Assembly (NCBI GenBank): GCA_035084275.1
Contig: CM068747.1
Location: 23,932,001 to 23,996,000 of the forward strand
From: Hydrolagus colliei
Taxonomy: Eukaryota
DNA length: 64,000 bases
Direction: 5' to 3'
Below are positions 1 to 64,000 of this stretch, piece by piece. How positions within the stretch are numbered: position 1 is the first letter of the stretch; the number at the start of each line of letters is the position of its first letter. Both the position numbers and the translations under genes were made by a program. The notes under the pieces were generated by a model, which worked only from the letters and a program-made list of their open reading frames with translations, made no database searches and was not told the DNA's origin.

Positions 1-227
1 CGGGGACAAAATTGTGTATTATAGGTTTCTCACCCCAAGAACACAATAGTTCAGCTGCATAGTAAGAGCTAAACAATAAACCTTAGAACATAGGAATGTA
101 GAGGACTGGGAAACCCCTCTGAGGTCTATCTGGATGGTCCCGGAGTGAAAATAAGTCCTGTTCCTGCTGGCCTTCTCAGAGGAGATTATACCACACTCAT
201 AACGTTTGCCCATAACCCCCAAAGAGG

Positions 228-505
228 GCAGTGCTATGTGAGTGCTTTCAGCCTTCCTGCTCCCACCCTTTAGAACTCCATCCCATAGTCCCTTCACCAC
301 GCCACCTCCCTTGCTTCCTTCAAGGCCCATTTTCTTCTACCACCCATCCTCTTCTACAGTGGACCCTCCGAGCCCTACCCCCCCTTGCCCTCCACCCCTC
401 CTAATCCTAACCCACAGCTTCAGTGCAAATCCTTGACTGTCCAGCGCTTTGGAACATCCTCCTGATGTGAAAGACTCTGTACAAATGTAATTTATTGTTG
501 TTGTT
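228..505 (+). mobile_element. L2 LINE 3' fragment
   Basis: Decayed end of ORF2, C-rich 3' UTR, cagcgctttgg...tgtgaaag...aaatgtaat(ttg)n tail. Confidence 0.85.
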
Positions 506-1757
506 GGGAGACAGTACTGTATGAGACAGTGGGCAGAATTGTGTAAGACACCATTCAATACTGAGTGAGAAGGAAGAAGGAAAAACTAGATGGAGAAAAA
601 GCCCTGCTTGACATTGCTGCTGGTAAATTTTTGGACCAGTAAACATGCCTGAGTAACAGTATTACAACATTAATTGGAGCCAGCCCACTGTGCGTATCAT
701 GAGGTGCTGTTTAACAAAAATAAAATAATCCCCAGTAGAAAGCTTTACTTGGGACTTTTCCAGTGTGCCTAGTAGAGGTTAATTTGTTCGGACCTCAGCA
801 TATGAACTTATGGTTGGAAAGCATCAAGCATGCAGGATGCAGGATGCCATGGCAACAGGAACTATCGATGTGACTTCCTGTGAGGTTGATCCAACACTGA
901 GGTGTGTTGCTTGATGGGTCAAAGGCTTGACGTATCCAACAATATGCCAGCGTCAATCGGCAATAATGGCCCCAAAGATTACTGCGTGCTGTGTGGTTGA
1001 AGGCAATGTATTCTAACAGAGGAGTGGAAGAACTATATTTTGAAGGATACTTTTCTGCGCTGGAGTTTTAACCCTGAGGACAAGGTCACAGCTGCTGCAT
1101 TACCTGCGAGATTACGACATGCAAGTCACACCCTGAGAAATACAGATTCACGAGTTTGGTAAATGAGCGCATTTCCTCTTTTAAACAATGGCACTTAACC
1201 TCATCACCAGCAGCCTTTAAATGTGCTGTTCACGTTGCTTCACAGCACAATGAAGTCCTTCAGTGCAGTTAATACTGTTTGTCTGTCAGTGATTTCACTA
1301 CAATTCCAGCCCTATCTCTATCCTCTCGCTCCTCAAACAAAAGATCCCGGTTGATCTGATTTCATACTGCTACTTGTCACTCCCGGTGCCACTCTGTGTT
1401 GGTCAGTAGTTCATCAATGTGCCTCCTACCTTCGAAGGGGAGCATTCCTCTGCACTGACAGCACCGCCACACTTGAATAGCCTGGTCAAAGACTGACAAG
1501 CCTCTCTCACAGGAAGAATATGAATTCAAATAACACTCAGGGTGGAGTTTGCACTCTAATTTCCTGCTTCAAATTCCAACGCTGTACCCTCCATTGAAAG
1601 CCCCCAGTGATGGGCTAGGTTAGAGCTACTCACCCACGCAACTTCCTGATCTCTTCATTACCATCAGGTAGATAGACTTAGCTGAACCCGCAGGGAGGAA
1701 AGGGAAATCAGATGGGGAGTCACCTTGCACTCTGTCCTTTTCGTTCGCCTCCCAACT

Positions 1758-2070
1758 TACTCTCTTCCTCTGCTGAAGGCGCTGACGTATGTTAGGAGCT
1801 CAGTTCCACAGACGTTGGCTTCCCTCCAGTAACTTGACCAAGTAGCCTGCCTTCCTGTGTAGTCTAAGCAGCAAGTGTCTGCAGGCCGTTCAGCCGTTAG
1901 GGGTTATCACAGCAAGCACAAAAGTGCTGACATCACGTCTGACACTCTGACTACCGTCGCAGCTAAGATCAGCCAACTCAGCACAGACTGAGAATTGAAC
2001 GTGCCATTTTTTTTGCAGTCTGACTGGTTGAGTTACACACTGGCAGTGCACTCGCCAAGTGAGCCACTAG
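1758..2070 (-). mobile_element. Ancient AmnSINE2-like SINE relic
   Basis: Colinear with the copy at 41526 (ctgaaggcgctgac...ttccac...ccctcc...caagt...gcaggc...atcacagc) plus head gctaagatcagccaactcagcacagac; family name from memory of the consensus. Confidence 0.6.
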
Positions 2071-3680
2071 ACAAATTTATGCTTTGGCACTTGTGCCGAC
2101 AGCAGATTTGTGTCATTGCTTAAGAGCAACGATCCCATGGAAACTACAACAGCAGTGACTCCTGGAAATCCTAAAAATCTATCAGAGTCAAACTGATAAA
2201 ACAGGCAGTGGGACCATCTGCTTCTCCGAGACACAGCAACTCTTCAACTTGGGGAATACCCCGCAGGACACCAACACAATCACTAGCTCAAAACATACCA
2301 CTGGCTCAATCGCAAATAACGCTTCTCAGCAGAGAAGTGTGCAGCAGATATAGTGTGAAGATATCCCTTTTGGATCCCTGTGGTGAAACAGTTAAAAGGC
2401 ACTGGCGATTTTCATTGTTAGGGCTGTCCCTGAATTTCTTGACCGGGTAATACACTTCACTAACCCTCTCTCTGCCCTTTTGGTGGGCTTCAGAACCTCC
2501 AATCACTGCTCCCGTACCAGGCCCAGAGAGCTAACACTATTTTAGCACACCCAGTGGTTATACCCACTGCCTCCTGAGAGCCATGTTTGTCTTGGCTCAC
2601 CCTCCCTTCCCTTTTTCCATTGCAACATACCAGTCACTAGCCTCCACACCACACTTTGAATCAGAAAATCCTTGTCACTATTCACTTCTATCACTCTCAA
2701 TCCTTCACATCTGCCCCTTTGTTAAACTCACTTACACCAAGTCTGACTAGGAGTATTTTGCAATGTACTGCACCTTTGGAACTGTGCAATGCTGCAGGAA
2801 TCTACTTAAAAAGACTTAAAAGGGATAAACTGGTGTTTTTTCCCCTTCCCTTATCCTCTCTTTAACTCTAGTTTTGAGGGGAGGAAGGAAACTCTAAGAA
2901 ACAGATGATCTATCAATTGCTGTGTTCCCTGACATTCAATTTTTTTGGTAAAACACAAGAACAGAGTAACGTTGGCCTAATTAACTTTTATATTTAGCTT
3001 ATGTCAAATTCCATAGCAAGTAAAAAGGCAGAATGGTCAGTGTAGTGGTAATATTATCAGATCAGAAATAACAGGATCTGTTGAGAAGAATTGTGGCTTT
3101 AGAGAGTGACAATGAAGCGACTGCCAATAAATGGTCTCCAGTGTATAGTTCTGTGAACACTCACATGACTGGTGTTTTGTTTGTACTGGAAATATAACAT
3201 TCAAACAAAAGCTGCCACAGTCACCCTCTCTCTGTGGCCTTATTTATGAGTTTCCAAGAGATTCCAGAAGAGAATCCAAACAAATTGGGGTATCAACATA
3301 TTTATCCCAACCATGAAAGAACAATTCTTGTGGATTGCTTTATTTAGAAAGTCCAGAATCTCAGCAAATATTCCTTCAAACTTATTCTAAATCAACATTA
3401 TTTGAAATGGACTCATTTCTGATCATTTCCATGTGGAAGGGAAAATGATTGGGTTTAATTTCCTTTCATCAGGCACTTGTTTTCCCTTTTTTGGGGGTTA
3501 TAAGTGGGTTTGTCCATAGCTCCTCCGATAAACTTGTGGTTTAAAGCACTACCAGTTAAAGACGAAAGCATGTCTGAATCTTGGTGTGTGCTGAGTGAGT
3601 TGATCTCAGTGAGGCCAGCTGTTGGGGAGGGTGAAATCAGACAGTTCCCACTCACTGTTGAGAGGCGCTATTGGAATAGG

Positions 3681-3778
3681 TAATAATAATAATAATCCTA
3701 ATAATCCTTGCACTTGATATAGCGCTTGATCACCTCTTTGAGACATCTCAAAGCACTCTACAAATGTGCCGTAAAATG
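3681..3778 (-). mobile_element. Deu-type SINE 3' tail fragment
   Basis: (aat)n-ccttgcacttgatatagcgct...gagacatctcaaagc, shared with the full-length copies. Confidence 0.8.
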
Positions 3779-4034
3779 CGCAATCAGCCTGTGACGTTCA
3801 CTGCCAAGGCTCTCAAGTGAAGAATTGCCACTCAGGTGATGTGCTGAAAGATGCCTGGCACTTATAAACTGTGAGGGTCCAATCTCACCATCTCATTTGA
3901 ATTTTGTTCACATTTGTATCGCGGTTCAGTTTGTTGTTGACAATTTACCTATTTCCAAATCAATCCCACGAAAGGGTATGTCTGTGGAGACAGCAGGAAT
4001 CCTGCCACTGACATGTATTTCTCCAATTTCCACC

Positions 4035-4315
4035 ATTTTCTTTTCTCCTTAACATTGTTGCCTCAATCTGGGTACGGTTCCATAAGGCCTTTTAAGACCT
4101 TGTCCTCATTGCAAGTTGAATCGTTTTCTCACCTGCCGACATCTACGCGAATACTAATGTGCTCTTCCCAATCGGAGAGCACTGGATAGCGATCAAGAAA
4201 TGGGAACACTGTCTTACTTTCTCCTCTTTAGCTCAGGCAAACCCAATGTAGCCCTCCTATCTCATGCCCCAATTTAGACCAGCCAAATCCACACAGACTG
4301 GGAATCAAACTAGGA
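4035..4315 (-). mobile_element. Ancient AmnSINE2-like relic
   Basis: gggtacggttcca...cactggatagcgatca...caatgtagccctcct...cacagactgggaatcaaac, colinear with the 1758 and 16981 copies. Confidence 0.5.
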
Positions 4316-5757
4316 AAGATTTGGTTTAGGGGTGATGCTGTTCACATTAAATAGGATCTTATTGACGTGTTCTTGGCTCACACGTGAAAGAATGAAAAGC
4401 TGTTGACATCTAACAAACCATACATCACTATGAATCATTGCCTACAGGAAGTAAAGGAGGAAAGTTAGGGGAAGCGTTACAAAAATACATTCACTTACAC
4501 AAAGCGTGAAAATCTGAGGGTTCCCAAAGGCCTGTGTGCAGTTTGCCTGAGTGCTTTTATTTCTGGCACTACAGCAGAAATATTCCTTTAAAGCTCTGCC
4601 CCTTTAGTGAGATCATTTTTTCCCTAGCTGTCCAGTTGAATTCTAGCACAGTCGAATGAAAAAAATCTGAAAATAAATGTAAATGAAAATTTAGAATTAT
4701 GAATTTGTACTGAGACTTATGCTAAATGAAATACCTGGTGCATCACGCTGGGAGGCGTTGTGCCTTGTGTGTGGTTTTGATGTTAGGAAAAATAATAAAC
4801 GAGCTCCCGAGGCCACTTATGCAGCTGGGGTGCCAACAAGTAAGAGAAATTGCAAAACCAGGGAAAGGAATAGATAGAAGAGGTGGAATAAAACATCACC
4901 GGTTACTTGTGATCTCTCCATGGACAAGTGATACACAGTTCCTCTGGCTATACTCCCTCTTCAATAAACTACATTTGCCAAATAGTTTTTCACGAAGACG
5001 TGACCCTTTTGAATTTTCCCCGATATTTCAAGTTTTCAAAGCTTCTTCTCCACCTTTGTTAAATACCCCAACGTTGCACTGCATCGTGAGACAGAGGAGA
5101 TGTGCATGAAACCCTCTCGCAGCACGTATCGATGATGTACTTCAGAGAGCCACTAGGAGGTCTGCAAGAGCAGCCGTGATCATTCACTCTTCAATACTTA
5201 CTTGTGGTTTAAGGGTGAGCATCCAACCCCTGCTGCATACCTCTGTCACAACACACATCAGGTGGGGAACTCACCACATGGGAACTTTCAGATCCTATGT
5301 CTCCCTAAGGAATCGATGACTTTAAATACCTTAAAAGCTGCTTTGTTTAAACATTCTTTACATTGTTACAATCACAACAGCAGTAACAGACAAGAGAGAG
5401 TTCTCGAGGTTGTAACCTCAGGCAGCTTGCCTGAAGGACTTGTCTGGCTGGGAGTCTCATGCTTTAGTATGTCTCTGCCCTAGGTTCTGTTAGAACCCGC
5501 TCATCCATTTTATTTAAGAGCAATTGACACCATCCCCACTTCCTGTAAGAAATTAGTATTGATTTGACTAATTATCCCTTACTTTTTCCACTTATTGTTC
5601 TTGATTTCTTTCAAATATTATCATTGTTGAAACACTGAACGCTGATGGTATTACTGGGAGAGAGAGTTAACTTGGGATATTTAACAAAAATAGTGATGTC
5701 GTTAACTAATGTTAATTTATGATTGTTAACTGAAAGGGTACTTCAGGAAGCAACAAG

Positions 5758-5975
5758 AGCAATAATAACTGGCACTTATATGGTGCTCTCCACACAGGGC
5801 AGTATCTCAGAGTTATCGATGGTGGAGCCTGACTCCGAGCTGTGGGGGGGGGGAAGGGATTGGTGACTGGAGGGATTGAGGGAGAGTGTTCCAAAGTTTC
5901 GGGGCATAGTGGCTAAAAGCGCAACCTCCAATGATGGAACAGAGGGTGAGAGGGTTAAGCACGAGGCCAGTGCCA
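5758..5975 (-). mobile_element. L2 LINE 3' fragment (older subfamily)
   Basis: gagcctgactccgagc...ggagggattgagggagagtgttcca...gtggctaaaagcgc; homologous to the 29028 and 47820 copies. Confidence 0.8.
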
Positions 5976-7263
5976 ATCAAGTGGAGACATTAAGTGGTGG
6001 ATTAGGGAGTGAGGAGATGACAACTTCAACAAACAATGTTAATAGGTATCCTCCTCACTAAGAAGTTCTTTTGGGGCTTTATTCCTGAAAATAGTATACT
6101 ACAGTACATTGAAAATATTAGTTTACTTTGCCAGGAGGTTGAATTAAATGTTTTTCAAGGCTCTTTCCCTCTACAACTCATATTCATTTAGTCCAGATTT
6201 TTAATCGCGCTGGTCTCTAAAACTGCTATTTGTTTGAAAAGTATATTTATACAAAGTGGGTGAATCATTCTTCTCAAAGAATCTTGGCAAAGAAGAATCT
6301 TCTTTATATCAATGTTCAAGATTCATTGCTATGTGGACACTTTCTTGCTGGTATGCAAATGACCTCAACCATGCAAGACATAGCCATTTCAAAGCACAGA
6401 CACATCTTACAAGGCAAAGCCCAATGTAAGGTTAAAACCTGCAAGGAAAGGTGAATACCATATACATGACGGAGTACATAGTATATCTTATCAGCATTCA
6501 ATTAATGATCTCCCATAGCTGGGGAGTTTGTAAAAGATGACAAAAACAGATTTATTGATATCTGAAACCTGACCATTACTAACAAAACCACAACATCGTT
6601 AAGCCGTGAGTCAATTGATAATACTGTGATCGGAACTTACTATCTGTCAATGCTGAAAAATCAAGTGCAGCAAATTCATTAGCTTTAAACTTCATTCCAA
6701 TAAAGAACATGGTAACTATTCCAAAGAATGCAGGTTGTGTGTATGTGTCTGTGTGTCATGATTTAATATTTGTGTGTACTTTATACATATCTTCATTATA
6801 CGAATTCTTCATAGGAAAGCTCATCCCAGATGGTGAAGCACAAGTGGCTATGTTTTGTGGCTGAAACACCATAGCATGATTCTAAGCAAAAACATAAACT
6901 GAGGTCTAAAAATACCAACTGATATTACGTCTCTCAATACAGTATATCAATCAGCATTTATAGCTCTAATTGTCCATAGACCTTTGCTCAACCTTCTCCC
7001 AATAGAAGATAAACCATCATACAAATTAGATACAGTAAATACATCCAGAAAAATACAACTGATTTGCTTGATCCCTGTCCACTGTTTATCGAGTCTGTGG
7101 TGATATTGTATAACCGCTCAGCTTGTTTAGTTTGCATGAGGGTTTCAATCATTTGTGCAGTTTGTTTTGTGTGTGGAAAAAACTGAATTAGGACAACATT
7201 ATGAATCATGTAAGGATGTTTTTCAAACATGACCAAAGCTTAGAGATTAATTTCAACCCTTAA

Positions 7264-7331
7264 TAACAACAACAACAACAAAATTACATGTGTATTGCTC
7301 CTTTCACGTCGGGAGGAGGCATAGCCCAAAG
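7264..7331 (-). mobile_element. L2 tail-only insertion
   Basis: (aac)n-aaattaca...cctttcacgtcgggagga. Confidence 0.75.
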
Positions 7332-7420
7332 TCAACTTTCAACATGCCTCGCCAAGTATTCCATTGGTTTAGCACATAGAAAATTCATCCACTCTGCTCC
7401 CATAAAATATAGAACTCGCA

Positions 7421-8568
7421 TGACACCAATTTAGGCTCACCGTATTGCTAACAATAACAGCCAAGTTACACTTCAATGTATAAGTGATATTGTTACTAAT
7501 GCAACCTGTTAAAACCCACAAACCCAATGGTGTACAAGGCCACAATGGCTACAGCAACATTACTTCACGTGTACTGCACACGCACAGTATAGAGTTGCAA
7601 AGGGAAATTTCAGTACAGACACCAGGAAGTTTTGCTTTACCCCACAGGGTAATTAACGGCTGAAACAGATTGTTGGGGTGGGTGTTTGAGACCAGGACCC
7701 TGGTCTCATTTGAAAAACAACTTCATGTTGTGATTGGATGGGTGTGATTCAGGATGGGTGACATCAAATGGGCCATATGGTCTTCTTCATCCAACCTTGT
7801 GATCTTGTGGTTAGAAACTACACTGAGAGTGGTCAAGAATATTTTACACAACTTCCATCTGAATTGAAGTAGGTCCAAGAGAGAAACCCATCTAATCTTT
7901 GCTTTCTTATACTTTGATCTGACATGAATTGGAGGCACAAAGTGATGAAGCAATGACCAAGCTCATTTTAACTTTCACCTGATACATATCAGGCTACAAT
8001 CATATGCTGGTATCATATGATGCTACAGTATTAGTATTTCACTACCACACGCTTACCATCTTACACATTAGACTAAAGTGTAACTATAAGCATTGGTCAT
8101 TCAGTCATCACTTATTGCCTCCTTGGAATGATTGGAAGTCAGTTATCTTAACAAGGGGTTTAGGATGACATGCGCTGCAGTTCATAGCTATCATCGGAGC
8201 TTTGAGATTCGATAGAGTCTTCATATCACTCTCTGGTACTCACCGCTAGTTGGTGTGTAACATTTATTTATTGTCTTTTGTGCAGCGTTCCCATGTATAA
8301 CCGTTCCGATTTGAGCCTTCACCAGTTGTCAGTGCTGATGCCGACTATTGTGCGGCTCTATGTCCTTGTTTGCACTAAAAATGAACAATTGTCACAGCTT
8401 TTAACCAGAAATAACTAACAGCTCATTACTGTGAAACGCAGCATTAAATCTAAAAATATAGTGATCTTCATTGACTGTGTGATAAAATGCCACCAATTTA
8501 GGCCTACAGTATTACTTACAATAACAGCTAAGTTACACTTCAATGTGTAAGTGATATTGTTACTAATG
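7421..8568 (+). repeat. 81-bp direct repeat pair (7421-7501 and 8488-8568), 8 mismatches
   Basis: caccaatttaggc...aagttacacttcaatgtrtaagtgatattgttactaatg occurs twice, 1067 bp apart. Confidence 0.9.
7590..7800 (+). mobile_element. CR1 LINE 3' fragment
   Basis: Decayed ORF2 end (KGKFSTDTRK-like) followed by atgggccatatggtcttct, resembling the CR1 3' UTR stem-loop. Confidence 0.6.
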
Positions 8569-9221
8569 TATCTTTAGCTAAAGTAATACTCATACCATTG
8601 CACTATATTAAGAGAATAGGATTGTAGTCCATCAAAATAATTTTGACGGGATTCCAGCCACTTCTGGCAGAGCTGATCGCTTGGGACTGGCTTCATGTAC
8701 TGACACACCAGCGAATGGTTTCTCTGCACAAAGTGGCTTCACTCCTTGAAGACAAGAGCACATGGAAGTAAAATAAACAGGTTCCTTCTTTAAGCTCACC
8801 TCTTCTACATTACCCCCAAAAAGAGCCAGCTAGGTGTTAAGTCACTTAGTGGCCAGATGTCATTTGCCAGACAAAAAGCCTGATACCAGTTATTAATGAC
8901 TCTGCAAGGCCTCTGTGTAATCAAAGGGCACAGCTGCAATGATATATGACCAATGTCAGGCCTGAAAACCCTTTCCGAGAGAACATGCCTACCAGCTGAT
9001 GGCACACATCCCCCAGCCTGCTTATGTGACGGACAACCCAAAGTGCCGATTCCCCTCATTTTTATCCACGAACACTATCCTTACAATCATTTTGTCACCT
9101 TTCTCACCAGCAGGCCTCTCCGTTGTCATGTGCCTCCAGTTTTAAAATGTGTTCGTATTCCCATTTGTTCAGCAGGTCTGTGCAGACACTTGCCTTCTGG
9201 GTATGCTATTCAGTGATGCTA

Positions 9222-9238
9222 TGACCTCGACATGAACC
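9222..9238 (-). promoter_or_regulatory. Candidate DR5 retinoic acid response element GGTTCA-tgtcg-AGGTCA
   Basis: Plus strand TGACCTcgacaTGAACC; perfect RGKTCA-N5-RGKTCA in non-repeat sequence; function untested. Confidence 0.5.
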
Positions 9239-9899
9239 TCGGTTCTGGGAAAAAAAAATGAAAAATTCATTCGTCTCTGCATCATTTCAGCGTCGAATCA
9301 AAACCATTGTGAGCGCTGTTGTATGTCACTAAATAATATCAACAGCATTTTCCTGAGTAGCAAGCAATATCATAACACTCCACATTGACATTTGGAAAAG
9401 AAATAAAGGGAAGAAAAAATTCAAACAATTATGATGTATGAAAGCATCGTATTTCTTTTGGACCATAAAAGTGGAACCAATTTCGAATAAAATGTGGAAT
9501 TGATGAAGCTTTTAAACCTCAAAATGGAATCAGAGCTTTCAAACTTTTGAGGGGCATAAGTGTGTGAAAATTTCCTATCACACAAGAAACATTTCAGTTA
9601 TTCAGACTGTTTTTGCCGTGTTATTTTAACCCCGAAAGAATGTCTAAGAATGGAACCATGTTCCAATTACGCACACGCCTATTCTGTTGCACAAAGTGTT
9701 TGATTTGCCATCTTGGTGACCCTCTTGTTACTGTGAAATATTCATCCCCTTTACACTGCAAGGCAACGCATAGACTGCACTAATTCTGATTTATTCTAGA
9801 AGGGAAAGTGCCTCAGATATGGCGGAAGCTCTCTCCCACTACACAGATCCTGTCCACATACACACCACACACACCAAAGAGGAAGTCAGTGCAACTCAG

Positions 9900-9916
9900 T
9901 GACCCTTCTGTGAACT
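9900..9916 (-). promoter_or_regulatory. Candidate DR5 RARE AGTTCA-cagaa-GGGTCA
   Basis: Plus strand TGACCCttctgTGAACT; perfect consensus; extra AGGTCA half-site at 9951-9956. Confidence 0.5.
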
Positions 9917-11649
9917 TTCTGGGAGACGAAAAGATCATTCTGAAGAGCAAAGGTCACCCGTCATGCTGGTCACAAATGAAAATCAAATTATTCATGCAAG
10001 GAAGGCTGGTTACTTTGTGCTGTTGGCTTCAAACCCAAATACAATAAAAAAAACATTGGATTGGTATTAACAAGGCACATTAAAGAATGGATGGAGTGAG
10101 CTGGAGACTGGGGGAAGGGGGGAGATTAATGCAGCACAAACCAGTTGAGCTCTGCAGTGATAAAAGTCTGCTGCTTTAACCCAGTCCATAACATGCTATT
10201 AAATACTGTATGGAGGTGTAGGTGTAATAGGTTGATCCGTATGCTTGTGAGCAGCTCGGCCTAAACTCTTATCACACTCCTTGAATAAGATTTGTTTCTA
10301 AAGTGGTAAAGCAAATGACCTGCTTGTCCTGTGCATTAACAGATGGCTTTCCAAAATGTAAACTACAAGATTACTTAGGAGCTGCACTGTGGCCATTTGA
10401 TGCAATCCTTATTTTTTTCATCTTAAAGAAGGCTTTGTAGACGCAGACATTCTGTGGCCCTGCACTCATTTATTAACTAGGCTGCCTGTGTGCATCCACC
10501 CAAACAACACACAAATCTGTGACTTGTCAGTGTGATGGACATTCCTGAAAACACAGAGCTCAGGCTTTACCTTTGCATGCTGTATGCAGGCGAGACAGAA
10601 CACAAATACTGAGTTAAACCTAAGCAAAGCTTGTTTCCGTTGTAAGAGCAAAACAAGCGTTTGTGCTGTTACCATTTCAGCCCATTTTACAGTAGTCACA
10701 CCTGCTTGGAAACACTTAACTGAATACTTCTCATAAGCAAATGCAAATAGAGCTAGCATCCTAATGATCCCAATGTTAATTCATCATCAACAAGGCCTGC
10801 AGTGCAGAAAGTTGGACTTGGGGTGGAGAGGAAATTTATGGGCGTCTTTGAAACTGGATAGAAATGGTTCCTTGAACAAAACCTGCCGTTACCCTTTAAA
10901 GTGTATCAGGGACTTCAAACAAAAGCAAACATCGTGGTAACATTGATTTGGGTAGTATCCTTGTTAAGATTTGGTTTAAAACTGGCATATGTGTCCAATT
11001 TAGGGTGAGGAGAATGGGCAGGAATTCAAAAGACTAGAAGATAAACAATGGCAACGTGCAATAGTAGTATTCTCTTGTTATCAGTTAAAGAGGCCATGTA
11101 GCAAACAGTTCAGGGTTTTTTTTTCCGCTTTACATTGCTATTGCTGTAAAACAACCCCTAGTGGCCCCTTATTCTGAACTTTTCTTTTTGTGCATATAAA
11201 GCAGCAATAACTAACCTGTGAACAATCGGTTTCAACAAAGGAGAGCTTTGTATTTACACAGGAAATGATTTAGATGTGATGGGTCACACTGTTACAGCAA
11301 AGGGAAATGCTTTGATTTTTCTACCATAAAAAAAGCCAACTTTCTGGGTATCATCATATTGCTTGGCTAGGTTTAGAAAAAATTAAACATAAGGAACATG
11401 GTTTCTGGAAGTTAGTAATTATGATTTCCTATTGTCTTTTTCCCTCAGATCTTCAAATGATTTTTAGCCTGAAAGCAGCGGATATCAGATCAATCAGTTC
11501 CAATACTTTATCCTGTGGTCTCTTGGAGGAAATACATTCTGATTACACTGGATGGATTCAGAACCACCAGCATGGAGGAATAGGGAATCTATAGAAACAA
11601 ACTTGCTGTGTTGTGTGCTAAGGCACACATTCGCACACAAATATGTACA

Positions 11650-11820
11650 CTTCAATGAAAAAATTCTAGAGTTTATCCTTAAAGAGGAAAAATTTGCAGG
11701 GATATGTGGTAAGAGAGGGGGAGTGGAACTATTTGGTAACTTTTTCAAAGAGCTGACACAGGCACGATGGGCTGAATGGCCTCCTTCTATAGAGCTATAA
11801 AGTTCTATGATTCTATGATT
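11650..11820 (+). mobile_element. CR1 LINE 3' end
   Basis: cacgatgggctgaatggcctccttct...(ttctatga)2 terminus. Confidence 0.85.
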
Positions 11821-11994
11821 ATTCCACCATCTCTTACAATGGTAACAAAAAAATTTCAGGCATTAAAATCTGTTTGACTTTTTTTGTACAATTTAAAGCT
11901 CCAAATGTCTCCTCGTCTTAGCCTGTGGCAAATTCTTAAATTCAGTCTTGATTTAGAAGCTGTTTTTTTTAAACAGAGTCAGTGACAAGATAGC

Positions 11995-12140
11995 ATCAAG
12001 TTAAGATAGATACCAAAGGAGCAGAAAGGGTTGGTGAGGAGGGATTTATTTATCCAGAGAGTGGTTAGCATGTCCAGTGTGGTGTTGTGGTCAAAACAGG
12101 ATCCAGATTACAATTCAAAATGGAACTAGATATAAGTACC
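11995..12140 (+). mobile_element. Decayed CR1 fragment
   Basis: gtgaggagggatttatttatccagagagtggttagcatgt...attcaaaatggaactagat, resembles the CR1 ORF2 end (RRxFFxQRVV). Confidence 0.5.
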
Positions 12141-14601
12141 AAACATGGCAATGGATCATTATCTGCCATGAAAATGATGGCGCTCATGCTCACACTCACT
12201 GATCCTCTGGACATCTAAATACAATTAAACACTTTTGCACTGAATACAATGAAGTACTTTTAAATTCAATGATCACCATTATTCCATATGTTTCAGTTGT
12301 TGTTCAGAAAAAGAAACGTGGGGATAACAAGCCTTTGTAAACAACCTGTTAATAACTGAACAGCTTGTCTAATAGATAGGGAATCCTAAACTGAACTGGT
12401 CCCAAAAAAACTTACCAGTGTTTTCTATTGAGCTGCAGGGATACCATTATTTAGAATCACCATTACTAATTTTAACAAAGCATTTAAAAACACTTAAGAT
12501 GTGAGTCCACACCCACGACTGCTTGTAGCATTTCCTGGATTATCGACTGTCTCACATGTAAAAGGTCACTGAGAAGTCTTACCTCCAATTCCAATATCCT
12601 CATCCAACAATTGAGTATGTTTATGTCATGCGCTGGAAGGAAGGAATCACTTAGTGAGTAATGGCTGGAGCACACTGCCAGTATGCAGGCATCAGGAAAG
12701 CACAATTCCCTTCAAAAGCTGTGACCTATTATATGAAAAATAACAGATCTATTCCATGAAAATCCAATGTTCAATAGTTCCAATTCATTTTAAGACATGT
12801 CACTTGATTGCACATTGACTAGATTACTTAACTATACCTCAAGTTTATTTATACCAACATTTATGCAGTGACGGTTACTGCTATCAGATAATGCGTACTG
12901 TGTATAGATTATATGTTTTTATTAACCTGTCTTGGTTTTTTTTAATGCGCCCTGTTATATGTGTTTGCAATCGCCGTTATATACAGATTTTAATTATATG
13001 TCAGTCACAGATTCAACCTTATTGAAATAAGGAAATGCCACAGATATTGTGTGGGCTGTGGTAGTTATGAATATTTGATATCTACTCCAGATTTTTTTTA
13101 TAGAGTTTTCTACTTATCAGTTTGCAGCTCAAACAGGCACAGAGAGGAAGTCAGCAGAATATAAATCACAGATCAGATCAGATTCTAAACAAATGACACA
13201 GGAAAGCAAACATGGCCAACAGCAGATAGCCATATCAAACATCAATGCAATATTTACTTTCCAGAAAATAAATTAAAAATATATCAATGGCAGTTTTTGC
13301 CAACATGGGAAATTGCAATACTTTGGAGAAATCATTAATCGTTAATTTCACTGGCTTTGTGTGCCTTGAATAATTCTCTTAATTCTGTTAAATATCAAAT
13401 TGGGTATATGACTGTTTCAATGTAGTTACTAATATTATCTAGTATATTCCATTGATAATGCTATCTATCTCATTAGAGAAAACCAAGTAAAAAATATTTA
13501 TTCTTCAAGTAATACTTGTGCCATATTGTGTTGGTACAATGAAATATAGTATTTCCAGATTTATGACATGTTTGTAACAGCAGTAAATCTAATATGAACC
13601 AGATCACACTTGAGTATGACACAGGCAGTGTTTTAGCACATTGTGAAAACACAATGTCCTCTCTGTCTTTGGGCCAGGAGTAGGTGCATTACAGAGAGTA
13701 AAACTGTTTAGTCTCCAGTGTCATGGGCTGTCTGTACCCAAGACTCTCTCTCAGGTTGGTCACTATCCAGTTTATTCCTCTTCCAATGGGATCTGAGGCA
13801 TTTCACTGATGATTTAATTTGAAACCCATCAACAGGATTGGGCTTAAGAAAACAGCCATGTTGTTAAACTGTAAAAAGGACCGTGACTGTACTCAAAAGT
13901 AGATTGAGATTCCATTTCTATTTTGAGTTTTAATCGCAAATCCTTTATTAAAATCCTCTATTAAAAGCACTGCACAATGGTGTATCTTAGCAAACGCATC
14001 TTCTGTCCTGGTATTATGTGTGAGTTGTGCATCCAGATGTACTCCTGCCTCTGGCCCAGGAAGCTTGTGTCACTTCATGCATTACATTCAATTATCTTTC
14101 AAATAATAAAATCAAAAAAAATTCTAACAGAACTTTATACAAGAGCAGTGTTGTGTCACGGAAAGAGTTAAGTTGCCTGTTCTGTCACAGTTCAATATGA
14201 GACAGAATCAGACCCGCTGTAACCTGCCAGTGAACTCTGAAGTTAATATGATGAAGTTATGATTTTGTCATCAATCAGAACAGGCTATGGAATGACCAAA
14301 TCTCAGAGCGCTGCTTCAGAATCTAATTGTGCCAGAGCTTCATCAGTTTCCGGAATAATCCATTTCTTCCCTTGTCACCAGCCCCAGCCAATTGTACAAC
14401 CTTACATTATCATCTTTATCTTATTATCACATTTAGCAAGAAAGAAAATGAGGCTGTTCGGAGTTTGCAAGACAAGGCGGCTGTGCATTCTGTCATTACT
14501 TGCTTTTATTTATCTGCCTCTCACGACGCATAAAAGGGCCGTTTGCTCGTGCATTGCTGTAGGGAATCTGATGAAAATTAGGATCCCATAAGGGAATTCC
14601 A

Positions 14602-14615
14602 TGAACTTTTGAACC
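14602..14615 (-). promoter_or_regulatory. Candidate DR2 RARE GGTTCA-aa-AGTTCA
   Basis: Plus strand TGAACTttTGAACC, next to an NF-kB-like GGGAATTCC (14592-14600). Confidence 0.4.
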
Positions 14616-15090
14616 AGTATTAGACAACTTAAATCTAAAAGGCTACAACCTAATTAAATCCTTAACTGAAATGCAGTGGAATCAGGAATGCTGTACATAC
14701 TGTAATCACCAGCAAATGGAAATAGGCAACCATGTCTTGTTTTATTAACCTAAAGGTGCCATATAGTGTATTACAGCTCATTGTATCCACAAATCCATTG
14801 TCAAAGGTCCTACAGAATATAACGTTATACCTCATAGTCATTTATTGCATAAATTCAGAAGGTATAACATAATTTGACCTGAAGGTTGCCTCAAGGCTTC
14901 AAACAACTTTTGTTTAAATCAAGGCAATAATGAACAACTTGCTGCTGGGCCAATTTATGCTTTATTTTATGTTTTAATTTATGTTGCAATTTAGGTTTTA
15001 TTTTAATCGTTTAATCTACCTGCTAAAAGCCTGTTCAAAAAAGGGGCATTTTTCATTTACTGAATGATCCACTAACTTTTTGTCACTAAC

Positions 15091-15190
15091 CTTTTCGCCC
15101 GGAAAAATATACAGTCAATTCACTTTACAATATATTTGAGGTGTCTCAAAGATGTAATAAGGTATTATATCAAATGCAGGGATTATTATT
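15091..15190 (+). mobile_element. Deu-type SINE 3' fragment
   Basis: atatacagtcaattcactttaca...tatatcaaatgcagggattattatt. Confidence 0.75.
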
Positions 15191-15339
15191 GTTAATACAT
15201 CCAGATATAGATATGTAACCATTGTGTATTTATAATTCCTAATTTACATTTTACTGGCAGAATGTAGGGTGGCATTAATAAAAATGTCCTCTACTTTTTC
15301 TGAACCCTATTTTTTAATTAACCAGATTCCATTTAGAAT

Positions 15340-15997
15340 ACAACAACAACAAAATTACATTTATAGAGTGCCGTTCATGTCAGGACGACGTCCCAAGGCG
15401 CTGAACAGTTAGGTTGGGACCGGAGCAGGAGTGGGGGGTGGGAGGTGGGGATAGGGGGAAGGAGAGTAGGAGAGGGGGGAGAGTTAGGAGGGGAGCAGGA
15501 GGCACGGTCGAAGAGGAAGATCTTGAGACTGGTCTTGAAGGAGGAAAGGGAGGAAGTGAGGTGAAGGGATTGCGGGATGGAGTTCCATAGTGTGGAAGCA
15601 GAGAGGCTGAGTGTCCAGCCACCAATGGTAGGGCGGTTCAGGCAGGGGACGTGAAGCAGGCCAGAGCCCGCTGAACGGAGGGGACGGACAGGCTGATAGG
15701 GAGACAGCAGGTCAGAGAGATACGCAGGGGCAAGGCTATGAATGGCTTTGAAAGTGAAGTCGAGGATCTTGACTTCGACCCTCTGGGAGATGGGGAGCCA
15801 GTGGAGACGGCGAGGGTGGGAGTGATGTGGTCGCGGAGCCTAGTGCGGGAGAGTACACGAGCTGCAGAGTTCTGAATAATCTGCAGCCTGTGAAGGGAGT
15901 AGCTGGGAAGGCCGACGAGGAGAGAGTTCCCCTAGTCGAGCCTAGATGTAATGAATGCGCGGATTAGTGTTTCGGCAGCATGGGGGGGGGGGTGAGG
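15340..15997 (-). mobile_element. L2 LINE 3' fragment with decayed ORF2 C-terminus
   Basis: Minus strand gives AETLIRAFITSRLD*GNSLL...LQIIQNSAARVL...RDHITP/LHWLP...LRS...LWNSIP...FK, with a stop and a frameshift; L2 tail present. Confidence 0.95.
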
Positions 15998-16980
15998 TAG
16001 TGGCAGAATCTGGCAATGCAGGTTGAGAATAATGTAGGTTGAGAATAACCTCCCAAAGATGTTCATTGAACATTAAACAATTCCATTCTCTTTGATTCCC
16101 TGATAAGAAGACAGCAGAATTGACCACTGCACATCCAGCCCAGTCTCCAGTTAAACAAACACCAGAAAAGGAACTTTTTTGGGGAAAAATGCAGATAATT
16201 GTCTCTTCGCATAAGTCTTGATACCTTCTTAAATCAATCTTTAAAAAAAATAACCCTATAATTAGGATCCAATAACATGTTTTCACTGGCTGCTCTCCAG
16301 CAAAAGTTGTTGTGTGTGTGTGTAAAGCACAACGTTAACAAGATCGGCAATACAGCTGTGGAATCTCTACCTGAAGCAAATAATGATTAGAAGACGCCTG
16401 GAGCCAGGTGAATGAACAGAAGGCAATGCCTCTCTCTGCGGGTGGTCTTATATGCTCACAAAAACACTGCTACATCTCACGCATGTGATCAGACCCATTA
16501 ACCACAGGTTTAATGCAACAGATTGCTTGTTATATATGTGTTTTGTAATTGTTGGATGTTTCACAGCCATGTTTCAATTTGCATATCATTTGAATTTTGC
16601 ATTTCTAATTTCTGCAGATGATAAACACACGGTTCAGAAAATGCGACAGAAAGCTGCAATTCAAAGACGTAAAATGTTTAGGAAAGAAAAGCACTTGGAT
16701 TTACTCATAATCAAATTACAGTTTGCAGTGCTGATAATCAATGATAGCGAAGTTGCGAGATACCTTGATTTTTGAGTTGTTTTACATTTAGTTTGCCCTC
16801 TGTTTGAGACACCTTTCCAGTGACGATTTATTCGCTTGCAAAGACCTTGTGCATCTGCAAAAGGGATAATAAAGAAATGTTTGCTTCTTGCTATTCTCTC
16901 TCTCTGTCTCTCCTTGTCACTCCCGAAGGCTTTTTCACTGGAGCGGATGCAATTCCATGGCACTGATTGTCCAATTACCA

Positions 16981-17265
16981 AGGAGGGGTTGCTAGATATT
17001 GATCAGGAGCAGTAACCCGGGCTGATTTTCTGGTCCCAGCCTAGGGCACAAAGACCAATTGTATCAGCGATATTGCCACCCCAGCTGAGATCAGCTAACT
17101 CAACACAAATGAGGATTTAAACCTGGGATTTTTTTTTGTGGTTAGCCAGATATTGGGCACATGTGGAAACCCATCACTATACAACGCTTAAGAGTCTCCA
17201 AACCACACTGAGAGTTCCGTAAATATGGTTTTTTTCGGTTTATCTTCCCAGTCTGTATGGCTCAA
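16981..17265 (-). mobile_element. AmnSINE2-like relic interrupted by a ~110-bp insertion
   Basis: gatcaggagc...gctgatttt...ccaattgt...cagctgagatcagctaactca...aaacctggga[insert]cttcccagtctgtatggctca. Confidence 0.65.
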
Positions 17266-17499
17266 TTACTCATAAATAATAATAATAATAAACTCATTGA
17301 GCCTCCTTGAAAATGAATAAACTGATATTTAAATCTTGAAGCATTCTAAATAAGTACAGTACTGTAAATCCATACACAGGTACCATGCTTTGTACAACTT
17401 TGATTTAATAAACAAGCCTCAAATTTTTGCCCTAGAATATCCAGAGCATTACGTTGAGTAAAATACTGGAAATACTGTGCTTCTATTGAATTGAATTTG

Positions 17500-17880
17500 A
17501 AGTGCACACCTCTGGGACTTGGGTTTGTTCCAGTCCAAGGCTAATTGAATGAAAGTCTTTTCTCTCTGCTGGCTTTTAAGGGTTCAGCGTGAAATGAGTT
17601 TTGTCTGAATCAACCCAGTTTCTAGAGGTTACACACCCTACAGTACAAAGTATTCTTAACTCTGGAGAAATTGGCAATATCAGCCAGAGGGACCATCAGG
17701 ATGGCTGCTCTGAAAAAAAACCACATGTACAAAAGGTGTGCTTTTTTGAGGCCTGACAAATGCATGTTGTATGGGGAAAGCGAGTTTTATGTGCTGTCTG
17801 GCTTTGCTGCAGGTTAGCTGAGTGCTTGATGCTGGCTGGCACTGAATGTCAAAAGCAGAAATGTTCCTTCATCAAAAATG
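17500..17880 (+). mobile_element. LF-SINE-like ancient SINE
   Basis: cacctctgggacttgggtt...tccag...gaaagtc...gtgaaatgagtt...ccagtttctag...aattggca, resembling the LF-SINE consensus as I recall it. Confidence 0.55.
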
Positions 17881-17971
17881 ACATATTTTCACCTTGAAGA
17901 ACACAGAAAGCTTCTGGAAGAAAGAAGAATGTAACATGCTGAGAAATGTGTTCAACATATTCAAGCAGCAA

Positions 17972-18030
17972 ACTTTGGATACGGCTCGAAGAAGTGATCA
18001 GGCGCTATATTAAATGTAAGGATTATTATT
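17972..18030 (+). mobile_element. SINE tail fragment
   Basis: aggcgctatattaaatgtaaggattattatt. Confidence 0.65.
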
Positions 18031-19771
18031 GTCAAGATCACTCTTTATATGTAGCCCGCCTCTTTCAAAAAGGTACTTTATTTTCACATACCATTCCAGC
18101 TTCTCATACCATATTACATCTTTCATTTGCTCTGTCAAATTCCCATCCTTTAAATCTTATTGCCAATCCCACCTGTCACATTTTTAGGCTTGGACACTGT
18201 ACACTGTACAGTGCTTATGGCTGTATAATAATACAGATGCTACTCAGTGCAATACTTAACTGTATTACCACCTGCTCTTGAAATGCTGAAAAAATCTCTG
18301 TTTAATTTCAGCTCAGCGACATGGGCTGAGATCCAGGCCTTGTCCTCATGAACCACAGCTGCTGCTACTTATGCAGATTATAGAGCTCAGTATATTACAC
18401 TAATAAAATAAAATTCAAGCATATGATTCCAGGACAAAAACGCTAGATTATCAAACACAAGTTCATGAATGTGACATGAATGGAGAGAAAATGCTACCCG
18501 AATTTTTCTAAAAGTTGGTGTTAAAAAGTCATGTAATGTAACAAAGTTTGACCTCAATAGTACTGTACATTTATATTCTTCATTTAACAAAGATTTGGTT
18601 CTCCAAAGTATCTTTTAATAATGGCCCATTATTGGCCCTGTGTGAGGGTAAGCTATTTAAATGGAAGTTGCTCTTTTTGTGGTGTATTCCTGTCTGATTT
18701 TCACTTCTAAACTCCGGTCTAAAACATTTACTTGTATCTCTCAACAAAGATCAAAATATATTTTAACCACAATTCTGGAATTAGCAAAGACAGCATCTCA
18801 TTAGTGAGGAATGAACACCCTCTTCGACTCTAACTGGAACTTTGCTGTGTCTTTAATACATTAAAAGTTAGAAGGAAATCTAGGATCAATTATAGCCTTA
18901 GATAGTCTGAAGAAAGGGATAATTAATCTATTAAATACACATGAATAAATTGTGCAATCCATCCCTTAACGTCTTAAATGAAAGTTACTGTAAAGATCTT
19001 ATCAATTGACCTACATGTGTTAGGAATGTATACGGTATATTGCAGCTTGAACTCTGCCAGCATGCTCTCTAGAAAGCTCATCCAAAATATTTTTATGTGA
19101 TGTATGCTCTCTTTGAAAACATGATTTTTCATTTTCGACACTTCACATATACTGTTTCCAGATTCCTGACTTCCATAAATATTATGCTCACATATCATCA
19201 TGTTAGTGCTATAACAATTTACTGGAACGTGGTTTCGGAGACTTTGCCAGGACCTGGGTTATATTGTGGTTGACATTACACTGTCATAGCAAATGGTTCA
19301 TAAATCTTTTATAGGTTTCAGAGATTTTACAAACCTCCTGTGTTTCATATGGTGTTTCTTACCGCCTGAGAAGTCCTGAAATATACCCCCTTTCCTTGTA
19401 ACGGTTTCCTAATGTTTTCCGAATCTAGTTTCATCACACACTTCCAATTATGACGGGTGCTCTTTGCGGCAGTAAACTGATCTCTCCCTGAATACACAGG
19501 GTATATTATCCATATATTTACACCGATAACATTATAATGTACTTAATATGAAATAGCAGACTTTTTACGTACAACTTTCAAGTTATGGTTTAATCATAAC
19601 ATGATGTTTTGACAAATTCCAATTCATCCTATTCAGCTGCTTGGAGTACAGGCTTTAAGGGATCTATCTGTCTGTAGGAGTCTGGCTCAATGCTTTCTTC
19701 CATTGCCAACGCCTGACATCTTCTGGAATGTTGCTCTTTAAAGAGTGACTGAGTTATGTTGAAATGGGTCC

Positions 19772-20076
19772 ATAATAATAATCCTTGCATTTGATATAGC
19801 GCTTTTCACATCTTCTAGATGTCTCAAAGCGCTTCACAGAATATACTGTAAAGTAAATTGACTGTATACTTGTGGCCGAAACACAGCAGCCAATTGTGCA
19901 CAGCAGTGTCCCATGAACAGTGGATTGAGTGACCAAATTATTCTTATCTTTTTTTGAGGGAACATTATTCGGAGTGTGGAGTAATGAAATTTGCTCAAGG
20001 TTTCACCCTGCCTGGAATCAAAACCAAGTCTCCCGTTTGTAAGGCATGTGCTCTTACCACTGAGCTACAGGACTTC
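19772..20076 (-). mobile_element. Full-length tRNA-derived Deu-type SINE
   Basis: Pol III A-box TAGCTCAGTGG, B-box-like GGTTTTGATTCC, Deu-like body (gggacactgctgtgcacaattggctgc), L2-type tail, (att)n. Confidence 0.92.
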
Positions 20077-21538
20077 ATGCTTTTTGCCCCAGCCACTAAT
20101 TTTGCCACTAATCTAAGATCAATTAACTTAGTGTGAACCAGGGTACCAAACTTGGACTTTCCTTTTCTATTTTTGTAAAAGTAAGAAATGGCTTTTGCAA
20201 TGAATTCTAAATGGCTTCCCACCCACTTAAAACTAAAACAAGGCTCGAAACACATGCTCCAGGACTGACTCAATAGTAATATGTTGTGTTTAGAATAAAT
20301 AGGATATGTCACTTTCAGTAGAAAGACATAAGTAGGCCTATCTCTATATTTTATGAAACTGTTCTTAACCTACTCTGGTCAGCCTCAGTTAAGAGGACAT
20401 TTATCATATTCTAATGCACTGCTGGCCAAGGTATATCCTCACTCTCTAATATATATATATTGCAGGTCTTAATGTTGTGCTATGAAGAGCAGTATCCAAA
20501 TTAAAGGCACAAAATGTGTGCACTCAGCTGTCAGTCAACAAACAGTCAGTATCCTTTGCATAGATCTCAATTTGCTACATTTTAATACCATCAATTGTCA
20601 ACCTCCCACACTATTTTCATATAAACTTGAGCTAGTATGACAATTGGGTTGGCCCTTCCACACAATCAGGAAAAATACTGAGTTCACTAAAAGTAGCATA
20701 TCAAGAAAGAAATATGATTTGCATCTGTGATATTGATTAAATCATCCCTCTTATTAGTCAGTGTTAAATGTTTATGGAATAGCTTTCTTAAACATCTCAG
20801 ATGAAGATAAAGGTGTCTACTTTCTGACAGCTGTGGGCAAACTTTAGTGTTTAGTCCTTAACATGGTTCCTGGGTTCTTCTTCAGGTCAATTTAGTCAAC
20901 AATTATAAAGCAAACAGTAAATAATCTTTAAACCGAGTATGTATACCACAGGCACATTGACATCCCTTGCTTCAAAAAATGGGATTGTTTTCTCTTAATG
21001 TGCGTATCAAAGGTATAATATGTAACATTTTGAACTTGTGCTCAGGTCAGTGGAAAGGAAAGCACAGAAATATATATTTCATGAAAATTCACTGACTTGT
21101 TCTACCCTTGTAAGGTAGACATCCCATGAAGTCATTTGTAAAAGGCCTTGTTGAAAGACAGCCGAGTCTCATCAATCCACATCATAGGAGTACAGTACTG
21201 TATAAGAAAACATGGACTGATATAGGGTAAACGTGGGTTGTGGAAATGGTTCTGCGGGTGAGCTGCAAGGTAGGAACTGTCATGAAATTTGTAAAAAAAA
21301 AGTACAGAGTGAAAAATAATCTGTTTCCAGCATAAAATGTAAACAAGTGTATTCTAAACACTCAATTTACTAAATTAACAGCACTCAAAAAGTAAGAACC
21401 TTTTAACATATTGTGCAGTTAGTGTCCGATATCCTTACAATTTTACAAAACCTAATTTTTTTGTGCTTTGTGCTATGAGATTGTAGATGGCCACACGGTG
21501 ATCAAGCAATCACTGGTCAATCAGCCATTAATAGCTTT

Positions 21539-21890
21539 GAAGTCATGTCGCCTAATGGATAGTGCACTCATCTCGCAAGCGAGGTTTAATTCCCGGGCCG
21601 GGAGAAACCTGAGGCAAGTTTTCTTAATCCACACATCTCTAGTTACCTAGTAGTAAGTAGGTACAGTACCTGGTTGTTAGTCGATTGGCAGATCACTTTT
21701 CTGGTAGTATTAATCCCTCCCCCCAAAAATTATAGTTTGGTCACTCATTCCACAACTATTTGTAGGCCACTGATATGTGCAATTGGCTGCCAGGTTTTGC
21801 CCACAAATATAGTCAATTCAGTTTACAGTATATGACGCAAAGCGCTTTGAGACGTCTCAATGATGAGACCAGGCATTAGAATTATTATTA
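21539..21890 (+). mobile_element. Older, longer variant of the same SINE with ~65 extra internal bases
   Basis: Head and Deu-like body align to the other copies; segment 21639-21702 is absent from them. Confidence 0.85.
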
Positions 21891-22539
21891 AGAGAGTTCA
21901 TAATAATATTACAATATCTGAAGAGAGTTGGAATTATAATTGAGTTCATTCATTAAAATGCACATATTTCATGCAATCATCCCAACAAAAGACATTTCAT
22001 TGACTTCACATCCATAATACACACTCGGATTACCCCCCCAAAAAATTGCTGCATCAGTTATCACAAACAGAACTACAAAACTCAGCGAGAAAGGTGGTAA
22101 CAACACATAAATACAACAGACATAAACACAACTCACATAACAGAGTCACACCACAAACATACACACAGCCTACAGAGGGACAGGGAACAGAACACACGCT
22201 TCCAGTCTCCACTCAGCTCTCCCCAGAAGGTGAATACAAATGATCAACCAACGATGAATATTTTATGTTTTTAAGTCTTCATTCTTTGAGCGAGACATTC
22301 AAATACAAATGCTCGCTTATGACAATATATGTTGATAGCAAATATCTCCCAGGCAACGAGGATTTATATATTGAATGGCTACTGTGATTTATACCACTTT
22401 TGTCAATGTAGTTTGAACAGTTGGCACTCACTAAATCTTTGCCTTTCTCTTAGCTATATTGTAATACAGCTTCAGAATTTTCACAGGAGGTTTTTAAAAT
22501 ATATATATTTGCATTGTATAACCGGAAACCTACAGACTG

Positions 22540-22598
22540 CCGCCTCTCATCCCCGACATGAAAGGTGCTAATCAAATGTAATTTTGTTGTTGCTGTTG
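22540..22598 (+). mobile_element. L2 tail-only insertion
   Basis: ccccgacatgaaaggtgctaatcaaatgtaattttgttgttg. Confidence 0.75.
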
Positions 22599-24232
22599 AG
22601 TTAAAGGGCTCCTTCCTACAGTGTCATTAGATATACATACAGAGCTGATGTTCAGGTTTGTGTGACTGTCTGAGAGGCTGGATGTTACTTCAATTATTGG
22701 CGCATCATTCGATTTTGTCCATTTTAGGAATTGCAAAATAATCAGCTGTATGTTTTTTTTAGAGAGGGGGGAAATTCATAGCTGTAAAAGTTAAGTTTAA
22801 ATTTATTTTTGAGTTTCAAAACACTAAGATCTGGTGTTGCTGCCTGACATTCACCTTCAAATGCATTTCCACACAAGAGCTTCATTCACATCATCAAGAT
22901 GAAAGAGGATGGGATATTTTGTTATAGATCCAAGGAGATCATCTATGGCCTTGTGTTATAAATGTAGTCTTTATAAATTCATGTGCATGAGGCAATGGCC
23001 AAAATTAATACAGTACTTGGCTCAAGGGATGTGTGCTGAAGAAGTTTGTATCTCACAGCAGGGTTTATGTCTGTGTACAGTAAGATAACCCTAAGGAAAC
23101 ATTGAGAAACAGTGCAAACAAAAGCACTATGACTTGAGATGATGGTCCATTCATAAAGCAAGGGAACACCAGAAGAGCACTTTGAACTGAGCTCCTTGCG
23201 AAGTGAATGGTTACATTACCTTATTACAGGCCATCATAATAAATCTAGCAAATGGCAGAGGTGCAAATACATATATTCTGTGCTCTGGAAAGGACTATAT
23301 ATGTTAAACTACTGAACTGCTTTTAGGACAGAAGCAAACCGGGTAGTAGGTGGGGGAATAAAATCTGAAAAGAAACCTACTGATTTTAGAAATACAATAC
23401 GAAAAATAACAATAAATTATACTTTGCAAAAACATGAATGGATACCAGCTCTGGAGTAAGAGGAACCAGAGGATTGTCTGAAGTCCTGATGTACAGTTTC
23501 CTCTTTGGTATAGTATAGAGTTTCCACTTTATTACAGAACAAGGATACAGTGACTGAATTAACATAACACACATTGGGCCCTACTCCTAGTCTTTTTAAC
23601 ACATTTTCAGACAACATCCTCTTTCTCCTGGCTGATTTATACCTGCTTTTATTTATTATTTCTTGTTAGAAACATTTTTTTTTTAAAAAGCCTTTATTTT
23701 TTATCCAATACAACCACCTCACAGGCAATGAATTCCACACTTCAATTCTCCCACATAAACCTCAATTGCGTTTAAATTGCAGAGTTATGTTTGAAAACAA
23801 GCATGTTGGCAATTTTCCCAAAAGGTTAAAATTCCCACTGATTTCAGGAGCGATCAGTGTGGGAGTAAACACTACAAACATTTAACTTAATTGACGAACT
23901 GCAACTGACGGTGGCCAAAAATATCAGTCAGGAGACTCCTACATTCTAATTCTGGGACTGGGTGCTAGTCTGCAATCAATATCAACTGACAGACACGGCT
24001 GCTTATTTTGCATGTGCCAAGAGTTGGATACATGTTTCCTCACGTTGGATAACACCCAAATCTTGTCTCAGTGCACACAGAATATTTTTTCCTGATTTAA
24101 ATAGCTGAGGGTTGTTATGACACAGAGTGGCCAGTTGGGGGAGACGTTTGTGCAGCTAACACATGAACTGCAACTGTGGGCACTTTAACCCACAAGTTAC
24201 CTGTATTACAAAGCAGCAGCAGCATCATCATC

Positions 24233-24396
24233 ATAATAATCCTTGCATTTGATAGAGCTTTTCACATCTTCTGGATGTCTCAAAGTGGTTCACAGAATGT
24301 ACTGTAAAGTGGATTGACTGTATATTTATGGACCAAACGTGGCTGCCAATTGTGCACAGTAGTGTCCCATTAAACAGTCATGAAATGACCAATTTA
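24233..24396 (-). mobile_element. 5'-truncated Deu-type SINE
   Basis: Tail plus Deu-like body, aligns to the 19772 copy. Confidence 0.9.
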
Positions 24397-25511
24397 TTAA
24401 TACAATTAACTAACCAACAAACAGTATTGCCAGATGCATGTTAACTTTTTTTTGTGTACAAGTCTCTAATTTCAACCGTTAATGTGAAATATATAAAACT
24501 TCACATATGACCGGATTCCTAAGTTCACAGCACTTGATTTTATAACTCTCTCTCATGGTTTCAAGTGGATCTTTTAAGAACTTAATATATGGTTTGCAGT
24601 AAATTGAACACCTAAAAAAAAGCTGTGTCGCGTTAAAAATGTTTATGACACTGTATTCTTCGTATTTCTGTGTTTTTTCGGCTCGAGTGTGGCTCACGTA
24701 TGGATGACAAATTCTGAAATAATTATATTCAAGGGAAACATCTTGTGTTTCTCAATTCTATTTATTTTTGAAAACAAAGCTCACCTGAAAAACTGTGACA
24801 TAAATAGTGGTTTAAATAAGGCTGGCATGAAAGTGCTTTTACCCCCACAAGAAGCACAAGATGTTATTTCAGGATGGGCAGACACGCAGTTTGTGGCAAA
24901 ATAATAATCCTGATAAAATAATAAAAACATATTAAATAAAAAGAAACTGCAGTACAACTAATCCACACACCCACCCCACGTAAAAAACTGTAAAAAATTG
25001 TTTTCTGACTACAGATAATTTACCAATTAAATATTTTTAAATCGTTGTGGTTGGATATCATGTCTCAGAACCCCTGTTATATATCACTCATAATGTATAC
25101 TCTCCATTACTACAAGCGGGTAAGTGTGTGTGTGTGTGTTTTTCCTCCAAAACTTGTGTATGGCTGTAACAGCACACAGTCTGGTGTTTGTACATGTTTT
25201 GCAGATATCAATCGCAGTATGTGATTCAACGATTCCTGGCGTTAATCAGTGGGGAGAGGAGAGTTGCTTCTTGCATAGAGACAACCAACACAGATATGTG
25301 ATGCGATGCAACACATGTAATAAATAACTATGTCTACAGGAGAACTAATAATTGCGTTTGGCAGAAGCACAGTAACCATGAAGCTTTTCTGTCGGGAACT
25401 TACATTCTGGTAGGAAGCCTGGCAGAGGAATGGGGAAACTCGGGAGGCTGCAAGGCAAGAATGGAAGGGAAAGTTTCTGTTTTTAATGGAGTGAATTTTC
25501 AAGGTGGGGGG

Positions 25512-25540
25512 ATATATATATATATATACATATATATATA
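25512..25540. repeat. (TA)n microsatellite
   Basis: atatatatatatatatacatatatatata. Confidence 0.95.
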
Positions 25541-26294
25541 TTTATAACGCTGCACATTGGGACAGTCGCAGCTGTGAGTGCAATAAGCTGCCTGCCACCT
25601 GTGGCAGAGGTAAGTGGAAGTTATTCCTTTCTGAAAACTTTCCGGTCAAACTTTCTAACATCATAGTTTAGATTCACTGGGACCACAGCCAGCCAGGCAC
25701 GACTCGTTCTCCAGCCAGAACCCAAACCATCAGTTTGTGGGTCAATCTACCGTTAATATCCTCAAAACACACCGACCTCAGCTGAACTGAACCAATGGGA
25801 AATACTCCAGCAATGTTTAAAATCTGTCTGTCTTGCAGAGCTGTTGGAGATCACAGTGTTTAAGGGGGAAATTCAGACACCCACGAGGTGAAAGGACTTT
25901 GTGGAACAAATTGGTTTAAAGCCTAGACTTATCATTCGGGTACAACGTTAGCAGAAATAGACTGGATTTGGAGAGAGTGTTAACAGTTTTGTTACAGTTT
26001 GGGATATATAACAGGGCTGATCTGATACACACTAAAAGGCCTTGACTCCAGCAAACCAAATGGGAAAGAAATGTTTGCGACAAACCTGTGCTTTTTTTTT
26101 GGGGGGGGGAGGGGGTTTCATTTGATTAATTGAATGTTTGGGATTAATTGGGATTGCAGTAGAATAATTAATGCACAGACTCGCAGTTGTTGTTCACTGG
26201 GCGGCAGAGCGAAAGAGAGATTCAATATAGAGAGAGTCACATTTTTATAAGTGGCGTGAAAAATATTGGAAATGATTCCTTGGCTAGGATTGCT

Positions 26295-26414
26295 CCCCCC
26301 CCCCCCCCCCCCCCCCCCACACACACACACTCACTCACTCACAAAGCCAGAGTAGGTAGATAGATTTGTGATAACGTATGTGTGTGTGTGTGTGTGTGTG
26401 TGAGTGGGGGGGGG
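26295..26414. repeat. C24 + (AC)6 + (TCAC)3 facing (TG)12 + G run
   Basis: Simple repeats read directly from the sequence. Confidence 0.95.
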
Positions 26415-27547
26415 CTGGGGATTTGGAATCCCAGCCTTCCTATTCGAGACCACTGCAGCAAAATTAAAAACAATTAATAGACAAGAGAATGAACATTTAA
26501 ATAATTGCACAGCTTCAGAGGTCGACTTGCCAACTTCCTCTTCACAAATTCCAGTCTTGCTCACTCACAGCCCACTGAAAATCAGTGCGATTCTAAAGCC
26601 TGACTCATACCATGGACGTGTTATTTTTTTCCAATAAGACCCAGTCCCCCTTTTCTTCCGGGAAAGTGACTGAAAGTACAATTGCTCTACCGTACGACTG
26701 AAGGTGAGGTGTGGGATGGAAACCCTTGACTCCTGTTGCCACACCAACCTTTTACGCAGAGCCGTTGGAAAGCTGTGAGGAAAAATGCCTGTGAGACTCT
26801 GTGTCCTTGAATAATTCACACCCTGCCTAAGTCCAAATGTGTATTAAAACCACAACCCGGTGATCACACTGTCAATACACGCTGTACCACACTGCCCTGC
26901 CCCGCAAATCTCATCAGACAAATTGGATCATATGAAGCCATTTAAAACTATACATTAAGTGAATGAAACACGTGTATAAATCTCAGACTCAATCCCCAGA
27001 GCCAGTGGCTGGTGTAGTTTCCCACCCACCTCTTTGGGCTGAATCGTACAGTCCTGTGCTTTGCAGAAGTCTGTTTTGCTGAATTGAGAGAGAATTGTGA
27101 ACTCTTGCATTTGCACAGTGTGGGTATACGAGTGGGATAGGGGGTGGGGGGGGTAAATAGTAAAAAAAATATGTTTTAAGAAAGAATCATCATTCTCTAA
27201 CTGTGATGTGGGATTGTTTGGATGCTACAGCGTTAGAGACAACACTAAGTGGAGTTATTTATGTGTTGAGTGTTGCTAAGGTTTTTTTTGACATAATGAA
27301 TGCAGGTCGCATGGGACAACCTCTGAGAGCGATTGGCTATAAAAGTTACAGGATGGAGGACGCTTTTACAAACCTCACCACTGCTTTTATTTCCACTCTA
27401 ACATTATGGCCGGATTTGCTGGGCTCTCGTGGCTTTTAAGTGCCAGGCGGCATTTTTTTTTATTTTACCTGAACATTGAAAGGATCTCAACGTCTAGAAA
27501 CTGATGATATTAGTGTTGGTGGAATAAATGCACATGGTTCTCTGTAG

Positions 27548-27674
27548 TAATAATAACAATAATAATCCTTGCATTTTACATTAGCACCTTATCGCGTCTT
27601 CGAGACATCTCAATGCACTTCACAGAATGTACTGTAAACTGAATTGACTTATATTTTGTGGGCAAAACATGACC
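27548..27674 (-). mobile_element. 5'-truncated Deu-type SINE
   Basis: Tail and part of the body. Confidence 0.85.
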
Positions 27675-27873
27675 AAATCATTATTATTTATTGGATGCAT
27701 GGACTTGCTCTTTGGATACTAGCAATATCATTAACTGTACAGTATTTAGATATATTAAAGTCTAATAGTGTGAATGCTCTGCTGACGAGATAAGACTGGA
27801 CCAATGGGCTGGGGACATTGGTATATATGGGGTTCAATCCTATTCTCAAAAACCAAATTGCTATTTAGTAGAG

Positions 27874-28165
27874 ATAATAATCATTGCATTTGATGTAGCG
27901 CTTTTCAATTCTTCGGGATGTCTCAAACTGCTTCACAGAATATACCGTAAAATGAATTGACTGTATTTGTGGGCAAAACCTGACAGCCAATTGCATACAG
28001 CAGTGTCCCAAAGCAGTCGTGGATTGAAATGACCAATTTTGTTTTGAGGGATTATTATTGGGTGTATAGAGTAAGGAAATGTACCCAAAGTTTCACCCTG
28101 CTTGGAATTGAACCCAGGTCTCTTGCTTGTAAGGTGGATGCTCTAAACACTGAGCTACAGGATCC
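27874..28165 (-). mobile_element. Full-length tRNA-derived Deu-type SINE
   Basis: A-box TAGCTCAGTG, B-box GGTTCAATTCC, Deu-like body, L2-type tail. Confidence 0.92.
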
Positions 28166-29027
28166 AGGCTTTGAGAGACGTGATAATTGTGATATAATGT
28201 GTTGTTTAAATTATGTACCGTTGGTTAGCTTAATTACTTTAACCTGGTCATGAGAACATTCTAAAATAAAACAAACAGTGTGTTGTACACCATACTGTAT
28301 TCACAAAGGCTTGATTATTAAACATTGTCTAACACAGACATCATCAATGCTATATGATAGTTTGCTGTTAAATAACGTGATTAATACAAACAACTGGAAT
28401 CCTACCCTCTGTATACTAACACCATTCAAACACATTGGACACTAGTAATCGCTGGTGTCCTATACTCCATTTACAACAAACACAAACAACTTCTCTAACA
28501 TTTACAATAATGGGGCACGAAAGATACCGATCACAGGATACCATAAGAATTAAAAATACCAGTTAGTGGTCTAAGATTAACCATGTTAACGTTAAACATT
28601 ATCAAATTCATTTTTGTTCAATAGATCCTAGTTGTTCATTTTAAAAAAATGATATATCTATTTGCATACTGTACTTGTTTGAACCACTTCAAATGAAGAA
28701 TTGCACAGAAGAACAAGTGGAAGGCAAAGAGTGAGGACATTAAGCAGTCAAAAATATCTGTCTATGGTTTGGACAAGACATAGGACTCAGGGCAGTGGAG
28801 CATAGCAACCAACGCGTGATGCAAGTGAATTATAAAATGGTATGAGAAACCAAATGAAAAATGGTATTGCGATTTCACGCAGTGTTCTTGCTAAAGCCAA
28901 AAGTCTCGCTCAGGCATTCTCTCCTTTTTTACTACTTTTTTTTTTACCTTAACCTCCAATTTTCTATCATTTTCTGAGTATGGGGCTATTGATTTCATTA
29001 GATCTCTAGAATCTTACCCAATGAGTA

Positions 29028-29274
29028 ACAACAACAACAACAACTTGCAATTATATAGTGTCCTCCATGCAGGGTAGAGTCTCAAAGCAATTAACAGTGG
29101 CAGAACCTGACTGAGTCAGAGGGGGATGGGGGAGGTGGCCATAAGCAAGGTTGAAGAGAAAAGTTTTCAGGTGGGACGTGAGAGAGGGGAGAGGGGGTGC
29201 AAGTCGGAGGGATTTGAGGGAGAGTGTTCCAGCGGTTTGGGGCTCAGTGGTTGAGAGCGTGACCTCCGATGGTC
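29028..29274 (-). mobile_element. L2 LINE 3' fragment
   Basis: (aac)n tail; ggttgaagagaaaagttttcag...ggagggatttgagggagagtgttcca. Confidence 0.85.
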
Positions 29275-29392
29275 ACCCAAATAATTTTCCTACAAGAGAA
29301 CATTATCTCTACTCTACAGTGCACCCTGTGAAGCACGAGGGGGTCCTTCTGATGTGAATGGCGCTATATCAAATGCTAGGATCATTATTCTA

Positions 29393-29555
29393 AATGTGAA
29401 CCTTCAGTGAATATCAGCAGGCTATTCAATAAGTATAGGCATCACAGTGAAATCTGATCCCGTGCTCTCTTTCCTGCAGAGGATAATGGATAGAAATTCA
29501 GACTGACTTTTTCTCCCTGAGCTCGGGAACCTGAAACCAATTGTAACTCTCCTTT
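29393..29555 (-). mobile_element. AmnSINE2-like relic, preceded by a plus-strand SINE tail at ~29325-29390
   Basis: cagtgaatatcagcaggctattc...ggcatcacag...tggatag...ctgactttttctccc...ccaattgta. Confidence 0.55.
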
Positions 29556-29594
29556 CATCATATTCCAACTACAGTAACATGGAAAAAGAGGTGT

Positions 29595-30010
29595 GTGTTT
29601 TTTTCAACCAACCCATTCCTTCCATGATCTTCTATAATCTGCTGCATTGTAAACTTTATCCAACACGTTAATCTCCCCAGGTTCTGCAGTTACTCCCTGT
29701 TCCCTAAAAGTTAAACGCAGCAAAACTAATTCTGTTGCCTCCTCAAAGAATTCCAGTCGATATGTGAAGCATGACCTACGACTTCTATTTTTTATGGTCT
29801 CTATGCTCTTTAAGCAAATACCTGGTGTATTTCTATAAAATTCTCTCAAACATTTTTCTTGTGGCTGATGTTAACTTTCAGTTATCGAGCTTCACTCCAT
29901 TTGAATCTCAGGGTAATACTTGGTGTCCGCTATCTCTCAGATACATTTCCTGTGTTTATAGAATTCTCAAAATATCAGACAGAACCTTTCCTATTTCCTC
30001 TCTCATTTCC
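29595..30010 (-). mobile_element. CR1 LINE internal reverse-transcriptase fragment (decayed)
   Basis: Minus-strand RRSCFTYRLEFFEEAT matches the CR1 RT motif GRSCLTNLxEFFEEVT. Confidence 0.75.
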
Positions 30011-30432
30011 TTGAGAAGCTCAGTCCAGAAAGAGGAACCAATAAAATAATCTCCGATGTTTTCTGTCTACATTATAATATAAAATATTTTTAAAACATCA
30101 GTGAGTCTGTAACACATTTGCCAGTTTCTGTCACATAATCTCCTGCTTCATTTCCATGTTATGTGACGAGTCATTTTTATGTTCCAGTTATTCATGTAGA
30201 ATTTTTCTGTACACTTTTAAGGATGTGTACGTATTTGTGGTACATATGGAAGAGTAGACCCACTACTAGCCTATAGCGAAAAAAGCTAAAACACATACCC
30301 TGTTAGATAAACAAATGTATTGATCAACATTGGAAGATTTTGCTTCCAAACAGACAAGCTCATTTAATACACTTTCTCCCTTTGAAATGCAATGTTCTGT
30401 ATACTATAATTACAACATATAGTTTGGCAGCA

Positions 30433-31029
30433 AACAACAAAAACAACAACAAATTACACTTATAAAGCGCCTTTCACGTTGGGAGGACGTCCCAAGGCGC
30501 TGCACAGGAGGCGTGTGACCCGAGCTGAGAGGGGAGTGTTTGGGAAGGGGTGAGACAAATAGGGGAGGTTGAAAAATTTTGGGTGGAACAAAAGGCACGG
30601 TCGAAGAGGAAAGTCTTCAAACCGGCCTTGAAAGAGGAAAGGGAAGAAACGAAACGGAGGGATTGGGGGATGGAATTCCATAGGGTGGGAGCGGAGAAAC
30701 TGAAGGCCCGGCCTCCGATGGTGGGGCGGTTGGGGCGGGGGGCTTGGAGCAGGCCAAGTCCTGCTGAACGGAGGGTCCGGGTGGGCATGTAGGGGGAGAG
30801 TAGATCGGTTAAATAGGGCGGGGCAAGGCCGTATAAGGCCTTGTAGGTGAGGATGAGGATCTTGAACTCGATCCTCTGGAGGATGGGGAGCCAGTGGAGA
30901 CGGGCGAGGGTGGGGGTTATGTGGTCGCGGAGGCGGGTGCGGGATAGTACACGGGCTGCAGAGGTTTGGATGGCCTGCAGCCTGTGAATGGAGGAACTGG
31001 GGAGGCCGACGAGGGGAGAGTTTCCGTAG
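30433..31029 (-). mobile_element. Young, CpG-rich L2 LINE 3' fragment
   Basis: PTRTLRSAGLGLLQAPRPNRPTIGGRAFSFSAPTLWNSIPQSLRFVSSLSSFKAGLKTFLF is the L2 ORF2 C-terminus; intact tail. Confidence 0.95.
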
Positions 31030-31238
31030 CAAAGTGTCCTGCAATATGTTATGATTCAACCTTTCTTACGGGGTTTTGTTTAAGATTATGCAAATGTCAA
31101 ACGGTATCTCGAGCATAATGACAGGGCAAATAGTTGGGGGACAGATGTAGTCATTCATTAAAATCGATTTAAAAATTCAGCTTCTTTTTAAAAAAAAGAA
31201 ATGATGTTTCTGAAAGGCAGTTGAAACATCCGTGTTTT

Positions 31239-31362
31239 TCACCCCTTCCCAAACACTCCCCTCCCAGCTCGGGTCACACGCCTCTTGTTTAGCGCCTTGG
31301 GACGTCCTCCCGACGTGAAAGGCGCTATATAAATGTAAATTGTTGTTGTTGTTGTTGTTGTT
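31239..31362 (+). mobile_element. Young L2 3' end, inverted relative to the 30433 copy
   Basis: tcaccccttcccaaacactcccc...agcgccttgggacgtcctcccgacgtgaaaggcgctatataaatgt(ttg)n. Confidence 0.92.
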
Positions 31363-31439
31363 AAACTTTGTAGCGAAAGATAGTAAAAAAAACACTTGAG
31401 AGACATTTTTCAATAAAGCCTTCTGGCGAAATAATGCAA

Positions 31440-31515
31440 CAAACAATAACTTGCATTTACATAGTGCCCTTCATGCTGGACATTGTCTAAGAGCGCTTAA
31501 CAGTGGTGGAGCCCA
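31440..31515 (-). mobile_element. L2 tail fragment
   Basis: aataacttgcatttacatagtgcccttcatgc...agcgcttaacagtggtggagcc. Confidence 0.7.
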
Positions 31516-32422
31516 GTGTGGCACAAGTGATAGAGAACACCACTAGCCTGAAGTCTATATGAAACAACTACTATGTATTTCAGCTCTGCGGTAATAGAAA
31601 CCAATTGAAAGGACTGGCACATGACAAAAAATTCCTGAAGCCTATCAGCTTTTCATCTACTCCATGTTTGATAGCATTAGAACACTTTCTTACCAAAGAA
31701 AGTCACAAGTTGTTCCTTTGGGGAGCGGTGAGGAAGCAAAAGCCCTTTTCTCTGTGAACCATGTTATCTCACAGACGGTACTGGAGCATGATGAATACTG
31801 GGTGAAACTGGCTATTCAGCACCGAAGCAGTACAGTCTGTCCCTTGATACACAAGAGATGGAAACGCTTTGTTCTGAAACACCATTAGTCCAGCCAGGAG
31901 AGGCTCTTCCTCTGCATGAGTAATTGCCAAGTCAGTACTGTAGTAAGAAGTATTTATTGCTTGTAAGTAAATAAAGCCTTCTTTCGCCACAGTAGAATTG
32001 CTGTGGTTTTAGCTTTTCCTAATGGATTTTATTGGAAATAAATTAATGATCACTTCATTGATATTTCATGTTATAACCAGTTATCAATTATAATAGAATT
32101 TGTCTCCACAAAACATCGCAACTTTTATTCGTACAAACATTGATCTGATCAAATCAAAGTGATTTCTTTTGTCTTAAAACATGTTGGGCACTTTGCCACA
32201 TAAACATGTTTATTTAATTTACAGATACTGTACCTGTTCAATATTGCAAGAGTTTAATTCGAAATGTATTTGGTGCCAGTTCAGGCTATCGCTACTGGAA
32301 CTATATTCCAAATGTGGGCTCAACTAGAATAATTTACATTCTTTGGTTTTTTGTCACTTTAAATTAATTTAGCTGTAAATACCCTTAGAAAATTTGATAC
32401 TCATGTATGAGAAAATGGCATT

Positions 32423-32566
32423 TGTTCTGTAATTGGCTGCTGTGTTTTGCCTACAAAATATACAGTCAATTCACTTTACGGTATATTCTGTGAAGCGCCT
32501 TGAGACATCTCACCAATGTGACAAGGCGTTGTATCAAATGCAAGGATTATTCTGATTATTATTATT
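32423..32566 (+). mobile_element. 5'-truncated Deu-type SINE
   Basis: aattggctgctgtgttttgcc...tgaagcgccttgagac...atcaaatgcaaggattatt. Confidence 0.88.
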
Positions 32567-34056
32567 GACTATTCTCAAAAGAGAAGATTCCAGAGACAAT
32601 TATTTATTGAACACAGTAATTTGTCTCCAGTAACCACAATATGAGTTTCCAACAAGCTGATAGCTTCCTATGTTCATACTGTAAATCTCAGTATCAATGA
32701 CTAAAAGTGTGATCTGTGTCTAAACCCAAAAGATATTTATTCCAGTTACCAATTGGTAGAAATGGTGATCTTTTACTCTAACGGAATAGAGGGGAGCGCA
32801 TTTCTCTTTATTTCTCTCTGCTGACCTGCATACAGTATTATGTTGGTTAAGTATAGAGAAGTAGTGACATTGATTTTTTGAAGGATTCCGCATTGTGCGC
32901 ACTTCCTCTTCATTTGCTGGAAGAAAAGCTCTTGAAGCATAAAAATGCTTACTTCATTGAAAAAATAGTGCACAATAGAAGCGTTTCACAGGCCTTGCCC
33001 CTGAATGATCAGTAGTAGTTTAGTAAAAAAAGAAAGCTTTCAGAGAATAATTCTATTTGATTCCAATTAAATTTCCTCTTATTTTTTCTTTCGAATTTAG
33101 GACACTCACCAAATGCACCAGAAAAAATGCCATTTGTTCTGCAATATGATAACAACTTTCCTTTTAGGTCAGTCAATCTCAGGGTTAAAGATTGCATATT
33201 TTCTTCAAATGGGGTATTTCTCTCGATGTGACTCTAAAACAGGAATCTGGTGTAAAACAAAATTGTTTTCTTTTCCTTCGATTCTGTTAAAGTATTAACA
33301 CTGGAATAACCAATTTTTAGATTTCTTGCAACATGTGAGTGTAAAGAATATGAAACTAAGAGCTATTTAATCTGGCCACAAATTAAACAGATAAACCGTT
33401 CTGGTTCTTAGAAACCGCTCTGCAGTCCCTAACCTCATCCTAAATGATGTTATCAAAGAGATAATGTTGTTCTTCCTGCCCCATTAGTGACTGAGGTCAC
33501 ACGAAGGGAATCAGTTTCCCTTAATCATCAAAAATATAACGGAGCTCAATAATTTTCTGATTACTGTATAATAACTGGAGGGAATGATGCATATTGACTA
33601 ATGGGAGTGATGACTTTTTCTAGAATTGTCATTCAGTGCTGCTTTGTGTTCCCATCTTTTTTTATTGCATCATTGCACTTTTTCTTTATCTGTTCTAACT
33701 GAAATTAACTGTTTTTCTGCCTTAATCCATCTCTAGGTGAATCAAAACTATTCAGCGCACTGAGAAGGTAATCTCTGGTAAATGTCTTCAGTAACATCAT
33801 GGACTCCATTTCACTTAGAAGATAGAAAATGGTTGGGAAGATATGAATCAGCCGAATGTGAGTCCAGTCATTAAGACTACTTGATTGGTAGGCCAGTAGA
33901 AAGTTAATAAAGATAATTATCTGAGAGATAATTTGTACTGAAATGCCCCCACTCCTCCCTCCCTCTCTCCCCAGTTACAAAGAGTAAATGTAAACCAAAA
34001 CAATGATACATTATGATTTCGAACAGTGTGAAACAATGGAAAAGGAAAAATAATGA

Positions 34057-34428
34057 AATCATAGAATCATAGAATCTTATGGCACAAAAGGAGGCCATTC
34101 GGCCCATCGAGTCTGTGCCGGCACTTTAAAAAGAGCAATTCAATCCCACTCCACAGCTCTCCCCATAACCGCGTAAACTAGTCCTCCCCAAATAAATGTC
34201 TACCTCTCTTTTAAACGTTGTTATCGAATTGGCCTCTAGCACCTTTTCAGGCAATGTATTCCACATTCGAACAACTCGCTGAGTGAAAGGATTTCTCCTC
34301 ACCTCCCCTCTGCTTCTTTTTGAAACTACAGTATTTTAAATCTGTGACCACGAGTCACTGATACACCCGCCTGTGGAAACAGTTTTTCTCTATCTACTCT
34401 GTCGAATCTCTATCTATCTACTCTGTCG
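34057..34428 (-). mobile_element. CR1 LINE 3' end with a short duplication at its 5' break
   Basis: (tcatagaa)n, ggaggccattcggcccatcgagtctgtgccggc; tctatctactctgtcgaa repeated at ~34389 and ~34412. Confidence 0.9.
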
Positions 34429-37400
34429 AAAATAGTCTATTTTGGTTGTCAAATCTCAAATTTTCAACAATGCAATAAGGAAAGTGGCACAATATCAGAC
34501 CCCAATCATTAAAGTGAAACCACATGGATGTAACGCCATATCTCGAGCATTCTTCCATTGAACAAAGTTGGTACAAAATTGCCACAAGGCAGTTATTGTC
34601 AAGATAAATTTCTTTTGTTTTTTAAACAAAAACACATATTCATTTCATAGCAAGCCATATAAAAACAATACTGCCCTGTATGGGGTGATTAATGCCTTTC
34701 TTGCACCATTGTAGCCTTTCACTTGTACACTGTTTTACTGTCTGGCCTTGGCTGTAGCCTTTTTTTGAGGTCACTAGCCCAGTTAACCCAAATGATTTGT
34801 TTACCTAAATTAGATTTTTTAAAAAATATATATTCATACATATATGAGCTCTTTCAGTTCAGTGGCTTTCAGAGGTTAAAAGCTTAATGCAAATTTGATC
34901 ATGCTTAAATTAAATTTTCACACGGTAAAAAAAATTACACCTAATCTCGTAAGGAACAGCTATGATTTGTAAGTAGAGCAGAATATAGAAGTGATGATTT
35001 ATGTTGCAGATTTTATGACTCTAGGAATGCACAGTGGTTATTAATATGAAGGAGTCACCAAGGGGTGTAGACTTGCCTTTTACAACTGCATTAATGTTTA
35101 GCTACAGCAGCACCCCCTTGATTTCCAAGTTCAAGGAAAATGCACCAAGAACGCCAAGACCATTAAAAAGCAATACAGCTGTGAGGCTGTGATAATAGCT
35201 CATTTCCTGGCCATTAATCTAGACATCATTTAATCACTCACAGAAATCCATTTTTCTTTAGTGCTATTTTGAGCCTGATGCCCCATTGTAACCAGTGCAG
35301 GGGACCTCTGACTCAGTGGTGTGAGCATCTCTTTAAATTACAGCAGTCCTGACATCCCACAGTCAGAATCAGTTTCTTTTAATAATCTGTCATGCTGTTC
35401 CAGCACACAGGCATCAGATGAATCCGAGCTCCAAACAGAGAATCTTTGATATAAAGACAGCTGTTAAAGGAAGGCGATGTGAGGAAACAGAGGTTCGCGG
35501 AGCTGGGCAAACCGTTGAGTTCCTGTTTGCTGCAGCTCCTCATAAACTGGCACCATTCAGTTCAATCCCTGGTTTCCGGTCTTTCTTTTGTTTCCTAATT
35601 GAGTACAATGAACATCAACACATTCACACAATAAACTGAATGGCAACTCTTGAATATATGGATTTGGCGGAAACTATGTGAACATTGCAGTTCTGTGCTA
35701 GCAGGCTGTTCAGAAATATTTGTCCTTGTGAATTAATTCTTACTTCTATTAATTCAGGGCCGGTTCAAATAAAATTATGCTCTCATTTAGAAATTCAATT
35801 CAAACATGGGGTGATGTTATAAAATATCATTCTGAATAAAGAGCAGTGAAAAAATTAGAAAAAACTAGGCATAGAAAGTGACTAAATGCAAAAAGGTCTG
35901 CAGGACAGATTTATTCCCCAAATCAGGAAGGCCAATAATTCATGAGTGACACAGTCATGGGTCACTATACCATTCCTCCTCACTGTTCCACATCATGTTG
36001 TCTGTATATTAAGTATGTTGCATCAGTTTGTTTTGTAAAAAAAAATTATTAACCTTATAAATTGGGGTTCTTGGCAATGGTTAAAGAGTTATCCCTGCCC
36101 AGCCCACCACCCACTTTCCTGTTTTCCCCAGCATTTCAAAATGAAAATAAGGCCCATGAATAAAGATGGGAGCATCCTCCCTGGTGTAAAGATATTTGGG
36201 GCGTTTAATTAACAGATGAAGGAAGAACATTTTTTCATCTGAGTATCTGACACATGTAGAAATTCATGGCCATGCTAAGAATCTTCAAACCAAACTCATG
36301 AGAGTTCCACATATGTATAGTTTAGGCTTGTTTGATATCAAATGCACACTCTCTCCCTAGAGAGACACAACTTGCTTTCTTAATCCTGTAGAATGTATGC
36401 TATAAATTTTGCTTGTGGGATAATATCTGTATGTGTGTAAGGCAGACTATAATTTATTTTCTCTCCAATTTATCTTTCCATCTCCCTGCTCCTATGCTCA
36501 CTCATGGTTGAAAGTACAAACTTGTTGCCAGGCTCCTCCCAATGCTGCTCCAGAAACTAGTCTCCAAAAGGTGAATGAAGAAATGTCCAGTTTGAACAGT
36601 TTGAGATTTATCCCCCAGCAAAGTGCCAGGTCTCCACTTAGCTCTTTCTCGAAGCAGAATAGCCAAGATTGCGAACATTATGTTATAACACTGTGTTATA
36701 GGGTCACAGAACAAACCGACATTCCATTACTCATTGATGTATTGCATCACTGTACCACCCTGGGATAACACATTCTCATTAAAACACCTGTTGTATAAAT
36801 AAAACATTAATTCATATAACAGGGTACTCATGAGCCTTGTACACATTTTAACTATGGTGAAATTCTTTGGTATGTGGTTATAACATTTTACTGATATATT
36901 TACTAGAAGTTAATATCTGCAACAGCTTCTGTCGGTGATATATTCACCGTGATAGCTAGTTGCAATTAACAAGGGTAAAGCTATGAATTCTAGTGATGTA
37001 TTCTAAAATATTTTCCAAAACTAGATGCATATATCGTAACAGTGAAAAATAATTCCTCCAGCAACAAGAGGAAACTTTTAAAAATGATACTATTGAATGT
37101 CTTCAACATTTTAAGACCTGGGGGACGCTTTGACATCTTTATTGATAGATTCTGAAGTTTCACAACAGCCCAGAAATTAATTTTAAAAATAAAACAAAGG
37201 CAACTTTGTCCTAAGATTGGAACAGGTTTAAAATCAGCTCATGCAGCTTGGAGTTTAAAAAGCATGGTAGATCATAGCTCTTGTTGCCTCAGTTTAAAAA
37301 ATACTGTATTATGTATCAACCATAAACAGCAGCAAGGTGCAGTTCAGATTTAATAGTAAAATGGAAGTAATTAGCAGTGTTGCCAGCTAAAACACACAGT

Positions 37401-38019
37401 ATGACCTCCTATCACTCTGGCCAGGATGCAGGGATTAAAATGTACATTGAACGGATGCAGATGCTTTTAAAAGGCAAGAAAGCTTTTTATGATACGCAAT
37501 TAAAAGTGCATAAATTATTCTTATCAGTAATTGTTTCCTATGTGAGTGTACCATATGGATTCTGCTGATAATTTGGGTTTTCAGTATCCAGTGCTTTCAC
37601 TGGTGGCAGAAAAGCTTTTTGCTGCCCTTCCTTTACCTGTGTCACTTGTAATATTGTCTCTAGCCGAGTAATTCATCCGTGCTGACATGTCGTGCACTTT
37701 CCTAACATTACTACAGAAAAGTAGCAAATCTGGACTGTATTCTGAACAGAAATTGGTTACTTATCCTCGAAATTTCCATGAGCTATTTAACACTGTACAG
37801 AATTCCCCCAAAAAATCTCAATGTTGTCCATAGATAGTAAATGCTCTTATCTTCCAATAAGGTTTTACAATTTTTAATAGCTAATTTTGATGATCTGAGT
37901 TGTGCCAATTTCAACAAATGTTACATTTTTGCTGAAGACATTCCTGAATAAGGAATTATTTTCTTAATCCTGATTCTCACACAGGCTGTCTTTTATTCCA
38001 ATTCCTGGCCAACAACCTC

Positions 38020-38170
38020 CTGATGAATTGGTCATTCACTAACACTGCCTTTTTTGTGGGATCTTGCTATGGGTAATTTGGCTGCTTTATTTACCAACAA
38101 ACACAGTCACCATACTTTAACAGCAATTACCTGAGAAGTTCAGCGTTATATTGGGCTGTATTAAATGTAA
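38020..38170 (+). mobile_element. Old DeuSINE relic
   Basis: ggtcatt...tttgtgggatcttgct...aatttggctgct, the Deu core. Confidence 0.6.
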
Positions 38171-38614
38171 AGGTTAATTGTACAACCCCTGACATAATGA
38201 AGATTCACATATTGAATCCCATTGGTTCACAATCAGCTTGAGGACCATGACATTCTCTTAACTCAAAATCCTGGCATCACCACCATCCACATCTGTCGTT
38301 GCACTTCACATTGAGGTCACCACATAAATGGGACTTACAAGTGCAATGACACGTTTTGAAAAGTAGCAATGGGATTTGAAGTGGAACGCGTGGCAACGGA
38401 GCAGACAGCTTTCTATCCACATGTGCAGAGGCCACTGGTCATGTAATTGGTGGTATCACAAGTAGGAAGCACTGATGAATGGCAAGCTCTTTATATTCAA
38501 GGCACTTATGGAGTGAACTCGAATCTTCTGGTCCTCATTAACCTATTGTATTATTATTGTTATAAGTAGTAGTATTATTAATGGACACTCATACCAATAC
38601 TTTATAAAGAGCAG

Positions 38615-38851
38615 ATAATAATAATAATCCTTGCATTTGATATAGCGCTTTTCACATCTTCTACACGTTTCAAAGCGCTTCACAGAATATACTGTAAAGT
38701 GAATTGACTGTATATTTGTGGGCAAAATGCGACAGCCAAATGCGCACAACAGTGTCCCATAAACAGTCGTGGATTGAAATGGCCAATTTTATCACTGTAG
38801 TGTTTTTTTGAGGGATATTATCAGGCATGTGGAGTAAGGAAACTTGCCCAG
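38615..38851 (-). mobile_element. Deu-type SINE lacking the tRNA head
   Basis: Aligns to the full copies up to ggagtaaggaaacttgccca. Confidence 0.92.
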
Positions 38852-39607
38852 ATGTATAGATGTACTCAGCTGACCCAACATGAAGCAAATCTGTCAAATA
38901 AAATGTAAAACAGCATAATTTTAGTGGAGTGGAGTTATTACCAATTTCCTAAAATATTACCTTCATAAAAGACTTATTTGTACTTGCTGGTAAGTGTAAA
39001 CCCATAATAATGTGGTTGCTGCCACTTTAGAGAAGATAATGACTGGGTGTTATTGGTAGTGAGAAAATGTGCAAAGAGTAAAATGTGTTCACATTAACTT
39101 ATATGAGAAATGTTTAACTGTGAAACATGATACTTATCCAATTTGGACCACCCAATCAGTTAGAGCACTGGTGGCCAACAGTTATGGTTTGCCAACACTA
39201 TAAATATTTTTATTCGCATATTTCGATTACTTGAATAAATCAAGGAATATTCAATCAAGAAAAAACGGAAAACACACAAACAATTAAACATGGACTTAAC
39301 TAGACACATGACAATGTTTGGGGGGAGCTGATTCTTGATTGCCCCGTAGGTTACAGAGTTAGAGCTTTAGCTCACAATGTTTAGGACATGTCTGCACATC
39401 CAATTCTCATTTATGTCCTTGATAAAACTAGGTGATAAATTGACCGACCATCAAACGGAACTTGGATTACTGTTTGATTAGACTTGTCTCCACAGTGACA
39501 ATCCATTACATAAGTCAACATTTACGATGTGAGGAGTTGCCAACTATGGCCTAACTAAGGTTCTCTTAAAACATCAACTGTTTTTATTGCTTCTCTCTGA
39601 ATCTTTT

Positions 39608-40029
39608 ACAACAATAAAATTACACTTGTACAGCACCTTTCGCGCCAGGAGCATGTCCCAAGGCCCTGGATAGTCATTGTTTCAGACACGAGCTGGAGTC
39701 GGGGACGGAGAGGGTGGAGGGAAAGTGGGGGATTTGGGGTGATCAATGGGACCGTCGAAGAGGAGGGACTTGGAGGAGGCCAGGGAGAGGGCAAGGTGGA
39801 GGGACTGCGGGATGGAGTTCCAAAGGTTGGGGGCAGAGTGGCTGAAGGCTCGCCCACCAATGGTGGCCGGGGTGGGTTGAGGGACATGGAGCAGGCTGGA
39901 GCCTGCCGAGCGGAGGTGGCAGGCAGGTTGGTAGCTGCTTAGGAGGTCGCAGAAATAGAGTGGGGCAAGGCCGTGGAGGGCCAGAATCTTGAATTGGATC
40001 CTCTGGGTGATGAGGAGCCAATGGAGCCC
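39608..40029 (-). mobile_element. L2 LINE 3' fragment
   Basis: LHWLLITQRIQFKIL...GLAP.Y..DLL...LRS...GGRAFS.SAP.LWNSIP. Confidence 0.93.
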
Positions 40030-40864
40030 ACCATTTACACCAACGAAAGACCATTTAACATACATTTACACTGCAAAATGATGTGTGGTTGCCATACATT
40101 ATGTTTGTTATAACTGTTGCAACCTAAATAACTTTTCTGATCAGCTTTAGTTAACTGTATAATTCACTTTATATCTGAAACATGAATGTATTAAACAACT
40201 GTTCAGTCAAGTCTATATTAATTTTATTTCTTTTTCTGAGCAGTCCACTGTGCTGTGTGATTTGATAGTGCACAAACTTTAGGCTTGCATTTAGCATTAC
40301 TTAACACATTATCTACATACATACTTAAGACAGTGCTTTCAATTAGTAGTACTGCACTCTACTTTCAATTAGTGGTACTTAACTCTCATACTTTACCTGA
40401 TGTCTTGCAGTTTGTATTTTCCTCTTTCCTCCCTCCTCGCCCTTCCCCTGGATTTCCCTCATCATGCACTGAATAGGGAAACCAACATAGACATCCTGGT
40501 CTCAAAACAATAGTGTTCTCGAACTGGCACCGGGTGATATGTGAGAAATGGCTATTCTCTCTTATTAGCATTGAAGCATCTGGCCTCTTGCTTTGTGTCT
40601 CCCTACAGCAGAGCAGGCTTGAGACAGGAACTCACTGGAGTTGAGATCAGTCCACACCCACCACTCCTTTCTAGTTTCTTTCAAATGTTCAGCAACAAAC
40701 CATACCGACAGAAGGATGCTGATTCAAATGCTTAGTTAGTTGATTTCAAATATAGCAGCAATTTGAATTTACAATTGGTCTCATCACCCTTTGGCTTCTG
40801 AGAGGAAATCAGCAAAAAAAAATCCTCCTTCTAATGTTTGGGAGCAGCAAAGATTCACCAGAAT

Positions 40865-41174
40865 ATAATAATAATAATCCTTGCATTTGATATAGCGTTT
40901 TCCACATCTTATCGATGTCTCAAAGCGCTTCAGAGAATATACTGTAAAGTCAATTGACTGTATATTTGTGGGCGAAATGCAGCAGCCAATTGCACACAGC
41001 AGTGTCCCACAAACAGTCGTGGATTGAAATGACCAATTTATTATAGTTTTTGGGGGACGGATTATTATTATTATAAGGAAACTTGTTCAAGGTTTCTCCT
41101 TGACCTGCCTGGATTCGAAACACAGGTCTCACGCTTGTAAGGCGAGTGCTCTAACCAGTAAGCTACAAGACTCC
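40865..41174 (-). mobile_element. Full-length tRNA-derived Deu-type SINE
   Basis: GGAGTCTTGTAGCTTACTGGTTAGAGCACTCGCCTTACAAGCG...TTCGAATCC head, Deu-like body, tail. Confidence 0.92.
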
Positions 41175-41237
41175 ACAAATACAGTATTATGAGAGATGAA
41201 CTGTTATATCTAAAAAGGCAAACTGTCAGGACAGATT

Positions 41238-41296
41238 TTGGATGTCCTCCCGACGTGAAAGGCACTATACAAACTCAATTTTGTTGTTGTTGTTGC
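41238..41296 (+). mobile_element. L2 tail-only insertion
   Basis: ttggatgtcctcccgacgtgaaaggcactatacaaa...(ttg)n. Confidence 0.8.
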
Positions 41297-41525
41297 TGAG
41301 CCAAGATTAGGAAGAGAATCTGATAAAGGTTTATGCAAGTTTTTGATAGGATAAATTGAGAATAATGTCTCTCTGTTCTTACTAATTGGTGAGTCAAGAA
41401 CAGAGGGCATCAACAGTAAAAAAAACCAGGGGTTATATTTTCTTTTATAACTACAATGGATAAGCTAGCATCAGAACAAACACAATGAGCCAAATGACCT
41501 CCTTCCATGCCATACATTTTTATGC

Positions 41526-41741
41526 TCCCCGCTGGAAAGTGTGTGCCTGTGGATGTTGGATGGAAACAGGATTGTGCTTGGCTGTGATGCTCCCACATTC
41601 GATTAGCCTGCTGACATTCAGTGAATAGACTTACACATGAAGAAAAATGGTCACTTGGGCAAATTCCAGAGGGCAACCAGCACCTCGGTACAGAACACTC
41701 TCCAGCAAAGAATCCGCTCCTTCAGCAGTGGGGGAGAAAAA
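41526..41741 (+). mobile_element. AmnSINE2-like 3' half (best-preserved copy)
   Basis: gctggaaagtgtgtgcctgtgga...caggatt...ggctgtgatgc...tagcctgctgaca...acacatgaaga...ggtcacttgggc...agagggc...ccttcag...ggggagaaaa. Confidence 0.7.
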
Positions 41742-42589
41742 GCATTTTGTTCTCCTTGCTTAAGTTTCGATTTTGATATTAACCTTGATTGAAGGTTAAC
41801 ACTGTACAGCTTAAAACCACCAAAAAGTATACGTGTGTGTCGGTGAGGGGGTTAGGGGATGCGAAGAGAGAAAAGTTTATTTCTATCACACATTTGCTTC
41901 CGTTCAACATTTTACCAGTCTGCTGTTCGTGCAGATTCCCTGTGCTCCAAAGCGCTGGACAAAACCTGTAAGAGATCCCACAAACACTCCAGTGCCTGGC
42001 AATTAAATGTGAAGGACTCCCAGCAAGGTCAGACTGTATGAGTATTTCAATACAGAATGAATGAAATTAAGTTTGAGGTTTATTTTCAAATACACCTATT
42101 TCAAGAACCAAATCCTCAGTTGTGAAACAGCGTGAACATAAATCTGCTGTGACCTTCTCCACAGACCTACACATTTACTTCTGATATTGATAAACTGACG
42201 GGTGACCAATTCCAGGCATTTCTTGAGGCATTTTAACCACATCTTTTGAAGCAATATGATAATCTTAATGTAAAGGAGACTGAGGTTAGTTAAAACCCAA
42301 CATTGGGGAATAAAAATATTTGGTGCCTTTCGGTGAATGCTGTGCATTCATTCAGTGAAACCCACTACAGATTGCTTCTTAACGTTGGTTATGTACCAAC
42401 CTTGTTTGTTCGATGAAATGAAACCATGACTACAACTTTCTTTTTTTTTTTGCATGGTGCGCTGCTGTACAGGTCAGTTTTCTTCATACACTTGTCCAGA
42501 CTGCTATGACAGATCAGATTTCAGCCCTTCTGGTAAACACACATACACACAGGTTAGATAGCAGTTAATTTGTGGTTGCAGCATTTATG

Positions 42590-42664
42590 TTCAGGACACG
42601 CCAGCGCCTTTGGACCTCCTCTCAATGTGAAAAGACCTATACAAATGTAATTTTGTTTGTGTTG
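42590..42664 (+). mobile_element. L2 tail-only insertion
   Basis: cagcgcctttggacctcctc...gtgaaaagacctatacaaatgtaattttgtt. Confidence 0.78.
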
Positions 42665-44311
42665 CTCGAGATCTAGTACATTGAGGTCCAATGCAAACAC
42701 TGTTGCTATTATTTTCTACCAAATAATGAAATCCTAATGGATAAGATGCCTTGGTATTGCTTCCATCGCATCTCCTTAAAGCTTGAACACCTCCATTCTG
42801 TTTTGCTATTGAAAGACACAAATCATACACAAATCCAATACTTTTCTTTTGCACCAAGGCAAAATACACGACTGGCACAGATAAGAGTAAAATATACAAA
42901 TAACAGTAGCTGGAGGCTTCACGCAATTGCTGCAACCTACTCTGGCACTGTCAATATCTTAACCTGACAAACTGATGATACTTATTGTGTGAATGATGCC
43001 CTGCATATGTGAAACCATTTGCAATAATTTATGTCACTTTTCCGCTATTGTTTCAACACAGCACATAAACTGCCTACCCAATATAACACTGTGTCAGCAA
43101 AAAAGCTGAACTCAGCCTTTTTCCTATAGTTGGGCACTGAGCAATCTGCACAGGGATGAACATACACAGGGCTGTCATTTGTCCAACACTATACATGATC
43201 TGAAGGTTTTTCACTTTAAACGCCAACCTATGTGGCAGATGATATATGTGTTTCTTCAGTTCTGTGATTACCAGCTCAGAGCCGTGGTGCAACACTCTTC
43301 ACCTCATCAGTTCCAGAAGCTGCGTTCCAACGTGGCTGAAGCATTTACAGTAAGATGGCTTCTGACATCCAGTGAGGAGGTGGCATTCTGCTGTAATTTT
43401 CCTTTATAGATTTTCGAACAAACCTTCTGCTGCTGGCCAAGTAAAACAATGCACCTGCTGGCCTATTAGTACCCGTGCATTATATTTGTGGATTTATCTT
43501 TTCAAAAACATCAGACCTTTATAGAAAGCTACTGTCACTGTCTAGATGCGGAGGCAGCAGCCAATTCTTCAAGCACATAACCCAGTTTGGATTTGTAAGA
43601 CCAGATAATGAGCAGCAGTTTTTCTTTGTAGTGAATCATTAATCAGAGAAATGATCCTTGCTAGTGTTTAGATGTTTTACTTAATTCCTTACCTCTGGCC
43701 TGCTGCCCCACTAGTGCCAAAATTATTATTTCTCACCCAGCAGGTGATAAATAACAACTTCAGCCATGATTAATACTGTGAATTTCTCAACCAGACTAAT
43801 GTAAAAAACGAAACCTGCAGAACAAGTGGGTGATAATTGTTGTGAGAGCCATGGGAGCTGTGGTCTTGCTAGTAAAAAATTCTGCAGGAAATGAAGCGCG
43901 CACTAGTAGCCCAGCTGATCCTAAGAGGCATCATTAGGAACACATCACTAGCAGCCTTCATTTGTACATCTCTGTACTTTCTTCTCCCAATTGTACATTT
44001 GAAACATTTGGTCGACACAAAAAAAATCTTGGAAATTTAATTTTTACACCTAGCTCTTGAAGTGAAAAGGTAAGAGTTGCAAGTACACAGGTTAAATCCT
44101 ACATAAAGCACCCGTCGAAAGAGTTAGTGACAACCACTAGTAACAATTATATCTTGTTACAGTCTGATCAGCAGACAGCGACACTGAAAGAAGAGGTAAC
44201 AGCACCATGGTTTGTATGTCTGTGACTTCGTTTTGGATAACCACTCTATCACCTGAGAAACAGATCTTTGAAGGTTAGGAGTGCCATGTATTATTAAAAT
44301 AATATATGATG

Positions 44312-44619
44312 ATAATAATAATCCTTGCATTTCATATAACGCTTTTCACATCTACTAGATGTCTCAAAGTGCTTCATAGCATATACCATAAAGTGAATCA
44401 ACTGTATTTGTGGTCAAAACGTGGCAGCCAATTACACACAGCTGTGTCCCACAAACAGTCGTGGATTGAAGTGACCAATTTATTATTGTTTTTTTCTTGA
44501 GGGAATATTATTAGGTGTGTGAAGTAAGGAAACATGCCCAATGTTTCACCCTGCTGGGAATTGAACCCGGGTCTCTCGCTTCAGAGTTGAGTGCTCCAAC
44601 TACTGAGCTACAGGACTCC
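44312..44619 (-). mobile_element. Full-length tRNA-derived Deu-type SINE
   Basis: GGAGTCCTGTAGCTCAGTAG...GGTTCAATTCC head, body, tail. Confidence 0.92.
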
Positions 44620-44749
44620 ACATTAATATAATATTTACGTCCTGTATATTGTTCTTCTGAATATGGTGATTATTTTAGAAAAATATAAACATCAGTCTGG
44701 TTCAGTTGGTAACACATTAGTCTTTAACTTCATGGCTGATTTATGAAAA

Positions 44750-44911
44750 ATTGTGTGGAACATTTCTGTCTGCAAATTGACTGCCATATTCACCCACAAA
44801 TAGTCAGTCACTACAGTTTACAGAAAAATCTCTGAAGTGCTTTTGAGAAAAATCTCTGAAGTGCTTTTGAGAAACTTCAATGTGATGACGTGCAATATCA
44901 AATGTAAGAAT
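44750..44911 (+). mobile_element. Older Deu-type SINE fragment with a perfect 24-bp tandem duplication (44822-44869)
   Basis: (agaaaaatctctgaagtgcttttg)x2 inside the SINE tail. Confidence 0.8.
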
Positions 44912-45619
44912 CCCTTTCCGCCATTGTCTGGCTGTAGTGCAAGCTTTTGCACATTGATTTTTCTGAATTTGGAGATTATTTATTTTTGTGCTCGTTTTTA
45001 ATTGAAAAAATGATTGCAATATTTTGTGGAGCCAAATGGTGATCTTGAGTACTGAATAAAATGTCACCCGTTTCAAATAATTTTAGGTTGTCTTTGAAAT
45101 TTAGCACAACAAATGCATCCGAGGAAAATGAAATTATGGAATGCACTCATTGTTTATCCAGGTAATATGTTTTATGATATGCAGATTCATTGGTTTTGGT
45201 ATCCCACAAATATTTTATATAATTCAGATACTGAAAAGATATATCAGACTAAATCAATGCCATGGAGGTCGTAAGACAACATGCTGATGACCAGTATGAC
45301 ACGTGACTAAGCTTCTTTGACCTTTTCATGTCTCACAGGACGTGTTCAAGTCTCAGCTAATTACTTCACTGCTCATTTATAATTTATAGCAGAAATTACT
45401 TGATAACGCCTGAATTCTTAACAAAGTCACTTCTCAGTCTAACTGGAGCAGATACATAAAGCAGTGCTGCTTTTGAGGATCTAATGGGTGACCTGAACTG
45501 CAACCAGTGCCACACGAGCCATTCAATTGCCTGAAGGAAATCACACAAAGATAAAATACATTTCAACTGGACAATTACAAGTTAATGTTGTTGTTTAAAC
45601 TAGATACAATAATTATTTA

Positions 45620-46315
45620 GGCTTTAACACAGCAGGTTCGATTTAATACAAATCAGAAGTAAAGCAAATGAAAATTGTTTGTAGTTTATATAAGGACCTA
45701 ATAGGAAGACTGACTTCAGAAGCTGCTTAAGGCTGACCCTCTCTCCCTGGCTCATTTCTGAAGGAGACACCTTTTGTATGCAAATATAAACTGGGGACTA
45801 ATCATCTTGTAAACACGAAGATCTTCTTTCAGTACACACTTGTTAAAATCCAAAGAGATTGGATTAACCATTTAGGCTTGTTGGAACTAACAGTAATCCT
45901 CTAATGTATAATGCGAGTTGCTTGCACTTGTGAAGTCGCTGTGTTTACCAAATAGTTACAGGCATTAGTTAAAAAAACACAGAGTAAGATCAAAGACATC
46001 ATTCTGTTTGTCTACATTATCATTTAATGTATTTTAAGGGGATACAGTTGCATTGAATGCCTCATTAAATTTGTATTAAATGGAAAAGTACTGGTTGGCC
46101 ATTTTAATCATTAGTGTCACTCACAAAATGTTGTTACAATCTCTTGTGATGCTGTTTTGCACGCAAAATCTGGCAGACGGCTGTTTTAGTACTTTTCAGT
46201 TTTCTCTTTTGAAACTTGTTGCAACACTATAGTGATCTGCTACCAAAAGAATTCATCTCCTTGCCTTGTGAAAGTTTTTTTTTGTCCTTTGTGTGTTTAT
46301 CTCGGGCAGAGTATC
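45620..46315 (-). other. MTX2: Probable MTX2 3' UTR; candidate ATTAAA poly(A) signals at 46103-46108, 46023-46028 and 45642-45647
   Basis: Repeat-free AT-rich sequence after the stop. I found no minus-strand AATAAA before ~44980. The 45642 ATTAAA overlaps an upstream TGTA and has U/GU-rich sequence downstream. The end point is a guess. Confidence 0.45.
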
Positions 46316-46508
46316 TCACAAGCTCCTGGAAGTGGGACTGAATGTACTTTCGTGGTCAAGCTCTTCAAAGTAGTTTTGTTCTATTCTTCGACAAAACTTT
46401 ACAAGGTTTTCGTAATTCTTCACTTTTTCACTTAGTGCGTCATTGGTAAGCTGAGTTGTAAGGATGGTGAACAGATGGCCGAACACCAGTGCATCCAGTT
46501 CTGTTGGC
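46316..46508 (-). CDS. MTX2: Metaxin-2 last coding exon (exon 10), end of the GST-C-like domain, TGA at 46316-46318
   Basis: gtgctgcag|G CCA ACA GAA...; (Q)[63 protein letters not shown], near-identical to human [48 protein letters not shown]. Confidence 0.98.
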
Positions 46509-47201
46509 CTGCAGCACAAACATTAATGGTTAGCTAACCACTACTTTGGAAGACAATGTCGAGGCCTACAGCAATATTCTGTCACGAAGAACAGGTTAAG
46601 GAAAGGTCATTGTAAGTGATATTAAGATAGCAGTTCTGTGTCCCCAATAAGCTGTTGGCATTTCCTAACTAAATTAAGCCAATCTCTGTAGGTTTCATAG
46701 ACGCACACCATCTTAATTTTTATTACTGTAATTTATTATACTTCTGCCTTGTGAAAAAACCTTCTGTCATTAACAGATTAATTACATTTTCCCAAATGAA
46801 CATAAATTAAATACACTAAAATAGCACACTTAGAAATGTAATGTAGAATACAAAGTCTTGTGACCATTGATAGTTGCTCTTCATCCCTCAGTGAAACAAA
46901 ACTGAACAGGGAATGCGTGCTCCCTGCCTCCCCTGAAGCTACTGTGCATAACAAAACCTTCCTTAAAATAGAATGGCGCACTTCAAATGGTAAAACACAT
47001 CGCTTCTGGGCGTTTCTTCTGCCAAGAAGTCCGATACTGTTAATAAAAGAACCTACATGGTGGTAACAGTAGAATTCCTTTGTACTAAAAGGCAAGACAA
47101 AAGGAAATAAGGGGATTGAGGAAATCAAAGGACAGCGCTGTTGGAAAAGAGCCATCTCTATGTTCTAGTGCTATACCCAAGATCATGACAATGAAACTTA
47201 C

Positions 47202-47278
47202 TGTCGGTTGAAGAAATAGGACTGGTTCCCAAGTCTTTGAGAGAGAGCTTGACAGCACTGATCCACATCTTCATAGAC
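47202..47278 (-). CDS. MTX2: Metaxin-2 coding exon 9 (77 nt)
   Basis: ggctgctag|GTC TAT GAA...AAC CGA CA|gtaagt; VYEDVDQCCQALSQRLGNQSYFFNR(Q); phase 0 to 2. Confidence 0.97.
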
Positions 47279-47819
47279 CTAGCAGCCAGACAAAAGGTTA
47301 CACCGAACATTTATGAATTTAAACCCAGACCAAATCCACCTAAAATACTTCAGCTCCTAATTAATTACAGCTAAATGTCAGTAATTTACTCCTATGTTTT
47401 ACATAGACATACACAACACAAGACAGTACCAAGAGAAAGGTCAGAATATCCAGATCTTCCTCAAAACTTAAATCTAAACTTTCATGAAGCAAATGAAAGA
47501 TTGAATGAAAGGTAACTGTAGAAATAAAGGAGCATGAATTCAGTGGTGCAATGTGCATTATCCAAGTGATGTGGTACAGTTATCTTGTACATTATGTGCT
47601 TTTATGCAGATAACATCTAAGAACTTGAACGAGTAATAACAAATTCTATGCACTGGGCTTCTTTTGTTGTTTCACGGTCGAAGAGGAGTTACTAAATCAT
47701 TTCCTATTTAGAATATTATGGATCACATAAGGTAATTCTGCAGTGAGCAGGCCATTAATTTTTTTAAATCTATGAAATATCCTTATTCATTTCAACAATC
47801 ATTTTCAGAATTCAGTAAC

Positions 47820-48120
47820 AAAATCAACATCAACTATTATAGCTCCCTCCATGCCAAGAAGCGTCACAGAACATTTAACATTGGCTGAGCCTGACTCCGA
47901 GCCGAGAGGAGTTGGTGGGAGGTGGCGTAAGCAGGATCGAAGAGGAAGGTTTTCAAGATGGGAAGTGGAAAGTGGGAGAGAAGGGGCAAGGCGGAGGGAT
48001 TGAGGAGAGTGATCCAGAGTTTGGGGGCGTAGTGGCTGAAAGTGCAACCTCCAATTATGGGGTGGAGGGTTCGAGGGACGAGCAGGAGGCTGGCGCCAGG
48101 CCAACAGAGGCTCCAGGTGC
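47820..48120 (-). mobile_element. L2 LINE 3' fragment in MTX2 intron 8
   Basis: LLLVPRTLHPIIGGCTFSHYAPKLW...LKTFLFD; gagcctgactccgagc 3' UTR. Confidence 0.88.
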
Positions 48121-49024
48121 TAGTTTGGGGAGTGAGTGGATTTGAGAGGATTCTTGTGAGGTGAGCATTCAATAGAATTCCAGAAATTGTTTCCTCAACG
48201 AGAAGACTAGGAATTAACAACCAATTACAGGATATTTTTTAAAATAGCTCAGAGGGGGTGATTCTCTCATGTAATTTCAGAGGCCAGGTGATATCCATAA
48301 ACAACTAAATCCCCGGATTTCTGTTTGTTTTTGAAGACACCTGGCCCCAGTATTTAATCACTCACTCTCTCACACACTAAAATTTTCTTTGAAGATCACT
48401 TGTGTTACATAGATTATATTCCTGATTGAAGCAATAAACTCGTCAGAAAAGGTGTGTTTTGCAATACACAACATCAGAGTTGATCAGATGCCAAGGCCGC
48501 AGGCTATTGTATCGAATCAATCAAAGTGTAGGGGGAGTTTATTACTGTACACTTCATAATACTGTATATTTGAGCTTGAGGGGAGTTAAAATTGCTAATT
48601 TGCGAAAGCACATTTTTGTTGGTTGCAAAAGTCACATATTCAATAAGAATTCCAGCGTTAGGTTTGGGTAAAGGTATCATTTTGTTGGCCAGCAACAAAT
48701 TCTGCCTTTTAATTCCTGAATGTACTGATGAAAAGCCTTGTCACAGGGATGTCAGTGAATTGGTCAGACAACTGATTTAGTTTTGAATAGAATTACTCAT
48801 GCAATCTTTACCGCTCAATTCCTATGTACAAAAAAGTTTTTTTTGAGATTCGGTTTTCATCAGTATTGCAAATTCAAATTTTGTAAATGTGGGAAACAGT
48901 CTACTTCCGCAAGTTTAAAAAATAAACACATCTTAAAGTATATAGAAATGTTACTTTGCTTATAATTCAACATTTTAAAACAGCAAACTGTTTCAAATGG
49001 TACTGAAAAATGACAATAACTGAC

Positions 49025-49150
49025 CTGTGAAAGGTTCTTCCCAGCCCATCCAACGGCTTTCATCTTGCGTCTTACTTCCCATTGTTTCTGATAGGCCAGG
49101 ATATGGTTAAGAGGCCAAGGATAGGGAGAGCCATATCTAGATCGAGTTAT
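49025..49150 (-). CDS. MTX2: Metaxin-2 coding exon 8 (126 nt)
   Basis: gtattaaaag|ATA ACT CGA...TCA CAG|gtcagt; [42 protein letters not shown]. Confidence 0.97.
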
Positions 49151-49719
49151 CTTTTAATACCAAAAAGGTTGAACATTTTAGTTTGCAAAGTCCATGAACT
49201 ATTAGGCTATATAAATCCTTTAATTAAGAGTAATATACCACATAAATAAATCCCTATTCCTTGTCACCTTTTTCTATATTCCAATCTATTTGCAAATGAT
49301 TGGTAATGTGTTAATTGGTTATAAGTATACACAGAATATTATACATGTCAAATGGAAATAACACTACAAAAAAATTGAGAAGGCACAGTAACAGTATTTC
49401 AACAGTTATTTAAGAGGTAAGGCTTACAAAGGTCAATGAATGACTTGTTCGTCGTTTCATTTCTGAAAATTTCTTTCAGCTAAATTCGAATTGTAACTCA
49501 ACATAGTCAGTGGCTTTGGGAGAAAGAGAGAGAAGAAAAATAATCTGGTAAAGTGCTTAATTGCTATGCTGAATTATCCTCTAGCAGAGATGGGTAGACA
49601 ATACCATCTTTAGTTAAGAAGGCTCTAGATATGGTAATCTGATGCTCCGCGGATCTCTACTCCCCCACACCTTCCATTTGGCCTGGCCTGTATCCATTGT
49701 GTCAACACACAACAACTAT

Positions 49720-50282
49720 AGTTAAATCTCATATGTGGGCACCTCAGTAATGAGGGTAACTCACTCTTCAGGTCTCTTCACAGTCTATTTATTTCCTCAA
49801 TTTGAATGGATGGAGATCAAAATCCCAAATGCAATGATGGCATCTCACCAATAAGAGCAAATAGGCTAGTCCATTGACTGCTATTATAAGGAGAAAACAT
49901 CTCAATAGTCAAGTTATGCCATTTTCCTCCTTATATTGAAGTGTTTAACAAAAGTAGGATCATAGCAATTATGATAACAGTTTAGGCAGAAATTGGTTTA
50001 TTGCCATCCAAATGATTTTATAGGTTCTACAATAATGTGTTGTCCGACTATGACAACATTTTTTAGAAAATCATATAAAGTTCCCTTGTATTGGAATATT
50101 TTGTAAAAATAGTGGCAGTGGAAATTTTCTATTAAGGGCAGTCAAGAATGACCTGGTTTTGCTCATTAAGAAGTTTGATATTTTGGTTACCATCTGTTCC
50201 TATTAAAAACAAAGGCTGTGGAAAATTGCCCTGAATAGTGAGTTGCCCTCATTACTGAGGTGCTCAGAGGGTGAGCTTCAAT
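49720..50282. mobile_element. Ancient palindromic (fold-back, MITE-like) element in MTX2 intron 7
   Basis: 49739-49772 matches the reverse complement of 50230-50263 at 32/34; weaker complementarity continues inward. Confidence 0.7.
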
Positions 50283-50411
50283 TTGACTCAAAGAAAATAT
50301 GCAAAACATTGAGGTTTTCAAATTAACGCTATTATTCTAGGTTCATCGATACGTTTACAAATTAAAAGATCCATTTTGTGAAACTTTATAACTTGCTAAG
50401 ACATTACACAC

Positions 50412-50450
50412 CTTGGCTGAAGTGCTGTCATCACACCACTGTATGTAAAG
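50412..50450 (-). CDS. MTX2: Metaxin-2 coding exon 7 (39 nt)
   Basis: gtcgtacag|CTT TAC ATA CAG TGG TGT GAT...GCC AAG|gtgtgt; LYIQWCDDSTSAK vs human LYLQWCDEATVGE. Confidence 0.94.
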
Positions 50451-50849
50451 CTGTACGACAAAAGACAAAAGTTAGTTCAGAAGAATATAAATATTATGCA
50501 TGTATATCTGTGTGGGTCTACACACCACATCCCTGTGACAAAGATCAGTAGTTGGGGATGGTTCTTAAAATCCCAACCCACCTTATAATGAATGGTGCAC
50601 GATCACTGATCAGTCATGCAGAAAGCTGGCTTGCTTCAAAACACCACCAACCTTATCACCCAAGTCATATGTGCACCCTAGTCCCATTCAGTTTTCTACC
50701 CAAATCACTTTGCTCTAAGAAGCAAATCATCTCCTCACTAATGCTGCTACCACACTTACTGGCTACATTGAAGAGGAAAGACAACTAGATTGATTTTAAT
50801 GTATAGTATTGAGAAAACAGAAACAGTAATGGTCTTTAGGCAGACATAC

Positions 50850-50942
50850 CTCAGCTGTCAAAAGCATATTATTCACCAGTTCCATGTAGGCTTTCATCTC
50901 AGCTTTTTGAACTTCATCCAGTCCCTCACTAAGTGAATGGCC
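50850..50942 (-). CDS. MTX2: Metaxin-2 coding exon 6 (93 nt)
   Basis: tctctctag|GGC CAT TCA...GCT GAG|gtatgt; [31 protein letters not shown]. Confidence 0.97.
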
Positions 50943-51473
50943 CTAGAGAGAAAGGTTTGTAGATGTACACTTTCAGATCTATGTTCTTAATGCAGTTAAA
51001 GGATCATCAAGATTACTGTACAATGAACATTCAGTTGATTATTTACCATCCAAATAAAAGTCATTAGTATGAACCAGTAATTTGAACTTGATCTTTAGGT
51101 TTAATCTTGTATCAGACAGTGCATTTAATCACTGGACCATTGGGGGAGCTGTCAAACAGCTCTAATTCAACAGTTTTTAAATGCAGTGTAGGTTTTAAAG
51201 GAGGAGGCAGCACATCACATTTCTTAATCAAACACAATTATCACTTAAATGAAACAGTTTTAGGACAAATAGTAGAAAGCATTTTATCAGCCTAGAGTAG
51301 CATATACCTACTTTCTACACTATAATCATAAACCCAATGCCCTATTAAGCAAAAGATGAAAGATAGCAGTAAATACATTTTTAGATGGCTGATTCAACAG
51401 AACACAATACAAAGTGACAGATGAAGTGGCATTTGCAATGCCAAAGTATGCTAACAGCTATCATTTTTCTCAC

Positions 51474-51550
51474 CTTGGCTTTTGCAAACTGGACTATGGG
51501 ACCAAGTTCTGATACAACGTGATTTCCCACATGTATAAAGGGAGCCTTGC
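51474..51550 (-). CDS. MTX2: Metaxin-2 coding exon 5 (77 nt)
   Basis: tatactcag|GC AAG GCT CCC...GCC AAG|gtgaga; (G)[25 protein letters not shown] vs human [26 protein letters not shown]. Confidence 0.97.
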
Positions 51551-52139
51551 CTGAGTATAAAAGAAGATCATTTAGGTTATTATAATATTTTTACACTAAA
51601 ATAGGACTTTTTACAAAAAAATCATGTTAAATATGTATAATTATAAACACAAAATAAATAAGGGCTGTTATTTAATAATAATAACAAGAACAGTTCAAAA
51701 ATGGATCTGCTCTGTCTCCACTAAGTAGTGAATATATTAGATATTTAACAGTAAAAGCCTCTTGTATGTAACTAAACATACAGAAACTCTTCCTGCCTAG
51801 CTCTTATAACATTGTTCAGTGTGCACATGACTTGATCCAGTTGCACATGAACTGTTTCTTGCTTAACATTTTTTTAAAGTTATTGTGCTTTTCTTAAAAG
51901 CTGCACTCCAAATTGTTTTTGTCTTTCTCTGTGCTATATCTACATGCACCTCAACACAAGTCAATGTCTTCAAGAAAGGAAAAACATCTGGTGTGATGTT
52001 TAATACTGAGCTGACTTTTAGCAGACAGATTGATGGTCAATAATTCCAGTTAGGAAAGAAAAATATTTGAATCTGAGTGGGACTCTGACCTCTTCCTCCA
52101 CACCCCCTTCCCCCATTTTCTATCGGTTGATGTCCCTTA

Positions 52140-52315
52140 TGTTAGCACGCAGCAACTAGTTAAACAATACTTTGGTAATTAGGGAATTCTAATCACTATT
52201 CTGGTTATTTTTTCCACTATTATTTTCTCCCATTTAAAATCCACTTCAATGAGGACACTTTACCAAGAAAAAACATAGGCTAGTCTATCGAATGCTTTTA
52301 ATCGCAAGTTTCCAC
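52140..52315 (+). repeat. Diverged second copy of the left arm of the intron-7 palindromic element
   Basis: Colinear blocks caact..agttaaa / gtaat.aggg..tcact.ttc.gg / aaaatcc...caatga / accaa...ataggctagtc shared with 49703-49885. Confidence 0.6.
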
Positions 52316-53476
52316 TCTAGATCATTCTAAATTTCTCCCAAAATCTTTTGGACTCCATTTCTCTTCAATATTTCATTCACAAGTTCTTTTGTAAGGATTG
52401 CGTTATCTTGTTTGCTTCAGTATGATTTTAAGATGTTTTATTTCAATGTTGCTTGGAGTAACCCTGCCTATTATCTTCTTTGGTTTCTGTTCCTCAATCC
52501 ACAATTACTGTACTATTAATGGTATTATTATTTAAACTTATGTTATTCTTTATTTAGTGCATTTGGGTTTTTCTGCCAACATTCCACAATTCTGCCACTA
52601 GATGCTAGAATGTAGGCCTTTACTACGTTATGCAACAACAACCACAGATGGTTTGCCCTATATTTACCAGGGTGGGCGGGGGGGAGAAATAAGCAATCTT
52701 GATCAGCATTTCCCCAAATTGCCTTGATTTCAGAAGTCAAATTGCAAAGCACCAATAGGCTATCCCAATCTGAAGACATTTACAAAAGCTAGAGTTATTT
52801 TAATCATTGAATCAATTTGAACATTTTCATCCAAAGCAAATGATTCCTCCAACTGGTTCTTCTACATTCACAATACCTCACGCTGCATTCAAATAATTGT
52901 GATCTGAACTCTTATCTCTAGCAATGCTATTCCGAAATCAGCTGTTAAGAGCAGCTGGAGAGAGTTTAGGTGGCCTGCACTTCAGATTTTCCTTTCCCTT
53001 CATATTCTCAAAACTAAAAATCTCCCACCATGGAATCATGAGTGCAGACCAGCAGTAAGATCGTAAAGAACGGTATGAGAAAAGCTCAATTGTTCCAGCA
53101 AACACAGAACGTATACTCTCATCAATTTCACCCACCAATTCTCTCCTGAAGGAAAGTTAAGAGATAAATACTCTAATTCCCTAAAGACAATAAAGAATAA
53201 CTCAGAAAATTCATTCATCCTCAAGTTGCTACCATTCAGCTATAGCTTGCTAAGCATTTTATTTTCTCTCTGGAGTGATAAAGGTAGTAAAAATTAACAA
53301 TAACCTATTACATGTGTGTGGAGGAGGGTGGGGGAAGCAATAATAAACTTAAGGGACTACAATGTTTTGTGTAAACATACATAAATTGTATTTTGTTTCA
53401 TAAGAAAGGTATGATGGTAAGAAAGGACCAGAGAAAAAATGTTTGGCCAATATGCATGAAACCTGCTGTTAAGGCC

Positions 53477-53493
53477 AGTTCACATACAGTTCA
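53477..53493 (+). promoter_or_regulatory. Candidate DR5 RARE AGTTCA-catac-AGTTCA in MTX2 intron 4
   Basis: Perfect DR5, with TCF/LEF-type CTTTGAA at 53521-53527 and 53648-53654. Confidence 0.5.
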
Positions 53494-54244
53494 GAGTAAC
53501 AGCAGGCTCCGTCATGGTTCCTTTGAATGGATTCAGTCTTCATTGCCTTCACAGGCAGCCTTAGGGTAATAGATGAGGTGAAACGTATGAACAAAAGCCT
53601 CATCTGCATCCATATGATAAAATGTATCACAAAAGAATTGCAGGTCTCTTTGAACATAGAGGTCTCTGAGCTTTTATTCACATGTGTTCAGGCACAAAGG
53701 GAATCCTTTAAGGCCAAGAGAATCACATGCATACTGCTAAAATTCAAAAGTCAATCCTGAGAGCATGCCTCTTACCCATCTTCCAATTCATACTCAAAGT
53801 AGAAATAATGTAAATAACCATCCCAGCAATGTCTGAAGCAAGGCATCCTTCTATTAAATTTCTCATGTCATAAAAACTAAGTGCTAGGTAAGTGCACAGC
53901 TGCTCATTCTTATTTGCTTGACTAACTGTACACAGCTGGAATAATCAGTAGGTAATAGCTCTTTCAGATATAAGGTCATAATATCCTCTGTGGCATATTG
54001 CTAACTCGCGCGTTTTTGCCATGGAAATTCTCAAATAACTGCAAGTTTACAGTCATTTACAATACAAATAAACAAGGTTGAAAAAGGAGAATGAACATAG
54101 CATCACAAAAGCATGTGACAAGAATAGCTTGTGACCAGAGGTAGGTCACATTATGGTGCTGCTTATTGGCTACAGGCTAAGATATGTTGCCATGGCACCG
54201 CACAAAACAGCCCCTCCAGGAATTTGATTCAGCGCCAGACTTAC

Positions 54245-54317
54245 CAGATGGGGACATATACTCTGCATTTGCCCGGTAAACCACCTGGACTGACAGATTG
54301 CATATCCGCAGAAATGC
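54245..54317 (-). CDS. MTX2: Metaxin-2 coding exon 4 (73 nt)
   Basis: gtattgcag|GCA TTT CTG...CCA TCT G|gtaagt; AFLRICNLSVQVVYRANAEYMSPS(G), contains the MTX2 RANAEYMSPSG motif. Confidence 0.97.
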
Positions 54318-56505
54318 CTGCAATACAACAACATTGCAATGAAAGTAACATTTTAGAAACACGCAATCATAATTCAAGACAGATCGCACCGTTAGAAAGA
54401 AAAAGAAAATAGTTAATCCGCCTTTGGCTGTCAGGTGGGGCTGATCCACATCAAAAGCAATCGGCGGAAAATAATAGGTTTGCCTCCCATCACCCCTATC
54501 CAATGCATAATTACAAAAGATCAGGAAAATATTTAGGCTCGGAGGATTGTGTTTCTTCATGTACAGACTTTATGACGTAAATTTAAAATATGTAAAGCAT
54601 AGATAGATACATAAACACATTGTATAATATCTTTTTGTGAAATAAATTGTTTGAATTTGCTGAATATAATGGATTTGCCATAAAGGCGATCCCTTCAAAT
54701 ATTGGTGGAGAGGGTGGGGAGGGGAGGGTGAGAGATGTAATGGATGATACAATTAATCCATTATTCTCTTGAATTTATTCCTGCTGAACAATAAGGTGTT
54801 TGTTTCTTTGGTTTTTCATGACGGCTAGTAAAGAATATTTTGATCAATACAAGGAGCAATCTTTGTAGGTCCTAATTCATACTATACCAATTACAAACTA
54901 CTTCAAGCTAGAAGGGAAAAATCTGACTGTGAAGTAATAGAAAGGAATAGAAACCTTCAAATTTAGCGTGCAGCAAATTTATCATTATTTTGTTTGGCAA
55001 GCACACTGTGTGTGGCTCCCCAAAGGCTCACGCAAGCACAATGTTGGAGACAAACAATTTGCTGGCACTTTGCCTCAGTGTGCAACACTGCCAACCTCCA
55101 ACCAGGTCTCAGTTTTTCCACCAACAAATTCTACGTACTATATGAAAGTAAATTGAATTCAAGGTACCCTAAACTAGCCTGAGGTGAATTGTAAAATTGT
55201 GTCACCGGGTTGCTTGCTGCTGCTATGAGGAGCAGTGGCTGCGCAGTGGTGTGTTTGTGCTGCCAGCCAGCCAGCTGACTGAATCGGCCACAGTGCTACA
55301 CTGAGGACACGGTCCTCTTCTAAACAGCTGCCATGGAATTCTCAGGATATTTGTAATATTAAGATAAATGTATTGTCATTTCAGTGTCTCTAAAGACCAA
55401 GGAAGTCATGGTTTTGCTTCTATTTCCACCATGCTAGAAGCTCTCCTTTTCCATCTCTTCTGCTTGGGCATTTGTTCGATTTCCAATAAGTTAGAAAAAA
55501 GAAAATGGCACATGTTAATGTAGAATACTTCATGTTTTAGTATAGATATTGCAGGGCCCTTGTCTATTTCTACTTATTTGAAATACCCAACAACTATGCC
55601 TGAGTGGAAAAAAATCCCAAAGTTTATGAGGCATTAAAATGAGTCCCAAGCTCTGAATAAAACAGCAAGGCTGTATGCCGAGACACTTACTGATGCATAG
55701 AAATCAGTAAGCTGAAGGATTCCTGTGCTTATTCCTATTACACCGCATGCTTAAAAGTGTTAATAAAAGGGACTCCAAGAAAATTAATCTATAATATTGC
55801 TGCTGTCAACACCACTTTTGCAGTAATCATGTAATGTAGTTAGGTGTTAAATGATGTGCTTGAGTTCAGGATTATGTGGCAAAATTTAATTAGCAATAAT
55901 AAAATCTACACAATGCTACCTCTTGATTTAGCAATAGAAACACAGTTTATGTTTCACCTGGTCTGAATTGTTCTTATCTACACGAGAGTGTATTTATGTT
56001 TTACGCAGCTTGACTGCTTGTAGAAAACACTGAGTGGCACACTTCGTCATTTAAAAATCCGAATGCAGACCTGCAAATCTTTGTCCTTCACCTTTATGTC
56101 TATCCATCCCGCTGGGAGTATTTGATGTTGGCACGAGGTAGGACACATTCCATTCCTCAGCATGGGCACTTTGAACATCAAATATTTGAATTTGAAAATA
56201 ATTTCCCTCTTCCCATTTTTTTTCTTGGGCTTCTTGGCTCTCTTCTTTATAGATCTTGAGATATCAGCATCTGTTTCCTGGCTGAGAGAAAGGGCAACAT
56301 CCCTTCTGCCTGTTCTCAGGTAATGCAATCTTTTGGCCAGCCTCTGATGTCAATCCCAAAAAAACTTTCCATTCCTCCCTAAAGGGAAACATTTAGCTGC
56401 ACTTGCTTGCCTTCTTTTGATGGCATAACGAAGATTGAGAACTGAGATAGGGAACTATCAATGTGAAAACTGCATCTTGTGACTCTGTAACATGCCATTA
56501 CAATG

Positions 56506-56566
56506 TTCAAGCGCTCTGAGATGCCGTCCGGCGTGGAGGGCGCTATATAAATTGAAGTTGTTGTTA
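56506..56566 (+). mobile_element. L2 tail-only insertion
   Basis: aagcgctctgagatgccgtccggcgtggagggcgctatataaattgaagttgttgtt. Confidence 0.78.
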
Positions 56567-58711
56567 TGTTGCACATTTCCATCTTAATGTATCCCCAATT
56601 TAATGTACATGGTTAAAATACTAAAAGAACTATACATTTTAGAAAACAACTATTCTTGTATGAACAGGCATTAATGCTTTTTTCTATATATTTGACTTGG
56701 GAAAGTTACCAAACACTTTTTCTACAAGAACCATAAGTCATAATTTAGTATCATGGTCCTGCGATGTTAATGCTGGCACCATTTAGAGCCCTCTTGGTAC
56801 AATGTCAAGGTCAAATATGAGGAAGTCACTGAATTTCTAGAACTCTGAGGGCACATATTCTTTTCAACTATAAAACAATGATACTGTCACCATTCTCTAC
56901 AACTAAAGTTAAACAACACAAGTGTGAAGCAGCATCAGCAAATAATGGAATTGTTGCTGACAGAAAATAATCCTATCAAAGATTTGACTTTAGCAAAGCG
57001 TAACTGCAATATTTAAAGTGCTACAAACTACATATAGAAAATAAATTTAATGTTTACTTTACTGTAAAATTAACAGTTCTTATATATTTGTAGTGAATTG
57101 TTTAACTCTTCATCTGTCTAAACACTCAAGAATTATTGTTTATCTACAATTATCGTCAAGTTTATCTCACTAATATGCTGAATGAGAAGCACAATGTTTT
57201 TAAAAATTAAATTAGATGCTTGCCAATTACAATGGGAATTTTCTAGTTCTAATTTTCTACATGCACGTGATTATTATTTTTCAATTATTTTGATACGTAA
57301 ACATTCCAAAGCATATAAAGGCAGGAATTCGTTGCTGGAGCCTGCAATTTCGGATTGAGCAGAGCACAGAATTCAATAATGTCCTGGCTGTAAAACAAGA
57401 ATATTTATGTTCTCAAATAAATCTGACTGCATTAGAAATACTGCACTCAAATGGATTATTCCCTAAACTGTGTCCATGCTATTGTGCAATGCAACTTCAT
57501 TTCCAGTACAAATATTGGTATTTCACAAAGAGTTTATTTCTTCTAAGTTTAATTTAGGCACAAATGCAAGAATTAATCTCAATTGTATTTTAAACATTTT
57601 CTAAAATACAGGTACTGCATTTTATTTTGCAGTTGTAAATTATTATATCTATAAATACATACGGCTGGACCCTGAAGCTGCTTTCACATTTAAACTTACA
57701 GAGTCTGTAATTCAACGTATGTGTCCGTGGTTACAAATGAAAACTGCACTGCATCATTCCTCATCTCTGAGTCAGAACAAATTCCTAATCCAGTTAGGCT
57801 AATGGCTCTACTTGTAGTTTAACACAAATTAAGACCCTAATTATATTAAGTACTAGTTTAAACACTGAACAAATTTCCTTAATCGTGCGAATGTAATTTA
57901 CCATCCAGCCGTAATCATTTTCAAAATCAATCCATTTCACATGCAGCTATGGACTGTACAAATGGCATTAAGCGATGTTATTGTTGTTCATTCAGCATTA
58001 GTACAAGTGAGGTCCAGAAATGATAGATGAATGCATTGTACAGTCACCTGTAATTTTACCAGCAACTCACTATTTGTTTTATACCACTGGCGATTGCGTA
58101 TGTCTACTGACCAGATCTGTTAAACTAAACCATTCCTCACATCAGTCAATGCAGAATTTTCAACAACACAATTTAATTTCCACCTGTAACTTAATATTAA
58201 AGAAAATGATGCAATGGACTATATATGCATTTTCACTCCTGAGCTCAATATGAAAACTGCAGTGTACACAATACTAAAGTTTAAATTGTTTTTCTTGTAT
58301 AGTGATGTAGCTTCTGCTATAATTTGTTTTGGAAGGGTTTTCTATTGAATATTAAAATATTTATTTCTGTTATTTGTAGGAAAAACATTAACAATAGAAC
58401 ACATCATCACTTGAGTGAAAAGTATATCAAACGTTACATAACTTTAAGTAGCAGTGAAGCTTTCAGAACCTACATAAAAATACATTATTTCTAGTAGTGC
58501 GAAAAGCCCAGACCATATTTATATATTAAAAACAATCTTTATAGAAGATTCCATGACCATAAAAAGCTATCAAAATTGCAACTGTAACTTGTCTGAATAT
58601 GACTGTATGTATCTTACAGCAAAAACGTTGCAATTGTATTGACCTCAAGAAAGAAAAAGCAACAATTATTTAGAATTCACAGTAACCAAGTACATTAAAT
58701 GCTGTAAATCC

Positions 58712-58861
58712 TACATTTGTATAGCGCCTTTCACGTTGGGAATTGTACCTAATACCTTTCGGATGGATATTTTCTGTATATCAACAACAACAGAATTACA
58801 TTTTTATAGCATCTTTCATGTCGGGAGGGCCTTGGGCATCCGAAAGATATTAGGTACAATT
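58712..58861 (-). mobile_element. Two L2 tail stubs, each followed by the same 25-bp sequence in opposite orientation
   Basis: tacattt.tatagc..ctttca.gt.ggga occurs twice; inverted repeat 58741-58765 / 58837-58861. Confidence 0.75.
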
Positions 58862-59032
58862 TAGAATATTTAATACGTTTGTGGTTAGAATATTTAACAA
58901 GTACTTTGCAAAGCTTTTTTCTAAAAATCTAATTATATTACATTTAAATGTAAATCCTCTTACATGCACATGAATAGGAAATTATTCTCTTAAGAGAGCA
59001 TTCATGCTGAAAGCGGCATAAGTTCCAAAATA

Positions 59033-59747
59033 CAGTAGAAGCCCGTTTATCCGTGATTCGATGAACTGGCACTTCCGTATAATGGGCACGCCAAAAAAAA
59101 GTCCCCATTCAATAAACTGGAACTTATCCGGAACAATAGCAGTGGAGCTAAATGCATAAATAATAACACAATATTGTATTAGTACTTATTGTTAAAACTA
59201 CTCTCTTGCGCTTCTCACCTTTGCTGGTAGATGCTACGCTTGAAGCCATCATGCTGCGGTTGAGGTTTATAATCCAGCGATTCTTTTTAAAATGGAGCAC
59301 GCCAAGCGGGTGAAAAAAATGGAGCTCAACTTTAAAGCCATACTAGCGGCAAGCCGAGAACGCTAGCCGATAACCCACATTGTCGCGCAGGTGCAGTATT
59401 TTTGTTTGCTGCTCGTAAAGTCTAGGGCTATCGGCTTGCCGCTAGTAAAGTCGTGTGACTTTAAAGTCGCGCTGCCGTTTTTTTCACTCGCTTGGCGTCC
59501 TCCATTTAAAAAAGAATCGCTGGACTGTAAACCTCAATCAGTAAAGGTGAGAAGTGCAAGAGAGTAGTTTTAACAATAAGTACCAATACAACATTCTGTT
59601 ATTAGCTGTTATTATTTAGTCTGGTGTGTTAAAAGAACTTTAATTTTTGTTTGGTGGTTTTCAGCCGCGGGCCGCCCGACTATCCGGCAGGCGCTTTAAC
59701 CGGCATTGGCCAGGTCCCGCTAGTGCTGGATAAACGCGCTTTTACCG
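59033..59747. mobile_element. Non-autonomous Tc1/mariner (pogo/Tigger-like) MITE, 715 bp, in MTX2 intron 3
   Basis: TA at 59031-59032 and 59748-59749; TIRs CAGTAGAAGCCCGTTTATCC vs CGGTAAAAGCGCGTTTATCC; CpG-rich; long internal palindrome. Confidence 0.88.
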
Positions 59748-61598
59748 TACCATGTTTAGCTTACTTGTTTGCCAATGGCAAAGTGTTGTTGTTGGCACAA
59801 TTGTAAACTAACCAAAGCTTTTGCCCATAAGCTAATTGCTGTGGAATTTCCATGTGTAGGCAGGATGCATGGAAATCTCAGCTTGGTTTGGATACTCTTA
59901 AGCATGGTGACGGGTTTCCGAATGTTTCAGACACCCGATGATGAAAAACAAAAGCGACTGGCACGTGAGTTTGGTGGTCTTACACATGCAATGGTTTCAC
60001 CATTGTGTGTGTATGTGTGCGTGCACAATTGCCACCATTTTGCACACATCAGTTCTGTGCATTACCTTATACACGTAAGCAATGCAAATCGTGCATGGAT
60101 TTGGTACATGCTGAATTACTTATGGTAGCGTTTGGCAGACTCTTCCAGCTACCAGAGTCAAAAGCCAAATGTGGCATTTATTGGTATGAAAAGATCCCTT
60201 GAGAAAAACTACCATGAACTAGAATTCAATTACATTTTAGTGGATTTTCCAGCATATTAAGGCCATAAAGATCCATCTACATCATAGCTTCCCTGTACCC
60301 CAATTGTATTCCATTTGTCTCATTCATTTTAACAAACTACTCTTCTTCCTTTCGGATAACAACCAGATGTGCCAACAACTTAGGAATGAAAGCCAATCGT
60401 CTGTCTGCTCATTTGCCCTCTTCACTTTGTTCAGAATTCATCTTTTTTTAAACAATTCCTTTCAGGAGTATGTACGTCGGGTTTTTTGATCCCACTGGCC
60501 TCAACACACCTGATTTAGGGACAATAAAAGCAGCAATGCTTTCCAACTGATCATTATATAAATACCTGCTGGAAGAATTAAAGGAACAGCATTGCACCCA
60601 CTTCAATACACAGCCAAGACCTAGCGTCAAGATGCAAACAAATAATGACGAACTGGATTCCTAAGAATCAGTGCACCAACATAAGGTAAAATGTCACAAC
60701 CCTTCAGAAGAAGCGAAGAGGAGAAAACTAAGCTAAAATTAGTAGACCCTCCAAAGACCTTGAAATTGGGTGAATACTGGCTTTAAATAACTCTTAACGA
60801 ATGCAAAAGCAATACTGAATAAGACTACATATTGGTAAGTATTGAATACTGAGAAAGGGGTTCAGGTCAAATGCATATGAAGTTGTTTTATAAAAATCTT
60901 AAATTTATACGATGAAACTATAAAATTTGATATGAAGGAAATAAACTACTTTAAATTAAACATCATCAAGAAAACAGCACTATATCAATAAGACACCCCG
61001 AGAAGGGTACACTGAGCTACAGTTACATGTAACTAAGCTTTTTCAAAGTGAAAATTGCCCAGAAAAATCCAATAATTTTAAGCATTTGAATTCCTGAACA
61101 CATAAATGTGCCTCAAAGAAGATAACAATCTTACTGTTAAATAGATTTATAAATAAGTTCACCAGTGAAATCTCAGTCCATTAACGCAGAATATTTTTTT
61201 AAAAACCTGAACCACACTTTCTGCAAAACTATATCCTAGAAGTTATAAAATGATATATTACAAATTATTTTACATACAATAGTAAAATCAAAGTTGAAGT
61301 TCTGAAATGGAGTCTTCCATGGAGTACAGCATTCACCTTTGAGCTCATATTTCTGAATAAATAATCTTTCGGTCACCATTAACTGGCTTCTATTAGTTTC
61401 CTGACAGGCATTTTTTTTTCTGCCAAATGAACTAGATTTCCAACCTAAACAAGTTTCAATGAGTTTCATATAAATTATCAAAGTAGGTACCATTCCAACA
61501 ACTGCTCGGTTTCCTTTCAAGCTGATAAAACATTTTGTGTCAAATCTTGTTAGTTGACCCTTAACACTGAGAATACAAGACTATGTTGGTATTCCTAC

Positions 61599-61645
61599 CT
61601 GAACAGCAAGACATGAAGCATTGTCTGACAGCAAGATCTGTTCCC
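61599..61645 (-). CDS. MTX2: Metaxin-2 coding exon 3 (47 nt)
   Basis: attatgcag|GG GAA CAG ATC...GTT CAG|gtagga; (G)EQILLSDNASCLAVQ vs human GEQILLSDNAASLAVQ; phase 1 to 0. Confidence 0.96.
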
Positions 61646-62423
61646 CTGCATAATGAGAGGACAAAAGTCATTTAGAAGGCAATTTTATCACCTGAATCGG
61701 ACCATTAGTACACCACAATCATTTTGCATTGTTTACTTAAAAGTGAGAAATGTCTCAAATATTGTTCTTAAAAAAGCTGTTTGAAGTTAATATTATAAAA
61801 CATTTCAGTCTGTCAGAGGGAAGAAAGATGACAAGTTCACTGCAATAAAAATTCCTTGGTTTGGAGGACTGGGGCAGCAACCCATTAGTCTTCATTACTT
61901 TGCAGTCTTCTGACAACTGGAGCAGGCTGCTGTGCCCCAAATGGGGGCCTTAACATGAGCTGATGATATATGAAGAGCTGCTAAAGGAAACCTGAACTAT
62001 CTCTGCTAGTGTGCAGGATTTTAACAGGTCTTTTTTAATGAGACTGAAGTTCACCATAATATTTAAAAATCTGCCGCATCTACAAATCATATCCTAATTG
62101 TTGGTAAATCTGTCAATAGGATCTGCAGCCACATAACTACTTACGGGAGCCGATAGCTATAATGGCTCAATAATAAACCATGAAGGTTAGACTTCATGAA
62201 TGGCTGGTTTATGTTGACAGACAGATGTTGGGTAAAACCTCTTAATAGACAGGCATAATAGCACCAAATACTGAAAAATTCTGCCACATGCCCTGAATCT
62301 CCTCTTGCTAAACAATGTAGCTCACTGCATAAAGAGTCAGTTTTCTTCATTTGGAAAAACATGGTAATTATTTAACTGTGCTTGTGAACAATTACGGTAT
62401 TTAATCTAAAAATGAATGCCTAC

Positions 62424-62471
62424 CCTTCAATGGTTGATACAGCATTGCATTTTCTGGCCAAGGTTCTGCAG
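62424..62471 (-). CDS. MTX2: Metaxin-2 coding exon 2 (48 nt)
   Basis: ttttcacag|CT GCA GAA CCT...TTG AAG G|gtaggc; encodes (A)AEPWPENAMLYQPLK(G), matching vertebrate MTX2 AAEPWPENATLYQQLKG; phase 1 to 1. Confidence 0.96.
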
Positions 62472-63372
62472 CTGTGAAAACAAAGGCACACACTAAATAA
62501 ATACAGTACTGTACAGGAAATGTAACGGCACAGAGACTCAATTGTGAATTAAAAGTGATATAAAAACAACAGTTTCTATCCGTTTCAATGCAAAATGCCA
62601 CTAGCTGCATGTACTTTCCTCCGAACACCAGGAACCCTAATTTTGCACTGAAGGATTACCATCATATTGGCTGTCTACGGTTACCAAAAAGGTCATCTGA
62701 TATAACAGAAATGAAAGCAAAAATGATCTCCTAAATATAAAGTGAGGCTAAGTAATAATAATGGTAATGCATCATTTTTTTTAATAGTACCTTAGCTGAT
62801 GTTCTCTCAGAATTACTTTAAATGCCAAACATTAAATGCCAACATGACTTAACACCCAAAAAGTTATACTGTATCATGTAAGTATTAAAAGCAGTTAATT
62901 GAGTGCTTCTACAATTCTTTTTTTATAATTCATTTGTTTATATTACAGCTGGAATATTCTAGGAAAGAGAATTTAAAGAGGCAAATTAGTCAAGTCACAT
63001 TTTTAAGAAAGAGTAAATTTAAGCTTCTTTATTTGATGCTTGAAAAGAGTTTACACAAATTTAGTTAAGTCCTTTTGCAATTATAAGATTTATTCATGCA
63101 CTGATAGGAATATGTTTCACTGGTAAATCACATTTTCTTAAGAAACATTTAGATGCAGTCATTTGTCGACTGAGGTCACTCGACTCAGCATAACATAAAA
63201 GTACATTTTAATTGCTAAATGTAATGAAAATCTAATGTAGGTGTTCTATGATAGATTAGTGTGCTGCTAAATATTTTCTAGGTTTGCACTATATTGGTAC
63301 TAAGCTTGTTTAAGACAGATGTAGCGTTAATTGCCCTCTGTTAATTTTTAGACCACCCTAAACTAGACACAT

Positions 63373-63408
63373 TGTCACACAGTTTCCAGTGTGTGACACT
63401 GGAAACTG
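63373..63408. repeat. Overlapping perfect inverted repeats (13-bp stem with 3-nt loop, and a 9-bp stem)
   Basis: cagtttccagtgt-gtg-acactggaaactg; tgtcacaca...tgtgtgaca. Confidence 0.9.
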
Positions 63409-63514
63409 CCATCTTCTCAACCCAAGACTGTCATATACAGTAACTATTCTGGAGTTGCTGGTTTTCAAAATACTAATCCATTTGAATACTAATTTAGTGG
63501 ACTGTCTACCCAAG

Positions 63515-63670
63515 AAGGCTGTCTAGGCAGAATCAATAGGGATGCTTAAACTAGAAACAAACAGCTACTTGGACAATAGAGGCATTAAAGGGCATGGTGA
63601 AAGGGCAGGCATTGAGATTAAAAGATCTGCCAAGATCTAATAAACCGAATAGCCATCTCCTGCTTTGCCA
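63515..63670 (+). mobile_element. Decayed CR1 3' fragment
   Basis: ggcattaaagggcatggtgaaagggcagg...gatctgccaagatct...ccgaatagccatctcctgct. Confidence 0.55.
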
Positions 63671-63841
63671 CAATTGTAAGATGCAATTTCAGAAAAGCAA
63701 TTTTTCAGATTCCATAAAAACAAATTATTCATAAGGTATTAACATTCAGATGTAGGATATGAAAATAAAACAAAACTCATTTCCAAAAGGTTATCCACCA
63801 ACTGTTTTTTTTCCTGAAGAGTATTGCACTAACAGTGTAAT

Positions 63842-64000
63842 ATTAATAATACCTGTATTTGATAGAACACATTATTATACTGAAAAGTCTCAAAGCGTTT
63901 TACACAATGAGTTACTTTGACCTTTAGTGACTGCTATTATGCAGGCTAAAGATATCCTGTGCCAGCAATATTGAACAAACAGCAATGAGATGAATGACCA
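63842..64000 (-). mobile_element. Old DeuSINE relic running off the window edge
   Basis: tctcaaagcgttttaca...tagtgactgct...aaacagcaatgagatgaatgacca. Confidence 0.6.

Follow-up and report, generated by a model that had tools for sequence, protein, structure and literature searches.

Candidate retinoic acid response elements within the HoxD 3' flank of Hydrolagus colliei belong to modules with paralogues in SKAP introns beside HoxA and HoxB

Retinoic acid inputs on the 3' side of Hox clusters

The closest described system is the fourth intron of skap1, far 3' of HoxB, where the available text reports four sites bound by RAR in zebrafish and mouse, one of which drives retinoic acid (RA)-inducible, BMS493-sensitive and hoxb1b-like expression in zebrafish, and where skap1 itself is upregulated about 12-fold by RA in this species (López-Pérez 2021, PMC8608873). 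The HoxB copies of the modules described here resemble these sites in their probable location in the same intron, in comprising several DR2/DR5-type sites and in lying far 3', whereas the HoxD copies are located in no SKAP gene and hence are a paralogue rather than that element itself. In the available part of its main text the same study names neither skap2 nor mtx2 nor hoxd (PMC8608873).

The modules are also reminiscent of distal enhancers 3' of HoxA, namely Heater H-AR1/2 (De Kumar 2015, PMC4510006), Ades1-6 (Neijts 2016, PMC5066237), E1/E2 (Cao 2017, PMC5435891) and the e-site (Su 2019, PMC6649716), which according to the available text are long-range, RA- or Wnt-responsive and act on Hox1 and neighbouring genes. 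Those whose position is stated there lie between Hoxa1 and the start of Skap2 or overlap that start, whereas the HoxA copies reported here are found deeper, in SKAP2 intron 4, and the accessible portions of these four papers do not mention cross-cluster paralogy (PMC4510006, PMC5066237, PMC5435891, PMC6649716). At HoxD, a likeness exists to the mouse D1-region/T-DOM enhancers EC1-3, which lie in the Mtx2 neighbourhood and include a conserved somite enhancer; in the text available, this region preferentially contacts Hoxd1 and is required for its somite and facial expression, and the word 'retinoic' is absent from the main text (Hintermann 2022, PMC9307994).

In a wider sense, the modules fall in with the paralogous conserved non-coding sequences that the genome duplications left at corresponding positions, as set out in the accessible text of Matsunami and Saitou 2013 (PMC3595034; see also Lehoczky 2004). 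In the part available, this human-based survey reports no element of three- or fourfold paralogy from Hox-linked blocks and makes no mention of SKAP (PMC3595034), in contrast to the modules here, which are triparalogous and carry retinoic acid response elements (RAREs). SKAP is likewise not mentioned in the available portions of Bedois 2024 or of the Asymmetron paper. A published account of the HoxA or HoxD copies was not found in the literature searched. In 2013 Nolte reportedly described related enhancers with RAREs on the flanks of HoxB and HoxA.

The HoxD 3' flank and its direct repeats

The window, the whole stretch of 64,000 nucleotides that was analysed, is the HoxD 3' flank of Hydrolagus colliei and includes MTX2 (metaxin-2; 46316..62487, minus strand), of which nine coding exons were mapped from about 62487 to a stop codon near 46316, the last exon matching Callorhinchus milii metaxin-2 at 96%. 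This mapping confirms the placement of MTX2 on the 3' side of HoxD that had been proposed from the sequence alone. HoxD and MTX2 share the minus strand as their sense strand, and MTX2 sits as a bystander gene between Hoxd1 and two modules termed A and B; the remaining metaxin-domain matches are on contigs other than the HoxD contig.

All five motifs named by the sequence-only reading are present, namely three perfect DR5 (9222..9238, 9900..9916 and 53477..53493), one perfect DR2 (14602..14615) and a one-mismatch DR5 (46593..46609). They are direct repeats of RGKTCA half-sites with a spacing of 2 or 5, with one mismatch at 46593 and likewise at a further DR5-like site at 14220. That the five motifs lie outside repeats also held: a tandem-repeat check and an all-against-all BLAST covering 664 kb placed none of them in a tandem or interspersed repeat, a repeat origin is rejected, and all sites are single-copy.

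At least three perfect DR5 were obtained in 0 of 100 dinucleotide shuffles (shuffle mean 0.19, compared with three in the window). The genome as a whole contains 4,238 perfect DR5 in 1.003 Gb, or 0.27 per 64 kb, which is higher than the background of about 0.1 per 64 kb assumed in the sequence-only reading. The probability of at least three perfect DR5 per window is 0.0027, corresponding to about 42 of 15,675 windows by chance; three are held by two of 334 tiled windows (start of contig C1), and the probability of one chance perfect DR5 per window is 0.24. DR6 is equally common genome-wide (4,936), and one repeated 17-mer accounts for 32 of the first 100 perfect DR5 listed. By number the single DR2 does not stand out (18 of 100 shuffles), sites with at most one mismatch number nine where 4.7 would be expected (4 of 100 shuffles), and the six one-mismatch sites including 46593 are near chance by count. 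The proposed excess of DR5 and DR2 thus stands for perfect DR5, clearly so over shuffles and modestly over the genome, and is lost for DR2. As sole evidence the motif count fails against the chance windows, the tiled windows and the abundance of DR6; alone it is a modest excess, and the real signal is paralogy. Across the four Hox 3' flanks (921 kb) there are 14 perfect DR5 versus 3.9 expected, 12 in sense and 2 in antisense orientation.

Modules A and B are shared with HoxA and HoxB

Modules A and B both have counterparts near HoxA and HoxB in conserved order and orientation to the Hox genes, and each HoxD module is recovered, within the 1.05 Mb searched, by a profile made only of its HoxA and HoxB counterparts. 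Module A is a paralogous conserved non-coding element (14217..14618, minus strand; profile search) whose HoxD copy is found at E=1.9e-13 by such a profile. It includes a putative RARE, namely a perfect DR2 whose tail is conserved (14602..14615, minus strand). This DR2 corresponds to C2:51653330 at HoxA and C35:3184735 at HoxB, with 0 of 1500 null scores reaching either pair. The DR2-plus-tail pattern, one mismatch allowed, occurs at three places in 1.003 Gb (HoxD, HoxA and HoxB; reversed control 0), three matches that hold by construction, so that the informative part is the absence of further ones. At its other end, module A carries the one-mismatch DR5 AGTTCA-N5-AGGTTA (14220..14236, minus strand; HoxA C2:51653681, HoxB C35:3185094), both of whose half-sites recur unchanged at HoxA and HoxB (the HoxA pair is reached by 0 of 1500 null scores and the HoxB pair by 8 of 1500). 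TGATNNAT, which we take to be a Pbx/Hox-type motif, starts 41 bases upstream of this site. At HoxD, module A has diverged further than the HoxA and HoxB copies have from each other, and it is missed by BLAST but found by the profile. A further pattern search of the genome returned two places, HoxA and HoxB, because the copy at HoxD has a different first base. The sequence-only reading had noticed neither the DR5-like repeat at 14220 nor that HoxA and HoxB share the modules.

Module B combines a perfect DR5 (9222..9238, minus strand) with a core (8766..9061, minus strand) that is a three-way paralogous conserved non-coding element detected by both BLAST and profile. The DR5 corresponds to a perfect DR5 at HoxA (C2:51673307) and a one-mismatch DR5 at HoxB (C35:3234610), and its distance to the core anchor is 235, 247 and 334 bases in the three copies, while its immediate flanks are weakly alike (58 and 77 of 1500 null scores). 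The core matches the HoxA flank at 86% (E=4.9e-25) and the HoxB flank at 78% (E=6.8e-10) and nowhere else in the genome, and its HoxD copy is recovered at E=1.2e-32 with a profile from HoxA and HoxB alone. Short motifs within the core are presumably of TCF/LEF, E-box and Meis type, and the TGATTAAT site of the HoxA and HoxB copies of module B is not kept in that of HoxD. A close relative (run X6) has one difference in the 9222 element, located in the spacer, and none listed in 9900-9916; with X6 only about 2% diverged, and the relatives' alignment covering the stretch 9100-14000 in 4 of 16 listed runs, this says little; the sequence of the more distant run X15 stops short of these sites.

The HoxA copies are placed between exons 4 and 5 of SKAP2, that is in intron 4. 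Those of HoxB lie between exon 2 and exon 5 of SKAP1, preceded by a weak exon-4 match (E=0.035), and probably occupy intron 4, matching the SKAP2 intron. A search of the HoxD contig over 264 kb returned no SKAP exon, and the enhancer-like sequences there appear to have outlived their SKAP host gene. The modules are neither transposon nor exon, as they occur at three places genome-wide and between mapped SKAP exons at the SKAP loci. A HoxC copy was found neither by profile in 200 kb nor by the genome pattern searches. Half-sites and spacing of the 14602, 14220 and 9222 elements are kept at the three paralogous loci, while spacers and flanks drift.

Sites without a firm paralogue

Lying between the two modules, the perfect DR5 at 9900..9916 (minus strand) has a possible counterpart in a perfect DR5 in the SKAP1 intron (C35:3224219). 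This pair, the best of four candidates tried, is reached by 12 of 1500 null scores, and the 9900 site is a weak candidate; comparisons with the HoxA DR5 at C2:51654784 and with a third module shared by HoxA and HoxB gave background-level scores. The one-mismatch DR5 AGGTTA-aggaa-AGGTCA (46593..46609, plus strand) in the last MTX2 intron and the single-copy perfect DR5 (53477..53493, plus strand) in the MTX2 intron between the exons ending at 54240 and starting at 51554 show no paralogue and are antisense to the Hox genes. For 9900, 53477 and 46593 alike, nhmmer detected no paralogue in the 1.05 Mb searched. The top ungapped flank match (C14:23909122) is a repeat. The sites at 46593 and 53477 are probably background.

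Proposed origin and function

The 14602, 14220 and 9222 elements reside in paralogous modules and are likely to serve as distant RAR/RXR enhancers for the HoxD genes on the 3' side (Hoxd1-d4). The long-range RA-input system put forward in the sequence-only reading survives insofar as some of the sites are very probably genuine RAREs acting at long range; it is not spread over 44 kb, the signal being concentrated in 5.4 kb (9222-14615) located 32-37 kb past the MTX2 stop codon, and the MTX2-intron sites drop out of it, being antisense and without a paralogue. The history we propose starts from a single ancestral Hox cluster flanked 3' by a SKAP gene with an RA-responsive cassette in the fourth intron; genome duplication would have copied this cassette, and HoxD would then have lost the SKAP exons and retained the cassette. 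RAR/RXR would occupy the repeats and be switched to activation by RA, the module would reach Hoxd1 and neighbouring genes through a loop of 74-79 kb across MTX2, and TALE/Hox and TCF-type sites may set the tissue, be it hindbrain, endoderm or somites. Hox clusters group as A/B and C/D, with a 1R duplication separating the Evx genes linked to HoxA and HoxD (Marlétaz 2024, PMC10972751). The modules would be older than the first genome duplication because HoxA/B and HoxC/D split there. A more sweeping proposal, to which we give slightly less than an even chance, is that vertebrate Hox 3' landscapes derive from one RA-responsive cassette in ancestral SKAP intron 4 that predates the first duplication, that the stretch of HoxD desert just past MTX2 is a fossil of this intron still providing RA input to Hoxd1-d4, that homologues exist in lamprey, hagfish and the mammalian D1 region, and that the three-way paralogy is unpublished.

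Nuclear receptors besides RAR bind such direct repeats. The modules may accordingly be ancient enhancers whose HoxD repeats serve NR2F/COUP-TF-type receptors or RA repression, or in which Wnt/TCF and TALE-Hox inputs prevail and RA is minor, which we consider unlikely. The best-conserved part of module B is its core, about 200 bases from the DR5, and hoxd3a is lowered by RA in zebrafish endoderm (log2FC -3.0), both of which would suit such other inputs; mtx2 and skap2 are named in none of the zebrafish endoderm tables. For the mouse F9 look-up, the mm9 position of Mtx2 was assumed. No RAR peak 3' of Mtx2 is seen there, in the 9,956 rows covered, among those whose end coordinate begins with 747 or 748 (0 of 21 on chr2, 74.7-74.9 Mb), although the Skap2 control is also empty (0 of 15 on chr6; PMC4446430). 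Wnt-dependent enhancers form part of the HoxA 3' set in the available text (Neijts 2016, PMC5066237). Against this, spacings of 2 and 5 are those of RAR/RXR and are fixed in all three copies, and the SKAP1 intron-4 sites are, in the text available, RAR-bound and in one case RA-activated in zebrafish (PMC8608873). It is very unlikely that what remains at HoxD are relics in decay, with hardly any function left and visible only thanks to a slow-evolving lineage, as perfect DR2 and DR5 half-sites persist beside unalignable sequence and the core of module B shares 86% identity with HoxA, even if the third module is missing at HoxD and module A is more diverged there. Neutral sequence would not survive since 1R.

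That all five sites including those in MTX2 introns make up one distributed RA-input system, as first suggested, is improbable. Three perfect DR5 compare with 0.19-0.27 expected, all sites are single-copy, and lineage-specific RAREs would be without paralogue; however, 53477 and 46593 lack paralogues, the probability of one chance perfect DR5 per window is 0.24, one-mismatch sites are near chance, and both are antisense, against 12 sense copies among the 14 perfect DR5 of the Hox 3' flanks. Least probable of all is that the elements act on MTX2 or another neighbour and not on the Hox genes: MTX2 is the nearest gene and zebrafish skap1 responds to RA, but the Hox cluster is the sole neighbour common to all three copies, with SKAP missing at HoxD and the other metaxin-domain matches on different contigs, and the zebrafish skap1 element has, in the available text, a hoxb1b-like pattern (PMC8608873). 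The zebrafish skap1 reporter primers have no match to the modules here, and no Mtx2, Skap1 or Hoxd entries occur in the Berenguer 2020 supplements.

Implications for long-range Hox control

As the likely HoxD enhancers are named sequences of 300-400 bases, they offer a test of the age of long-range Hox control. Should the HoxD copies be functional, RA input from a distance would go back to before cyclostomes and gnathostomes separated, and the intensively studied desert 3' of HoxD would have an RA module unmentioned in the literature searched; the modules would also be a clear case of enhancers retained after loss of the host gene. They further point to putative RAREs in SKAP2 intron 4. Three of the four low-copy same-strand matches from this intron to the HoxB region are colinear, each with a DR element, and the third module shared by HoxA and HoxB is absent at HoxD. 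The SKAP1-intron region contains four candidate sites, in order module A, the third module, a lone DR5 and module B, together with two additional perfect DR5.

Setting of the candidate elements

The sequence-only reading placed MTX2 on the flank of HoxD, and this is borne out by MTX2 exons on the minus strand from about 62487 to 46316 of the window, the last being 96% identical to Callorhinchus milii metaxin-2, a result that makes a holocephalan source likely, and by minus-strand homeodomains 24-95 kb past the window end on the same contig, C14, of which the window covers 23,932,001-23,996,000. Judged from their peptides these homeodomains would belong to Hox groups 1, 2, 3, 4, 5 and 8 and a posterior gene; a Hox9 domain lies at 24.085 Mb. 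The HoxD cluster (C14:24020214-24090841) has apparently retained its group 2 and group 5 genes, which are expected in a chondrichthyan. Further Hox1 genes are found on contigs C2, C35 and C39. C2 carries SKAP2 and C35 carries SKAP1, which by established synteny identifies them as HoxA and HoxB, leaving C39 as HoxC by elimination.

All five proposed retinoic acid (RA) response motifs are present: perfect direct repeats of RGKTCA with a five-base spacer (DR5) at 9222, 9900 and 53477, a DR2 at 14602 and a one-mismatch DR5 at 46593. The 53477 and 46593 sites lie inside MTX2 introns, the other three 32-37 kb beyond the MTX2 stop. The claimed excess of perfect DR5 holds against shuffled sequence (mean 0.19, with at least three in 0/100 shuffles) but is modest against the genome, where a rate of 0.27 per 64 kb (4,238 in 1.003 Gb; P(>=3)=0.0027) yields about 42 such windows by chance; 2/334 tiled windows on contig C1 contain three. 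Among the first 100 genome matches listed, 32 are one and the same 17-mer perfect DR5, which implies that a repeat family disperses DR5 motifs across the genome. The DR2 count is matched in 18/100 shuffles and DR5 with up to one mismatch number 9 versus 4.7 expected, so that neither DR2 nor one-mismatch sites are in excess by number. As a lead for a whole-genome scan the DR5 count is weak. LINE-type fragments at 15335-16018, 30429-31029, 39604-40028 and 47817-48136 are the source of the longer open frames.

Two modules common to HoxD, HoxA and HoxB

Elsewhere in the genome, the sequence adjoining the 9222 DR5 has just two matches, in the flanks of HoxA (86%, E=4.9e-25) and HoxB (78%, E=6.8e-10), both oriented relative to the Hox genes as at HoxD. 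The three-way alignment resolves two modules, 74-79 kb from the Hoxd1 homeobox, which are homologous between the clusters and keep their order, orientation and half-sites. Module A (14217..14618, minus strand) consists of the DR2 (14602-14615) with a conserved tail, a pattern occurring three times genome-wide, followed 351-379 bases further on by the DR5-like AGTTCA-N5-AGGTTA (14220-14236), whose half-sites are identical in 3/3 copies. Module B consists of the DR5 (9222-9238) and a conserved core (8766..9061, minus strand); the distance from the DR5 to an anchor common to the copies is 235 bases at HoxD, 247 at HoxA and 334 at HoxB, the repeat being perfect in the first two and carrying one mismatch in the third. 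The probability that a perfect, correctly stranded DR5 falls no more than 20 bases from an expected position is about 8e-5. Profiles built from HoxA and HoxB only recover modules A and B at HoxD with E=1.9e-13 and 1.2e-32, and no copy was found in 200 kb at HoxC.

Anchored flank scores of the HoxA and HoxB copies were compared with 1,500 random places. The DR2 score was reached by 0/1,500 for either cluster, that of the 14220 repeat by 0/1,500 (HoxA) and 8/1,500 (HoxB), and that of the Hox1-proximal DR5, used as control, by 3/1,500 and 0/1,500. The 9222 flanks are only weakly alike (58/1,500 and 77/1,500), and the case for this site therefore depends on its position beside the module B core. 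In contigs of close relatives its half-sites are intact with one spacer change, these relatives standing too near for the comparison to be informative. The 9900 DR5, between the modules, resembles a perfect DR5 at the corresponding position of the SKAP1 intron (12/1,500 random places, best of 4 tries), which is no more than suggestive of a counterpart. No paralogues of the 53477 and 46593 sites were found. Of all the sites, 14602, 14220 and 9222 sit in modules kept at HoxA and HoxB, and the two intronic ones are probably background.

The HoxA copies lie inside SKAP2 intron 4 (C2:51,644,706-51,708,025) and the HoxB copies upstream of SKAP1 exon 5, downstream of a weak exon-4 match (E=0.035). 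At HoxD the host gene is absent, no SKAP exons being found over 264 kb of the contig. Four low-copy same-strand matches connect SKAP2 intron 4 with the HoxB region; the three colinear ones are modules A and B and a third, RARE-bearing module (C2:51664820-51664956, C35:3199321-3199458; identity 82%, including a DR5-like repeat that ends in CGGTCA) that was not found at HoxD or HoxC. Beyond Hox1, the four Hox 3' flanks contain 14 perfect DR5 in 921 kb versus 3.9 expected, with a bias towards Hox sense (12 vs 2), and 20 repeats in total at seven other spacings; paralogous copies are among the repeats counted, and the counts are not independent of one another. Between Hox1 and SKAP, a low-copy block of 112 bases (C2:51542313-51542423, C35:3059414-3059525; 77% identical) is either a conserved element or a rare repeat.

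Possible function and origin

HoxA and HoxB each already have known distal RA enhancers on their 3' side, and the HoxD and cross-cluster modules add a real evolutionary twist to them. No literature on point was found for HoxD or cross-cluster copies; an earlier mention may stand in Nolte 2013, Lalevée 2011 or other subscription papers, or in supplements. A human-based survey reports no triparalogous element in blocks linked to Hox (Matsunami and Saitou 2013, PMC3595034). HoxA/B and HoxC/D parted at the first vertebrate genome duplication, 1R (Marlétaz 2024, PMC10972751), so an element common to HoxD, HoxA and HoxB should predate 1R.

RAR/RXR probably binds the HoxD module repeats, and RA would trigger activation through the modules, which would loop over MTX2 to Hoxd1-d4. 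This mechanism is supported by data from the HoxB locus, where one study describes four sites bound by RAR within intron 4 of skap1 in zebrafish and mouse, one of them an RA-inducible enhancer in posterior hindbrain and gut; the first two peaks, ~0.6 kb apart, would fit the two repeats of module A (López-Pérez 2021, PMC8608873). The element tested in zebrafish may correspond to the third HoxA/HoxB module. In mouse, the Mtx2 region makes contact with Hoxd1, whose somite expression depends on it (Hintermann 2022, PMC9307994). Counting against RA activation, hoxd3a is lowered by RA in zebrafish endoderm (López-Pérez 2021, PMC8608873). A sequence match between the modules and the zebrafish skap1 element was sought and none was obtained. 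For mouse F9 cells, Mtx2 was presumed to lie at chr2:74.7-74.9 Mb. Also on the negative side, 0/21 of the RAR/RXR peak rows listed (PMC4446430) fall in this interval, though the Skap2 control failed as well. The HoxD copies of this likely holocephalan are probable RA enhancers, any retention of them in bony vertebrates being hypothetical.

Other elements

About 3 kb 3' of Hoxd1 (C14:24016696-24016956) a perfect DR5 and a perfect DR1 are separated by ~200 bases and have matching elements 3' of Hoxa1 (C2:51497311, 51497518) and Hoxb1 (C35:3026427; aligned block 3026675), indicating that Hoxd1 here retains the Hox1-proximal RARE pair. The low-copy element at 7587-7738 of the window, with two HoxA-flank matches (C2:51601402-51601552, 51613608-51613718), is probably an old repeat. 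Inside MTX2, a stretch of ~720 bases (59034-59749) with internal inverted similarity is 85% identical to C2:51750948-51751671 and looks like a non-autonomous DNA transposon.
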